Shown here piece after piece: positions 1 to 40,000 of a DNA stretch of 40,000 bases (within the stretch, counting starts at the first letter, position 1; every line of letters starts with the position of its first letter). The notes beneath the pieces are model-generated. The model saw only the letters and a program-made list of their open reading frames with translations. It did not search any database and was not told the DNA's origin. Position numbers and translations under genes: made by a program. This stretch comes from Halobacterium hubeiense (GTDB lineage Archaea; Halobacteriota; Halobacteria; Halobacteriales; Halobacteriaceae). The stretch covers positions 52,626-92,625 of the forward strand of contig NZ_LN831304.1 in the NCBI RefSeq assembly GCF_001488575.1, written 5' to 3'.

Positions 1-34
1 CGATGTCGCCCGCTCCAACGATGATGATGTACAT
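1..34 (-). CDS. 5' end of a gene that runs off the left edge. The N-terminus MYIIIVGAGDI resembles a Rossmann GxGxxG (TrkA-N-like) start.
   Basis: The reverse complement of 1..34 reads ATG TAC ATC ATC ATC GTT GGA GCG GGC GAC ATC. Only 11 codons are visible. Confidence 0.3.
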   Translation of the reverse strand, partial: MYIIIVGAGDI

Positions 35-87
35 GGGTGTAGGTTACCAGATGTTCGTCCGCTCGTCCACCTGGGGTTCCAGTTCGC

Positions 88-531
88 TCACGCCTCGTTC
101 ACCTCGCGGTCGGAAAGGCTTAGAATCGGGACGTTGCTCTCCGTGACGAGCTTGTGGGTGACATCGCCCGTCAGGAGTTTGCGCCAGCGACTCCCGCCGC
201 GCGGTGTGAAGACGATGGCGCTGGCGTCGTTGTCGTGGGCGGCGTCGATAATCGTCGCTGCGACGTCGGTTCCGTACCGGAGGTCCGTTTCCAGCGTCAA
301 TCCTGTATCTTCGAAGCCGTCGGCGAAGACATCGAAGACATCCGACGCGTACTGCTCGCGTTGCGCAACGGACGCTTTGTCGGGCGCGCCGCCGGCTTTC
401 TCGATGACGTGGACGGCAACGACCGTCGAATCCGTGCCCGTCACGTGCGGGACGAGCGCGTCGGCCGTCGTCGCCGCATCGTCGGGTGTAGCGACTGGTG
501 CAACGACGCGACGGAACAACGAGTTCGACAT
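88..531 (-). CDS. Universal stress protein (UspA family)
   Basis: This is the internal ATG of track ORF 88..714. The product MSNSLFRRVVAPV..VAVHVIEKAGGAPDKASVAQRE..ASAIVFTPRGGSRWRKLLTGDVTHKLV has typical Usp architecture. The upstream part of the ORF is Arg/Ser/Thr-rich and non-haloarchaeal in composition. Confidence 0.8.
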   Translation of the reverse strand: MSNSLFRRVVAPVATPDDAATTADALVPHVTGTDSTVVAVHVIEKAGGAPDKASVAQREQYASDVFDVFADGFEDTGLTLETDLRYGTDVAATIIDAAHDNDASAIVFTPRGGSRWRKLLTGDVTHKLVTESNVPILSLSDREVNEA

Positions 532-532
532 C

Positions 533-883
533 TCAGCCACCTCCTGGGTCGCTGTAGACCTTTCCAAGGTAGTGCCACTTGTACTTGCCCTCCCCGCCGT
601 TGACATCCGGCTCCCAGCTGACTCGGTAGGCGAACGGGCCACGACCTTTGCCCGTTTCACCGGGTCGTTCCACGACGGCGATGGTGTACGCGCCGTGGTC
701 CTCGATGCGAACAAGGTCCTCCCCCGGGCGTGACTCGATGGCGTCAGTTAGCGGCGGATGCGCTCGGAGGAGCTGTTGCGCGTAGTGAATAATCTCCCGG
801 AGTTCCGCATCACTGCAGCCTTCGAGCGTTGTTGCGACGTCCGTCGGGATGCTGTCTGGAGGGTCGATATGTGATGGTGTCAT
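533..883 (-). CDS. Hypothetical protein, tightly coupled upstream of usp
   Basis: A 116-aa acidic ORF whose stop lies 1 nt from the usp start. I recognised no family. Confidence 0.55.
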   Translation of the reverse strand: MTPSHIDPPDSIPTDVATTLEGCSDAELREIIHYAQQLLRAHPPLTDAIESRPGEDLVRIEDHGAYTIAVVERPGETGKGRGPFAYRVSWEPDVNGGEGKYKWHYLGKVYSDPGGG

Positions 884-1120
884 GGGTTAGCCGGTCACTT
901 CAGTTCGGAACCCGTAGTTGGGTGTCAGACCGATTTGTTGCGGATTCGGTGTCGGCTATTCCCCAGATAGATTGCCGCCACGCAATAAGAGTTGGCATTA
1001 TATTTTTGCAAGCGAAATATCTAGGGTGAATTTTTTAATTTGCAAAATATGCATAAGGTATGGTGACAAGTGTGCGGAGATACAATAGTGGATTGTGCAC
1101 TCACAAATCGGGGATTAGTT

Positions 1121-1888
1121 ATGCGTTCTAACCCTAGTACAAGTATGGAATATCGGGTCGATGAGATTGACAAGCGGATCCTCTATCATCTAGCGCGTGA
1201 CGCCCGGAACACGACAGCCGCGGAGATTGCCGAGGAAATGGAGGTGACCGCGGCAACGATCCGGAACCGAATCCATCAACTCGAAGCGGAGGGCGTGCTG
1301 CGCGGATATCTGGCGGACATCAACTACAAATCTATCGAGGGACGCGTCACCTACCAGTTCAGCTGTACGGCCCCGATTCCCGACCGCGACCGACTTGCTC
1401 AAGCCGCACTAGAGATTTCTGGCATCGTGTCCGTCCGAGAGCTGATGACAGGAAAGACGAATATTGCAGTCACCGCGGTCGGGTCGAATACGGACGACAT
1501 CAGCCGTATCGCGGGCGAACTCTCCGATATCGGGTTAGAGATTGAAGACGAGAGCGTCGTCGAAGGCGAGTACCATCAGCCGTACAACCCATTTGGCCCA
1601 GATGATGTCCCCGTCGGGCCGTCGCTCACGGATTTCATGAGTCTTGCTGGCGGCGCTGAGGTCGTCGAGTTCACGGTCTCAGAAGGCGCGGAAGTTACGG
1701 GGCTCACCATCGAGGAGGCAGTCAACGAGGGCCTGCTGGCTGATGAGATGTTGGTGGTTGGCATCGAACGCGACGGCGACATCCTAACACCGAAAGGCGA
1801 AACCAAAATTGAAACTGGCGATGTCATTTCACTATTCTCGAAATCCGGGCTGGAGAAAGAGGCGCTAGAAGTATTCGGCACCCAATAA
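1121..1888 (+). CDS. Lrp/AsnC-type HTH regulator fused to a C-terminal TrkA-C (RCK_C) domain
   Basis: The sequence DEIDKRILYHLARDARNTTAAEIAEEMEVTAATIRNRIHQLEAEGVL is an Lrp-type HTH. The C-terminus AEVVEFTVSEGAEVTGLTIEE..MLVVGIERDGDILTPKGETKIETGDVISLF is TrkA-C-like. The start could also be ATG 1145. Confidence 0.8.
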   Translation: MRSNPSTSMEYRVDEIDKRILYHLARDARNTTAAEIAEEMEVTAATIRNRIHQLEAEGVLRGYLADINYKSIEGRVTYQFSCTAPIPDRDRLAQAALEISGIVSVRELMTGKTNIAVTAVGSNTDDISRIAGELSDIGLEIEDESVVEGEYHQPYNPFGPDDVPVGPSLTDFMSLAGGAEVVEFTVSEGAEVTGLTIEEAVNEGLLADEMLVVGIERDGDILTPKGETKIETGDVISLFSKSGLEKEALEVFGTQ

Positions 1889-1939
1889 CGGGGTCCTGAT
1901 TATAACACAGCCTATGCAAGCAGTATCAGGGTGGAACGC

Positions 1940-2056
1940 ATGAAATGCGGGCGCTGTAGCAGAAATACGACGGTCGAACACTACGAAGTGGACGGATACA
2001 CTGGCTACCTCTGCGAAGAGTGTGTCGAAACGTGGGATCGAATCCAGTCGGAGTGA
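1940..2056 (+). CDS. Small CxxC..CxxC zinc-finger protein (38 aa), below the ORF-track cutoff
   Basis: Translated by hand as MKCGRCSRNTTVEHYEVDGYTGYLCEECVETWDRIQSE, with two CxxC pairs. Confidence 0.45.
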   Translation: MKCGRCSRNTTVEHYEVDGYTGYLCEECVETWDRIQSE

Positions 2057-2322
2057 TTTCGAGTATTCTCTGCGGCTGTCTATCTCGGTAGATAGTACGA
2101 ACAGATTTTCTGGTGGGTTAGCTATAGTTCTAATACCCAGTAATATGCCGTATTAAACGCTTTATCAGCGCAACACGCCCATAGAGATTCTACTAGTAGC
2201 TATACGGTTTGGAACGCCCACGTGCTTTTCTTTACCACTCTGTTGTAGTCGGGGACACTACGGTGACCCAAGCACCTCATTCTGAGCCACAATCCATCTG
2301 AATCGAGGTCGTACTCGATAGC

Positions 2323-2349
2323 GTTTATTGACCCCTCGATGGGTGAGGG
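2323..2349 (+). promoter_or_regulatory. T-box/hairpin module n (weak stem), upstream of tfb
   Basis: GTTTATTGA-CCC(C)-tcGATGGGTGA-GGG. The loop matches the family consensus, but the stem is only 3 bp. Confidence 0.45.
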
Positions 2350-2389
2350 ACTCGCTGTACTGGCGGGTTCCCGAAACACGGTGAGAACG

Positions 2390-3316
2390 ATGGCAACTAG
2401 AGACATCTACGAGAGCGGATTCGACGAGGACGTCCGAACGGAATCGAGTGCGAACCAGTGTCCCGAGTGCGACGGTCGAGTCACCACGAACGCGGTCGAA
2501 ACGGTCTGCGAGGACTGTGGCCTGGTCATCGACGAACAGCGCATCGATCACGGGCCGGAGTGGCGGGCGTACGACGACGAGGAGCGCGAGCGAACGGGCG
2601 CTCCACTCACTGCGGCCCGCCACGATCGCGGCCTGTCGACGGAGATCGGTCGCGGCACCGACGCGAAGGGGAACGAGATCTCTGGGCAGAAGCGACGGCG
2701 ACTCGCACGGATGCGCCGTGAACAGACCCGAGGGCGCTGGCGGTCGAAAGCGGAACGGAATCTCGCACACGGGTTGGGCGAGGTGCGTCGGTTGGCGAGT
2801 GCGCTCGAACTCTCTGATTCGGTCCGCGACCAAGCGTGTCAGCTCTTCCGGAGCGCCCAGAACGAGGATCTGCTTCGTGGCAGGTCCATCGAGGCCATCG
2901 CCGCGGCCAGCGTCTACGGGGCCTGCCGGTGCAACGGCCTCTCGCGGTTGGTGGATGACGTCAGCGAGATGGCCCGCGTCGCGGAGTCACGGGTTACGAA
3001 CGCGTACAAAACGTTGAACGAGGAGCTGGGCCTCCCCGCTGAGCCCGTCTCCCCCAGCATGTTCGTGCCGCGCCTCGCCTCGGACCTCGAGTGTCCGGAC
3101 GAGATCCGACAGCGGGCCCGAACGCTCGCGGAGCAGGCCGAGGAGCGCGGCGTCACGACGGGCGTCCATCCGGCCGGGTTCGCAGCGGCCTGCCTCTACA
3201 AGGCCGGTCGCAAGGAGGGGCGATGGCTGACGCAATCCGAGGCCGCGGACGTGGCGAACGCCTCGAAGGCGACTGTTCGGGCACACCGAGATACCTTAGA
3301 GGAGCAGGTGGCCTGA
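2390..3316 (+). CDS. tfb: Transcription initiation factor IIB (TFB)
   Basis: The N-terminal zinc ribbon is CPECDGRVTTNAVETVCEDCGLV, followed by two cyclin-like repeats (GRSIEAIAAASVYGACR, GVHPAGFAAACLYKAG). ATG 2390 was chosen over the in-frame ATG 2339. Confidence 0.9.
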   Translation: MATRDIYESGFDEDVRTESSANQCPECDGRVTTNAVETVCEDCGLVIDEQRIDHGPEWRAYDDEERERTGAPLTAARHDRGLSTEIGRGTDAKGNEISGQKRRRLARMRREQTRGRWRSKAERNLAHGLGEVRRLASALELSDSVRDQACQLFRSAQNEDLLRGRSIEAIAAASVYGACRCNGLSRLVDDVSEMARVAESRVTNAYKTLNEELGLPAEPVSPSMFVPRLASDLECPDEIRQRARTLAEQAEERGVTTGVHPAGFAAACLYKAGRKEGRWLTQSEAADVANASKATVRAHRDTLEEQVA

Positions 3317-3430
3317 CGACGTGCGGAATCCTAAAGCGGTGTCTGCAGTAGAACTGGCCGACCGCTAATTCCGGCACGTGGGCAGTACACCCAGCAACGC
3401 TGCGATAGCTCTCGCTTTACAAATATTGCG

Positions 3431-3577
3431 CTACGATCGTTGTTCACGGACGCCATCACGGCCACGAGTCATATCCTCACAGTTCGGACATACACGGGGA
3501 CTCTCAACGGAATCCGGAGTAAATACACGAACGTAGACCTCCGTGACATGGCTGCCGCAGTTCTGACATTCCGCCAT
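3431..3577 (-). CDS. Small zinc-ribbon protein (CPxCG-related)
   Basis: MAECQNCGSHVTEVYVRVFTPDSVESPRVCPNCEDMTRG. This uses an internal ATG of track ORF 3431..3661. Confidence 0.55.
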   Translation of the reverse strand: MAECQNCGSHVTEVYVRVFTPDSVESPRVCPNCEDMTRGRDGVREQRS

Positions 3578-3741
3578 ACCAATAGCAGACATATCATCTA
3601 TCATAAGCCTTCTGACAGCGGGGTCTGAATGATATCGAGGCGTCTGAACAATTGCGTTCACTCAGAGCGGTATCTGTTGCATGACCGTCCAGTAGTCCCA
3701 ACCCAACTGTCGATACGGAAAGCTGACACTCTACTCGCCGT

Positions 3742-3774
3742 GTTTTAAGTACGGTGTCCGACGTGTAGTACCGT
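3742..3774 (+). promoter_or_regulatory. T-box/hairpin variant o, abutting the tbp ATG
   Basis: GTTTTAAGT-ACGGT-gtccgacgtgtagt-ACCGT-ATG. It has the same architecture and spacing as the family, but the loop is divergent. Confidence 0.35.
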
Positions 3775-4335
3775 ATGGGCGTGCCCGTGGAGACGATTCA
3801 CGTCGAGAACGTCGTCGCGTCCAGTGATGTCGGCCAAGAACTCGCCCTCGACCAACTCGCTATTGATCTCGACGGCGCCGACTACAGGCCAGAGGACTTC
3901 CCCGGGGTCGTCTACCGCCTCCAGGAGCCGAAGGCAGCCGCGCTAATATTCCGCTCGGGGAAAGTCGTCTGCACCGGCGCCAAAAGCGTCGACGACGTCC
4001 ACGAATCCCTCGAAATCGTCTTCGCCGACCTCCGTGAGTTAGGGGTCGACGTCGCCGATAGTCCGGCGATTACGGTGCAGAACATCGTCTCCAGTGCCAG
4101 TCTCGAGCAGTCGCTAAACTTGAACGCAATCGCAATCGGGCTGGGATTAGAGCAAGTCGAATACGAACCGGAACAGTTCCCCGGCCTCGTCTACCGCCTC
4201 GACGACCCCGACGTCGTCGTTCTTCTTTTCGGCAGTGGGAAGCTCGTCATTACTGGTGGGAACGAAACAGAAGAGGCCCAGCAAGCGCTCATCCACGTGC
4301 AGGACCGGCTTTCCGAACTCGGCCTATTTGACTAA
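3775..4335 (+). CDS. tbp: TATA-box binding protein (TBP)
   Basis: A two-repeat TBP fold is visible: IENVVASSDVGQELALDQLAIDL..FPGVVYRL..ALIFRSGKVVCTGAKS, repeated as VQNIVSSASLEQSLNLNAIAIGL..FPGLVYRL..LLFGSGKLVITGG. Confidence 0.92.
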   Translation: MGVPVETIHVENVVASSDVGQELALDQLAIDLDGADYRPEDFPGVVYRLQEPKAAALIFRSGKVVCTGAKSVDDVHESLEIVFADLRELGVDVADSPAITVQNIVSSASLEQSLNLNAIAIGLGLEQVEYEPEQFPGLVYRLDDPDVVVLLFGSGKLVITGGNETEEAQQALIHVQDRLSELGLFD

Positions 4336-4820
4336 GCCGGCCAGCTAGGAAGCGAGGGCGTCTCATTCTCCCAGCGAATCGCCGCTAACGCGGATGAGAA
4401 CTGCTGAAGCCGGTTATCAAGTGCGGCAAGTGGGTGCACATCGAGAAACGACGCGCTATGCCGATCGACAGGCGTGTCTTCGTGGTTGAGCTGGATGTGA
4501 CAGGGCCCAAGGTCTGGATGGTCGGCGTCCTGGTGGAAGCCGAGCATCAGGTTTCTCTCCGGTTCTATCCAGTTGATGCGGTAGTATTCGTGGTCGACGC
4601 CGGCGGGGTACCAGAAGCGAATCTCCAGTCGTGCGGTCGCCGCGCCGTAAGAGTTACTCAGGAACGTCGTCGGATCGACATCCGCGGTGACGTACCGGGG
4701 TCGGCGTCGAGACGGGCGATAGCGCACATCCTCACACCCAGCTTGATTCGTCAACCGGTCGTGAACGTCGCGAAGAAGGGTCCGCTGTGTATAGCGGTCG
4801 CGACCAGCGAGAAAGATCAT
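4332..4820 (-). CDS. Hypothetical protein, possibly a TumE/DUF6516-like toxin component
   Basis: The motif YRINWIEPERNLMLGFHQDADHPDLGPCHIQLNHED resembles the His-rich core I recall for TumE-family proteins. The assignment is from memory only. Confidence 0.5.
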   Translation of the reverse strand: MIFLAGRDRYTQRTLLRDVHDRLTNQAGCEDVRYRPSRRRPRYVTADVDPTTFLSNSYGAATARLEIRFWYPAGVDHEYYRINWIEPERNLMLGFHQDADHPDLGPCHIQLNHEDTPVDRHSASFLDVHPLAALDNRLQQFSSALAAIRWENETPSLPSWPA

Positions 4821-4837
4821 TCTGTGAGAGAGGAGGA

Positions 4838-5398
4838 TTAGCTCGTGGCGCGGTCGGCCATGTCGGCCATCTGTTCGCGGGCGGCTTCGACGTCAGAGTA
4901 GAGTTCTAGTGCGTGCTTGATGAGGCGGCGATCCTCCTTGTTCTCACGCCAGAACGCAATGACGTCGCGACGCTCGCGCAGCTCCGCACTTGCGAGGTCG
5001 CTGTCAGCGAGCGACTGTTCGAGCTCCTCCCACGTCTCAACGTCGTAGGTTGCCTGCCACTCCTCGATCTCCTCGGTGATCGCGGCCAATTCGCTCCGCA
5101 GCTCCTCGCGCGTGTTTTCCTTGATGAGCGTACGGATCTCCTCGAAGAGCAGACGCGTGTAGTCAGGCTGGTAACGTGTCGTATCGCCGGCCTCGACGCG
5201 ACGCAGCTGCCCCTGGTCGACGAGATCCTGGAGTTCCTCGTTGGTCGTACTCCAGGCAGCGTCGGCCTGTTCGCTAATCCAGTTGACCGTCCGCGGTTCG
5301 CGAAGCGTCTCGGCGACCGCCCGAATGCGGTCGCGGGCGCTCATCGACTCAGTCCACGACTGGACCCCATCTCGCGAAGATTCGGGCATGCTTGGCAC
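4838..5398 (-). CDS. Winged-helix / coiled-coil protein, upstream partner of 4332..4820
   Basis: REPRTVNWISEQADAAWSTTNEELQDLVDQGQLRRV looks like a wHTH. The rest is a long acidic helical region. Confidence 0.6.
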   Translation of the reverse strand: MPSMPESSRDGVQSWTESMSARDRIRAVAETLREPRTVNWISEQADAAWSTTNEELQDLVDQGQLRRVEAGDTTRYQPDYTRLLFEEIRTLIKENTREELRSELAAITEEIEEWQATYDVETWEELEQSLADSDLASAELRERRDVIAFWRENKEDRRLIKHALELYSDVEAAREQMADMADRATS

Positions 5399-5513
5399 CT
5401 CTTACGACAGTGTTCGCACCCTATACCCATATATGTTTGTACTCTCTCGCATAATCAAGAGGATGTTGTGAGCGAGGGCGTCCGGACGTTGAAATGCGAT
5501 AACGGCAGAAGCT

Positions 5514-6422
5514 ATGAGCCAACCGATGTACAACCGATATTCCGACTTTGAGGAACTGCGGCCGACCGGCGAGGCGTCCCACATTCCGGACACGAGGCTG
5601 GACGAGGGGTGTGAAGGTGACCCCCGGCGGCAACGCGTCGCGACGAGCTCTGGTGGCTACCCCGATGCGCCGACGGTAACCGATGGCGAGTGCCAGTCGT
5701 GTGGGGCGTCAGTCCCAGACGGCCAGACGAAATGCCGGTTCTGTCTCACCAACCATCTCGATGGTGACGCCACTAGCACGAACGAGACAGCGTCGACGAC
5801 GTTCCTCGGCATCGTCCACCTGGTCGTCGAGTCGACCACGTTCTACGGCGCCGTGGCGAAGGGCGGCGCCGCGGCGAACCTCCTCACCGCCAATGAGGCG
5901 GAGCCGGCCGTCGACGACTACACGCTCATCTACGACCTCGACGAGGCGCCAGCGCGCCATCTGGTCGAGCAATGGCCCTCACTTCCCGACGCGGTACAGG
6001 TGTCGTCAGCGGAGGGTGAGCGGCTTCTCAGTGCCGCCCATGACCGGACTGGGTGGCACGGCCAAGAAGCGTCGGAGCGTCCGGAGCAGGCCCCGACGCG
6101 CCTCTACGACCTGCGTGGGGACGGCATCCGCGGCGCGTCGCGTCTCGACGCGGTCCTCGACGACGCCGTCGACGCGGTGTGGCTGGTTCCAGCGATGGCG
6201 CTGACCGAATCTACTGGCGAAGCTGGGGCTGATCGGCAAGAGTCGTCGGTACCGACGACGCAGGAACTCGACTGTCAAACCTGTGGAGGGGCGACCGACC
6301 ATCAGTTCAAGACCCACGAGTCGGTCCCGGATGAAGCGTGGACGGGGCAACCGATCTGGGAGTGTCGGGTGTGTGGCTCGGCTCGCTACGGACCCAGCAA
6401 AGCGGGTTATGACTCGTCTTAA
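5514..6422 (+). CDS. Hypothetical protein with two zinc-ribbon motifs
   Basis: CQSCGASVPDGQTKCRFC lies near the N-terminus and CQTCGG..WECRVCGSARYGP at the C-terminus. Composition is acidic. Confidence 0.6.
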   Translation: MSQPMYNRYSDFEELRPTGEASHIPDTRLDEGCEGDPRRQRVATSSGGYPDAPTVTDGECQSCGASVPDGQTKCRFCLTNHLDGDATSTNETASTTFLGIVHLVVESTTFYGAVAKGGAAANLLTANEAEPAVDDYTLIYDLDEAPARHLVEQWPSLPDAVQVSSAEGERLLSAAHDRTGWHGQEASERPEQAPTRLYDLRGDGIRGASRLDAVLDDAVDAVWLVPAMALTESTGEAGADRQESSVPTTQELDCQTCGGATDHQFKTHESVPDEAWTGQPIWECRVCGSARYGPSKAGYDSS

Positions 6423-6460
6423 CCAACATAGCGACACAGAAACACACCAATGTTGGTTAA
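6419..6460. repeat. Conserved-arm palindrome 1: TTAACCAACAT-N20-ATGTTGGTTAA
   Basis: It has 11-bp perfect arms. The left arm overlaps the TAA stop of 5514..6422. Confidence 0.8.
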
Positions 6461-6499
6461 CGAGCAGGCCCCGTCCGACAGCTACCCGCAGCCGGAGAG

Positions 6500-6529
6500 G
6501 TTTCTCTGCGCCGTGAATCGGCGAGGCGC
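6500..6529 (+). promoter_or_regulatory. T-box/hairpin module j
   Basis: GTTTCTCT-GCGCC-gtgaatcggcga-GGCGC, 5 nt before ATG 6535. Confidence 0.55.
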
Positions 6530-6534
6530 TTCAC

Positions 6535-6723
6535 ATGGATCCACGCAACACACCCGGATATCGACTGCATCGCTCACTCACCAATCTCAAACGCATCGAG
6601 ACGGCCGGACTCGACGACGCAGATCAGGAGCGGATCGAGGCAGCGAGAGCTCTCCTGCAAGACGTGAGTCTGCTCTCCCAGCCGGAACACAGCGGGGACG
6701 CCGGAACACAGATCGAGTCCTGA
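6535..6723 (+). CDS. Small hypothetical protein (62 aa)
   Basis: The ORF starts 5 nt after module j. I recognised no family. Confidence 0.4.
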   Translation: MDPRNTPGYRLHRSLTNLKRIETAGLDDADQERIEAARALLQDVSLLSQPEHSGDAGTQIES

Positions 6724-6766
6724 GCGGCGGTATAACGATGAATCCGGATGTCTCGCTCCTGAGGCT

Positions 6767-6796
6767 GTTTATTGCCCCCCAGAAGGGGTGCGGGGG
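6767..6796 (+). promoter_or_regulatory. T-box/hairpin module a, upstream of the large TnpB-like gene
   Basis: GTTTATTGC-CCCCC-agaaGGGGTGC-GGGGG. Confidence 0.65.
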
Positions 6797-6817
6797 AGAG
6801 AACCACGAGGCCAACAA

Positions 6818-8626
6818 ATGACCCACCTCACTGAACAATTCCATATTCCCCGAGAGTATCACGCCGCCTGTTCCCGAATCCTAGAGCTCGGGCAACGCCA
6901 TCTCCGTCGATTGCTCAAGGAGGAATACTGGCGAGACAGGCACCTCGAAGCGATTCAGTCCCGCGATAGCAACGACCACACCTACGTCCGAGACGACGAG
7001 TACGAGCCGTTCGAGGACACAGACGCATACCTCTACAACCGATTCAAGCGATGTATCTACCATCGTGTTACTCGGATTCTAAAAGCTCATCGTGAGAAGT
7101 ACCGTGCCTTCCGATTCATCATCGACACTGTCGAGGAACGCAAAATCAGGCGGGTTGGATGGCAGCAGCTTCGAAGCCGCCTATTCGATAGTGGCGACTC
7201 ACCGTACATTCAGTGGAGCAATATCGAAACCGTCGTCGAGCAGCTAAACAATCATTACGACCGGCATGGCCGATTTCCTGAAGCATACACGGACCTCGTC
7301 GACTGTCCCCAGCCCGACGACACGGTTCCCTTCGGCCCGGACAGCCGTGGAGACGTCCACGATGTCCAAGTCACGGACGGAGACGTCATGGTGACGCTGA
7401 AGGCGCCGGATTCGCTATCGCCCAACTCGTATTCCGACTGGATAGAGCACGAAATACGGTTCCCAGCCCACCAACGGTTCAACGAGATGCTTGAGGCAGG
7501 GGAGCTGAAAGCGCCGACACTGCATTCCTCCGAACACGGCTATACGCTGGACGTGCCAGTGGATATTCCCGAGACCCCCGTTGACACCACTTCCGACCGT
7601 GTTCTCGCTGTGGACCTCGGCGTGAAAAAGCAGGCGACTGCGGTTGTGCTGGAAGGGTCTGAAGACAGGAAGGAGGAATCCCAGATCGCGCCACCCAACT
7701 TCGTCGACCACCACGCGAAGGACAAACTGTTTCGAGTGAAAGCCGACGCCGAGGGCATAGACAGCCGCCTTGCCGAACTCCGCCAACAGGGCAAGAGCCA
7801 TACCGAGCAGTTCGCTCACCTCCTCAACGAATATCGCCGGACGCGACGGAAGGAGCGACGTCTCCGCGACCAGATCCAGCACGATGTAGCAAATCAGCTG
7901 GTGTGGCTCGCGGCCGTTCACGAGTGCGAGACGATCGTCCTCGAGTCGCTAGGGCAGTTTGAGGCCGAAGAGACGGGTGGTGTCACGGCATGGAGCATCT
8001 CGACGTGGGCCCATGGGAAGTTACTTGAGCTGCTTCGGTACAAGGGTGACCTCCTCGGGCTCGACGTCGAGACGGTGAATCCCTGGGGGACATCACGCTA
8101 CTGTCCGCGATGTGGCGAACGCGGCAAGACCGTGAAGTCCCCGACCGATCACACCGAGTTACGCAACGGCGGCCACTTCTACTGTCCCAGCTGTGAGTAT
8201 GAGTGCGACCGAGATGTGGTCGGCGCGGTCAACGTCGGACGAAAACACCTCTCTGGGAGTCGGATGGAAACGGCGAATCCCTGTGTCTACACGGCGCGGG
8301 GAAATCACGCCAGCTTTCCATCACGCCGCACCTGCGAGCGTGTCCGTTCTGATGCCGGCACGGAGGAACCAGAACCCGTGTCGGTGCCTGGCGTTCAGTC
8401 CGCGGCCAGCAGTGAACAGGATCCGGCGAGTGGCCGTCAGACCCGATTGTCCGAGTACCGTTCTTCGTCCCTCAGTACGATACGAAGCCGGGCAGAGGGA
8501 GGACTGCAACAAAATCAGAGCAGGAAGACGGGACTGCGGTGTCCCAGCGGGAGCATTACGAGGCAGTGCTTGCTCGCCAGCACGACCGATTCCCATGAGA
8601 TGCTTCCAAATCCTGCCGAAAATTAG
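6818..8626 (+). CDS. Large TnpB/Cas12-like RuvC nuclease (IS200/IS605 OrfB superfamily) with an extended N-terminus and an Arg/Ser-rich tail
   Basis: The RuvC-I motif is RVLAVDLGVKK and RuvC-II is ETIVLESLGQF. The zinc ribbon is CPRCG..YCPSCEYECDRDVVGAVNVGRK, which includes the RuvC-III Asp. ATG 6818 was chosen over GTG 6788, which lies inside the module hairpin. Confidence 0.8.
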   Translation: MTHLTEQFHIPREYHAACSRILELGQRHLRRLLKEEYWRDRHLEAIQSRDSNDHTYVRDDEYEPFEDTDAYLYNRFKRCIYHRVTRILKAHREKYRAFRFIIDTVEERKIRRVGWQQLRSRLFDSGDSPYIQWSNIETVVEQLNNHYDRHGRFPEAYTDLVDCPQPDDTVPFGPDSRGDVHDVQVTDGDVMVTLKAPDSLSPNSYSDWIEHEIRFPAHQRFNEMLEAGELKAPTLHSSEHGYTLDVPVDIPETPVDTTSDRVLAVDLGVKKQATAVVLEGSEDRKEESQIAPPNFVDHHAKDKLFRVKADAEGIDSRLAELRQQGKSHTEQFAHLLNEYRRTRRKERRLRDQIQHDVANQLVWLAAVHECETIVLESLGQFEAEETGGVTAWSISTWAHGKLLELLRYKGDLLGLDVETVNPWGTSRYCPRCGERGKTVKSPTDHTELRNGGHFYCPSCEYECDRDVVGAVNVGRKHLSGSRMETANPCVYTARGNHASFPSRRTCERVRSDAGTEEPEPVSVPGVQSAASSEQDPASGRQTRLSEYRSSSLSTIRSRAEGGLQQNQSRKTGLRCPSGSITRQCLLASTTDSHEMLPNPAEN

Positions 8627-8697
8627 AACGGCTACGATGACTTTGAGGTGAACGATACTTGTGGAGTTCCGGGATTACGAGGGTGGGATCATGAACC

Positions 8698-8717
8698 ACG
8701 AGTTCTTACGAGAACTC
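8698..8717 (+). other. Perfect hairpin CGAGTTCT-tacg-AGAACTCG, 72 nt downstream of the large TnpB-like ORF
   Basis: Read directly from the sequence. AGAACTCG recurs at 8738..8745. It could belong to a guide-RNA scaffold or act as a terminator. Confidence 0.4.
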
Positions 8718-8925
8718 GCTACCACATCGAGGCTGACAAAGAACTCGATATCCAGGCAACGGGGTCCACAAAACGTCTCCTCCCCTGTTCGTGAAGCGGT
8801 ACGCCGATCGCGGCGGGTACGCATTCGTCAGCCTATGCGACTGGCGTTATTTCCTACTCATAGCCCCTCTTTACCCCCAGAATCGGTAGATGCTACAGCG
8901 TGTGTTTAATATCGAACCTGGATGT

Positions 8926-9393
8926 CTACCGTTCTCGGGCGATCGACGATGACTCTGAAGGGAGTTGTGGGCCGCCACAGACCGCATTGAAGTACACTTG
9001 TTCCGCGTGAATCGAACGGTTCTCTACGTCGGCTAACAGACATACCTCCTCCCCCTGATGATTCTGCAAAGCACTCATATCGAACTGACCAAAGCAGGCG
9101 AGCGTTGATTCGTTCAGCACGGTTGCCTTGTAACACCGCTGTACGTCCGTGTGGTTCGTTATTGTGACCGGAACAACGGTGTCGTTGCCCTGTTCAACAT
9201 ACACCGTGTCGGCTTCAACGCGGGCAGCTGTTCCGGACAGCCAGAACGACGCAGACTCTAGCGGTTGGACGGTGTTTTCTGACGTAGTGTGGGGTGTCTG
9301 TGCTGGTGGTGACGTCGGGGAGGCCACGGAGCCAATACAGCCCGATAGAAGGACGAGTGTTACGAGGGCGAACGTTTGGAGTCGAGGTCGCAT
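8926..9393 (-). CDS. Secreted lipoprotein, hypothetical
   Basis: The N-terminus MRPRLQTFALVTLVLLSGC carries a lipobox. GC content looks lower than in the neighbouring genes. Confidence 0.6.
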   Translation of the reverse strand: MRPRLQTFALVTLVLLSGCIGSVASPTSPPAQTPHTTSENTVQPLESASFWLSGTAARVEADTVYVEQGNDTVVPVTITNHTDVQRCYKATVLNESTLACFGQFDMSALQNHQGEEVCLLADVENRSIHAEQVYFNAVCGGPQLPSESSSIARER

Positions 9394-9495
9394 ATGTGAG
9401 TAGTGGTTGGTCTACTGGATAATGGTCTTGCCCGGACAAATGGCTCTTTGAGCGGCAGTTTGAGAACCACCCAAGCGAGAAGTGGAGTGGCCAGC

Positions 9496-10071
9496 TTAGG
9501 TTCGATACCAGGCCCAGCCAGCAACTAGAATCAGTCCGACTGCGAATACGACGAGACCAGCCGGGAGCCCCCAAAGGGGGTCCGGCTGGTTCATCTCCGG
9601 ACCGGGTCCAGTAAAGGTTACTTCGACAGTCGTCGCCCGGATGCGTGTGACGATCCACTGGGCGAGGAGACTCAATACGCCGATGATGCCGACGACACCC
9701 AGTACGTCCTTTAGCTGCTCGCTCGACATCGGCTTCGTCTCGGAGGACTGCGCCACAAGTATCAGTGGGTCATGCGTAGGGCCGTAGAGCGTCATCTGAT
9801 TGCCCGACTCTGCGTGCGCAGTTCCGACGTCCATAATTATTCCTGCCGTCTCCAGTTTCCCAAGATGGTATTGCACGTTCTGGAGTGAGGTGTCAACGTC
9901 ATCAGCGAGTTCCGAGGCGGTTCGTGGTTCCTGATAGATGGCGGCGGTAACGTCACGTGCGGTATCAGATGCTAATGCCTCGCACACTGGATCGGCGGCA
10001 TCATCACCGATCTCAATCAGTTGCTCTTCTGCTGGATTTTCACGTGTGGAAAAAGAAAAGATTCGGCTCAT
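9496..10071 (-). CDS. ArsR-like winged-HTH protein with C-terminal transmembrane segments
   Basis: PRTASELADDVDTSLQNVQYHLGKLETAGII is ArsR-type. There are two hydrophobic helices near the C-terminus. Confidence 0.7.
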   Translation of the reverse strand: MSRIFSFSTRENPAEEQLIEIGDDAADPVCEALASDTARDVTAAIYQEPRTASELADDVDTSLQNVQYHLGKLETAGIIMDVGTAHAESGNQMTLYGPTHDPLILVAQSSETKPMSSEQLKDVLGVVGIIGVLSLLAQWIVTRIRATTVEVTFTGPGPEMNQPDPLWGLPAGLVVFAVGLILVAGWAWYRT

Positions 10072-10356
10072 TGTGGGCTGTGCGTCTGTACTACCTAGGT
10101 TCGGATAATCATAATGACCAGTTCAATCGTTCTTTTAGTAGCCTGAATTTCCGCGATATATCTTCAGTTGGGTTCCAAAATCCGACTCAGTACCCTCGTG
10201 TGGTAATTCGTGCATAGTCCGCAGTGTCACTGTATGTTCTGATGTGATTAGCAGGCCACGGTTAACAGGAATCAAATCGGTCACAGATGACTCAGACACC
10301 ACTACTGCGCGCAACCGCCCGCAACGATCAAACTCACGACCCGATCGACGAGTAGC

Positions 10357-10386
10357 GTTGTTCGTCCCCCGGGAGGGGTGCGGGGC
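10357..10386 (+). promoter_or_regulatory. T-box/hairpin module b
   Basis: GTTGTTCGTC-CCCC-gggaGGGGTGC-GGGG, followed by the GCAGTCGC box and an SD. Confidence 0.65.
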
Positions 10387-10422
10387 GATCCAGTCGCAGT
10401 CGCCCCGTGAGGTGATTGCTCG

Positions 10423-11085
10423 ATGGGACACCGCGCACTCGTTGCGTACGAACGCACAGGCGGACAGTACACGCTCCACTACAGCCACTGGGGCGCAGCG
10501 AACCTGAAGCTCAAGCACCGAATCTCGGCTGAGACGCCGTTCGGTGGCGACGACACTGACTCCAAGTGGGCGAAACAGCTGCTGACGGAACTGGCCGATG
10601 GCCTCGAGGCAGAAGCCGTCGACGGTTACCTCGCTGGCGAGGATCGGCCGTCGACGGTCGTCGAGCCGAAGCCCCGTGCCACCGGGCTCACCTTCGACGA
10701 GATCGTCGCGGACCATCTCGACTACCTCCACCACGAGGCGTTCTTCGTGGTGTCGACGACGTTCGAGGTGACCGCCTATCGGACGCTGTGGTTCGGGCTC
10801 CAGTACGACTCGGAGACGGTCGAACAGGGAGAAACAGTCGGGAACGGCGCGCTCGCGACGGTGCGCTGGTACGACGGCGAGCCGGTCGGCGACGGCCACC
10901 TGCAGGGCCAGTTCGCGGCCCTCAAAGACGTCGTCGGCGATATGCTCGACAAGGGCGTCTTCACGCCGTCGACGGCGAGACAGTACCTGAAACGGAAGCT
11001 GGCCGAGCGAGTTGGAGACCGACAGGAGCTGCTCATTCCGACCGGAGAGTCACCCTTCGAGAAGGCGAGTCTGAACCACTCCTAG
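10423..11085 (+). CDS. Hypothetical protein
   Basis: A 220-aa acidic ORF with the SD GAGGTGAT 8 nt upstream, preceded by module b. Confidence 0.7.
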   Translation: MGHRALVAYERTGGQYTLHYSHWGAANLKLKHRISAETPFGGDDTDSKWAKQLLTELADGLEAEAVDGYLAGEDRPSTVVEPKPRATGLTFDEIVADHLDYLHHEAFFVVSTTFEVTAYRTLWFGLQYDSETVEQGETVGNGALATVRWYDGEPVGDGHLQGQFAALKDVVGDMLDKGVFTPSTARQYLKRKLAERVGDRQELLIPTGESPFEKASLNHS

Positions 11086-11110
11086 GTCGATCTGCTTCGT
11101 GGCAACTGCT

Positions 11111-11139
11111 GTTTTTCAGGGTCGGAATGGGTGAGCCCC
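11111..11139 (+). promoter_or_regulatory. T-box/hairpin module m (degenerate stem)
   Basis: GTTTTTCA-GGG-tcggaATGGGTGAg-CCC. The loop is conserved, but the stem is weak and of opposite polarity. Confidence 0.4.
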
Positions 11140-11158
11140 GCCGTAGGCTCGTGATTCG

Positions 11159-11575
11159 ATGACCTCAGAGGACGACCCGTTTCACGACTGCGAGTTGGAT
11201 CCCGAAGCGATCCTCGGAACACACACCTTCGAAGGCGTCCTGTTCACCGACGAGACAGAAACCCCGGTGAACGTGCTCACCGGCGAGACACCGGCACATT
11301 CGCGAGCGACAGTCGAGGAAGCGAAGGAGTTCGCTGCGAGTATCGACACGGAGACGCCCCAAATCGCGCTCCCCGCATCCGTCGAGTCGCAGGTCGAAAC
11401 CCAGAGCAAGCCCTACACGGCGGCCGCATTCTTCCACTTCAAGGCGACTGGCTCGCTCGAACGCCACCGCGCCTACCACGCCGCCTACGAGGCGGATGCG
11501 TTCGCGGTCGACTTCGAGGCAGACTACGAATCGGGCGACCTGACTATCACTGTCGAACGAGCGGACGAGGCCTGA
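11159..11575 (+). CDS. Hypothetical acidic protein
   Basis: A 138-aa ORF preceded by the degenerate module m. Confidence 0.55.
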   Translation: MTSEDDPFHDCELDPEAILGTHTFEGVLFTDETETPVNVLTGETPAHSRATVEEAKEFAASIDTETPQIALPASVESQVETQSKPYTAAAFFHFKATGSLERHRAYHAAYEADAFAVDFEADYESGDLTITVERADEA

Positions 11576-11596
11576 GAATCCGCCGTCACGAGGAGA

Positions 11597-11628
11597 GTTT
11601 TTCGAGCGCCGGCGATGGGTGCCGGCGC
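11597..11628 (+). promoter_or_regulatory. T-box/hairpin module c
   Basis: GTTTTTCGA-GCGCCGGC-GATGGGT-GCCGGCGC. The stem is 8 bp. Its 24-nt core is identical to that of module d. Confidence 0.75.
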
Positions 11629-11679
11629 AGCTGGAGCGAGCAACGACCCCCGGTGCGTCGGCGTTTCGAGGTGTTCGAG

Positions 11680-12171
11680 ATGCATATGGTGATATACGCA
11701 CTCGTAGAGGCATCGACGCACGACGACGCGCTGGCCACCGGAAAGTCGGTGTTCGACCGCCTGGTCGGCGCGGACCCACACGCCGGCGCCGTCTTCGACT
11801 ACTACGTCACGTTCGATGAGGAGGACACGTCAGTTGCGGGGAAGGCGCGATGGGGTGAGCTCCCGACTGCAGCCCCCGTCGATTCTGATGACGGCCAGGA
11901 TCTCCTCGAGCGTGGCTGGGAGGCGACGAAGGAAGAGTTCGAGCGTAATCTCGATCGGGTGAAGGAGGCCATCGACGAGCTCTCCGACGAGGAGATCATG
12001 CGCGACGAGGACCTCGCCCGGCACGCCTTCCACAAGGTCGGTGCGTACGACGGCCCGACGATCTTCCTGTATACCGAACACGGAACCGGCATTCGCCACC
12101 GTGGACAGCTGGATCGACTCCTCGAGGCGAGTGAAGAGCTCTGGATCGTACCCGCTGACGTCCACTTCTGA
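11680..12171 (+). CDS. Hypothetical protein
   Basis: This uses ATG 11680 within track ORF 11653..12171, with GAGGTG 7 nt upstream. It is preceded by module c. Confidence 0.65.
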   Translation: MHMVIYALVEASTHDDALATGKSVFDRLVGADPHAGAVFDYYVTFDEEDTSVAGKARWGELPTAAPVDSDDGQDLLERGWEATKEEFERNLDRVKEAIDELSDEEIMRDEDLARHAFHKVGAYDGPTIFLYTEHGTGIRHRGQLDRLLEASEELWIVPADVHF

Positions 12172-12174
12172 ATA

Positions 12175-12543
12175 ATGCCTCCCATCACCAACTGGCGACG
12201 CGAGAGCCGCTCGCCGACGCTTGCGTATCGGAACACCGAGACCGGGGCGCGAGCCGTCCTGCATCGAGCCCCGGATTCCTACCGATACAAATGGCGTGGG
12301 GCAATCCTCGTCGACGGCTACCCCGTCTGGTCGCGGGGATATGAGACGAAGGATGCGACGTCGTTCCGTGACAAACTCCGGGAGCGGCCCACGCCGGACC
12401 TCAGCTGTCCGGAATGTCCGAACAACGACGTTCGCGTCGGCGAGAAGGCAGCAGACGGGGCGAACGTCCAGCGGTGGTATGACTGCCCCGACTGTGGGTA
12501 CGAAGCCCCCTCACGCATCGTCTACGGACGGAGTACGCCGTGA
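12175..12543 (+). CDS. Zinc-ribbon hypothetical protein
   Basis: It contains CPECPNNDVRVG..YDCPDCGYEAP and starts 3 nt after the previous stop. Confidence 0.6.
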   Translation: MPPITNWRRESRSPTLAYRNTETGARAVLHRAPDSYRYKWRGAILVDGYPVWSRGYETKDATSFRDKLRERPTPDLSCPECPNNDVRVGEKAADGANVQRWYDCPDCGYEAPSRIVYGRSTP

Positions 12544-12651
12544 CTCAGGGCTTGACTCCGAGAGTGAAGGCCGTACGTTCCGCTAAGGAACAGGTATGCG
12601 TGGTTCGTTCGCTTCTCGCTTATATGGAGGATCAGCCACCGATCGAATTAA

Positions 12652-12670
12652 GTATATCCAAAGGATATAC
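12652..12670. repeat. Perfect palindrome GTATATCC-aaa-GGATATAC, 6 nt upstream of the DUF2080-like start
   Basis: Read directly from the sequence. It could be a TATA-containing operator or a left-end structure of the IS. Confidence 0.6.
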
Positions 12671-12676
12671 ACCGAT

Positions 12677-12832
12677 ATGGCGAATCGGTTTCAAATCGAC
12701 GGCGAGGAAGTTCTCGACGGCCAAGTCAAGGAGTTCGGGAACAGCGCCCACGTCACCGTCCCCAAACGCTGGCGTGGGGCTAACGTGAAAGTCGTCCGTA
12801 CCTCAGAACCAACCGAACAAGACGAAGAATGA
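12677..12832 (+). CDS. DUF2080-like / AbrB-SpoVT-like transposase-associated small protein
   Basis: MANRFQIDGEEVLDGQVKEFGNSAHVTVPKRWRGANVKVVR. Its stop overlaps the tnpB start (ATGA). Confidence 0.75.
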   Translation: MANRFQIDGEEVLDGQVKEFGNSAHVTVPKRWRGANVKVVRTSEPTEQDEE

Positions 12833-14106
12833 CTGATTCACAGGCTCTCATCAAGACGCTGGACTTCCAGCTCGACATCCAGAGCGATAATGAGAGCCTG
12901 CTGTACGACGCCACCCTCGAAGCGAGGTCGGTATACAACCAATCTATCCGACTCGCCAAGGAAGGTGTGGATTGGAACGTCATTCCCGACCGCGTGGCCG
13001 AGGACGCCAGCCTCGTGAAAAACACGATACAGCGCGTCGTCGCCAAAGCACTCGGTGCGATGGAGAACTACTACGAGTATGACGACTACAACAAACCCAG
13101 CCACACCAAAGACGGAACGTACCCGCTCCGGGCGAACTACGAGGAGGGGTACAACCTGTCACTCACCGACGACGGCGACGTGGCGTTCCGGATCAGCGCG
13201 AAGCCCTACAAGCACGTCAAGGGCGTCCTCGATGGTGACGACGCTCATCTCGACATTCTCAAGACCGCCCTCGAAAGCGATGCATGGACGATTGGGACGG
13301 CGGAAGCCCTGTTCCGAAACGGCAACGCCGAGCTGCACGTCAACGTAACTAGCTCCGAGGGGACCGTTCGAGACAAGGAAAATTCACGGACAGTCGTTGG
13401 CGTGGATGTCAACGAGGACAATGTGGCGCTGACTGCACTCTCCAAGGGCAGTGTCGAGGACACAGTCGTTATCGAATTTCCGGACATCAAGTTCAAGCGC
13501 CACCGCTATTTCACGATGCGGAAGCGCGTGCAGAACGCGGGGAAGGACAGCATCCACGACACGTTGGAAGGACGTGAGGAACGGTTTGTCCGCGACCGAC
13601 TCCACAAAGTGAGCCGTCATATCGTCGAGTGGAGCCAGCAGTTCGAGAAGCCGTGCATCGTCTTTGAAGACCTCAAAGAGATGCGCGATGGCCTCGACTA
13701 CGGATGCCGGATGAACCGACGCTTGCACCGCCTCCCGTTCCGCGCGCTTCAGCACTACACGTCCTACAAGGCAGCATTCGCGGGTATTCCGACGGCTTGG
13801 ATCAATCCCGAATACACGAGCCAATGCTGTCCGATGTGCGGTCATACGGAACGATCGAACCGTCACAAGAAGCGGTTCAAGTGCCAGTCCTGTTCGCATC
13901 AAGACCACGCCGACCGGAGTGCAAGCGTGAATATCGCCGTGAAAGGTATCGAAGAGCATCAAGAGTGGACTGTGCCTGCTCTCAACAGCCTTCCCACTGT
14001 GCGGACGGTGCGACGGCAGGCATCGGGGGCCGTGGACGCCCCGACCGTGACCCACGACGCCGTTCGAGGCTATCAGACCGATGGCGTCGCGGGAGTGTCC
14101 GACTAA
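12829..14106 (+). CDS. tnpB: TnpB (RNA-guided endonuclease, IS200/IS605 OrfB)
   Basis: RuvC-I is VVGVDVNEDN and RuvC-II is PCIVFEDLKEM. The zinc finger plus RuvC-III is CCPMCGH..FKCQSCSHQDHADRSASVNIA. Confidence 0.9.
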   Translation: MTDSQALIKTLDFQLDIQSDNESLLYDATLEARSVYNQSIRLAKEGVDWNVIPDRVAEDASLVKNTIQRVVAKALGAMENYYEYDDYNKPSHTKDGTYPLRANYEEGYNLSLTDDGDVAFRISAKPYKHVKGVLDGDDAHLDILKTALESDAWTIGTAEALFRNGNAELHVNVTSSEGTVRDKENSRTVVGVDVNEDNVALTALSKGSVEDTVVIEFPDIKFKRHRYFTMRKRVQNAGKDSIHDTLEGREERFVRDRLHKVSRHIVEWSQQFEKPCIVFEDLKEMRDGLDYGCRMNRRLHRLPFRALQHYTSYKAAFAGIPTAWINPEYTSQCCPMCGHTERSNRHKKRFKCQSCSHQDHADRSASVNIAVKGIEEHQEWTVPALNSLPTVRTVRRQASGAVDAPTVTHDAVRGYQTDGVAGVSD

Positions 14107-14180
14107 TCCACGGGAAGTCTCGAGGACCGTTCTCGAGACAGTTCACGGCGCCGAACGGTGAGCGGGTGGATCCCCGCTGG
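14107..14180 (+). ncRNA. Candidate 3' part of the TnpB omega/reRNA scaffold (right end of the IS)
   Basis: The hairpins are GTCTCGAG-gaccgtt-CTCGAGAC (14117..14139) and AGCGGG-tggatc-CCCGCT (14161..14178), plus the palindrome CGGCGCCG. TnpB guide RNAs are known to derive from the tnpB 3' end and right end. The true 5' end probably lies inside tnpB. Confidence 0.4.
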
Positions 14181-14185
14181 CCGCT

Positions 14186-14218
14186 GTTTTTCGGCCGGGC
14201 ACGAGGTGGTAGCCCGGT
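14186..14218 (+). promoter_or_regulatory. T-box/hairpin module l, immediately right of the IS
   Basis: GTTTTTCGG-CCGGG-cacGAGGTGGTAg-CCCGG. Confidence 0.55.
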
Positions 14219-14238
14219 ACGACCGGGTGAGTCAACCA

Positions 14239-14634
14239 ATGAGCCTCGAAGAACTTGACCGACACAGCGAGGCACTGTTCGAGTTCCTCTGGTGCCCCGT
14301 CTGCGGGCAGGAGGTCTTCACTCACATCCCCTTCGAGGGGGTGTTCTGCAAGAACTGCAACACCCAGGTCGAACTCCAGGAATCCCGAGAGACGCGCGGC
14401 TACGAGGAGGCCGTGCTCGCCTGCTTCGATTCTACCACGACCTGGAACCTCCACGTCGACGAGAAACTGCGCCGCGACCTGCCTGATGGGTCGGCGCGCG
14501 TGAAGATCCTCGGTGCACCGGGCGCCTATAAGGTCGACTGGTGGAGTCCAGAGCCGGGTGAGGACTGGGAACCTGTCGAGCGCGGCGAGTTCGACGACAT
14601 CGAAGAACCATCAGAGGTGTCGCACCTGGCGTAG
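14239..14634 (+). CDS. Zinc-ribbon hypothetical protein
   Basis: This uses ATG 14239 within track ORF 14158..14634. It contains CPVCGQEV..FCKNCNTQV and is preceded by module l. Confidence 0.6.
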   Translation: MSLEELDRHSEALFEFLWCPVCGQEVFTHIPFEGVFCKNCNTQVELQESRETRGYEEAVLACFDSTTTWNLHVDEKLRRDLPDGSARVKILGAPGAYKVDWWSPEPGEDWEPVERGEFDDIEEPSEVSHLA

Positions 14635-14656
14635 AGCACGCGTTAGGGCGGTGAAT

Positions 14657-15547
14657 TTACGCCCGACACACGTCGCAGGACCCGCATCCACGAGGGGTTC
14701 GCTCGTCGAAGTAGAGACGGCGCCATCGAGCAAACTGATCCGCATACGTGTCCTTGCTGTACGGGAATTGGTACAGATTGACCCCGTCCGGCAGGTCTGT
14801 GATTTCGGGCGCGTCTACGCCGGGGAATCCGTTACGAAACACGAGATCTTCTGTTTTGGACACCAGCTCAGGAGCAACTGTGGATGGGTCCGTGGCCTTC
14901 AAGAAGTAGAGTGATGGGATGAACTCTTTCGGGTCGAAGAATCCGTTGGCGTGCAGAATCCACCCACAGAGCCACAGATACGCCTTCTCACTGGAGAAGA
15001 AGACTCCGTAGTGGTTGTCCGATTGCCGGCGTTTGTACACGAACACGGGGAGACCATAGCTGAAGCCGACTCGCGTTGGTTCTGCGTGGATATAGCAGTC
15101 CTCACGGTCGATGTAGTGGACCAGCGGAGCTTGACACAGCTTTCCCGGGTGCTCACCAGTGCCGATCTGCTCCCACAGCTCCGAGACGGAAGCCACGTCG
15201 GCGCTCTCGTCCTCGAGAGTCGTATCATCGATTGCACGATGGACGGGCGCAGCAGACTGAATCTCCTCGGGGAGATCGTCGCTGGACAGCTTCGCCGTCT
15301 CTCGGTCAGGGAGTGTCCGATAGAAGTGTTTATAGAAGCCCTCACGACGCCGCTTATCGGCGAGCGTTTCGCACCGGGCGCAGTCCTCGATGAACATCGC
15401 TGGCACCACCCGGTCTGGATTCTCGGCGGCCTCCTCGTACAGACTACGCTGTCGTTCGGCCCGCCTGGCAATCTCATCCGGATCGGGGAGCGGTGAGCCC
15501 CTCTCAGACTCAGATGACATACGCATACCTTTGGGCTGGAAGAGCAT
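14657..15547 (-). CDS. Hypothetical protein with a C-terminal Cys cluster
   Basis: A 296-aa ORF ending GCGSCDVCRA. Alternative starts are at 15526 and 15520. Confidence 0.6.
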   Translation of the reverse strand: MLFQPKGMRMSSESERGSPLPDPDEIARRAERQRSLYEEAAENPDRVVPAMFIEDCARCETLADKRRREGFYKHFYRTLPDRETAKLSSDDLPEEIQSAAPVHRAIDDTTLEDESADVASVSELWEQIGTGEHPGKLCQAPLVHYIDREDCYIHAEPTRVGFSYGLPVFVYKRRQSDNHYGVFFSSEKAYLWLCGWILHANGFFDPKEFIPSLYFLKATDPSTVAPELVSKTEDLVFRNGFPGVDAPEITDLPDGVNLYQFPYSKDTYADQFARWRRLYFDERTPRGCGSCDVCRA

Positions 15548-15678
15548 CAGTTTCCGAGCAAGGACCCCACCCGACTGCCATCTTGCGAATTCCGGAATCC
15601 GTTTTTAACCGGGTTTAAGTTTCTCAGTTTCAGCCATTCGTCGAGATCCCAGAGACCCCACTCGATTCAGGAGAGGTT

Positions 15679-15707
15679 GTTTCTGCGCCGGCGATGGGTG
15701 CCGGCGC
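15679..15707 (+). promoter_or_regulatory. T-box/hairpin module d
   Basis: GTTTCT-GCGCCGGC-GATGGGT-GCCGGCGC. A third complementary copy, GCGCCGGC, lies at 15712..15719. Confidence 0.75.
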
Positions 15708-15727
15708 ACACGCGCCGGCGGTGATCG

Positions 15728-16300
15728 ATGTCGACACGAAGTCAACTCCGATTCATCCAACGGAGCGAGACCGCAGGCGAACAGTCCGATACCGACCGCA
15801 TCGCACAAATCTACCGCCACTCGGACGGCTATCCCGACAGCGTCCTCCGTGACCTTGTCCAGCTGAAGGAACTGCTCGACGAGACACGAACAGAGCGCGG
15901 GCCTGCGTACGCAGCTGCCCAGTTCCTGTTCCTCGACACGCTCTCGACGATGACCCTCTACGTGGACGAAGGGCGTGATCGGAGCATCCACGCTGACCAA
16001 CCCTCGGATCTCCTCGAGCCGGACAATATGGAGCACCTCGACCAGCCGATGTTTCTGCTCGGACACGGGGTCGAGAATCCGGCCGACGGCATCCACGGCG
16101 ACGAAGAGTACCTCTACGTCGTTGAACTCCCGACCCGGAACCCGTTCGACGACCCCTCCGAGTGGACCGTCAAGGTGAGTGGTCATTCCGCGTTCCCCCG
16201 GTGGGATGGTCCGACCGAGGAAGCCTTCGAGCGGGCCAGCTGGCAGTTCCACGGCCCGCTTGAGCACGCGCTCGAAGAGCTGGTCGCTGAGCCGGCGTGA
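15728..16300 (+). CDS. Hypothetical protein
   Basis: A 190-aa acidic ORF with the SD GGTGATC directly upstream, preceded by module d. Confidence 0.65.
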   Translation: MSTRSQLRFIQRSETAGEQSDTDRIAQIYRHSDGYPDSVLRDLVQLKELLDETRTERGPAYAAAQFLFLDTLSTMTLYVDEGRDRSIHADQPSDLLEPDNMEHLDQPMFLLGHGVENPADGIHGDEEYLYVVELPTRNPFDDPSEWTVKVSGHSAFPRWDGPTEEAFERASWQFHGPLEHALEELVAEPA

Positions 16301-16313
16301 ACGCTTAGCCCGC

Positions 16314-17684
16314 TCAGATGATGCCGCCGATGACGAGTAGGCCGACGACGACCAGCAGCGTCGCGACAACGCTTCCCCCGGCCAGCCACTTGTTCTCTAT
16401 CGCCTTCTCGGGAAGCGGCATCGCGGCGTACTCCTCGCGGAACGCTTCGAGGTTCTCCTCGTCGTAGAAGTACTTCGTCTTCAGCGCGAACCGTTCCGTC
16501 ACCGCACAGCCCGTACAGACCGGCTCGCCTTCCAGCCGCTCCGTTTTGATGTGGCTGGAGCAGGCGATTGCCCCGCAGTTCGGACAGAACGTGTACGTCT
16601 CATCAATGCCGCTCGTGTCACAATGGACGCAGCGGTGGATGCCGTCCTCGGCTGTTACCCGTGACGGGCCTGCCGCGTAGTACTCATAGGGGTAGGTGTA
16701 CTCCTGGAGGTCGGTCGTGTGCCGAACCTCGGGGAGGTACACTGGTTCGATCGATTGGACGGAGATGTCCGAGCGGTTCGGCTCGCAGGTCTTGTCGTAC
16801 GTGACGTTGTTGTCGCCGGTGTAGGTCACCGTCGTCGTGTGGTGTTGCTGGAGCCGCTCGACGGCCCATTCCTTGTACTCCGTTTGGGTCTGGCCGAACC
16901 GGCGCTCCTCGACGTCGTCGAATACTTCTCCGAACTGCTCGGCGTCGAGATCGACCGTCGCGTGGAGGTTCTCGGTGACCAGCGTCGCGACGTCCTCGTC
17001 GACGACCTGCGGCTGCCCGCGTTCGGCGTGGGCAACGAATCGCGTCCGGTCGTTGATCCGGTGGATGACTCCCACCGACGTCTCGAAGACGGCGTTCGTG
17101 TCCGCGGTGACCGCGACCACCGGGCGGAACGTCACCGCCGAATGCGGTTCTGGGAGATCGGCGGCTTCGATGTTCTCGATGTCACGGAACGCCTCGATGA
17201 CGGGCGCGTCGACGTCGGCGGCAGGGTCGTACGGGCGGAGCGTCTCGTCGCAGAGAATCTCGATGCGACCGTTGTAGAGGTCGAGGCCGATCTCGTCGGC
17301 GATCTCCCGGAGGTCCTCGCCATCGAGCAGCTCGATTGGATGTGGGTCGTCGTTCTGCTGGAGGCGGTCGGCGTACTCCTGAGCAGGGTTCGTAAACCGG
17401 CCGGTTGTGACGACCATTCCGCGTTTCGGGCCGTCGAAGTCGAATGTTGCGATGGCGGAGTGGAGCTTCTGGACGACCGGCCGCCCGACCGTCCCCGTGT
17501 GCTTGCACTCGACGATGATCGCGCGCCGCGTGCCGTCGACGACCTCCTCCATGATGACGTCGCGACCCTCGTCAGCCGTGCGGTCGGCCTGGCGGACGTT
17601 CTCGTAGCCGAGGTTGCGGAACACGTCCTCCATCACGTCCTCGAACTCGAACCCCGAGAGATTGTCCAGTACAGCCATCCTCAA
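16314..17684 (-). CDS. Mrr-like PD-(D/E)xK restriction endonuclease domain protein with a C-terminal zinc ribbon and a transmembrane anchor
   Basis: FEFEDVMEDVFRNLGYENV..GRDVIM..AIIVECKH gives the D..ExK core. It also contains CVHCD..CPNCG..CTGC and ends in the hydrophobic helix WLAGGSVVATLLVVVGLLVIGGII. Confidence 0.75.
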   Translation of the reverse strand: MRMAVLDNLSGFEFEDVMEDVFRNLGYENVRQADRTADEGRDVIMEEVVDGTRRAIIVECKHTGTVGRPVVQKLHSAIATFDFDGPKRGMVVTTGRFTNPAQEYADRLQQNDDPHPIELLDGEDLREIADEIGLDLYNGRIEILCDETLRPYDPAADVDAPVIEAFRDIENIEAADLPEPHSAVTFRPVVAVTADTNAVFETSVGVIHRINDRTRFVAHAERGQPQVVDEDVATLVTENLHATVDLDAEQFGEVFDDVEERRFGQTQTEYKEWAVERLQQHHTTTVTYTGDNNVTYDKTCEPNRSDISVQSIEPVYLPEVRHTTDLQEYTYPYEYYAAGPSRVTAEDGIHRCVHCDTSGIDETYTFCPNCGAIACSSHIKTERLEGEPVCTGCAVTERFALKTKYFYDEENLEAFREEYAAMPLPEKAIENKWLAGGSVVATLLVVVGLLVIGGII

Positions 17685-17740
17685 TTATGTGGACAGTACG
17701 TTGCAACTGCCAAATACGTTGCCGAACGCTACGCCGTCCT

Positions 17741-17771
17741 GTTTGTTGAACCCCTGAGAGGGGTGCGGGGG
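17741..17771 (+). promoter_or_regulatory. T-box/hairpin module e
   Basis: GTTTGTTGAA-CCCC-tgagaGGGGTGC-GGGG(G). Confidence 0.65.
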
Positions 17772-17795
17772 TCACCGAACCGCCCGCGAGCAACG

Positions 17796-18482
17796 ATGAA
17801 CGGGAATGTACCTATGGCCAGTTCGGAATCGGTTCCAGTCGCATCGCCAGGTCAGGCTCACCGAGACGCAGTCGAATACGTCGGCTTCCGCGTCGACGGC
17901 CAAGCCGTCGTCCTGAACCTCTCGGAGCATCGGCGACTCTCCCTCGAGCGCAGTCTGGACCTCGTCAACCACAGTCCAAGCGGGTTCGAGTGGGGGTATA
18001 GTGGTAGCGGGCCCGCCCAGCTCGCGTGCGCGCTCCTCCTCGACTACTACGACGATGAGCAGTTCGCCCGTGAGCACTACATCGCGTTCCGGAATCAGGT
18101 GGTCTCACAGCTGGAGTGCGACGGTGCCGCGGCGTGCTGGCACCTCCCCGGCGAGGAGATCGACGCCGCGATGGCGACCCTTACCGACGACGTCGTCGCC
18201 CTCGCCGACGGAGGACGGCCGTCACCGACGCTCCCCGAGAACTGGCGAGCCGTCTCTCGCCCTGATCGAAGAGTGTTCCAGCGCGCTGATCGCGACCACT
18301 ACATCGTACTCGGGGATGGAAGCGACGAGTGGCTGGTCGTGCTCTGCAGCCAGGGCGACCGTGCATATCCTGCCCCGCTCGCGCATCGGACGGTTGTTGA
18401 GGAGGCCGACGTGGAACAGGTAATCCGGGAACTCGCCGAAAAGAGCAACGACCTCATCGAACCCCCGGAGGGGGAGCACTGA
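17796..18482 (+). CDS. Hypothetical protein (DUF6166-like motif HSPSGFEWGYSGSGPAQLA)
   Basis: This is ATG 17796, in frame within track ORF 16719..18482. The upstream part of that ORF is antisense to the Mrr-like gene. Module e lies 25 nt upstream. Confidence 0.7.
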   Translation: MNGNVPMASSESVPVASPGQAHRDAVEYVGFRVDGQAVVLNLSEHRRLSLERSLDLVNHSPSGFEWGYSGSGPAQLACALLLDYYDDEQFAREHYIAFRNQVVSQLECDGAAACWHLPGEEIDAAMATLTDDVVALADGGRPSPTLPENWRAVSRPDRRVFQRADRDHYIVLGDGSDEWLVVLCSQGDRAYPAPLAHRTVVEEADVEQVIRELAEKSNDLIEPPEGEH

Positions 18483-18613
18483 TGGAGACGCTTCGACTGG
18501 CGCGAGCCACCCACCAGCTCCTCGAACGAGGTGTCGAGGCGCTCGAGAAAATCGGGCGTGAACTGGAGCGATACAACGACCGACAGGAGCGCACCGACGA
18601 CACCGACTCGTGA
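18482..18613 (+). CDS. Small helical ORF (43 aa) bridging two overlapping genes
   Basis: Hand translation gives METLRLARATHQLLERGVEALEKIGRELERYNDRQERTDDTDS. Its ATG overlaps the previous TGA, and its TGA overlaps the next GTG. Confidence 0.35.
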   Translation: METLRLARATHQLLERGVEALEKIGRELERYNDRQERTDDTDS

Positions 18614-19275
18614 CCGAAACTCACTCTCTAGACCAAATACGGAGTACCGGCTTCCAGTATACGCCTACCCCCGAGGAGTGCTCGTGTCCCATCCATCGGG
18701 AGGGGCAGCCGGTCACGGCGCCGCTCGGTTTGCGGTTCGCAGAGCGCGTCCATATCGAAGCGATCCCGCGCCACGTCGCCGGCGCGATCTACGAAGCACA
18801 TCACTCCTATATGGACGATGTCCCCCGGACGAATCTCGTCCATCACGGACTCTGTTACCAGGACCAGCTACTAGGTGCGATTACGTGGCGCTATCCGCTG
18901 ATTCGCTCGCTGGAGTACGACGGAACGCGATTCGAGGGTGACGAAATCGTCGAGGCAGCACGGATTTGCATCGGCGTCGATTTCCCCAATCTCGCCTCTG
19001 CCGCCCTCGCCCGGTCGATGGAACGGTTCGTGCGTCGGCACGGTCGGCGACGAGGCGTTCGGCTCCTGCTGACGTTCGTGCGAGCCGACTTCGACGGCTC
19101 GATGATCAAAGCGCTCAGAGACAAGGGCTGGCACTGTGCCGGTAAAACGGACCCCGGCCAAGCGGGAAATCGCCCCGATAAGCAGATCCGAGAGCAGCCA
19201 AAGTGGCGGTTTCTCTGCGAAGTCCCAGCAGAGTCCGACCGGGAACAGGCCTCACTCGGGAGATGGTCCCCGTGA
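18610..19275 (+). CDS. Hypothetical protein, possibly a GNAT-fold Mom/XF1762-like acyltransferase
   Basis: The segments HHSYMDDVP..HHGLCYQDQLLGAITW..EIVEAARICIGVDFPNLASAALARSMERFV resemble the Mom-family layout as I remember it. This is a low-certainty family call. Confidence 0.6.
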   Translation: MTETHSLDQIRSTGFQYTPTPEECSCPIHREGQPVTAPLGLRFAERVHIEAIPRHVAGAIYEAHHSYMDDVPRTNLVHHGLCYQDQLLGAITWRYPLIRSLEYDGTRFEGDEIVEAARICIGVDFPNLASAALARSMERFVRRHGRRRGVRLLLTFVRADFDGSMIKALRDKGWHCAGKTDPGQAGNRPDKQIREQPKWRFLCEVPAESDREQASLGRWSP

Positions 19276-19814
19276 CCACGAATGCCAGTCTCGATGAATT
19301 CGTAGCGGAGACAGATTCGGACAGCCAGACAGATGACGGCCCATCGGTCGTCAACCAGCTGTTGAAACCGGTATCGCCGTCGCTCGGACTGCAGCTCGTC
19401 CCCGGCAGGGGTGACCCAATATACCTCCAAAATAGGGGGACCGAACGCTACCTGTTCCGAGATGACCACGAGCGATGGCTCATCCTCCAGCCCTCAGCCA
19501 AGAAATCGGTCGACGACTTCGTTCGCTGGGTGTATCTCCCCGAGGACAAGCCAACCGAGGTCGCCCGAACAGCGATGGGGCAACGGACGGTTCTCGGCTA
19601 CAGGTACGTTACGCGGAGCGAGGCCCCCGAGCCGGTGGAGACGACGGTGACAGCGATGTTCGTCAGCGAACCTTGGCCCGATGCCACCTACGAGTGTGGA
19701 TCCTGTAGTAGAGAGTTCGACTCACCGCATAGTCACGCTCGGCATTGCTGGGAAGCACACCCCTGGATTCCAAATCCTGGGCAGGTCCGGGTACGGAGAG
19801 ACGAATCTGAGTAG
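19263..19814 (+). CDS. Hypothetical protein with a C-terminal C2H2-type zinc finger
   Basis: It contains YECGSCSREFDSPHSHARHCWEAH. ATG 19263 overlaps the end of the previous gene. Confidence 0.6.
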   Translation: MVPVTTNASLDEFVAETDSDSQTDDGPSVVNQLLKPVSPSLGLQLVPGRGDPIYLQNRGTERYLFRDDHERWLILQPSAKKSVDDFVRWVYLPEDKPTEVARTAMGQRTVLGYRYVTRSEAPEPVETTVTAMFVSEPWPDATYECGSCSREFDSPHSHARHCWEAHPWIPNPGQVRVRRDESE

Positions 19815-19851
19815 TTCCGACATCTGATCCGAGCCGCGGACTGGACCTGGA

Positions 19852-19893
19852 TTAACCAACACTCCTCGCCGTTCAGAGACGGGTGTTGGTTAA
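19852..19893. repeat. Conserved-arm palindrome 2: TTAACCAACAC-N20-GTGTTGGTTAA
   Basis: It has 11-bp perfect arms. It lies 38 nt after the stop of 19263..19814 and ends 5 nt before the T-rich run of module f. Confidence 0.8.
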
Positions 19894-19902
19894 CGTGGTG
19901 TT

Positions 19903-19934
19903 GTTTTTGCGCCCGGGAGAGGGGCGCAGGGCGC
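19903..19934 (+). promoter_or_regulatory. T-box/hairpin module f
   Basis: GTTTTT-GCGCCC-gggagaGGGGCGCa-GGGCGC. Confidence 0.65.
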
Positions 19935-19985
19935 GAGACGATGCAGTCGCACGTCGACGAGGATTCCTGAAGTGAGGTGACTGAG

Positions 19986-21146
19986 ATGAAAGATCCAGAG
20001 TCCAGAACCATCTTCGCTGGCGTCGATGGACGTACCGACACCGAACTACCCGAGTGGTACCGAGAGCGTCACGGGAATGCAGACCCCGTGACCTTCCCCG
20101 AGGCGGTCCGTGATCTTCCGCAGGCCGTCGAGACGACCGTGGCGTACCAGAATCCCTACACCGACGAGTGGGTCGAGACGGAGCGGTTCAACGCGCTCGT
20201 CGAGCCGAGTCGCGCTCGAGAGCAGGCCCGTGAGGAGGAAGCCGAAACGGATTCCTTGTTCCATATTCCGACCGACTCGTACTCGATCATCAACCCGGTC
20301 GACGTCTACGGCCCGCTGGAGGAGGTCCTCCGCGAGGAGACCATCGACGGGACCCCGCTGGGCGAGGTGATGTTCGGCGAGATTCGGCGCTACCGGGGAG
20401 GCGGCGAGGTCCACATGGACATTATGTTCAATGGTCTCGAGGTGCGCCTTCCTGGCCGGTCGGACCCGATCACGATGGGCGTCACGTCTGGCTACGACTT
20501 CTTCGGCGAGCACGCCGTCTACGTGGAGGGGTTCGCCCAGGACGGCTACTGCTCGAACACGATGCGCTCGCTCACCGACAAGGAGGTTATCAAACACGTC
20601 GGCGACGTCCGGAACTTCCGGACCTGGTGGGAGGAACTCCTCGCACAGGTCGAACTCGTCGCCGATGACCTCTTCGAGTTCATCCGGGACGCCCAGGACA
20701 TCGAACTCGACTTCTCCGAACTCCCGTTCACCGTCACGGAGTTCTACACTCTGCTGGGGTTCCCGGACTACCTGGCCGAGCGTGCCGCCGGCGATGCAGA
20801 AGCCAATGCGGCGTCCCCCTTCGAGATCGATATGTGGACGCTGCATTCCGGCGCGACGTACGCCCTCACCCACTTCTTCCAGGGGAAGGAAGGGGCATCC
20901 CTCGATCAGTACGTCCGCATCGCCAACGACATCCTGTTCAATCCGGAAGGCACGGTCGAGCGCGTCGAGCAGGCCTACGAGCAGCAGCTAGAGGCGGACG
21001 GGGACGATGGGTCACAGGCCTCGCTGGCCGGCGAACGAGCGCTGGCGAGCATCGAGCGCGTCAGCGACGACCTGCAGGAGAAAGTCGATCAGTTCGAAGA
21101 GCGAGAGGACGCGCTGCGTGAGCGGTTCCAAGAGGCGATGGGCTAA
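19986..21146 (+). CDS. Hypothetical protein, DUF932-like (phage/plasmid-associated family)
   Basis: PTDSYSIINPVDVYGPLEEVL resembles the DUF932 core (Y-x-V-V-x-N..F..L). The SD GAGGTGA lies upstream. The family call is from memory. Confidence 0.65.
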   Translation: MKDPESRTIFAGVDGRTDTELPEWYRERHGNADPVTFPEAVRDLPQAVETTVAYQNPYTDEWVETERFNALVEPSRAREQAREEEAETDSLFHIPTDSYSIINPVDVYGPLEEVLREETIDGTPLGEVMFGEIRRYRGGGEVHMDIMFNGLEVRLPGRSDPITMGVTSGYDFFGEHAVYVEGFAQDGYCSNTMRSLTDKEVIKHVGDVRNFRTWWEELLAQVELVADDLFEFIRDAQDIELDFSELPFTVTEFYTLLGFPDYLAERAAGDAEANAASPFEIDMWTLHSGATYALTHFFQGKEGASLDQYVRIANDILFNPEGTVERVEQAYEQQLEADGDDGSQASLAGERALASIERVSDDLQEKVDQFEEREDALRERFQEAMG

Positions 21147-21243
21147 GAGCAGTCGGAGAGAAAATTCGCCAGGCGTGCTTCCGTTCTAGCGGCTGGAATC
21201 TACTGCTGACAGTATTAAGTGAGTAGGGGCGTACCCAGAGACC

Positions 21244-21555
21244 ATGTCTATTGAGCATAATCCGACTCTCGACGCGCGAGAGCCACAGCAGGGGGATATA
21301 GAGACTTTTGAAGAGTTGGAGCGTGGTGACTCGGTCAAATTCTTTGAATGGCCCGTTGAGCCGTTGACCGTGATCGGCTGGGAAGAAGACGATAATGTCG
21401 GGAAGCGGGTACGAGTTGAAGCAGAAGGCGGCGAGTCGTTTCTCTACCAGGTAGACGGTCAACTCTGGCATTACGTCCCTGAGGACGAGTTCGCCGGCGA
21501 GAATAACCCATACCCTGTTCAGAACCTCGTTTTGCTCGAATCCTCGGAAGCCTGA
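21244..21555 (+). CDS. Hypothetical acidic protein
   Basis: A 103-aa ORF. I recognised no family. Confidence 0.5.
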   Translation: MSIEHNPTLDAREPQQGDIETFEELERGDSVKFFEWPVEPLTVIGWEEDDNVGKRVRVEAEGGESFLYQVDGQLWHYVPEDEFAGENNPYPVQNLVLLESSEA

Positions 21556-21566
21556 TTGGGCTTCGA

Positions 21567-21584
21567 GACAGCGCGAATCCTGTC
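21567..21584 (+). terminator. Hairpin GACAG-cgcgaatc-CTGTC followed by a T-rich run
   Basis: It lies 12 nt after the stop of 21244..21555, with ctctattttg downstream. Confidence 0.25.
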
Positions 21585-21659
21585 GTGAAGGCCTCTATTT
21601 TGATGGTCTCATTCGCAGTGGATGCACCTTCCCAAGATCTACTGCTTCAATTCTCTGCT

Positions 21660-21688
21660 GTTGCTCGTGCCCTCGATAGGTGGAGGCA
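21660..21688 (+). promoter_or_regulatory. T-box/hairpin module k (divergent)
   Basis: GTTGCTCG-TGCC-ctcGATAGGTGGA-GGCA, 6 nt before ATG 21695. Confidence 0.4.
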
Positions 21689-21694
21689 TCCGTT

Positions 21695-21916
21695 ATGGGT
21701 ACTTCTACAGACGACTCAGAGGCGTCAGACGAATTTCCGCCTGAAAAACGACTTGAAGCACCGAACACGCGCCTGATCAAGGCAGGGATCGAGACGATTC
21801 CGGATATGGAAACCCTCCAGGAGTGCGTTGCCTACGAGAACGCCCACCAGAATCGAACGCAGATTCTGCGCCGGCTCAAGTGGAAGGCTGAAGAGCTACG
21901 TGAGGGCGAAGAGTAA
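21695..21916 (+). CDS. Small hypothetical protein
   Basis: This uses ATG 21695 inside track ORF 21680..21916. It is preceded by module k. Confidence 0.5.
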   Translation: MGTSTDDSEASDEFPPEKRLEAPNTRLIKAGIETIPDMETLQECVAYENAHQNRTQILRRLKWKAEELREGEE

Positions 21917-21925
21917 GTTCTGTTC

Positions 21926-21967
21926 TTAACCAACACATTCCGCGTGGGTTTCCTTATTGTTGGTTAA
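21926..21967. repeat. Conserved-arm palindrome 3: TTAACCAACA-N22-TGTTGGTTAA
   Basis: It has 10-bp perfect arms. It lies 10 nt after the stop of 21695..21916 and upstream of module g. Confidence 0.8.
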
Positions 21968-21981
21968 CTGCCTGAGTCTCG

Positions 21982-22011
21982 GTTTTTCGGGCCCCTGAAT
22001 GGGTGCGGGGC
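21982..22011 (+). promoter_or_regulatory. T-box/hairpin module g, upstream of the HEAR-HNH gene
   Basis: GTTTTTCGG-GCCCC-tGAATGGGTGC-GGGGC. Confidence 0.7.
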
Positions 22012-22102
22012 AACCAACATCGATGAAGGATCACAGACACCAGAGCGGACATTCAAATACTGAGCCAGATCCAAACTGAGTGACTCAACCCCCTCAGAGA
22101 TC

Positions 22103-23320
22103 ATGGGCAAGAAGCTGTACTCAGACGATGAACTCCTCAATCGGCTCCAGAAATTCGCTGAAGAACTCGGTCGTCCCCCATCGCAGAGTGAGATGGACGA
22201 TTCAGGACCTCATGCTTCGAAGACGTACGGGAATCGGTTCGGGTCGTGGAATAACGCACTCGAGGCTGCCGGACTTCAAACCGGAACGAACGATCCAAAC
22301 GGACGACCATCAACGCCCGAAGAGGACCTCCTTACTGATCTCAAATCGGTTGCCGACATCGTAGGGGGAACTCCGTCAGAGCGAGAATACAGTAATCACG
22401 GAAAGTATTCGGTGAAGACATACTGCAAGCGATTTGCAGGGTGGAATGCAGCACTACAGGCGGCCGGTTTTGAACCGAACGTCGAAATGAACCTCTCCGA
22501 GGAGGCACTCATTTCTGCCTTACAAGAGTTCGCTGAGAAACTGGGTCGACCGCCCACGGTAGATGAGATGGACCGGAGTGGCCCCTACACCTCGGATTCG
22601 TACAAGCGAGCGTTTGGAACCTGGAATCGTGCTCTTCGACAGGCTGGGTTGGAAGTCCACTCCGTGTGGAATGTGAGCGAAGAGGATCTAATATCCGAAC
22701 TCAACAGTCTCGCCGAAGAGCTAGGCCATGTCCCTCGGAAGGATGAGATGCGGAACCAAGGGAAATGGAGTGGAGCAGTCTATCAGGAGCGATTCGGTTC
22801 ATGGAATGAAGCTCTCCGAGCTGCCGGCTTCGAGCCGAATGAGCGGTGGCGAATCTCACGGGAGGAGTTATTAGCCGAACTGCGGGCAGTCGCGGATGAT
22901 CTGGGCCACCCACCGACAACGACGGAAATGAACGAACACGGAAAGTTCACCATCGATCCGTATCAGCGTGAATTCGGAACTTGGCGAACGGCCCTTCAAG
23001 CGGCCGACCCGGACTATCTAGAAAACTACCGTCAGTCAGATACTGAGACAGTTCCGTTTGGCTCGAACTGGCCACAGATTCGTGAGGAGATCATCACCCG
23101 TGACAACGAGTCCTGTCTGCGCTGCGGTATGGGCCGCGAAGCTCACCGCGAGAAGTTCGGACGTGATCTCCCTGTTCACCACCGGATTCCTCGACGCCGG
23201 TTCTACAACGACCCAGACCAGTCGGTCGATGATGCAGATGTACCGAGTAACCTGCTGACTCTCTGTATCCCGTGCCATCGCCGCCTCGAACGGCTGCCAG
23301 TCCAACCAGTAGTTGACTAA
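22103..23320 (+). CDS. HNH endonuclease with five N-terminal homing-endonuclease-associated repeats (HEAR)
   Basis: There are five ~57-aa repeats of the type (E/D)ELLxxLxxxAEELGRPPTxxEMxxxGxxSxxxYxxRFGSWNxALxAAG. The C-terminus CLRCG..HHRIP..NLLTLCIPCHRRLE is an HNH motif. Confidence 0.85.
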   Translation: MGKKLYSDDELLNRLQKFAEELGRPPSQSEMDDSGPHASKTYGNRFGSWNNALEAAGLQTGTNDPNGRPSTPEEDLLTDLKSVADIVGGTPSEREYSNHGKYSVKTYCKRFAGWNAALQAAGFEPNVEMNLSEEALISALQEFAEKLGRPPTVDEMDRSGPYTSDSYKRAFGTWNRALRQAGLEVHSVWNVSEEDLISELNSLAEELGHVPRKDEMRNQGKWSGAVYQERFGSWNEALRAAGFEPNERWRISREELLAELRAVADDLGHPPTTTEMNEHGKFTIDPYQREFGTWRTALQAADPDYLENYRQSDTETVPFGSNWPQIREEIITRDNESCLRCGMGREAHREKFGRDLPVHHRIPRRRFYNDPDQSVDDADVPSNLLTLCIPCHRRLERLPVQPVVD

Positions 23321-23354
23321 CAAGCGAAGTCTTACGTTCAGCACAAAGATATCT

Positions 23355-23386
23355 GCCGGCGAGCAGAGCGTCCACCTGCCGCCGGC
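23355..23386 (+). terminator. Hairpin GCCGGCG-N18-CGCCGGC between the HNH gene and module h
   Basis: A 7-bp GC stem read directly from the sequence, followed by a T-rich stretch. Its function is uncertain. Confidence 0.25.
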
Positions 23387-23401
23387 GTGATTTCGCGACC
23401 T

Positions 23402-23431
23402 GTTTTTCGTGCCCCCCGAGAGGGCGAGGGC
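23402..23431 (+). promoter_or_regulatory. T-box/hairpin module h
   Basis: GTTTTTCGT-GCCC-cccGAGAGGGCGA-GGGC. Confidence 0.55.
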
Positions 23432-23461
23432 TCCTTCGAAAGCTCTCAGAGGTGACTTCCA

Positions 23462-23809
23462 GTGAGTCAACAACAGCGTCCTGACAACGTCTCGATCGAC
23501 GAGATCCCGGTCGATATCGACAACACGCAATCAGCGGAGGTCGATTCCGCCGACGTCCCCGACGAAATCGAGTCCATTACCCGTGGGCTCGCCGGTGAGC
23601 AGCCGCCGACGAATCCGCTGGTCGTGCTGAAAGCGGCCCGGTGGTGGTACATTCACGGCAAGGGCGGCACGGATCCCGCCTTCCAGTGGGCCATCGAGTG
23701 GGCGCGTCACCTTGCGACCGACACGCCTAGCGACGTCGAGCGGTTCGACGAGTTTCTCGAGTATCTCGTCACGGTCGGCTTCGCTGAGGAGCGATCAACG
23801 CTTCGCTAA
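23462..23809 (+). CDS. Hypothetical acidic protein (GTG start)
   Basis: A 115-aa ORF with the SD GAGGTGA 8 nt upstream, preceded by module h. Confidence 0.5.
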   Translation: MSQQQRPDNVSIDEIPVDIDNTQSAEVDSADVPDEIESITRGLAGEQPPTNPLVVLKAARWWYIHGKGGTDPAFQWAIEWARHLATDTPSDVERFDEFLEYLVTVGFAEERSTLR

Positions 23810-23956
23810 TCAGATTTCGTAGCACGCGACATCTTCGGCACCGCAAGTTGGACACTCATCAGCATCCTCTGTGAGTGTCTCTCCACAGTGCCGGCACTCC
23901 CACACCGTCGACGACTTCCCCTCGACGGCTTTGCGGAGTGTAGTCAGTATCCCCAT
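23810..23956 (-). CDS. Small zinc-ribbon protein (48 aa), below the ORF-track cutoff
   Basis: Hand translation gives MGILTTLRKAVEGKSSTVWECRHCGETLTEDADECPTCGAEDVACYEI. Confidence 0.5.
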   Translation of the reverse strand: MGILTTLRKAVEGKSSTVWECRHCGETLTEDADECPTCGAEDVACYEI

Positions 23957-24036
23957 CCGAGCGAAATGTGGTTTCCTCGGTTGTTAACACTATCCTCTAA
24001 CTCCCACCCCTACTTAAACAATATACACAGGGAGCT

Positions 24037-24067
24037 GTTTCTGCTGCGCCTCTGAGGGGTGCGGCGC
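24037..24067 (+). promoter_or_regulatory. T-box/hairpin module i, upstream of the ardC-like gene
   Basis: GTTTCTGCT-GCGCC-tctGAGGGGTGC-GGCGC, followed by the GCAGTCGC box. Confidence 0.65.
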
Positions 24068-24112
24068 GATCTGAACAGACGCAGTCGCCGTGAACTCGAT
24101 TCGGTGAACACG

Positions 24113-25054
24113 ATGTCCACGACCAGAGACTCGTCGGTCTCCTTCGACCAGACCGACACGCGTTCAGACGAGATGAACAGTACCATCGAACAGTGGATCG
24201 ACGACCTCGTCGCCGGCGTCGACGACGCGCAGGCCAGCGAAGAGTTCCAGGAGTGGCTCGACGTCCAGAGTCGTTTCCACGACTACTCCTACCGGAACAC
24301 GCTCCTCATCAAGCGGCAGTGTTCCGAGGCGAGCCGGGTGGCGGGCTACCGGACGTGGCAGGAGGAGTTCGACCGCCACGTCACGGAGGGTGAGTCGGCC
24401 ATCTGGATCTGGGCGCCGATCATCACCACGCAGTGCCCGGAGTGCGAGAATTCGCCGAGCTACCACGAAGAGAGCGACTGTGGGTACGACGAGACGCCGC
24501 CTGAAGAGTGGTCCGAGGGCTTGGTCGGGTTCAAGCCCGCGCCGGTGTTCGACGTCTCCCAGACCGAAGGCGATCCGCTTCCCGATCTGGACACGGAAGC
24601 GACCGGGGACGCCGGCGACCTCGTCGAACAGTTGACTGTCGCCGCTGACGACCTCGGCGTGACGGTGCGAATCGTTCCAGCCGAGGAGTGGACCCACGGC
24701 GAGGCGAAGGGCATCTGCGAGCAGCTGAGTCTCGTCGACGTTCAGCCGCTCGTCGAGGTGCGTGATCGGGAGAACGAGGCCGACCTTGCGCGGACGCTGA
24801 TTCACGAGTACGCACACGCCCTGCTCCACTTCGATGTCGACGACGACACCGAGCGGGCGAAACGCGAAGTCGAGGCCGAAGCCGTCGCGTACGTCGTCGG
24901 GCGCTACTGCGGGCTCGACACGAGCGGGTCAGCGTTCTACCTCGCTGCGTGGGAGTCGGACGATCCCGAGATCGTTCGCGAGCGGCTCGGACGGATTAGT
25001 CGGACAGCAGAAGAGATTATCGACGCGCTCGGAGACAACTTATCACACCATTAG
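24113..25054 (+). CDS. ardC: ArdC-like protein (N-terminal ssDNA-binding ArdC-N/DUF1738 domain plus C-terminal HExxH metalloprotease-like domain)
   Basis: YSYRNTLLI..GYRTWQEEFDRHVTEGESAIWIWAP is ArdC-N-like. LIHEYAHALLH is an HExxH motif. There is an inserted CPEC zinc motif. Confidence 0.75.
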   Translation: MSTTRDSSVSFDQTDTRSDEMNSTIEQWIDDLVAGVDDAQASEEFQEWLDVQSRFHDYSYRNTLLIKRQCSEASRVAGYRTWQEEFDRHVTEGESAIWIWAPIITTQCPECENSPSYHEESDCGYDETPPEEWSEGLVGFKPAPVFDVSQTEGDPLPDLDTEATGDAGDLVEQLTVAADDLGVTVRIVPAEEWTHGEAKGICEQLSLVDVQPLVEVRDRENEADLARTLIHEYAHALLHFDVDDDTERAKREVEAEAVAYVVGRYCGLDTSGSAFYLAAWESDDPEIVRERLGRISRTAEEIIDALGDNLSHH

Positions 25055-25108
25055 GACCAGAAATAGTAGTCAAAATAGGATGCGGCCCTGTTAGACGACC
25101 CGCCCCAG

Positions 25109-25453
25109 TCACTCCTCAAGTCGGCGACGCCGCTCTTCGAACTCCTCCTCGGAGAGCTCCCCGCGAGCGTATCGGGAGCGAAGCGTCGATAATGCAGTAT
25201 CCGTCTGTGATTGTTCGGGAGCCGGAGCCCGCCCGCGTGTGTAGACCCCATAGCCGACGATGAACACCACACTCAGTAGGAGTAGCGACCAGAGGAGAGG
25301 CCCCCAGCCGAAGCCACCCATTCCGCCGCCCATCTCGCCCATCCCACCCGAGTGACCACCGCCCATTTGAGCAGTGACTGTCCCGGTAACTGCGAACACG
25401 AGGGCGGACCCAGCGGTACTACGAACGAGTGCTGTGGCGAACTTGGAAATCAT
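25109..25453 (-). CDS. SHOCT-domain membrane protein with a Gly/Met-rich segment
   Basis: The C-terminus [24 protein letters not shown] is SHOCT-like. It also has [22 protein letters not shown] and a transmembrane helix. The start overlaps the trxB stop. Confidence 0.7.
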
Positions 25454-26495
25454 GTCACGGATCGTTCCGGACTGGCGGTTTCAGTAGCGGTCGATTCGTC
25501 TGCGTTCTGCAGCGACTCGAGGAACGCTTCGGCGTCGAGAGCGGCCATGCTCCCGGTGCCCGCAGACGTGATCGCCTGCCGGTAGCGGGGGTCAGCAACG
25601 TCGCCAGCAGCGAACACCCCATCGACGGCCGTCTGGGCCGTGGGCCGACCAGCGTCGTCGGTCTGCGTGAAGATGTAGCCACTCTCGTCTCGTTCGACGC
25701 CGGTCCTCTCGAGGAACCGCGTGTTCGGCGTGTGGCCGACGGCGTAGAACACCCCGCCGACATCGACGGTCTCTCGCTCGATGTCGAACCGGACTCGGCT
25801 TTCTCTCTGGGATACCCCTCGGGATGTGAGACGAGCGTGGCGCCGGTAACGCCCTCCGCTTGGGAGCCGTGGATGGCTTCGAGTTCCGTGTTCCAGCGGA
25901 ACTGGACGTCGTCGTGGTCGCGAGCACGGTCGGCCATGATCTCGGACGCACGCAGTTCCTCACGCCGGTGGACGACCGTCACTGAGTCGGCGAACTTCGC
26001 GAGGAACAACGCTTCTTCCATCGCGCTGTCGCCGCCGCCGACGACGAGGACGTCGTCGCCGCGGTGGAACGCGCCGTCACAGGTCGCACACGTCGATAGT
26101 CCCTGGCCCATCAGTTCGTCTTCGTTTTCGGCACCGACCCAGCGCGCGCTCGCGCCGGTCGCGACGATCAGCGACCGCGTGTAGATCGTGTCGCCGTTCG
26201 ATAGCGATAGCTCCAGCGGCTGGCCGTCCAAATCCGCGTCCTCGATGCGACCGTGTTCGAACTGGGCGCCGAACTGCTTGGCCTGCTCTTTGCCGCGCTG
26301 GACGAGGTCCATGCCGCCGACGCCGTCGGGGAAGCCGAGGTAGTTCTCGACGTCGGTCGTCAGGGTGAGCTGGCCGCCCGGCTCGTCGCCCTCGAGAACG
26401 AGTGGGTCGAGGTCGGCTCGCGCAGCGTAGACGGCTGCCGAGAGGCCTGCGATCCCCGACCCGGCGATGACGAGGTCGTGGATGTCCTCAGTCAT
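25450..26495 (-). pseudogene. trxB: Thioredoxin-disulfide reductase (trxB) interrupted by a 1-nt frameshift near 25786..25796
   Basis: The N-terminal frame (track 25455..26495) is TrxB-like up to ..[14 protein letters not shown] (GSGIAG, CATCDG, VVGGGDSAMEEA) and then becomes Arg/Ser/Pro junk. The C-terminal TrxB part [30 protein letters not shown] continues in the other frame (track 25450..25752). Confidence 0.85.
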
Positions 26496-26858
26496 TTACT
26501 CGGTGTAGGTCTCGATGAGCGTTCGGAGTTGGTCTTCGCCCTGGAGACCGACGACTTCCTCGACCTGTTCGCCGTCGGCGAACAGGATCAGCGTGGGAAC
26601 GCCCTGAACGCCGTACGCGGAGGCGAGTTGCTGGTTGGCGTCAACGTCGACTTTTGCGACGGTCGCGTCGGTCTCGGCGGCGAGTGTCTCGACGGTCGGT
26701 TCGAGCATCTGGCACGGCCCACACCAGTCGGCGTAGAAGTCCGTGAGGACGACGTCGTTCTCTGCGACGACCTCGTCGAGTTGGGACTGGCCGTCGACGT
26801 GGAGCGGTTCGTTCGTGGACGCAGTGCCAGCGCCGGATGCAGTATCAGTTGCCATCAC
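26496..26858 (-). CDS. trxA: Thioredoxin
   Basis: It has the WCGPC active site and a typical thioredoxin fold length. It sits immediately upstream of trxB. Confidence 0.9.
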   Translation of the reverse strand: MMATDTASGAGTASTNEPLHVDGQSQLDEVVAENDVVLTDFYADWCGPCQMLEPTVETLAAETDATVAKVDVDANQQLASAYGVQGVPTLILFADGEQVEEVVGLQGEDQLRTLIETYTE

Positions 26859-26903
26859 CAGTACGTATGCATCAGCGCTAATTAAGGGCTTTGGAGAATA
26901 TAT

Positions 26904-26913
26904 ACAATACTAT
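26904..26913 (+). promoter_or_regulatory. ACAATACTAT box, copy 1, in the trxA promoter region, followed by CCAATACAG (26914..26922)
   Basis: This exact 10-mer occurs 3 times in the window, always in intergenic spacers of the sulfur island. Confidence 0.5.
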
Positions 26914-27017
26914 CCAATACAGGCTGTCGGAAGGAAAGAGTGGTCCCAACGCTGTAGCACGTGGGGATCTGCTTCCCGAGAAGTATCAGAACCCGAGGGA
27001 GAGAGAAGAGGGGAAGG

Positions 27018-27431
27018 TTAGCTTTCGGCGGCCGGGGCCGCAGTCTCGGACTGTTCGTACTTGGTTTCGAACTCCTGGATGAGCTGGCCCATCTTCGCGT
27101 ACCAGTCGTTGAGCAGCCGCTGCATGTCGTCGGCGATCTTCGAGGGGTCCGTCGGCGAGTAGACGTGGTAGTAGCCGCCCTGGTCGTAGTTGATCTGGTT
27201 CTTCTCGATGAACCCGGTCTGGAGCAGGCGCTGGATAGCCCGGTAGGCGGTCGAGCGTTCGCGGTCGACTGCGTCGGCGATCTCGTCGACGGTCAGCGGT
27301 TCTTCGGCCTCGACGAGCGCCTGGAAGCACTCCTTGTCGAGCTCTTTGAGGCCGTGGAAGCACTCCAGCAGCCCCTCGCACTCCATGTCACTGCGGAGTT
27401 GTTCAGACATCGAATCTGGCATTAGTATCAC
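27018..27431 (-). CDS. TrmB/ArsR-like HTH transcriptional regulator with an N-terminal Cys cluster
   Basis: PLTVDEIADAVDRERSTAYRAIQRLLQTGFIEK is an HTH. The N-terminus contains MECEGLLECFHGLKELDKEC (3 Cys). Confidence 0.75.
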   Translation of the reverse strand: MILMPDSMSEQLRSDMECEGLLECFHGLKELDKECFQALVEAEEPLTVDEIADAVDRERSTAYRAIQRLLQTGFIEKNQINYDQGGYYHVYSPTDPSKIADDMQRLLNDWYAKMGQLIQEFETKYEQSETAAPAAES

Positions 27432-27530
27432 TAACTCGTATGGGCTGTGCGGTTATAAGATTTTGTATGGATTGCACAATTTCGTGCTATAGTTGGCTGA
27501 GAACCGATGATACGACTCCGCGGAAGAGAA

Positions 27531-28526
27531 TTACGTCGCCGAAAGGCGGCACCAGAAGCCAGTGTTGTCGTCGCGAAGCTGGCACACCGCAGCCAACAGG
27601 ATCGCACCACTCACGACGACGGTCGCGCCGAAGATGAGCACGATACTCACGGTGTTGAGTACGCCAATGTCCAAGGCGGTGCCGACGCGTTTGGCGGCGA
27701 CAGCGACGCTACCTACGAGTAGCATCGTCGCGAAGTACCCCTTGATGTCGTCCTCGTCGACGAGGTTCGAGACACCCGCGCCGATGCGCGCTCCGAGCGC
27801 ACTCCCGGCGAGCAACGTCGCCACGACCGGAATCGCGACGAACCCGTCCCGTGCGTAGACGAACGCGCCGAACGCCCCCGAGATCGTAATCTGGAGGATG
27901 TCCGTCCCGACGGCAATCGCGGCCGGGACACCCAGTCCGTACATCATCGCAGGCATCAGCAGGAAGCCGCCACCGACGCCGAGGAGCCCGGAGAGGACGC
28001 CGACGACCAGCCCGATGCCGAAGATGATACTCGCGGACACGCGGACGTCACCGCGGAGCGTCACCATCGGCGGGATTTCCAGTGCCTGTACGCGCTCTGA
28101 GAGGTCGACGCTCGTCGAGGACGCCCCCGTAGCGCGGGCGTCCCGGAGCGTGAATACGCCAACTGTTGCCAGCAGGCCGACGTACGCGACGCTGATGACG
28201 AGGTCGGCGTTCCCTGCCGCGTGGAGCGCGTCGACGACGCGCTTGCCGACCTCGATGCCGAGCGTCATCGCGACGGTCATGATGACTGCGAGTTTGTAGT
28301 CGACGTGGCCGTGGTCGCGGTGGCGGAGCGCGCCGATGACGCTCGTCCCGAACACGAACGCGAGCCCGCTACCGACGGCGACCCGCGACGGGTAGCCCAT
28401 CACGAGCAGGGCGGGCGTGACGAGGAACGACCCGCCCATCCCGAAGAAGCCGAACAGAATGCCGATGAGCAGCCCGAACCCGACGAAGAAGCCGACGAGC
28501 AGCAGACTCATCCCGAGCAGTTCCAC
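27531..28526 (-). CDS. TauE/SafE family sulfite/anion exporter
   Basis: A polytopic membrane protein with the duplicated GxGGG motifs (FGMGGSFL, LLGVGGGFLLMP) typical of TauE. The start may instead be ATG 28511. Confidence 0.8.
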   Translation of the reverse strand: MELLGMSLLLVGFFVGFGLLIGILFGFFGMGGSFLVTPALLVMGYPSRVAVGSGLAFVFGTSVIGALRHRDHGHVDYKLAVIMTVAMTLGIEVGKRVVDALHAAGNADLVISVAYVGLLATVGVFTLRDARATGASSTSVDLSERVQALEIPPMVTLRGDVRVSASIIFGIGLVVGVLSGLLGVGGGFLLMPAMMYGLGVPAAIAVGTDILQITISGAFGAFVYARDGFVAIPVVATLLAGSALGARIGAGVSNLVDEDDIKGYFATMLLVGSVAVAAKRVGTALDIGVLNTVSIVLIFGATVVVSGAILLAAVCQLRDDNTGFWCRLSAT

Positions 28527-28529
28527 AGC

Positions 28530-28679
28530 TTACTCACCTCCGAGCGCTCGCTTCACGTTCGGACCGAGCGCCTTCGTAACGACGCCGTAGCCGACGTGAA
28601 GGGCCATCGCTTCGAGCAACACGGCGCCGATTAGTCCGGCTGCTTGTACGGTCGACGGGAGCGACAGCGTATCGATCAT
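28530..28679 (-). CDS. Small membrane protein (49 aa) upstream of tauE, below the ORF-track cutoff
   Basis: Hand translation gives MIDTLSLPSTVQAAGLIGAVLLEAMALHVGYGVVTKALGPNVKRALGGE. Its stop lies 3 nt before the tauE GTG. Confidence 0.45.
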   Translation of the reverse strand: MIDTLSLPSTVQAAGLIGAVLLEAMALHVGYGVVTKALGPNVKRALGGE

Positions 28680-28779
28680 CGCCGCTGTCCACCAACCTGA
28701 GACGGGTTTGTGCGAATCATACTTTTCTGCACACGGAACCGTAACCGGCAGTGTGTATTAACGCTTTTGGGACGACTAC

Positions 28780-28789
28780 ACAATACTAT
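28780..28789 (+). promoter_or_regulatory. ACAATACTAT box, copy 2, upstream of the small-ORF/tauE unit
   Basis: Exact 10-mer in the 28680..28881 spacer. Confidence 0.5.
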
Positions 28790-28881
28790 TTGCGGTCGTA
28801 TTCCATAACTTATCGATGACCAATCACACCCCCACCCGAATCGCGCAACAGCCCCATGATGTCGGCCTAGACTGGGGCTAC

Positions 28882-30057
28882 CTACAGAAATACAAGACCT
28901 ATCGCATACGCAAGCGCGAACGAGAGCGTGAACGATCCTGCCCAGGCACCCACCGTCACACCGATTTTCCGGGCATCCACTGCTTCCCAACCGCCGACAG
29001 CGGCGCCACTCCCGATAATGGCGCTGACGACGATCTCGTTGAACGAGACCGGAACGCCAAGCAGCACTGCCAGCTGTGCGATCAGGAACGACGGCACGAG
29101 CGCCGAGATGGAGCGCCGCGGCCCCAGCGATGAGTAGTCCTGGGCGAGCGACTTGATCATCCGCGGCGCACCCGTCCAAGACCCGACGAGCATCCCCAAA
29201 CCGCCACCGACGAGCACGGTGAACGTCGAGACCATCCCGACCTCGTCGAGCAACGGCAGCAGCGGTCCAACGGCGAGCCCGACCTGACTCCCGCCCGCAG
29301 AGAACGCCACGAGCGACCCGAGCGCCAGCAACACCCGACGCAGGCCGCCGCGTTCGTCGCGGCGGACGTCCCACCAGACGACTGCTGCGACGGCCAGCGC
29401 TGCGAGGCCAGTAATCCCGACCGCCGACACGAGTCCGTCGATTGCCAGCACCTGCTGTCCGACACCGCGGACGGTGCCTGCCGCGCTCCCCGTACCGAGG
29501 AAGCTGAACTGGACGTTCATGAGAACCGCTCCGACGAGCCCGGTGAGCACGGGGATACTGTACCGTTCGGGGACGTCGGGGCGCGGGAGCAGGCTTGCGA
29601 TGGTGAACGCGATGCCGCCGCCGACGAACGGCGTCAACACCCAGACGGCGGCGATCTGCTGGTACTTCGGCCAGACCGGCGAGCCGCCCAGCGCGAGGCC
29701 GACGCCGATGACGGCGCCGGTCACCGTGAACGCAGTCGCAATCGGATAGCCGGTCGTGATGCCGACCGCCATCAGCCCCGCACCCAACACGAGTACGAGG
29801 ATGACGCCAGCGATCGGGAGACTGATTCCACCGACGAGGCCGCTCCCGATGGCTTCCGAGACGTTGCCGCCCTGTGTGACGGCGCCGACAAAGCCGAAAA
29901 GACCGACGAGGAGGGCGGCACGCATCGTCGAGATAGCGTTCGCCCCGACGGCAGGGGCATACGGCGTCGCCCCACTTGAGCCGGCGCCGATAACCCACGC
30001 CATGAACAGGCTAGCCAGCGCTGCACCGACGAAGAGGGCGATAAGAGCGGGGTCCAT
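28882..30057 (-). CDS. PiT-family inorganic anion (phosphate/sulfate) transporter
   Basis: This uses the internal ATG 30057 of track ORF 28882..30255. The product MDPALIALFVGAALASLFMAWVIGAGSSGATPYAPAVGANAIS is polytopic. Confidence 0.8.
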   Translation of the reverse strand: MDPALIALFVGAALASLFMAWVIGAGSSGATPYAPAVGANAISTMRAALLVGLFGFVGAVTQGGNVSEAIGSGLVGGISLPIAGVILVLVLGAGLMAVGITTGYPIATAFTVTGAVIGVGLALGGSPVWPKYQQIAAVWVLTPFVGGGIAFTIASLLPRPDVPERYSIPVLTGLVGAVLMNVQFSFLGTGSAAGTVRGVGQQVLAIDGLVSAVGITGLAALAVAAVVWWDVRRDERGGLRRVLLALGSLVAFSAGGSQVGLAVGPLLPLLDEVGMVSTFTVLVGGGLGMLVGSWTGAPRMIKSLAQDYSSLGPRRSISALVPSFLIAQLAVLLGVPVSFNEIVVSAIIGSGAAVGGWEAVDARKIGVTVGAWAGSFTLSFALAYAIGLVFL

Positions 30058-30067
30058 AACCAGTGAG

Positions 30068-30526
30068 TTAGTCTGCGCCCGTCGCGGCGGTGTCACGCGC
30101 CTGGCTGCGGCTCCGCCAGTAGCCCTGGGCGTACGCGCCGAGGAACATCCCGGCGAGCGCCCAGAGAATGGTGATGTTGCCGATGCCGAGGCTCGCGTAG
30201 GCGGCGCCCGGACAGATGCCGGAGAGCCCCCAGCCGACGCCGAAGATGGCGCCACCGATGAGGACGTTCCGGTCGAAGGATTTCAGACGGCGCTCGAAGC
30301 TATCGCCGGTCAGCGGCGCGCGGCCCAACAGCCGCGGCGCGACGAAGAACGTCAACCCCGTCACGGCGGCGCCGCCGAACATCACGAACACCAGCCCGAA
30401 GTCCTCGAACTGGAGGAAGTCGAGGACGACCTCGGGCCGGGCCATCTGGCTGTACGCGAGCCCGAACCCGAAGATGAGGCCGCCGACGAGAACCAACGGC
30501 ATGAACGCGGGATGCCGGTCACTCAT
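30068..30526 (-). CDS. YeeE/YedE family sulfur-compound transporter subunit
   Basis: This uses the internal ATG 30526. It contains GGAIFGVGWGLSGICPG and overlaps the upstream paralog (ATGA). Confidence 0.8.
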   Translation of the reverse strand: MSDRHPAFMPLVLVGGLIFGFGLAYSQMARPEVVLDFLQFEDFGLVFVMFGGAAVTGLTFFVAPRLLGRAPLTGDSFERRLKSFDRNVLIGGAIFGVGWGLSGICPGAAYASLGIGNITILWALAGMFLGAYAQGYWRSRSQARDTAATGAD

Positions 30527-31017
30527 CAGGGGCTCACCCCCAGCGCGGCGACTACTTGTGCGGTCACGATGGCGACGGTGAGGAACGTGAGGACGCCCGC
30601 GATGGACGTCTTCGAGGCTGAGCCGACGCCACAGACGCCGTGGCCGGACGTACAGCCCTTGCCGACGCGCGTGCCGATGCCGACGAAGACGCCGCCGACG
30701 AGCAGTCGCCACGGCTGGACGTCGGTCGTCCACGCGCCGCCCTGGTAGACGACGGCGTAGACGGCCGCGCCGAGGACGATGCCGAGCGTGAACACGAGTC
30801 GCCAGTCCCGGGAGCTGACGTACTGCTGGAAGCGGGACTGGTCGGAGACGTACGACAGCGTCGACTCCAGGAACGTGCTGGCGCCGGCGCTGATGCCGGT
30901 GCCGAGGTAGATGACAGTGACGCCGAGCCCGACCAGCAGCCCGCCGATAGCGTAGCGGCTAATGCCGTTCGGGAACAGCTCGGCGGCGACCTGGAGTGGA
31001 AGTGGGTCGATTACCAT
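30526..31017 (-). CDS. YeeE/YedE family sulfur-compound transporter subunit
   Basis: It contains the GKGCTSGHGVCG motif typical of the YeeE/YedE family. Confidence 0.8.
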   Translation of the reverse strand: MVIDPLPLQVAAELFPNGISRYAIGGLLVGLGVTVIYLGTGISAGASTFLESTLSYVSDQSRFQQYVSSRDWRLVFTLGIVLGAAVYAVVYQGGAWTTDVQPWRLLVGGVFVGIGTRVGKGCTSGHGVCGVGSASKTSIAGVLTFLTVAIVTAQVVAALGVSP

Positions 31018-31025
31018 CGGCGTCG

Positions 31026-32219
31026 TTAGTCACCTGCGAGCGAGTCCTGGCTGGCCGCGCAGTTGTTCGGGCCGAGTTCCAGCGTGAACGCTTCGTCGTC
31101 GTCGACGGCGTTCTGGCCGAGGTTCGTCGCGATGATGTCCTCGTAGTTGGCCGGCCGCGGCGGCATGTCCGAGAGGACCAGGTCGACGAACTCCTGCTCG
31201 TCCATCGTGAGTGCGTCCATCTCCTCGACGAGCTCGCCGATGGGGGCGGTATAGGTGCCATCGGCAGCGGGCTCGGCGGCGTCGCTGGAGTGCGCGCCAC
31301 CGACGAGCGTGTCGTCGGGCAGCGTCAGCACGCGCTCCTGCAGGGACTCGTAGAGCATGCGTGCGGCGTCGGGCGCGCCGTCGTCGCCCTCTTCGAGGTC
31401 GGGGCGGGCGACGCTCTCGATGAACAGTCCGTCGCCGGTCGCGAGCAGGCTGTCGTCGACGAGGTACGAGGTCATCCCGGTCGTGTGGCCGGGCGTGTGG
31501 ATGGCCTCGATGGTGGCGTCGCCGACGTCGAAGGTGTCGCCGTCCGCGGCCGTGGTCAGATCGTCCGCGTACGTGACGCCACGGTCGACAGCAGCCTCGG
31601 GGATGACGCCCTCGACGCCCTCGTCGTCGAGGTCGCGCACGCCCGAGATGTGGTCGGCGTGGATGTGCGTGTCCAGGGCGTACTGCAGGTCGACGCCGAG
31701 GTCGTCGGCGTCGTCGAGGTAGCGGTCGGTGAACGCACGCAACGGATCGATGATTGCGGCTTCGCCATCGTCGTAGAGGAGGTAGCCGAGACAGCCCGAG
31801 GAGGGGCGCTGGTACTGGAGGAGCGCTCCGGCGCCGTCGTAGCCTTCGACTTCGACGGCGTCGTAGATGCTCGCCCAGCCGTTCATGCCGTCTTCGAGGT
31901 GGTCGACGTCGTAGCCGCGCTCCGCAAGCGTGCCCGCGACGAACTCGCTGGCGCCGCCCTTCGCACAGAGGACGGTCACCTCGCGGTTGTCTGGGATCCG
32001 GTCGAGGACGTCCTCGTCGATGTCGTCCTCGAGGAATTCGAAGTACGGGATGTTGATCGACGTGACGTTCTCACCGTCGATGTGCCACTCTTCGTAGTCG
32101 CTGGTCATTCGTGTGTCGAGGAGCGTGACGTCCTCGCCGGCGTCGATACGATCCTTCAGCGTCTCCGGGTCGACGGAGTCCACGTCGATGTCCGGAGTCG
32201 GGAAGTCGTCAGCGTTCAT
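31026..32219 (-). CDS. Rhodanese domain fused to an MBL-fold persulfide-dioxygenase-like hydrolase
   Basis: The N-terminal rhodanese region is VTLLDTR..EWHIDG..VLCAKGGAS. The MBL motif is HIHADHISG. Confidence 0.85.
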   Translation of the reverse strand: MNADDFPTPDIDVDSVDPETLKDRIDAGEDVTLLDTRMTSDYEEWHIDGENVTSINIPYFEFLEDDIDEDVLDRIPDNREVTVLCAKGGASEFVAGTLAERGYDVDHLEDGMNGWASIYDAVEVEGYDGAGALLQYQRPSSGCLGYLLYDDGEAAIIDPLRAFTDRYLDDADDLGVDLQYALDTHIHADHISGVRDLDDEGVEGVIPEAAVDRGVTYADDLTTAADGDTFDVGDATIEAIHTPGHTTGMTSYLVDDSLLATGDGLFIESVARPDLEEGDDGAPDAARMLYESLQERVLTLPDDTLVGGAHSSDAAEPAADGTYTAPIGELVEEMDALTMDEQEFVDLVLSDMPPRPANYEDIIATNLGQNAVDDDEAFTLELGPNNCAASQDSLAGD

Positions 32220-32282
32220 GTTGTGCAGTCGCTTCTACTGGGTGGTCGCACAAAAGCATTTGGATAGTAATTCCATATTTGG

Positions 32283-32292
32283 ACAATACTAT
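32283..32292 (+). promoter_or_regulatory. ACAATACTAT box, copy 3, in the divergent rhodanese-MBL / tusA spacer. It forms the inverted repeat ATAGTA-N17-TACTAT with 32264..32269.
   Basis: Exact 10-mer. A GTATTGT (reverse of ACAATAC) and a second CCAATACAG lie at 32423..32447. Confidence 0.5.
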
Positions 32293-32467
32293 ACTGGGCT
32301 GAATTCCGTTACAACCGGATTAAACTCCCTGAATAGGGGCTATTCCCCATTTGGCGCCTAATTGTGGCTTAGAGTAGTTAGTAGTGTTCACAAGAATCGA
32401 CAATCTTTTACTTGGGTAGGGGGTATTGTGCGATAGCTCCAATACAGACTCACGGAGCAGATAACCA

Positions 32468-32713
32468 ATGAGTGCTGAATTCGACATCACGGAGACGCTC
32501 GACGTCAAAGGCGCATCGTGCCCCATGCCAGTAGTGAAGACGAAGTCCGCCATCGACGACCTCGCCGAGGGTGAAATCCTCGAAGTGCTGGCGACTGACT
32601 CTGGGAGCATGAGCGACATCGACGGCTGGGCGTCCGGCACCGCCGGCGTCGAGCTCGTCGAGCAGGAGGAAGGCGACGACGTGTACAAACACTACGTCCG
32701 CAAGACGGAGTAA
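32468..32713 (+). CDS. tusA: TusA-like sulfurtransferase
   Basis: It has the LDVKGASCPMPVVKTK (CPxP) motif and is 81 aa long. Confidence 0.85.
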   Translation: MSAEFDITETLDVKGASCPMPVVKTKSAIDDLAEGEILEVLATDSGSMSDIDGWASGTAGVELVEQEEGDDVYKHYVRKTE

Positions 32714-32715
32714 CG

Positions 32716-33288
32716 ATGAGCACGGACACACCCGACGCGTCGGCCGACGACGCGCCCTCGCGTGCGGAACTGGCCGCGCGCGTCGACGAACTCGAGGACG
32801 CGCTCGCCGACGCCACCAGCGAGGACGACGCCAAGAAGATGAGCATCATCGCCACGAAGGGGACGCTGGACATGGCGTACCCGCCGCTGATCCTCGCCAG
32901 CACCGCGGCCGCGTTCGGCTACGAGGTGACCGTCTTCCACACGTTCTGGGGGCTGGAAATCCTCCACGAGGAACGCTCGAAGAACCTCAAACTCAGCTCC
33001 GTCGGCAACCCCAACATGCCCGTCCCGAACGCCGTCGCCGCGCTCCCGGGCATGGACCGCGTGACGACGAAGATGATGGAGAAGAAAATCGAGGACAACG
33101 ACACCGCCTCCATCGAGGAACTCATTGAGACGAGCCTCGACATGGGCGTGGAGTTCCAGGCCTGTCAGATGACCATCGACCTGATGGACTACGACGAGGA
33201 CGACTTCTACGACGGCGTCACCACGGGGGTCGGTGCCGCGACAGCCCTCGAGGACATGGCCGACGCCGACATCCAACTCCTTGTGTAA
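32716..33288 (+). CDS. DsrE/DsrF-like family protein
   Basis: It contains [40 protein letters not shown] and sits immediately after tusA. Confidence 0.7.
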
Positions 33289-33467
33289 TCACGAGATTCA
33301 GCTACTACCCCGTTCGCCATCCGGTGAAGCGTCAGTTTGAATCGGCTTTCCTCTTTACGCCCGACAGCCTGCATATTCTCGTGCGCCCACCGTGTACCGT
33401 GTCCTTGCAGATCGCCACGCCGCTTCTCGTATTTGCGCCGCCAGTGGTCGAACTCGTCACAGATTGT

Positions 33468-35417
33468 TTAGAATGTGAAGTCCCATTCGTCCTCGTCGTC
33501 GAACTGACCCGGCGGACGTTGGGTATCTGCGAGTTGGTCCAACAGCGTTGGATGGCCTGACCTTGCTCGTGGAGATGCGTCCACGACGCCGCCAAATCGG
33601 AGCCCGGGCATCGTCTGCTGTAGCTGGCGGAGCAGTTTGAGGGTGGGGGATCGAGCCAACGTCGGGGCTCCGGTCCCACCGTCTGCGACCATTCCGACTG
33701 GTCCTGTGGGGCGGAAGGCTCGCGAAAGTGAGCCGTCACCGTCAGTATCTACACCGGGAGCACCCCGCCAGTAGTTCCCTTGCCAGACATGTAACACGTT
33801 GAAGCGCGCCGTGTCGGCGTACTGGCGATTATACGCGATGTCATTATCGGTGACGCGATTCGTCGGGAACAGCGACATCGCCCGAATGCCCACACGGTTG
33901 AACGCCGCGACGTTCTCCTCGTAGACTGAATACTGCCCTTGCACGACGATTCCATGTCGGTTGTGAGTCACCACATTTTCCGCGACGTAACTCGACCGAC
34001 CGAACACGAGGACACCGTTCCTGCTGTTCTCGACGGCGTTCCTCGTGACGACGTTCCGGTTCGACCGGTCATGAATATAAACGCCGACATACGTGTCCTC
34101 GACGTCGTTACCAGCAGCGAACGCGCCCTGAGCGTACACGCTGAACACGCCGATCATCATCCCCTCCATCGAGGAGTCCCGGACAGTGAACGACTGGGTG
34201 TCGTGGGCGAAGACGCCGACTTTCCCACCGTAGAACGTAGAGTTCTGAACGAGGGCGGGTGCACCAAGAATGGAGACGCCGAGGAACCCGTCCTCCCAAT
34301 CTTGCGTTCCTACAACCGTGAGGTTCGAGACCGTGAGATTCGGGCTATTCCGTGCGATGACGCCATTTGCGCGCGTCTGCATTCGAACGTCCATGACGAG
34401 AGACCTCGCGGATCGCTCGAAGACAAGTCCGGCGTCGCCGTATCCGTGCGTCGTCCAGTACCGTTCCCGGAACGACTCGTTCCGGACAGGCACGCTCGTA
34501 ACGTTCGCGCTATCGCGGGTCCGTACCGTCCCGATGCCGGCCAGTGAGAGGTCGGCGATCGCAACGCGTGACGTGTTCACGTAGACGACGCTGCGATTTC
34601 TGTCACCGATGATGCGCGTTCGGTTGGCGCCGTCGCCACGAATCGTCAGGGGTTTGTCTATCGTGATGTCGGAGACGGAATGGTTCCCGCTCGCCAGCCG
34701 AATCGTTGTGTTCGGTGGCGCAGCCTGAACCGCTGCGGTCAGCGATTCGTTTGGTTCGACGGTCGCCGTAACTGGCCGATTGAGAAGCGACCGCGCACGA
34801 GCGGCCGTACGGTCCGCGCGCTTGCTTCGGGTCTCACTGAAGCGCTGCCATTCCGACGCGGAACGCCCCGCAACGCCGACATCTAACTGATGGACCGCGC
34901 CCCACCGTTCCAGCCGTCCACCGTATTGTTGGGTGAACTCGATGGCGTCACTCCGATTCGAGAACGGCACCAGTGTCTGATTCCGCGTTGGAATACTGGC
35001 GGTACTGCCAACGACGAAGTAGGCTGTCCTAGCTGTCATCCACCCAGGATCTGCGTCCATCGGGGTTCGAAGGAGCCCATCACCTCCAACGTAGACGCCA
35101 GTTCCGGTGAAATCCGAGACGTACACAGCCATTGGCCGCCCGAATTCCCGTTCCGTACTCTCCTGTAGTCCCGCAACCATCGACGTGATACCGTAGTATC
35201 CGACGGTGAATTTGAATTGGGAGAACGCGACTTGCCCGGTTGGCAGCGCAAGCGTCGATTCGTGAGCGCGGACAACGACGTTTTCCGGGACCCCCGTGGA
35301 CTTCGTATCCTCCATCGGAACGGCGGTTACCTGCTGACTACCACCGCTCATAGCGAACGGCCCGAGGACGGCTGCAAGGACGAGTACGCCAGCAGCAGCC
35401 ACGTGCCAGAACTCCAT
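33468..35417 (-). CDS. NosL-like domain fused to a NosD-like parallel beta-helix protein
   Basis: This uses ATG 35417, giving MEFWHVAAAGVLVLAAVLG as a signal/transmembrane start. The NosL-like segment is AYFVVGSTASIP..PFSNRSDAIEFTQQYGG. It is followed by many beta-helix repeats (N.V..N.....GI). Confidence 0.7.
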   Translation of the reverse strand: MEFWHVAAAGVLVLAAVLGPFAMSGGSQQVTAVPMEDTKSTGVPENVVVRAHESTLALPTGQVAFSQFKFTVGYYGITSMVAGLQESTEREFGRPMAVYVSDFTGTGVYVGGDGLLRTPMDADPGWMTARTAYFVVGSTASIPTRNQTLVPFSNRSDAIEFTQQYGGRLERWGAVHQLDVGVAGRSASEWQRFSETRSKRADRTAARARSLLNRPVTATVEPNESLTAAVQAAPPNTTIRLASGNHSVSDITIDKPLTIRGDGANRTRIIGDRNRSVVYVNTSRVAIADLSLAGIGTVRTRDSANVTSVPVRNESFRERYWTTHGYGDAGLVFERSARSLVMDVRMQTRANGVIARNSPNLTVSNLTVVGTQDWEDGFLGVSILGAPALVQNSTFYGGKVGVFAHDTQSFTVRDSSMEGMMIGVFSVYAQGAFAAGNDVEDTYVGVYIHDRSNRNVVTRNAVENSRNGVLVFGRSSYVAENVVTHNRHGIVVQGQYSVYEENVAAFNRVGIRAMSLFPTNRVTDNDIAYNRQYADTARFNVLHVWQGNYWRGAPGVDTDGDGSLSRAFRPTGPVGMVADGGTGAPTLARSPTLKLLRQLQQTMPGLRFGGVVDASPRARSGHPTLLDQLADTQRPPGQFDDEDEWDFTF

Positions 35418-35494
35418 ATCAGACGTTATGGGAGGCGTGACAAAGAGTGGTGGGGCAGTACACTTTTTCGAGTGGCCAGTAAATTGCCACACGA

Positions 35495-36259
35495 ATGGGT
35501 GAACGTGTCGCCACGAGCGACGAAAACACCCCTGCGGCAGCGTCGGCTGTCGTCGAGGCTACGGATATCTCGAAATCGTTCGGCGATGTCGCCGTCCTCG
35601 AAGAGGTATCGTTTTCGATACCCGATAACAGGGTGACGGCGATTATCGGGCCGAATGGATCCGGGAAGACGACGCTGGCGGAACTCATTACGGGCGTAGA
35701 CACACCGACTGCTGGTGAAATCACACTCCATGCCGGTGGCGAACGACCTGTCGGGTATCTCCCGCAAGACCCACGGTTTCAGCCGTCGGCGACGGTCCAC
35801 GAGACGATAGCGTTCTACGCGGCGTTGCTCGCGGGCGAGACCGACGTCGATGCCGCACTCGCACGCGTTGGACTCGAAGCCGCGGCCGATCGTCGAACGG
35901 ATGCACTTTCTGGGGGGATGCGTCGTCTCCTTGGCATCGCGGTGAGTCTACTAGGATCACCCGAACTGGTTGTGCTTGATGAACCGACGAGCGGCCTCGA
36001 TCCAGAGATGACTCGGCACGTATACGATGTGATTTCCGGGTTGACCGAGCGCGACCAGGCCGTCGTGCTGACGACCCACGACCTGTCGCGCGCGGCCGAC
36101 GCCGATTACCTACTTGTGGTGTCTGATGGCGATATCGTCTCGGCTGGGTCTCCGAACGCAGTGCGTGCAGACACGGAGACGGACACCCTAGCGGACGCCT
36201 TCGAGACAGCGGTCCGGGGCCGCACGGTTACATCCAAGGGGAGTGATCGCAGTGAGTGA
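35495..36259 (+). CDS. ABC transporter ATP-binding protein (NosF-like)
   Basis: Walker A is GPNGSGKTT, the signature is LSGGMRRLL and Walker B is LVVLDEPTSGLD. Confidence 0.85.
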   Translation: MGERVATSDENTPAAASAVVEATDISKSFGDVAVLEEVSFSIPDNRVTAIIGPNGSGKTTLAELITGVDTPTAGEITLHAGGERPVGYLPQDPRFQPSATVHETIAFYAALLAGETDVDAALARVGLEAAADRRTDALSGGMRRLLGIAVSLLGSPELVVLDEPTSGLDPEMTRHVYDVISGLTERDQAVVLTTHDLSRAADADYLLVVSDGDIVSAGSPNAVRADTETDTLADAFETAVRGRTVTSKGSDRSE

Positions 36260-37061
36260 CGCCACCCGGCAGTTCACCGCCATTTTCGAGCGAGAGTTGC
36301 GGTCACTTGTACGGTCCCGGTCGGTTTGGTTGTTGGCCCTCGGATTCTTCGCGCTGGTCGTGGCGATTGCGATCCTCGGCGGGCAAGCAGGCTATGTACC
36401 GCTCGTACTCGCGTTACTCACGCCGGTCGAGGTTCTGGTGCCGGTGCTGGTGGTTGCACTCGGGTATCGTGCAATTCTCGGCGACCGGTTGCGGGGGGTG
36501 CTGAAAGTCCTCGATACATTTCCGGTAACGCCAATTCGGTACGGACTCGGCGTCTACTGTGGCCGACTCGCAGTCGCACTCGGTATTATCCTCGTGACAC
36601 TGTTGGCAGCGGCGTTCGTCGTTCCACTGTCGGGCGGCTCACCGAACGTGCTTGCACAATCCGGGGGATTAGACTCGCCAGTGTACTACGCGCGGTACGT
36701 CGCGCTGACGATGGTGTTCGCGGGTGTTGTCCTAGCCATCACGCTATTGCTTTCGTCAATAGCGCGGTCTGCTCGTCGTGGACTCGTGTCAGCGGTCGGC
36801 TTGTTGCTCGTGGTCGTCGTCGGCTTCGACCTCGTCGTGATTGCCGGGGTCGGACGAGGGTGGATTGTCGAGCGTGGACTGGGTAGCGCGCTTGCAGCAA
36901 GTCCGCTAAGCGCGTATCGCGGACTCGTGCTGACCTACGCTGTCGAGCCGGCCGTCACGATGACGGTCCGAGCTGCATCCCCGGCCGCGAGTGTGTTCTC
37001 ACTTGCTGTGTGGACATCACTGTCCGTGCTCACGGCGGCCGGGCTAACCGGAATCGAGTAA
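36243..37061 (+). CDS. ABC-2 type permease (NosY-like)
   Basis: A polytopic hydrophobic ORF that overlaps the ATPase stop. It has a GTG start. Confidence 0.7.
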   Translation: MIAVSDATRQFTAIFERELRSLVRSRSVWLLALGFFALVVAIAILGGQAGYVPLVLALLTPVEVLVPVLVVALGYRAILGDRLRGVLKVLDTFPVTPIRYGLGVYCGRLAVALGIILVTLLAAAFVVPLSGGSPNVLAQSGGLDSPVYYARYVALTMVFAGVVLAITLLLSSIARSARRGLVSAVGLLLVVVVGFDLVVIAGVGRGWIVERGLGSALAASPLSAYRGLVLTYAVEPAVTMTVRAASPAASVFSLAVWTSLSVLTAAGLTGIE

Positions 37062-37306
37062 TCGTCAAAGTGACGAATACAGTCGAATGCTAAAGACCAC
37101 TTATGTACGGTAAGCACGATGTCGTTACTGACAAGGACGATCACGTCGAGGACGACTGAATCAGACAGTCACTTCTCAGATAGTCTCTCGTACCTCACCG
37201 AATGCTGCCTCGTCGGAGCTGCCTAGGTTGAACGAACGCTCGCCGGTGAGACCTATCGTATGTATACCTGCTCGTGTTGTCCAGCCAAGGTCGGTCTGGG
37301 AGGATG

Positions 37307-38302
37307 TCACCCGCCGTAACCCTCGCCCTCGATTGGACCGCTGAAGACGCCGTAAAGGAATTTGAAGTACCACAAGACCAGCAGCAGGACCGGGAATCCG
37401 AGGACGGTCACGAGGTTCAACGCTAGCGGCGACACGACGGCTTCTCTCACCAGCAGTCCGGTCGGCGGATAGACCGTCGGATACAGCAACACCGCGACCA
37501 AGAGCGTCAGCAGCGTGGGGAGCGCCAGCGCGCTCGCGAGCCACGCCCGGTACCGGCCGCGTCTGGCCAGCACGCTCCCGCTCACCCCGGCGACGATAGA
37601 GAGCGCGACGACTGCAGCGACGGGCAGCGAGAGCACCGCGCCGGCGGCCCCACCCGCATCGGTTGCGACAACGGTCCCCAACAGGACGACCACGCCGCCG
37701 AGGTACGCGACCGTCGCGCCGACGCCGTACGAACGCAACTCCGACGCCAACTCAGGGTCGGTCTTCGCGGCGAGGAACGCCGTCCCCGTGACTATCGAGA
37801 CCGCGACCAGACCGACGCCGGTCAGCACCACCGGTAGCGTCGCCTCACCGAAGAGCCACCGGCCGGCGAGCATCCCCAACAGCAGCGGCGCGAACACGCT
37901 CCCGCCGACGAAGGCGTAGTCGGTGTAGCGCTTCCAGCGCTCGTCCTCGCGCTGCTCGCGGAGCTCCGGACCGAGCCCGCGGAACACCAACGCAACGACG
38001 AACCCGAGTGCGAGCAGATAGTTGTCCGCCAGGAGCCGCGAGTACACGCGCGGGAACGCCGCCAGCAACATTGTCCCGAACGCCACGATCCACACCTCGT
38101 TGGCGTCCCACACTGGGCCGAACGCCGCCAGGAACGTCTCCCGCTCGTGTTCGTCCGCCCGGGTCGCGTACAGCATCCCGATACCGAAGTCGAAGCCGTC
38201 GAGGACGATGTACATCCCCAACGCGAACATCACGGCGCCGAACCAGACCTCCGGCAGGGAGTCGACGAGGTACGTGTCGACGGGAATCAGTGGGTCAGTC
38301 AT
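37307..38302 (-). CDS. cydB: Cytochrome bd oxidase subunit II
   Basis: The N-terminus LPEVWFGAVMFALGMYIVLDGFDFGIGML is typical of CydB. Confidence 0.85.
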   Translation of the reverse strand: MTDPLIPVDTYLVDSLPEVWFGAVMFALGMYIVLDGFDFGIGMLYATRADEHERETFLAAFGPVWDANEVWIVAFGTMLLAAFPRVYSRLLADNYLLALGFVVALVFRGLGPELREQREDERWKRYTDYAFVGGSVFAPLLLGMLAGRWLFGEATLPVVLTGVGLVAVSIVTGTAFLAAKTDPELASELRSYGVGATVAYLGGVVVLLGTVVATDAGGAAGAVLSLPVAAVVALSIVAGVSGSVLARRGRYRAWLASALALPTLLTLLVAVLLYPTVYPPTGLLVREAVVSPLALNLVTVLGFPVLLLVLWYFKFLYGVFSGPIEGEGYGG

Positions 38303-39743
38303 CGCTGGTCACCCACGGGAGAGGGCCACGCCAGCGGCCCGAACTCGACTCTTGGACGCCGAGCGACCGGAGCTCTCTACGAATCAGCCACTTCAGGACG
38401 TACAGCGCCGTCAGTATCAACGCGACGTAGAGGACGACGAACCCGACCAGGGTCAGGGTCGCTTCGGTCCCAGTGAGCGTCGAGGAGACCGCCTCGCTCG
38501 TCTTGAGTTCGCCCTGGATGACCCACGGTTGGCGGCCGATCTCGGTGACGTACCAGCCGGTGAGCAACGCCGCATAGCCGAATGGCGATGCCGCGATCAT
38601 CGCCTTCAGGTAGCGCGTACTCTCGGTCAACCGTCCGCGGTACGTGAGGTACCCGCCCCAGAGCGCGAGCGCGATGAACAGGAACCCGAGCCCGACCATG
38701 AAGCGGAACGACCAGAACACGAGCGCGACGGGGGGGTTCTCCTCGTACTCGTTCAGGCCGATGACCTCGGCGTCGAAGTCCCCGCCACTGGCGAGGAACG
38801 ACCCGATTCCGGGGAGACTCACCGTGAAGAGGTTCTCGGCGCGCGGGTCGGTGAGCGCGTCGAGGGACTTCGGGAACGCGAGCAGGTGGAGGTCGGCCGA
38901 CCCCGTCTCGTAGTGGGCTTCCATCGCGGCGAACTTCTGGGGCTGCGTATCCTCGACGTGTCGGCCGTAGGCGTCGCCGTGGACCGCCTGCAACGGCGCC
39001 GAGACGAGTAGCAGGACGACGGCGAGTTTGAGCGCGGAGTTCCAGGCGTCCGCGTTCGGCTTCTTCCAGACGACGTACGCCGAGACGCCCGCGACGAGCA
39101 GCGCGACCGATATCACCGACGCGTTCATCATGTGAACGTACATCCACGGCATTCGCGGGGTGAGGAACGCCGCGACCGGGTCAGTGAGCTTGGCTACCTC
39201 CATCCCGTTGCGGGTAACCATCTCGTAGCCCCGAGGCGTCTGCATCCACGCGTTGACGACCAGAATCCAGAACCCCGACAGCCAGGCACCGACCCCGACG
39301 AGGACCGAGGAGAGGACGTACGTTCGGTCCGCGACGCGCTCGCGGCCGTACAGCAACACGCCGAGGAAGACGGCTTCCAAGAAGAACGCCATCTTCGCCT
39401 CGAATGCGAGTGGCCCACCGATCAGTTCACCGGCGATTGTGGCGAACTGCGGGAAGTTCGTCCCGAACTGGAAGCTCATTGGGATACCGGTGACCGTTCC
39501 CATCACGAAGCCAGCGGCGAACACCTTCACCCAAAACGAGCGTAACCGCGCATACTGCTGCTCGTTAGTTCGTACGTCTTTCCAGGTGAAGTAGATGATA
39601 AACGGTGCGAGCCCGATCGAGAGAGACGCGAAAATGATGTGCACGGAGATCGTCCACCCGAACTGCATACGGCTCGCGGTTTCCGGAGAGAGCAAGGCTA
39701 TCCACCCCAGGTCGACGGTGGGTAGAAGTGTCGCTGGGACCAT
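38295..39743 (-). CDS. cydA: Cytochrome bd oxidase subunit I
   Basis: RMQFGWTISVHIIFASLSIGLAPFI..GIPMSFQFGTNFPQF is typical of CydA. It overlaps cydB by 8 nt. Confidence 0.9.
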   Translation of the reverse strand: MVPATLLPTVDLGWIALLSPETASRMQFGWTISVHIIFASLSIGLAPFIIYFTWKDVRTNEQQYARLRSFWVKVFAAGFVMGTVTGIPMSFQFGTNFPQFATIAGELIGGPLAFEAKMAFFLEAVFLGVLLYGRERVADRTYVLSSVLVGVGAWLSGFWILVVNAWMQTPRGYEMVTRNGMEVAKLTDPVAAFLTPRMPWMYVHMMNASVISVALLVAGVSAYVVWKKPNADAWNSALKLAVVLLLVSAPLQAVHGDAYGRHVEDTQPQKFAAMEAHYETGSADLHLLAFPKSLDALTDPRAENLFTVSLPGIGSFLASGGDFDAEVIGLNEYEENPPVALVFWSFRFMVGLGFLFIALALWGGYLTYRGRLTESTRYLKAMIAASPFGYAALLTGWYVTEIGRQPWVIQGELKTSEAVSSTLTGTEATLTLVGFVVLYVALILTALYVLKWLIRRELRSLGVQESSSGRWRGPLPWVTSDD

Positions 39744-40000
39744 GGTTTAGACACTGCGGAGCGCAATATGATTAGCTACTAGGCGATTCCCGAATTTCGA
39801 TATACACCACAAAATTTTTATAGATTGGAATGTAATTTTCCAGAAACAATAGATAAGTTCAGGTTCTGATATACGCCCGGTTCGGAAACGAGAGAAACAG
39901 CATTGAACCTCTCGACGCGAGGACCACCGAGGCCGTGCGAGAAAACTAGTGCTATCAGAGGGTGGTCTTCGGTAGGAACCTAACCGCTCACGCTGCGCCG

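Follow-up and report, generated by a model that had tools for sequence, protein, structure and literature searches.

A repeated T-box and hairpin motif precedes the backbone genes of haloarchaeal T4SS/ArdC megaplasmids and may act as their shared promoter

A signal of about 40 bases, composed of a T-rich box followed by a GC hairpin with a conserved GGGTG, precedes each of about 14 backbone transcription units on one strand of the window (the whole 40,000-nucleotide stretch of Halobacterium hubeiense DNA analyzed here). The same motif recurs on a widespread family of haloarchaeal T4SS/ArdC megaplasmids, which carries Orc1/Cdc6, SSB/RPA, transcription factor B (TFB), an ArdC-like protein and a type IV secretion system (T4SS), and it marks the boundaries of shuffled gene cassettes, a feature overlooked in the preliminary description of this DNA. 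On balance, we favor the view that the motif is a common promoter of the backbone genes, including the gene for the plasmid's own TFB, and that it doubles as a shuffling junction, with the hairpin/GGGTG part probably acting as a control element. Both the position of the start site and the role of the hairpin are deduced here from sequence.

The elements follow the order G0-T-T-T-W-T-Y (G0 being the invariant G), a spacer of 2-4 nt, a GC-rich 5' arm, a purine-rich stretch, GGGTG(C/A) and the 3' arm. The 14 copies in the window could be aligned nearly without gaps by MAFFT, with 19-21 nt between GTT and GGGTG and 26-34 nt between G0 and the hairpin foot. A covariance model built from these copies and run on the window with filters off scored them at 26-37 bits, and the best non-member reached 11.7 bits. 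The preliminary description, whose coordinates and stem and loop strings were all correct on re-check, had placed the motif on the plus strand only and outside the 25-40 kb part; the scan agreed, as neither the minus strand nor the 25-40 kb part of the window gave a match. The covariance-model search of both strands proposed there recovered the 14 copies and found further ones in related plasmid DNA. No Rfam family matched the motif. It had been regarded as undescribed, but a precedent exists in halovirus HGTV-1, where a "TATA-like box plus inverted repeat" stands before most ORFs of one genome arm and was likened by its authors to the PeSL cassettes of T4-type phages; these two are the nearest known precedents for the motif.

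All copies lie on the plus strand. Copy 1 (2321..2349, G0 = 2323, hairpin CCCTC/GAGGG, 29.6 bits) is located 5' of the TFB gene. It is followed by copy 2 (6498..6529, G0 = 6500, GCGCC/GGCGC, variant box CGGCG, 25.9 bits) and copy 3 (6765..6796, G0 = 6767, CCCCC/GGGGG, 36.5 bits), the latter upstream of a TnpB-like gene (6818-8626), and by copy 4 (10355..10385, G0 = 10357, CCCC/GGGG, 35.8 bits), 5' of a DUF6735 gene. Arm polarity is reversed in copy 5 (11109..11139, G0 = 11111, GGG(T)C/GCCC, 33.8 bits). The 8-9 bp stem GCGCCGGC/GCCGGCGC of copy 6 (11595..11628, G0 = 11597, 36 bits, z = -3.57), which heads a multi-gene unit ending at 14106, recurs in copy 8 (15674..15707, G0 = 15676, 36.6 bits, z = -3.76). 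Copy 7 (14184..14217, G0 = 14186, CCGGG/CCCGG, box GAGGTGG, 27.2 bits) precedes a DUF7567 gene, and copy 9 (17739..17770, G0 = 17741, CCCC/GGGG, 34.2 bits) precedes a DUF6166 gene, its G0 lying 57 nt past the start of a divergent Mrr-type endonuclease gene. In copy 10 (19898..19934, GCGCCC/GGGCGC, 30 bits) the 3' arm is duplicated by the box GGGCGC. The remaining copies are copy 11 (21658..21688, G0 = 21660, TGCC/GGCA, box AGGTGG, 30.3 bits), copy 12 (21980..22011, G0 = 21982, GCCCC/GGGGC, 36.9 bits), copy 13 (23400..23431, G0 = 23402, GCCC/GGGC, box GGGCG, 29.1 bits) and copy 14 (24035..24067, G0 = 24037, GCGCC/GGCGC, 29.6 bits), which stands 5' of the final gene of the motif-bearing block in the window. 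This gene (24113..25054, plus strand) encodes an ArdC-like ssDNA-binding protein, whose tblastn homologues occur on haloarchaeal and Gram-positive plasmids, the majority of them typed as conjugative or mobilizable.

Three sites with stems at 2333, 11119 and 3751 had been classed as weaker copies. The first two proved to be good members (29.6 and 33.8 bits), whereas the third (3738..3774, plus strand; TATA-like GTGTTTTAAGT, hairpin ACGGT/ACCGT) shares the hairpin geometry and T-box but has no GGGTG, was missed by the covariance model and was rejected as a family member. The start codon of the TATA-binding protein (TBP) gene sits directly at the foot of its hairpin. With G0 near 3742, position G0+31 would precede the ATG at 3775 by about 2 nt, so that the mRNA would be leaderless.

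Within 60 nt upstream, the T-box is the only AT-rich patch. A matrix derived from 27 experimentally mapped Haloferax volcanii promoters fits it at a single offset, with the transcription start site (TSS) at G0+31 and a mean score of +3.1; every other offset scored -0.3 or lower, and the background was about -9. The first ATG of the downstream ORFs never occurs before G0+34 and clusters at +34 to +41, the spacing that would be expected of leaderless or near-leaderless genes; in copies 2 and 11 (stems 6508 and 21668), the ATG lies 4 nt past G0+31. No other promoter candidate was detected between T-box and start codons, no conserved promoter-like sequence upstream of the T-box, and no other TATA-like sequence in the GC-rich spacers at divergent copies. 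The preliminary description had envisaged an element-specific promoter with a TATA-like T-box and a TSS at the hairpin foot. Matrix offset, ATG spacing and divergent copies support the promoter and its start, but the T-box looks like any other TATA box of haloarchaea, and what is specific to the element is the hairpin with the GGGTG box. Among the points against a promoter are the G-rich stretch that would have to melt and the lack, in the motif copies, of both the BRE typical of haloarchaea (CGAAA) and the -10/-11 WW element.

In the proposed mechanism, the T-box (G-TTTWT-C) would serve as the TATA element, with its T-run at about -30 to -26, and the predicted TSS lies about 31 nt beyond the invariant G, either at the hairpin's 3' foot or immediately after it. 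Such a start would yield either near-leaderless mRNAs or leaders of 17-90 nt with their own Shine-Dalgarno (SD) sequence. The element-specific segment, comprising the GC arms and the conserved GA-N-GGGTG box, would extend from about -23 to -1, and the region between TATA and start is the usual site of archaeal repressor action. This segment may be bound by a factor encoded on the plasmid or by an initiation complex containing the plasmid's own TFB, which, if true, would allow all units to be switched together.

The plasmid-type TFB gene (2390..3316, plus strand; Pfam TFIIB repeat 1.3e-36 plus TFIIB zinc ribbon), with homologues on 212 PLSDB plasmids, is a candidate for the reader of this regulon, its own gene being motif-led. 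The motif before it is also present in loci L001, L002 and L004, on pHV4 and on pHS2. Here we infer the link between motif and TFB from co-location only, which is counted against the promoter reading. TFB and TBP genes stand side by side in the window, the TBP gene (3775..4335, plus strand; Pfam TBP 1.1e-58) after the TFB gene; the TFB identity of the gene behind the stem at 2333 and the TBP gene that follows had both been overlooked. Part of the module is held by pHV4 of Haloferax volcanii, where expression of the motif-led genes as tabulated by Gelsinger 2018 is very low (values of ~1.1-1.5), as fits a repressed or factor-dependent regulon. The same plasmid has an annotated small RNA whose 5' end lies 35 nt upstream of G0 of the TFB copy; thus, an RNA containing the hairpin can exist, which counts against the promoter and for an RNA element.

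In such an RNA element, a fairly unlikely explanation, transcripts would start upstream as polycistronic or read-through RNAs, and the U-rich box and hairpin would act in intercistronic or 5' untranslated RNA. The SD-like purine-rich loop (GAGGGGUG against GGAGGUGA) might bind a protein or the 30S subunit, or the site might be processed to leave a protective 5' hairpin. Complementarity of the arms, which is counted in favor of this reading, is copy-specific. Two covariation scores exceeded those of all shuffles and slid controls (0.358 vs 0.154, and 0.246 vs 0.120). In a swap test of 22 non-redundant copies, arms formed 5.27 bp with their own partners and 3.91 bp with the arms of others (p<1e-4), and the difference persisted when only stems of <=6 bp were considered (4.56 vs 3.81 bp, p=0.003). 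Among orthologues of copy 14, the arms CGCC, GCGCC, GCCC, GCGCCCC and TGCCCC occur, and the 3' arm matches in every case. The covariation asserted in the preliminary description was borne out by these counts and by the swap test, but its claim of a selected structure is weakened by the low stability of most stems: when folded as free DNA, 8 of 12 copies had z-scores weaker than -1.5 and are thus no stabler than dinucleotide shuffles, the only outliers being the two GCGCCGGC copies (z near -3.7). Moreover, the GGGG of the box often offers the 5' arm an alternative pairing partner to the 3' arm.

Stem instability also argues against an RNA element, as does the lack of an RNA-strand signature, G:T pairs (63) not being favored over A:C pairs (53), although folding is slightly more favorable for the plus strand than for its complement (mean MFE -13.3 vs -12.4 kcal/mol). 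Many leaders carry strong SD sequences, which in Haloferax are typical of operon-internal genes, and some copies have GGTGGAGG as their box/arm sequence, followed by an ATG 8-9 nt further on; the SD sequences favor RNA-level action and count against a promoter. An mRNA starting at the hairpin foot would, in addition, not contain the hairpin, and arm complementarity points to a single-stranded state that would be superfluous in a plain double-stranded promoter. On the other hand, RNA-level action is difficult to reconcile with a T-box offset that puts the start past the hairpin, with upstream contexts that are unrelated and without conserved promoter-like sequence, with divergent GC-rich spacers offering no other TATA candidate, and with the absence of an Rfam match.

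Beyond the window, the covariance model detected 57 copies (E <= 0.23) on the plus strand of four homologous plasmid loci and no significant one on their minus strand. When it was run on about 1.6 Mb of related DNA, comprising 80 loci around ArdC homologues and, of plasmid NZ_CP098517, the two outer thirds, it detected 370 copies at E <= 0.02; every one of them lies on the gene strand and none on the opposite strand. The complete 107-kb plasmid NZ_CP098517 contains 19 copies, none of them in its T4SS operon or defence region, and in the plasmid loci compared, cargo genes (P-type ATPases, merA), the T4SS operon and defence genes are not preceded by the motif. The distance from a copy to the annotated start codon downstream of it is 2-54 nt; in long spacers, copies keep close to the downstream start and not to the upstream stop. 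Some are situated 57-150 nt after divergent genes, so that no co-directional transcription reaches them.

The absolute strand specificity (370 vs 0) raises the decidedly unlikely alternative of action on single-stranded DNA, in which hairpins would form on the entering strand, if the plasmids transfer single-stranded, and serve ssi-like priming or early expression of establishment genes while the plasmid is not yet fully double-stranded, in a manner comparable to phage N4 hairpin promoters and to the Frpo-type promoters found in bacterial leading regions. The motif region, with all its motif-led genes on one strand, starts right behind the primase genes and reaches the ArdC-like gene, homologues of ArdC are characteristic of conjugative plasmids, and SSB and T4SS belong to the family core. 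A DNA hairpin would also suit complementarity without an obvious RNA role. A start at G0+31 would center the hairpin at about -12, where the promoter hairpins of phage N4 are centered, and the near silence of motif-led genes in a resident copy fits as well. However, single-strand transfer is an assumption of this reading, stems of 4-6 bp with loops of 11-14 nt are weak, the tie to start codons is unexpected for priming sites, and gene orientation explains the strand bias equally well. Furthermore, the T-box lies outside the stem and would stay single-stranded, whereas TBP and TFB bind duplex DNA in archaeal initiation.

Comparison of plasmids revealed four sites at which homology blocks begin at G0 (+/-2 nt), each joined to many different upstream contexts, which are unrelated among copies of one cassette. 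Many contexts are joined at G0 of the copy 8 cassette, homology ends at 22022 in 32 loci at copy 12, and at least 7 distinct contexts join at 23399-23403 at copy 13. The gene behind copy 12 encodes an HNH endonuclease here and is a DUF6610 gene in most relatives. In one chimeric copy, the crossover lies inside the loop. The same 40 bases occur 15-20 times per plasmid in one orientation, and under the promoter reading recombination between copies may therefore move or replace "promoter plus gene" cassettes. It is very unlikely that the motif is instead recognized by a plasmid recombinase, e.g., of the XerA type, in the manner of integron attC sites, with expression being secondary. Junctions at the invariant G-T-T with many independent upstream contexts, the chimeric copy and the single orientation of all cassettes would suit such a site, attC is likewise defined by structure and a GTT triplet, and for the XerA reported in the published account of this plasmid family no site could be identified. 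Nevertheless, a crossover in the loop and not at GTT is what homologous recombination between copies of similar sequence would give, sequence inspection showed the attC-defining AAC...GTT pairing in only some copies, the borders of true cargo genes are without the motif, and the arms are variable, as opposed to conserved tyrosine recombinase arms. The TATA match and the tight relation to start codons would also be left unexplained.

The T-box resembles the Haloferax intergenic terminator, a T-stretch with termination at C, and T-boxes are found 6-100 nt past co-directional stop codons. With its T-run followed by C, a copy serving as promoter may also stop transcription from the upstream unit. 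That it would be a terminator or insulator only, with the hairpin as a back-up in read-through RNA and promoters elsewhere, appears highly improbable: the stretch between T-box and start codons has no other promoter candidate, there is nothing to terminate at copies after divergent genes, and many T-boxes are not T-runs (GTTGTTC, GTCTATC, GTTTCTC). The pHV4 3'-end table lists no termination site at any motif copy, which is weak evidence since expression is low there. Termination would be favored by a palindrome with 10-bp arms, present <=30 nt upstream of the T-box in 100 of 276 cases, most commonly at spacings of 0, 6 and 14 nt. In addition, a second repeated element, TTAACCAACA-N22-TGTTGGTTAA, was identified at 19852..19893, 6 nt upstream of the copy 10 T-box, with further copies in the window at 6419-6460 and 21926-21967 and 264 paired copies in 1.76 Mb of related loci.

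A repeated module of about 40 bases, composed of a T-box (consensus GTTTWTY) and a GC-rich hairpin, is present in 14 copies in the window. In each copy, the T-box, whose invariant first G is referred to as G0, is followed by a spacer of 2-4 nt and a GC-rich 5' arm, beyond which lie a purine-rich stretch, a GGGTG(C/A) box and the complementary 3' arm. The 14 copies give a nearly gap-free MAFFT alignment with a fixed distance of 19-21 nt from GTT to GGGTG, and the last stem base is found 26-34 nt from G0 (median 29). The preliminary description of these sites had given 26-32 nt for this distance. Its coordinates and stems for the 14 sites proved right on rechecking in the window; a further site at 3751, which it had counted as a weak copy, has the same geometry without the GGGTG box and is not a member.

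Because a loose hairpin descriptor turned out to be too permissive (1129 plus-strand versus 955 minus-strand hits in the full locus set, and 446 in shuffles), a covariance model built from the 14 window copies (R1) was used. An unfiltered R1 scan of both strands of the window scored these copies at 26-37 bits and the next best match at 11.7 bits, with no match on the minus strand and none in the 25-40 kb part, which upholds the earlier impression of a plus-strand module absent from the housekeeping genes there. No Rfam family reached its gathering threshold on either strand of the window.

The 2-25 kb part of the window is a mosaic relative of a block that extends from a TFB gene to an ArdC-like gene and is found on 165-212 haloarchaeal plasmids in PLSDB. 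Homologues of the TFB and ArdC regions of the module are present on 184-212 plasmid-collection records from many haloarchaeal genera, and examples of block carriers are Haloplanus sp. GDY1 unnamed3, Haloarcula marismortui pNG600, Natrinema sp. J7-2 pJ7-I and Haloferax volcanii pHV4. A recent paper on this plasmid family has described Orc1/Cdc6, SSB, TFIIB, an ArdC-like protein and a T4SS cluster as common components, with no mention of promoters, hairpins or intergenic signals, and no prior description of the motif on this plasmid family was found in the literature. By using R1, 57 copies were detected at E <= 0.23 on the plus strand of four related loci, whose minus strand gave no significant match. 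A much larger set, consisting of 80 loci around ArdC homologues and the two outer thirds of NZ_CP098517, contained 370 copies (E <= 0.02), nearly all of them upstream of ArdC. A covariance-model scan of other Halobacteria loci on both strands had been proposed at the outset as a check of the module, and all 370 copies in that scan share the strand of ArdC. On the 107-kb Haloplanus plasmid NZ_CP098517, 19 copies are distributed from just past the primase genes to beyond ArdC, and R1 detected none in the defence region or within the T4SS operon. The cargo carried by the block (genes for P-type ATPases, merA and their regulators) is likewise free of the motif. The phage collection gave no megablast match, and a strict pattern of the plasmid motif had no match in IMG/VR. 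In Halobacterium salinarum R1, a motif copy precedes the TFB gene of pHS2, a locus that is unmatched in all other Halobacterium salinarum plasmids of the collection, including those of NRC-1.

With respect to genes, nearly every model match in the annotated loci is followed by a plus-strand start codon after 2-54 nt, and the distances cluster at 2-5, 14-26, 33-42 and 49-54 nt; for the window copies, 0-90 nt had been given at first. In long spacers (150-376 nt) the motif keeps close to the downstream start, and approximately 10 copies in the annotated loci sit 57-162 nt past the start of a divergent gene. Motif-led genes in the window include the TFB gene (2390-3316), a small ORF, a TnpB-like gene, DUF6735, DUF7567 and DUF6166 genes, an HNH endonuclease gene with homing-endonuclease repeats, the ArdC-like gene and several genes without a family match. 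The TBP gene (3775-4335) comes next after the TFB gene, and ordinary metabolic and transport proteins are encoded past ArdC.

Several additional features of these genes were observed. The region following the ArdC-like gene (25455-39743) encodes a thioredoxin-reductase-like protein, TauE, PHO4, a rhodanese/beta-lactamase-fold protein, DsrE, NosD/NosL, an ABC ATPase and cytochrome bd oxidase, and the usual post-ArdC gene of most related plasmids is absent from the window together with its motif copy. Two TnpB-like genes with a Cas12f1-like TNB domain are located in the block (6818-8626 and 12829-14106), the first of which lies directly behind a motif copy; a TnpB gene of pHV4 is likewise preceded by one (12945-12984 in L089, the fetched locus spanning 18,382-45,834 of the pHV4 record). 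The ArdC-like gene has a leader of 42-45 nt (24068-24112 in the window; 9960-10000 in the related locus L005, for example), which is almost invariant among relatives with 87-96% identity to the ArdC protein of the window and holds both a small hairpin, GTCT-gaac-AGAC, and the Shine-Dalgarno sequence GGTGA.

The best-supported reading of the motif is that of a shared promoter of the plasmid backbone genes, because of its position and strand, the lack of any other TATA candidate and its single-offset match to mapped promoters. Among 36 non-redundant copies, T1-T5 of the T-box are the sole AT-rich positions from 60 nt upstream to 80 nt downstream. A promoter matrix was made from 27 71-mers ending at mapped Haloferax volcanii dRNA-seq starts, with the TATA element centred at -28. 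When slid along the motif, it was positive at one offset only, placing the start at G0+31 (mean +3.1), and gave -0.3 or lower at all other offsets against a background of about -9. The parts that match at this offset are a G at -31, a T-run from -30 to -26 and a C at -25. No motif copy occurs among the 71-mers of the table as used, which stops short of the pHV4 rows, and Haloferax processing-site and mixed RNA-seq data list nothing for the motif-led genes. A TATA-like T-box with transcription starting at the foot of the hairpin had been the original model; the matrix fit agrees with the T-box part, a TTWT element lying about 28 nt before the start in silico, and makes G0+31 a predicted start site. 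A second canonical TATA box further upstream, with G0 itself as the start site, was also considered and rejected, no AT-rich peak being present at -25 to -30.

Ordinary haloarchaeal promoters have been reported to combine TTWT about 28 nt before the start with a CGAAA BRE and a WW element at -10/-11 (PMC4983044). The motif resembles them in its TATA part and in the flanking G and C at the single matching offset, but differs in other parts. Upstream of the T-box no BRE (CGAAA or A-rich) is present, the seven preceding positions (-7 to -1) being G/C/T-rich with the consensus GG-T-G-C-T, and some copies have GGAGA(G) there with no A-rich consensus. The WW element is also absent at -10/-11, where G20/G21 of the GGGTG box are found; with a start at G0+31 this box would occupy -11 to -7, and together with the GC arms it fills the interval from TATA to start.

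The positions of start codons are consistent with this geometry. In 270 distinct contexts, the first ATG of the downstream ORF (at least 60 codons) is never nearer than G0+34, and these ATGs cluster at +34 to +41, +48 to +59 and +72 to +79 from G0, which would fit leaderless or short-leader genes. Copies 6508 and 21668 have an ATG 4 nt past G0+31. Separately, a look-alike of the motif before the TBP gene (3738-4335) has a canonical-looking TTTTAA box and a hairpin (ACGGT/ACCGT) that lacks the GGGTG box; the ATG sits at the foot of this hairpin, about 2 nt past the equivalent of G0+31 (counted by hand). The TBP mRNA is probably leaderless, and the ATG spacing of the look-alike and of copies 6508 and 21668 is the pattern of leaderless haloarchaeal genes.

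Since its T-run followed by C equals the Haloferax intergenic terminator signal (a T-stretch with termination at C), the consensus GTTTTTC may allow the T-box a possible dual role as promoter and terminator. Many T-boxes are not T-runs, some copies follow divergent genes, and the 3'-end table contains no termination site at the pHV4 motif copies, where expression is low.

Evidence for the hairpin comes from covariation and from the pairing of individual copies. In model-derived alignments, the covariation score was 0.358, compared with 0.154 for shuffles and at most 0.153 for slid partners, and a second independent set gave 0.246, compared with 0.120 and at most 0.140, respectively. The outer pairs swap freely between C-G and G-C, and the two inner pairs are nearly always C-G. 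An alignment-free swap test, in which each 5' arm was matched with its own 3' arm and with the 3' arms of other copies, yielded 5.58 bp for own versus 4.10 bp for other arms among 36 copies, 5.27 versus 3.91 bp among 22 non-redundant copies (p<1e-4), and 4.56 versus 3.81 bp for stems of up to 6 bp (p=0.003). At the orthologous sites upstream of ArdC, the 5' arms are CGCC, GCGCC, GCCC, GCGCCCC and TGCCCC, with the 3' arm matching each time. The early claim of stems that vary while complementarity is kept is supported by both covariation and the swap test, but the stems themselves are weak: 8 of 12 copies folded as free DNA have z scores weaker than -1.5, i.e., they are no stabler than dinucleotide shuffles. 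Moreover, the G-run of the box often offers the C-rich 5' arm an alternative partner to the 3' arm.

If the motif is a plain duplex promoter, the copy-specific complementarity is left as one unexplained feature, which keeps the readings as an RNA element and as single-stranded DNA alive. As a test of which strand folds, a preference for G:T over A:C mismatches gave no signal (9 versus 16 in the anchored stem search and 63 versus 53 in the model alignments); the folding strand may be either one, as DNA or as RNA. A plus-strand search for GCACCCnTC as an antisense partner of the loop produced no standout candidate on the complete plasmid.

A rather improbable reading is that the hairpin is read in single-stranded form, as an archaeal counterpart of the single-strand promoters of plasmid leading regions and, by analogy, of the hairpin promoters of phage N4. 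When the plasmid strand enters, or when the plasmid RPA/SSB assists local melting, a GGGTG hairpin centred near -12 would be available; the plasmid's own TFB (plus TBP where present) would recognise it, and a burst of establishment and anti-restriction gene expression would follow and be shut off once the plasmid is resident. The N4 promoter hairpin is centred near -12 and needs SSB, and Frpo/ssi and N4 elements are, similar to the motif, strand-specific hairpins before early or establishment genes on the same strand. Genes led by hairpins adjoin ssb-, ardC- and primase-type genes both in Frpo-type leading regions and here. On the other hand, Frpo elements are long hairpins of about 300 nt that rebuild duplex -35/-10 boxes, and those of N4, with loops of 3 nt, are used by a polymerase of the phage, whereas the plasmid motif has a weak stem of 4-8 bp with the TATA-like box outside it, and no long hairpin rebuilding duplex promoter boxes is found.

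For the shared promoter, the simplest idea is that the GC arms and the GGGTG box are a factor-binding or control site, since archaeal repressors act between TATA and start and the genes are almost silent in the resident host. On pHV4 (L089) the TFB gene is present along with nine motif copies, and the motif-led genes there have very low values (about 1.1-1.5) in published RNA-seq tables, with strong antisense RNAs over them (values 145-1642). The annotated small RNA HVO_A0024s begins at pHV4:25725, which is 35 nt before G0 at the TFB gene (L089 19961-20014, i.e., pHV4 25707-25760), and its start coincides with a mapped 3' end after the TTTTCC terminator of the preceding gene. From co-location of the motif-led TFB gene and, in the window, the adjacent TBP gene, a dedicated initiation factor is plausible. 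If the plasmid TFB reads the motif, the two together would be a naturally occurring case of an alternative archaeal TFB selecting its promoters.

Of the arrangements described so far, that of halovirus HGTV-1 comes closest. According to the summary in PMC3950731 of the work of Sencilo et al. (2013), a TATA-like box and an inverted repeat precede most ORFs of one genome arm; the authors proposed roles in transcription regulation and shuffling and likened the motif to the PeSL cassettes of T4-type phages. The same layout can be seen in the HGTV-1 genome sequence (CTTTTTATA, then ACTCCTCG-tggca-CGAGGAG). Both motifs belong to haloarchaeal mobile elements, have a T-rich box and a GC-rich inverted repeat within about 8 nt, and recur in a single orientation, in HGTV-1 before most small ORFs of one arm. 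However, they are without sequence similarity, the arms and boxes being unrelated. The arms of HGTV-1 are conserved in sequence, whereas those of the plasmid motif vary and covary; HGTV-1 lacks the GGGTG box and has extra TATA-like boxes and CGAAA..CTTAAT between repeat and ATG, where the plasmid T-box is the only candidate; and its carrier is a virus rather than a plasmid. As a side observation, ORF 18610-19272 in the window weakly resembles the Mom family of DNA-modification proteins, below the threshold (24.1 bits versus a cut-off of 27.1; E = 3e-5), and the motif-rich arm of HGTV-1 encodes a Mom-like protein too.

PeSLs, in which a promoter is combined with a terminator, mark the limits of indels and undergo recombination with one another (PMC2839356, PMC4122927). 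As in PeSLs, a short promoter plus stem-loop signal is repeated here in front of accessory genes within plastic regions, the signal marks where indels and replacements begin or end, and modules of signal plus gene are shuffled between copies. When window 1-26 kb was compared with all fetched loci by blastn, homology blocks tended to begin at the motif and to end at gene stops, with block starts no more than 2 nt from G0 at 14186, 15676, 17739 and 23400. One unit of motif plus gene is joined at the same nucleotide to at least 7 unrelated upstream sequences, and a downstream family may occur in as many as 12 different upstream contexts. The motif at 21991 is retained and the gene behind it differs (HNH in the window versus DUF6610 in 32 loci), homology to these 32 loci stopping at 22022, about 10 nt past the hairpin foot. 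A chimeric copy in Halorubrum hochsteinianum (L004 23620-23760) switches in the loop, its left half (upstream context, T-box and 5' arm) being of the 23396 type and its right half (box, 3' arm, leader and ATG) of the 17735 type, from which it follows that recombination between copies happens; it looks homologous rather than site-specific. This chimeric copy leads into a truncated gene. The role in recombination is real; that it follows from the number of similar copies is more likely than that the motif exists for it.

PeSLs are built on a bacterial sigma-70 promoter with the stem-loop as a transcription terminator, whereas in the plasmid motif the stem-loop is flanked by TATA on one side and the predicted start on the other, a layout that is not terminator-like because the T-run precedes the stem. 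Mini-circle intermediates are a further feature of PeSLs. The motif thus shares layout and shuffling with HGTV-1 and PeSL elements but not sequence, and has variable paired arms, a conserved loop box and a plasmid carrier, which makes it a variant within a known kind of element.

Integron attC sites were also compared, as they are structured, variable in sequence with a conserved GTT, and delimit one-way cassettes with junctions at GTT on elements encoding, as here, an Xer-related recombinase. Unlike attC, the motif lies 5' of the gene, is absent from cargo genes, has its observed crossover in the loop and gives each unit its own TATA-like box rather than a promoterless cassette; no adjacent integrase, attI or common promoter is found, the recombinase gene being elsewhere on the plasmid. 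The R''/R' AAC...GTT pairing is not general in motif copies: by eye, only some of the 14 window copies have AAC near the 3' arm, and GTT is outside the stem. An attC-like CTGTT/AACAG outer pairing, seen by inspection at the ArdC copy and a few others, was rejected as not general.

One recognisable signal before 15-20 backbone units per plasmid defines a regulon. The motif also accounts for the mosaic structure of these plasmids, since cassettes are exchanged at it, and extends the PeSL/HGTV-1 idea from viruses to archaeal plasmids. Moreover, R1 can be used to annotate transcription-unit starts and to correct start codons in hundreds of haloarchaeal replicons.

In addition to the motif, a second repeated element (TTAACCAACA-N21-23-TGTTGGTTAA) of 41-42 bp, whose inverted 10-bp arms are conserved and whose centre varies, was observed at 6419-6460, 19852-19893 and 21926-21967 in the window, in the related loci L085 (5325-5366) and L086 (2521-2561), and elsewhere. 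The 1.76 Mb of related loci contain 264 paired copies, often 0, 6 or 14 nt upstream of a T-box; the element also precedes the T4SS operon and is found close to orc1 and polB genes and between divergent genes. Its possible roles are those of an operator, a terminator acting in both directions or a site of the partition type.

Follow-up and report, generated by a model that had tools for sequence, protein, structure and literature searches.

An end-less IS607-derived TnpB–omegaRNA cassette of haloarchaeal plasmids as a candidate transposase-independent homing element

IS607-type TnpB nucleases and their omegaRNAs are represented by CboTnpB of the CboIStron, for which the TAM is TGGG and the scaffold ends in CGG (10.1101/2023.11.20.567912), and by ISFba1 TnpB (PDB 8iaz). 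For IS605, TnpB-dependent drive in plasmids has been demonstrated independently of TnpA activity, in the laboratory, with a whole IS and identical plasmid copies in a single cell (PMC11870625). The immobilised TnpBs in the literature consulted are mostly nuclease-dead, and the Sigma, SpoIIE, flagellin, and DppD cases are nuclease-dead regulators (PMC10691335). In haloarchaea, IS1341-type tnpB genes are accompanied by sense overlapping transcripts (PMC4615843; Rfam RF02656/RF02657). Here, we describe a TnpB gene within a 40,000-nt stretch of a Halobacterium hubeiense contig (NZ_LN831304.1, 158 kb, 59% GC), hereafter referred to as the window. It represents a natural, end-less case that is catalytically intact as judged by its sequence, with a predicted target, an allelic series of that target, and a second independent capture at the same gene.

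The cassette resembles the IS607 TnpB–omegaRNA systems of CboIStron and ISFba1 in its GG core dinucleotide, G-rich target, CGG scaffold end, 3' pseudoknot, intact RuvC and zinc ribbon, and in the serine TnpA of its relatives. Unlike them, it has neither left end nor TnpA, so that neither excision nor restorative homing is expected, and it has a larger REC, an RNA of about 345 to 365 nt, a read-through tail of about 120 aa, and no intron. Its predicted mode of action is that of an IS607 OMEGA nuclease, though the cassette has ceased to belong to IS607 itself. It shares with the IS605 drive the proposed cutting of element-free sister plasmids and the dispensability of TnpA activity, whereas it is natural, end-less, bound to one fixed site, distributed across genera, and confronted with diverged alleles. 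As with the haloarchaeal IS1341-type genes, its RNA overlaps the 3' end of tnpB, but it matches no Rfam family, and its ends are IS607-like, without terminal palindromes. Finally, it is immobilised at a fixed locus with a conserved guide, like the TldR proteins and the immobilised clades, yet in contrast to the Sigma, SpoIIE, flagellin, and DppD cases, it keeps its D-E-D residues and is predicted to act on the gene that it has itself destroyed. A TldR assignment was rejected, since RuvC is not inactivated.

The original prediction, made from the letters of the window, had proposed a 602-aa TnpB/Cas12-like nuclease with a full RuvC-I/II/III set and a zinc ribbon. The ORF is real (Table 1). An alignment of 25 proteins shows no variation at D266 (RuvC-I), E376 (RuvC-II), D466 (RuvC-III), or the four cysteines of the C4 zinc ribbon (C429/C432/C456/C459), as expected of a TnpB (OMEGA nuclease). 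The score on the NCBIfam TnpB model NF040570 lies barely above the threshold (100.3 bits, cut-off 100), while a Cas12f/type V CRISPR assignment was rejected (Cas12f2 model, 70 bits versus a cut-off of 450), and no regularly spaced repeat family indicative of a CRISPR array was present among the 20 largest repeat families of the window. An AlphaFold2 model (mean pLDDT 66; residues 481–602 disordered, pLDDT <50) matched Cas12f1 and TnpB structures over residues 1–489, the best match being AsCas12f (PDB 7wju; Z 18.2, rmsd 9.0, 360 aligned residues, 15% identity), while ISDra2 TnpB (8h1j) gave a Z of 16.2; the likeness to Cas12f1 lies in the fold, as the locus has no CRISPR array or cas genes. Residues 1–255 found weak matches only, to TnpB-like N-terminal families, in a protein atlas. 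There are 265 residues ahead of RuvC-I rather than the roughly 275 suggested before, compared with 192 (estimated at about 190) in the TnpB at 12829. No second copy of the 602-aa TnpB was found in the genome.

Table 1. Features of the TnpB cassette and its insertion site (positions in the window)
Feature	Position	Strand	Remarks
Module a and leader	6767..6817	+	From the 126-aa host gene; replaces IS left end and promoter (putative promoter role)
TnpB ORF	6818..8626	+	602 aa, IS607-type haloarchaeal long clade; ATG at the host gene's ATG position
WED/REC region	6818..7612	+	265 aa; seven predicted helices, residues 12–150 (AlphaFold2); enlarged across the clade
RuvC/zinc-ribbon region	7613..8215	+	D266 at 7613, E376 at 7943, zinc ribbon 8102–8194, D466 at 8213
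Disordered C-terminal tail	8258..8623	+	Residues 481–602; RNA scaffold read through
Predicted omegaRNA scaffold	8283..8631	+	5' end between 8283 and 8307; covariation
GG core dinucleotide, former IS607-type right end	8630..8631	+	GG in 52/52 insertions
Predicted guide, 18 nt	8632..8649	+	Matches codons 47–53 of the intact 126-aa gene behind GGGG
Decayed 3' host-gene remnant	8650..8816	+	By-product hairpin 8699–8718 inside; gene match begins at 8632

The best 120 protein clusters listed were 54 to 93% identical to the 602-aa TnpB and nearly all 572 to 607 aa long. Within the haloarchaeal clade (573–605 aa), RuvC-I lies at residue 261–267 in 34 proteins. Loci of relatives at 54 to 66% identity consist of a conserved left end, a small gene (mostly DUF2080-like), the TnpB gene, and a conserved right end with GG, embedded at almost every copy in unrelated flanking DNA. 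The right-end GG was found in 52 of 52 independent insertions, the flanks being random from the fourth base on; in the window, this right end lies at 8630–8631. At L109 and L006, a serine recombinase takes the place of the DUF2080-like gene, that of L109 scoring 212.8 bits on the IS607 transposase model (cut-off 110). Serine TnpA was found in relatives L109, L006, L037, L038, and L047, and a sister clade (34–38% identity, 573–590 aa) has TnpA and the same ends. The GG-type ends and the serine recombinase partner of the relatives rule out IS200/IS605 (IS1341 group), which would have subterminal palindromes, a Y1 TnpA, and an AT-rich target. Since mobile relatives have the same size and tail, these traits are not marks of domestication, as had been assumed; judged across the clade, large size, long tail, and missing palindromes are its norm and carry no information on domestication. 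The lack of terminal palindromes had been correctly observed, yet it is normal for an IS607-type element. When the flanks of L054 were joined, a reading frame was restored only with three G in the target, the restored frame matching an H. hubeiense gene (52% identity over 56 aa); the target should therefore be RGGG, usually followed by T, and RGGG is the predicted TAM of the clade. Most tblastx joins of this kind were noise, L054 being informative and L063 and L027 weakly so. Two family loci show additional features: L076 (1826–2480) has an extra 161-aa ORF between DUF2080 and TnpB, and on the A07HR60 scaffold (L004:6144–6900) a second, partial element copy (3' part and right end) lies directly downstream of a full one.

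A guide-RNA scaffold had been suspected within the tail of the ORF, and covariation, a pseudoknot, and low dS all point to it. In the consensus structure, a stem (8307–8313/8388–8394) encloses a loop segment (8344–8349) that pairs with the 3' end (8626–8631), as indicated by covariation, and further stems are present. Among 45 sequences, 97% of cells were paired and 25 to 31 pairs showed compensatory change, versus 32 to 47% paired cells in slid controls and none of 500 shuffles as good, though this support is flattered, as the structure was derived from the same alignment that was used for scoring. Still, so many pair types per stem would be hard to get without a real RNA structure. It is visible from the alignment only, single-sequence folding of 8283–8650 being no better than shuffles (z −1.41). 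The tail has a dS of 0.45, against 1.3–1.5 for the core (27 family members), and its dN/dS is 0.58 family-wide and 0.97 within the captured lineage; together with the pLDDT below 50, these ratios led us to reject a folded or conserved protein domain. Despite many indels, which give the tail 20 different lengths, its frame stays open in 43 of 45 sequences, and stops interrupt the remaining two frames in 31 and 45, so that translation of the tail seems to matter even though it is constrained mainly as RNA. Its description as Arg/Ser/Cys-rich holds for Ser (17% versus 5% in the core), with Arg (12 versus 9%) and Cys (2.7 versus 1.9%) raised slightly, and "non-acidic" overstated a D+E content of 11% versus 17%.

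Contigs of one metatranscriptome span 8294–8630 and none of them the coding core, though such contigs give neither ends nor strand; three RNA runs (X3, X4, and X12) yielded scattered low-depth pieces that may be DNA. An RNA-only fragment (L019) starts at the position equivalent to 8283. This fragment, on a Halocatena salina plasmid (L019:2501–2828), comprises a scaffold with an internal deletion, the right end, the same 18-nt guide, and a type-B remnant, and it lacks TnpB and the usual backbone neighbours. The perfect 8-bp hairpin that had been linked to the guide RNA exists, at 8699–8718 instead of 8698..8717, but it lies 67 nt past the right end, inside the host-gene remnant. We rejected it as a scaffold or terminator, given that an intact coding allele has this stem too and that type-B carriers lack it.

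A repeated module (6767–6796; repeat family D9, four copies in the window) ends 21 nt upstream of the ORF, in agreement with the predicted placement of the ORF behind module a. The left-end motif of the family is missing upstream, the locus contains no DUF2080 or TnpA gene, as had been noted, and no IS607 TnpA scored over the cut-off in the genome. At empty sites, a 126-aa gene lies between a 62-aa gene and DUF6735; it is present in 115 of 401 genomes of Halobacteria. This backbone protein (e.g., L018:2527–2907), which has an invariant W-G-Y motif region and often occurs in several copies per genome, gave no Pfam or NCBIfam match. The remnant in the window is 71% identical to L018 and 76% to the best intact alleles. 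Furthermore, the ATG of TnpB stands exactly at the ATG of the host gene, the first codons of both genes are alike, and the leader aligns with those of intact alleles up to and past the ATG; a single start-to-start deletion accounts for the missing 5' part of the host gene, left end, and DUF2080. Comparison shows the origin: the landing site of an IS607-type DUF2080–TnpB element was a GG within codon 47 of the conserved 126-aa plasmid-backbone gene, and the deletion then fused the start codon of the host gene to that of TnpB. With its left end lost, the cassette can no longer be moved by a serine transposase, and TnpB would be driven by backbone module a. In terms of classification, the cassette is IS607-derived and, lacking left end and TnpA while keeping the GG right end, is not a complete IS607 element.

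Copies 85 to 97% identical were found in at least seven named genera (Natrialba, Haloparvum, Halorubrum, Haloglomus, Halorhabdus, Haloplanus, and Natrinema) and in several metagenomes; Natrialba taiwanensis and Halorhabdus tiamatea SARL4B are among the carriers. Wherever flanks were readable, these copies stand behind module a without left end and DUF2080 and have a common right junction, and all carriers among the sampled genomes (8 of 401) have the cassette at one site. The earlier view that the gene has ceased to be a mere passenger of a transposon was right. In a quick tree, the captured copies form one clade inside the mobile family (stem 0.51, SH-aLRT 100). Within this lineage, the core dN/dS is 0.40 (residues 1–250) and 0.16 (residues 251–480), and judging by these ratios, the cassette is under purifying selection. 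Broken copies (L007/L008 and L107), one reduced to RNA (L019), and one replaced (L015) were also found.

In four plasmids, each from a different genus (L015:3009–4493, L016, L225, and L226; 91–100% alike), the slot behind module a holds a second, unrelated TnpB of 420 aa, preceded by a short remainder (stub) of the 602-aa ORF. It is devoid of the left-end hairpin of its free relatives, its right end lies in codon 94 of the 126-aa gene, and it evidently replaced the 602-aa cassette. That a single gene was captured into twice, independently and each time by a unit without its left end, argues against pure accident. In the window, the remnant is heavily altered at 8755–8790, where the guide of the second TnpB would match; this may be escape or chance. 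In Halolamina sp. CBA1230 (L017:3099–4337), a third TnpB (412 aa) lies in the same backbone slot, with different downstream DNA.

The block next to the right end has the length of a guide. Between remnant types, its 18 nt are identical at 18/18, 16/18, and 18/18 positions, whereas the 40 nt that follow agree at 22/40, 21/40, and 24/40 (three comparisons that are not mutually independent, with Fisher p values of 0.0004, 0.009, and 0.001). Compared with the best intact allele, carriers match at 15 to 16 of these nucleotides and at about half of the next block. The guide position is free to vary in the mobile relatives, hence its constraint is not structural. The matching site is preceded by GGGG in 85 of 87 intact alleles, and across the 87 alleles read, the window guide shows 2 to 6 differences of 18, never a perfect match. 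Most differences fall on third codon positions, several give U–G wobble pairs, and the commonest near-targets differ at +1; a TAM plus guide site with C/T differences alone is present in 4 of 401 genomes. The pHV4 allele HVO_RS02005 has 5 differences, which makes it a likely non-target. The cassette has the trait of a homing endonuclease, i.e., it sits in the site that it would recognise, and an empty allele restores the target (with the 2 to 6 differences). No site with RGGG and at most four mismatches to the guide exists in its own genome, and an exact search of viral contigs yielded no TAM plus guide match, which speaks against the regulation and host defence considered originally. Of the domesticated or recruited nuclease proposed there, the intact nuclease and a likely part in plasmid competition stand, and the evidence from size and tail falls.

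These findings led us to propose the following mechanism. TnpB would bind an omegaRNA cut from its own 3' end, and, by analogy with the biochemistry of IS607 TnpBs, the 18-nt guide and the predicted RGGG TAM would lead it to intact alleles of the 126-aa gene, carried by sister plasmids entering or sharing the cell. A plasmid cut in this way would be lost or be repaired from the carrier via flanking homology, whereby the cassette is copied. In L005 and L107, codons 1–44 of two different intact-type alleles are joined to the upstream DNA of the cassette (window 6576 onward), with short homology at the junction a few bases before the TAM. L005 runs on into a fresh 3' half, and the remnants of L005, L007, and L094 match intact alleles at 56/59 positions from +37 on, versus 50/60 in the window and 39–44/63 in type B (+37 to +95, best intact allele). 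These mosaics are what carrier-templated repair of a break at the target would leave, that is, re-capture of intact alleles. In addition, the DUF6735 genes next to the cassette do not form one clade but are interspersed with those of non-carriers (6 changes, AU p 0.034). However, mosaic flanks and DUF6735 scatter could also stem from ordinary backbone recombination, which is frequent here and offers no clean control.

With a probability of roughly 0.55, we therefore favour the reading that the cassette persists and spreads as a transposase-independent RNA-guided homing or drive element among sister plasmids, with cleavage, TAM, and expression predicted; it would probably spread through cleavage of rival plasmids instead of transposition. 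Against it stand the two or more differences of the guide from every allele read, the rarity of carriers (8) beside intact alleles (115) in the 401 genomes, and the broken or replaced copies. The latter fit a passive relic as well, i.e., a stranded IS hitchhiking on a recombining backbone, whose guide and intactness would reflect recent spread of a single haplotype. That carriers are 91 to 97% alike with similar upstream genes, that the backbone slot accepts many cargoes, and that the guide mismatches every allele read also favour such a relic. We nevertheless consider it unlikely, for the core dN/dS stays at 0.16 to 0.40 inside the lineage, and guide, scaffold, and RNA structure were kept, with a sharp boundary at +18, while the remnant decayed by up to about 35%. 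An ordinary, still mobile non-autonomous IS is hardly credible, being largely refuted: although the relatives are mobile and the right end is intact, there is no left end, the junctions are common to all captured copies with readable flanks, and the genome contains neither a further copy nor an IS607 TnpA scoring above the cut-off.

The nuclease might also have been domesticated by the plasmid as a weapon, kept since it destroys or excludes related plasmids, with copying of the cassette incidental. Its placement behind a backbone module and the second independent capture against the same gene fit this explanation, as does the observation that in both carriers holding an intact allele alongside the cassette, the guide has 5 differences (n = 2, one with a broken TnpB). 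At the level of genomes, carriers show no depletion of the target gene (intact allele in 2/8 versus 29% overall). Junctions at the target site and refreshed remnants point instead to copying into cut alleles, and a single fixed guide leaves no route for updating, which makes a weapon rather improbable, though it differs from homing mainly in the beneficiary; selfish homing or drive accounts for the observations no less well than a recruitment that benefits the plasmid. A TldR-like regulator repressing a gene would share the fixed locus and conserved guide with known TldRs (PMC13565253), and mismatched targets could be bound uncut, but the invariant catalytic triad, the lack of a guide site in the own genome at the above threshold, and a target in mid-gene rather than in a promoter render this very improbable.

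Beyond RNA-guided homing at this locus, we tentatively suggest, as a conjecture that may well prove wrong, that haloarchaeal plasmids repeatedly capture active TnpB–omegaRNA units, remove the left ends, place the units under a backbone promoter, and retain a fixed guide against a conserved gene of rival plasmids. Such long-lived homing or competition cassettes, displacing one another in one slot, would be a naturally occurring stage between the maintenance of a transposon and programmed defence. The locus bears on how TnpB first became useful outside the transposon, before any CRISPR array, and homing, exclusion, and decay are separable here in a tractable haloarchaeon. It also defines an IS607 TnpB clade of haloarchaea, for which a G-rich TAM is predicted and whose RNA family is absent from Rfam. 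We found no published report of such an end-less captured TnpB in a search with thin coverage of subscription literature, so novelty is unproven.

Several neighbouring features of the window are also of note. The gene at 5514–6422 matches the NCBIfam model "biosurfactant protein 1" (MBSP1, 454.7 bits), yet it is a conserved plasmid-backbone zinc-ribbon gene, and the name may mislead. The cargo between remnant and DUF6735 (8926–10071) consists of a lipoprotein-like ORF and an ArsR-type HTH membrane protein; cargo 5' of DUF6735 varies among carriers, type-B carriers having a 460-aa gene there. An ordinary DUF2080 and TnpB (425 aa) element, to which the TnpB at 12829 belongs, occupies 12596–14164, and its 3' end (13970–14164) matches Rfam sot2652 with 39.7 bits (E 6e-6), below the gathering score of 61.

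Follow-up and report, generated by a model that had tools for sequence, protein, structure and literature searches.

Described systems closest to the island

OxsR (HVO_2970) of Haloferax volcanii is a thiol-based regulator of the TrmB family and the only characterised relative of the regulator discussed here (PMC9426492); the preliminary description of this DNA had known of no characterised archaeal equivalent. Oxidation improves the binding of OxsR to DNA, and the protein can act as an activator of transcription (PMC9426492). Like the regulator encoded in the window, i.e., the whole 40-kb stretch of Halobacterium hubeiense DNA that was analysed, OxsR is a single winged-helix TrmB/arCOG02242 protein of about 125-135 aa which keeps a cysteine in the N-terminal helix (C24, matching C21 here) and is tied to thioredoxin and thiol-relay genes. 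However, it has one cysteine instead of a C-x5-C pair and a third cysteine, its site is CGGnCGnGCG and not an A+T-rich dyad, and it serves genes for low-molecular-weight thiol synthesis rather than sulfur trafficking. The OxsR-type sequence CGGnCGnGCG matched five times in the 40 kb, against ten expected, and in none of the island promoters.

Among bacteria, the cst operon of Staphylococcus aureus (tauE, cstA, cstB, sqr) resembles the island in having a TauE exporter, a persulfide-dioxygenase (PDO)/rhodanese fusion, sulfurtransferases and a sulfide:quinone reductase (SQR), with a two-cysteine regulator (CstR) encoded alongside. CstR is a helical bundle of the CsoR family, whereas a winged helix is found here; in addition, the PDO fusion here has its domains in the opposite order, TusA and DsrE2 are encoded separately, and the island includes thioredoxin genes and archaeal BRE/TATA promoters. 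The BigR-Blh system of Xylella and Agrobacterium and SqrR of Rhodobacter rely on a winged-helix regulator with two sensing cysteines to control an enzyme of the PDO type and a membrane protein resembling TauE, much as is proposed for the island, but BigR and SqrR are persulfide-sensing repressors of the ArsR/SmtB family and their operators are dissimilar to those of the island. The sulfide oxidation unit of mitochondria and bacteria (SQR, ETHE1/PDO and rhodanese) has counterparts, here known from sequence, in the SQR-like, ETHE1-like and rhodanese domains encoded on the replicon under the same DNA site, although the SQR gene lies outside the window, paired with DUF1641 and TusA.

SurR of Pyrococcus furiosus is also archaeal, redox-switched and sulfur-responsive, and it activates or represses depending on where its site lies with respect to BRE/TATA. 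It differs in being an unrelated protein with two wHTH domains, a CxxC motif and a GTTn3AAC site, which controls hydrogenase and sulfur-reduction genes in the Thermococcales.

Gene content of the island

The island would join two functions, sulfide/persulfide oxidation with sulfur trafficking on the one hand and a thioredoxin system on the other. The gene calls made earlier were borne out by Pfam. The thioredoxin arm would consist of trxA (26496..26858, minus strand), whose WCGPC-containing product scores 96.7 bits against Thioredoxin, and trxB (thioredoxin reductase; 25455..26495, minus strand), which trxA abuts, making an operon likely. The product of trxB, taken from the ORF list, is 85-96% identical by tblastn to orthologues located after trxA; in the same list its frame is interrupted near 25780 and the C-terminal portion is found in ORF 25450-25752.

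The sulfur arm would comprise the Rhd-PDO, the YeeE halves, PiT, TauE with DUF7512, TusA and DsrE2. Rhd-MBL (31026..32219, minus strand) is a fusion of Rhodanese and metallo-beta-lactamase (Lactamase_B) domains, and it is predicted to be a persulfide dioxygenase/sulfurtransferase. Its MBL domain is nearest, by PDB comparison, to ETHE1-type persulfide dioxygenases (2GCU, E 7e-23; 4CHL) and to the PDO-rhodanese fusions 3TP9, 3R2U and 5VE3; its sequence contains the HxHxDH metal site (THIHADH) and the rhodanese loop CAKGGAS with the active-site cysteine. Downstream follow, on the same strand and with 8-10 nt between the genes of the operon in the ORF list, two YeeE/YedE-type half transporters (30526-31017 and 30068-30526; Sulf_transp and DUF6691), which have a weak NCBIfam match to the thiosulfate transporter TsuA, and finally a PiT/PHO4-family anion transporter (28882..30057; PHO4, 154.7 bits). 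The TauE/SafE-family anion exporter, of the sulfite or sulfonate type (27531..28526, minus strand; PF01925, 149 bits), invariably has as its immediate upstream neighbour the 49-aa single-pass membrane protein DUF7512 (28530..28679, minus strand; 72 bits), recognised by its translation, kept in orthologues and annotated on pNRC100 as WP_010904017.1. On the plus strand lie the genes for a TusA-family sulfur carrier (32468..32713; 77.3 bits), in which the CPxP motif is present as CPMP, and for a DsrE2-like sulfur carrier (32716..33288; Pfam DrsE_2, 182.8 bits; NCBIfam DsrE2, 166.6 bits, under the 210-bit cut-off).

The proposed likeness to bacterial cst/bigR gene content is supported by the ETHE1-type MBL, the rhodanese cysteine, the CPxP motif of TusA and an SQR-like gene. 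The island itself has no SQR copy; the SQR-like flavoprotein (E 2e-37 to human SQR) is encoded 11 kb away on the same replicon, in a TusA-SQR-DUF1641 operon outside the window that bears the same DNA site.

A dyad repeated in the island promoters

The 10-mer ACAATACTAT occurs on the plus strand at 26904, 28780 and 32283, always in a promoter spacer of the island, as had been reported. Three copies stand against 0.01 expected in the window and were reached in none of 100 shuffles; the whole 3.13-Mb genome holds four copies, and none of the reversed control pattern. The genes that the window copies precede are all on the minus strand (trxA; the 49-aa DUF7512 ORF with TauE; Rhd-MBL), and in gene-sense orientation the copies read ATAGTATTGT. 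On sequence grounds, the 10-mer is the left, strong half of a dyad of about 23-29 bp, (ATA)GTATTG-N11-CAAWAC(TAT). The dyad GTATTG-N11-CAAWAC is found in all five island promoters, i.e., those of trxA-trxB, the regulator, DUF7512-TauE, Rhd-MBL/YeeE/PiT and tusA-dsrE2, and the core TATTG-N11-CAAWA has three matches in the window against 0.01 expected. Because the regulator promoter also has a degenerate site, five spacers are involved, not three or four.

The spacing is as characteristic as the halves. In the host genome TATTG-Nk-CAA[ATG]A is commonest at k=11, with eight sites, six of them thiol/sulfur promoters on the replicon of the window and one at a DUF302 gene that is arranged divergently to the regulator copy on the chromosome. 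Across 41 loci of 40 haloarchaeal genomes there are 93 sites at k=11 and 0-2 for each other k from 4 to 20, counts which are not independent events since orthologous loci share ancestry. In the same 41 loci, the box sequence and its distance to the start codon remain constant while the flanks drift; in the orthologous promoters of trxA, DUF7512-TauE and Rhd-MBL the box holds 1.66-1.78 bits/column against 0.3-0.5 in the flanks. RRTATTGY stands in sense orientation at the expected distance in 76 of 89 promoters of trxA, Rhd-MBL, TauE and tusA, and 77 of its 133 matches fall inside 0.6% of the sequence space, where 0.84 would be expected.

The site is also present in the host genome at trxA2 (with a second regulator copy), at trxA3, at the TusA2-SQR-DUF1641 operon and at a chromosomal Rhd-MBL/TusA pair, and it is kept at those paralogous loci despite protein identities of 40-73%. 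A 14.5-kb stretch of pNRC100 of Halobacterium salinarum contains five sites and no more, with a single one in each promoter, the regulator's own included. The preliminary description had considered that the box might belong to a generic TATA/BRE; when this was checked genome-wide and in 40 genomes, the box proved to be almost confined to thiol/sulfur promoters in the host genome and the 40 others, and hence it is not a generic element.

A reading of the repeats as chance, or as generic A+T-rich promoter sequence, could appeal to the A+T-richness of haloarchaeal intergenic DNA and to the 8-mer AGTATTGT, whose 22 genome-wide copies are little above composition-matched permuted 8-mers (median 12). 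It is contradicted by the shuffle tests, the constant N11 spacing, the set distances to start codons and the conservation across genera despite divergent flanks. With the footprint and the sense-oriented promoter counts added to the spacing, this reading is effectively refuted.

Architecture of the individual promoters

In the trxA promoter, the operator ATAGTATTG-N11-CAAAGC (26888..26913, minus strand) has its right half at the BRE position, and an additional direct copy, GTATTGG, lies at 26914-26922. The predicted TATA, CTTAATT (26880..26886, minus strand), assigned from archaeal promoter rules, is 22 nt before the start codon and kept in 15 orthologous promoters. The box carries 1.66 bits/column against 0.49 in the 5' flank, and 13 of 15 orthologues have its beginning 54 nt from the start codon; RRTATTGY is at the expected distance in 21 of 25 trxA promoters.

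The DUF7512-TauE promoter (28756..28789, minus strand) is built in the same way, with the operator ATAGTATTG-N11-CAAAAG (28764-28789), an exact match to TATTG-N11-CAAWA, whose right half is at the BRE position, and the TATA CGTTAATA (28756-28763). Among 17 orthologues its box has 1.78 bits/column against 0.36 in the flank, and the box is present in 22 of 26 promoters. The regulator promoter (27453..27482, minus strand) has the degenerate operator AAATTG-N11-CAAAAT (27460-27482) followed directly by the TATA CTTATAA (27453-27459); the arrangement ATTGTG-N-ACAAAAG-TCTTTTAA is kept in 21 orthologous promoters, including those of the chromosomal paralogue and HVO_1360.

At Rhd-MBL (32250..32292, minus strand), the earlier finding of ATAGTA-N17-TACTAT at 32264-32292 was reproduced and is part of a 29-bp imperfect palindrome, ATAGTATTG-N11-AATTACTAT, followed by GCAAATG and a TATA-like CTTTTGT (32250-32256). 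The box has 1.69 versus 0.32 bits/column, 12 of 13 orthologues have its beginning 72 nt from the ATG, and the chromosomal Rhd-MBL paralogue retains GGTATTGT with identical spacing.

The tusA-dsrE2 promoter (32405..32447, plus strand) has the TATA CTTTTAC (32405-32411) and, 11 nt on, the operator GTATTG-N11-CAATAC (32423-32445), which is the best palindromic operator of the island and spans the predicted transcription start. Its halves are the GTATTGT already noted at 32423 and the CCAATACAG at 32439; the latter copy is real, but the window holds three copies of CCAATACAG and not two as counted before, the third, at 9332, being chance-like in G+C-rich surroundings. In 19 genomes RRTATTGTG follows the TATA at a constant 11 nt, and the box is present in 20 of 20 tusA promoters.

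Because the tusA element is probably partly within the transcript and its arms can pair (91.7% of cells paired), it might work as a 5'-leader RNA hairpin (GUAUUG...CAAUAC) instead of a DNA operator. This is very improbable: compensatory changes number zero, nine of ten variant cells disrupt pairing, conservation is no lower in the loop than in the stem, and in three other promoters the box is upstream of the TATA, hence untranscribed.

The regulator and its relatives

The regulator gene (27018..27422, minus strand) encodes a single-domain TrmB/arCOG02242 winged-helix protein of 134 aa, with helices on either side of the domain. It had been placed at 27018..27431 with three N-terminal cysteines; the cysteines stand, at C15, C21 and C32 with the 134-aa start, but the start is most likely the ATG at 27422, as orthologues do not share the GTG at 27431. 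PF01978 (TrmB) matches with 62.8 bits (cut-off 25.6 bits), far more strongly than HTH_20 (26.9 bits, just below its 27-bit cut-off), and this score places the protein in the TrmB family. In the profile search it gave no CsoR-type match, and it belongs neither with CsoR-type (CstR) nor with ArsR-type (BigR, SqrR) regulators. PDB matches are 3R0A (MM_1094; E 9e-10, residues 15-123), Sto12a (2D1H) and AbfR2 (6CMV). The AlphaFold monomer model is poor (pLDDT 52).

By comparison, the regulator is the orthologue of H. volcanii HVO_1360 (UniProt D4GXQ1) and paralogous to OxsR: it is 69% identical to an ORF that has the very sequence given for HVO_1360 in Fig. S7 of PMC9426492. HVO_1360 was placed in arCOG02242 and is uncharacterised, its mention being limited to a possible OxsR partner (PMC9426492). 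It shares C15, C21 and C32 and has the TauE-DUF7512 pair directly upstream; however, it adjoins a zinc-finger gene and a two-component system, not trxA, and the box of the Haloferax TauE promoter is degenerate in its left half, TGGTCTTGT. With OxsR the identity is 29%, and BLASTP pairs LLECFHGL with VLACVFGI, thereby aligning C21 with OxsR C24. The C15-x5-C21 pair, within the N-terminal helix, is family-typical: among 118 representative relatives, 80 retain C15 and 77 retain C21.

A dimer of this regulator is the most likely protein to bind the operator. In nearly all of the 40 loci the regulator gene is located within or next to promoters that bear the box, and the regulator paralogue (54% identity), whose loci carry the same box, has exactly the same recognition helix, ERSTAYR. 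In five genomes without the regulator, neither the island type nor the box was found.

Since the regulator is tied to the site by association and the right half occupies the BRE location, a genuine cis-element might instead be read by a different transcription factor or by a TFB/TBP variant, the neighbouring regulator having other targets; haloarchaea carry numerous TFB and TBP paralogues. We regard this as improbable, given that the left half is 17 nt upstream of the BRE position, outside known TFB contacts, that the tusA dyad is wholly downstream of the TATA, and that site and regulator co-occur across 40 genomes and in two paralogous regulator-trxA pairs, and that where one is missing the other is too.

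Direction of regulation and the sensed signal

The best explanation, which we hold to be probable, would be that a regulator dimer binds the dyad operator and represses the island, with the cysteine pair switching the regulon. Every part of the preliminary interpretation that can be examined by sequence analysis was upheld. The sequences show the site with its spacing and conservation, its restriction to thiol and sulfur promoters, its co-occurrence with the regulator and the family of that protein; we infer that the protein binds the site, in which direction it regulates, which molecule it senses and how its cysteines react. At trxA, DUF7512-TauE and the regulator gene the site covers the BRE position, and at tusA it lies between the TATA and the predicted start; from these positions a bound protein would most likely block TFB or RNA polymerase, leading to repression, including autorepression. 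When levels of reactive sulfur species or of other thiol oxidants increase, the C15/C21 pair may become oxidised, or a disulfide or polysulfide may bridge it between subunits, which would alter DNA binding and thus switch the regulon. In several promoters the right half CAAAAC falls on the A-rich BRE position, so that part of its conservation could be ordinary promoter conservation, and it is clearly apart from the BRE only at tusA and Rhd-MBL.

The same protein at the same site could also be an activator or a dual-function factor, like OxsR and SurR, in which case the sites upstream of the TATA (trxA, TauE, Rhd-MBL) would recruit TFB/TBP and only the site at the tusA start would repress. The left half is upstream of the core promoter and keeps a constant phase to it: 8 nt separate it from the BRE-like block in five promoters and 19 nt, one helical turn more, in the two Rhd-MBL promoters; furthermore, the best NCBIfam match of the regulator is the Sta1 activator family (69.7 bits, below the 80-bit cut-off), and OxsR activates from sites upstream of BRE/TATA (PMC9426492). 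This alternative carries real weight but is rather unlikely: once the N11 right half is counted the BRE position itself is covered, and it would be odd for tusA-dsrE2 to be regulated oppositely to the rest of one functional island. Under the preferred repressor model, CstR-like release upon modification is not a given, as OxsR activates transcription and binds better when oxidised.

A more tentative extension, which we would not yet back at even chances, is that HVO_1360-type C-x5-C regulators are the persulfide/reactive-sulfur sensors of Halobacteria, built on a TrmB/Lrs14 scaffold, in which a C15-C21 intersubunit di- or polysulfide bridge would cause release of the 23-bp operator throughout a class-wide regulon. 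If so, they would be the first such sensors described in Archaea, on a scaffold unrelated to bacterial CstR, BigR, SqrR and FisR, and the regulon would couple sulfide oxidation (SQR, PDO, TauE, TusA, DsrE2, YeeE) to the thioredoxin system.

The geometry of the operator speaks against binding by a regulator dimer: its half-sites are centred ~17 bp from each other, an uncommon distance for a simple wHTH dimer.

Gene content and setting of the island

The sulfur island of Halobacterium hubeiense (window 26496-33288) is carried by C3, a replicon of 158 kb with 59% G+C, in a haloarchaeal genome of 3.13 Mb with a main chromosome (C1) of 68% G+C. The gene list of the preliminary description was borne out by Pfam, which returned Thioredoxin, TrmB, TauE, PHO4/PiT, Rhodanese plus Lactamase_B, TusA and DrsE_2 domains; the two YeeE/YedE halves correspond to two Sulf_transp/DUF6691 halves, and the small membrane protein, 49 aa long, belongs to DUF7512. 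The metallo-β-lactamase (MBL) domain of the rhodanese fusion (Rhd-MBL) has its nearest relatives among ETHE1 persulfide dioxygenases and PDO-rhodanese fusions, the cysteine of its rhodanese loop is kept, and the TusA protein of the island contains CPMP. The likeness to bacterial cst and BigR clusters, also proposed earlier, appears sound at the level of predicted gene functions, as the persulfide-dioxygenase-like MBL, an SQR-like gene and TauE match the bacterial logic, whereas thioredoxin is an addition of the haloarchaeal set.

The trxB gene (25450-26495, minus strand) is frameshifted near 25780: its N-terminal frame runs into nonsense, and the true C-terminus (..VFAAGDV..) is found in the ORF 25450-25752. 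Orthologues have an intact trxB directly 3' of trxA, and the frameshift is either a sequencing error or the sign of a pseudogene. A chromosomal trxB with 56% identity is located at C1:1444617-1445318. An ArdC-like gene (antirestriction/ssDNA-binding, HExxH; 24059-25054, plus strand) ends 400 bp from trxB; here the sulfur island gives way to a region resembling a mobile element.

The promoter box and its second half

The 10-mer ACAATACTAT had been reported from three promoter spacers of the window, and these copies (26904, 28780 and 32283) exceed the 0.01 expected, none of 100 shuffles of the window reaching three. The whole genome contains four; the fourth, at C1:1929848 (locus L001) and the sole exact copy outside the island, is in A+T-rich DNA with neither a promoter-like BRE/TATA partner nor a nearby thiol gene, and was taken as chance or unrelated. 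A companion sequence, CCAATACAG, occurs three times in the window rather than twice as first counted, the additional copy at 9332 having G+C-rich surroundings and looking like chance. Because all three 10-mer copies precede minus-strand genes, the sense reading of the box is ATAGTATTGT.

Orthologous promoters were aligned from 20 genomes and then from 20 further ones. In these alignments the core TAGTATTGT holds 1.66-1.78 bits per column, vs 0.3-0.5 in the 25 nt 5' of it, and in nearly all genomes compared the distance from the start of the box to the start codon is 54 nt for trxA and 72 nt for Rhd-MBL. Across 41 loci (406 kb), 77 of the 133 matches to RRTATTGY fall inside the expected promoter windows, which make up 0.6% of strand positions and should hold 0.84 matches, and the box is present in 76 of the 89 trxA, Rhd-MBL, TauE and tusA promoters, although the loci are mutually related and the counts are not independent events. 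Even allowing for this relatedness, a clear footprint emerges from the difference between the box and its diverged flanks.

A reading of the box as an upstream activating site, with a BRE-like block following after 8 or 19 nt, was rejected as the leading model, since this block proved in a test of the spacing to be a second half-site. In the H. hubeiense genome, matches to TATTG-Nk-CAA[ATG]A are most numerous at k=11, where there are eight sites, six of them at thiol or sulfur promoters on C3 and one at a DUF302 gene divergent from the chromosomal copy of the regulator; in the 41 loci the arrangement occurs 93 times at k=11 vs 0-2 times at each of the other spacings tried (k=4 to 20). The consensus is GTATTG-N11-CAAWAC, found at five places in the window. 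In the gene sense, the dyad reads ATAGTATTG-N11-CAAAGC in the trxA promoter (26888-26913), AAATTG-N11-CAAAAT, with a degenerate left half, in that of the regulator (27460-27482), ATAGTATTG-N11-CAAAAG before DUF7512-TauE (28764-28789), ATAGTATTG-N11-AATTACTAT before Rhd-MBL (32264-32292) and GTATTG-N11-CAATAC, the best palindrome, before tusA (32423-32445). The previously described ATAGTA-N17-TACTAT turns out to be the outer part of the Rhd-MBL palindrome.

The right half-site stands directly 5' of a TATA-like box, at the BRE position, in the trxA, TauE and regulator promoters; in the Rhd-MBL promoter the dyad abuts a BRE/TATA-like block, and in the tusA promoter the whole dyad lies over the predicted start, beginning 11 nt downstream of the TATA. 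An RNA hairpin in the tusA leader was also considered, but 9 of 10 variant cells break the pair and no covariation was seen; this lack of compensatory change, together with the position of three sites upstream of the TATA, indicates that the box is not an RNA element. A scan for sigma-70 promoters and intrinsic terminators was not informative for an archaeon.

Further sites in the genome

A genome-wide matrix scan, followed by inspection of the matches, located the same site at trxA3, a DsbA-like gene and a DJ-1/PfpI gene, at a TusA2/SQR-like/DUF1641 operon, at a second regulator copy (54% identity) and the adjoining trxA2, and at a chromosomal Rhd-MBL/TusA/DsrE2 copy (61-73% protein identity). 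The other high-scoring matches are on other replicons, in A+T-rich stretches, and none has a promoter partner.

A second sulfur cluster is situated just past the right end of the window (C3:92998-97187) and comprises a class-V aminotransferase/cysteine-desulfurase-like gene, trxA3, DUF1641, an SQR-like flavoprotein (E 2e-37 to human sulfide:quinone oxidoreductase) and TusA2. It has the dyad twice, at 94393 (trxA3) and at 96506, upstream of TusA2. A third thiol module (C3:100985-104836) encodes a membrane protein, a DsbA-like oxidoreductase with a Tat signal and CPFC, an acidic protein, trxA2 and the second regulator, in which C-x5-C is kept. A DUF302 gene and a methyltransferase gene are transcribed divergently in this module, and the same pair adjoins the chromosomal regulator copy (C1:1278066-1278476), which has no island genes around it and whose neighboring DUF302 gene bears the site. 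The chromosomal DsrE2-TusA and Rhd-MBL-YeeE-YeeE copy (C1:2475904-2479003) lacks regulator, TauE, PiT and trxA; in its two promoters the GGTATTG box is retained with unchanged spacing.

The island in other haloarchaea

The island is syntenic across genera, on plasmids and chromosomes alike, and 93 PLSDB plasmids match it, including pNRC100 and pNRC200 of Halobacterium salinarum NRC-1. A stretch of 14.5 kb in pNRC100 contains exactly five sites under a relaxed pattern, one per promoter. The NRC-1 island (pNRC100 42316-56823) has three extra genes between TauE and PiT, for an MFS transporter, a rhodanese-like protein and a second HTH protein; as insertions occur there in other genera too, this junction is a variable hot spot. 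The island is about 90% identical at the nucleotide level to plasmids of Haloarcula, Halobacterium and Salinirubellus, which suggests that it has moved between megaplasmids.

In Haloferax (locus L093, equal to the HVO_1359-1361 region of H. volcanii), the regulator lies between the TauE-DUF7512 pair and a small CPxCG zinc-finger gene with a response regulator; trxA is absent there, and the left half-site of the Haloferax TauE promoter has decayed to TGGTCTTGT. Five genomes without an HVO_1360-type regulator gave OxsR-like matches only; these have no island-type Rhd-MBL genes and no box upstream of their distant homologues. The spacing-constrained dyad is almost confined to thiol and sulfur promoters and co-occurs with the regulator.

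The candidate regulator

The regulator (27018-27422, minus strand; 134 aa) consists of a single TrmB winged-helix domain, for which the best match among solved structures is MM_1094 (3R0A, E 9e-10). It was found in 294 of 301 sampled Halobacteria (about 97%, E<=1e-10), and the database names of its homologues are all generic. An AlphaFold2 model from a shallow 30-sequence alignment was poor, with pLDDT 52 and pTM 0.34. H. volcanii has two relatives, 69% and 28% identical, which equal HVO_1360 and OxsR, respectively, as printed in Fig. S7 of PMC9426492, so that the regulator is the HVO_1360 orthologue. All that is said of HVO_1360 there is that it is an arCOG02242 paralogue of OxsR, uncharacterised, with C15, C21 and C32. 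A literature search of incomplete coverage on the regulon, HVO_1361 and arCOG02242 yielded no publication describing this system.

In the alignment with OxsR, C21 is paired with the functional C24. Among 118 family representatives (50% clusters), C15 is kept in 80 and C21 in 77, while C32 is kept in 21, which makes C-x5-C the hallmark. The CG motif of OxsR is absent from the island promoters.

Probable mode of action and signal

A dimer of the HVO_1360-type protein would bind the dyad. Repression, including autorepression, seems the most likely mode and is moderately favored here, because the site covers either the BRE position or the start; an activating or dual role, with precedents in OxsR and SurR, is less likely. 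The signal would probably be the oxidation or persulfidation of the C15 and C21 thiols. The targets point rather to reactive sulfur species, but general disulfide stress would fit the trx genes equally well.

Bacterial sensing of reactive sulfur (CstR, BigR, SqrR and FisR) is well understood. To our knowledge little comparable work exists for archaea, and among haloarchaea only the general oxidant sensor OxsR has been characterised. The outcome is a concrete candidate regulon, with a defined putative operator (GTATTG-N11-CAAWAC), a named candidate protein and a coherent target set, all of which exist in two genetically tractable models, Haloferax volcanii (HVO_1360) and Halobacterium salinarum NRC-1 (island on pNRC100/pNRC200). 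An uncharacterised OxsR paralogue gains a candidate function, and the regulon would account for the presence of trx genes alongside those for sulfur trafficking on haloarchaeal megaplasmids. The predicted promoter/operator set may also offer a compact inducible system for haloarchaeal genetics.

A leader of about 50-75 nt (GCAGAAA..ATGA..; 28680-28760, minus strand, and orthologues) is conserved in the DUF7512-TauE transcript, and an inverted half-site, CACAATACT, is present inside it in several genera. This element may represent either a further operator or a very short upstream ORF.
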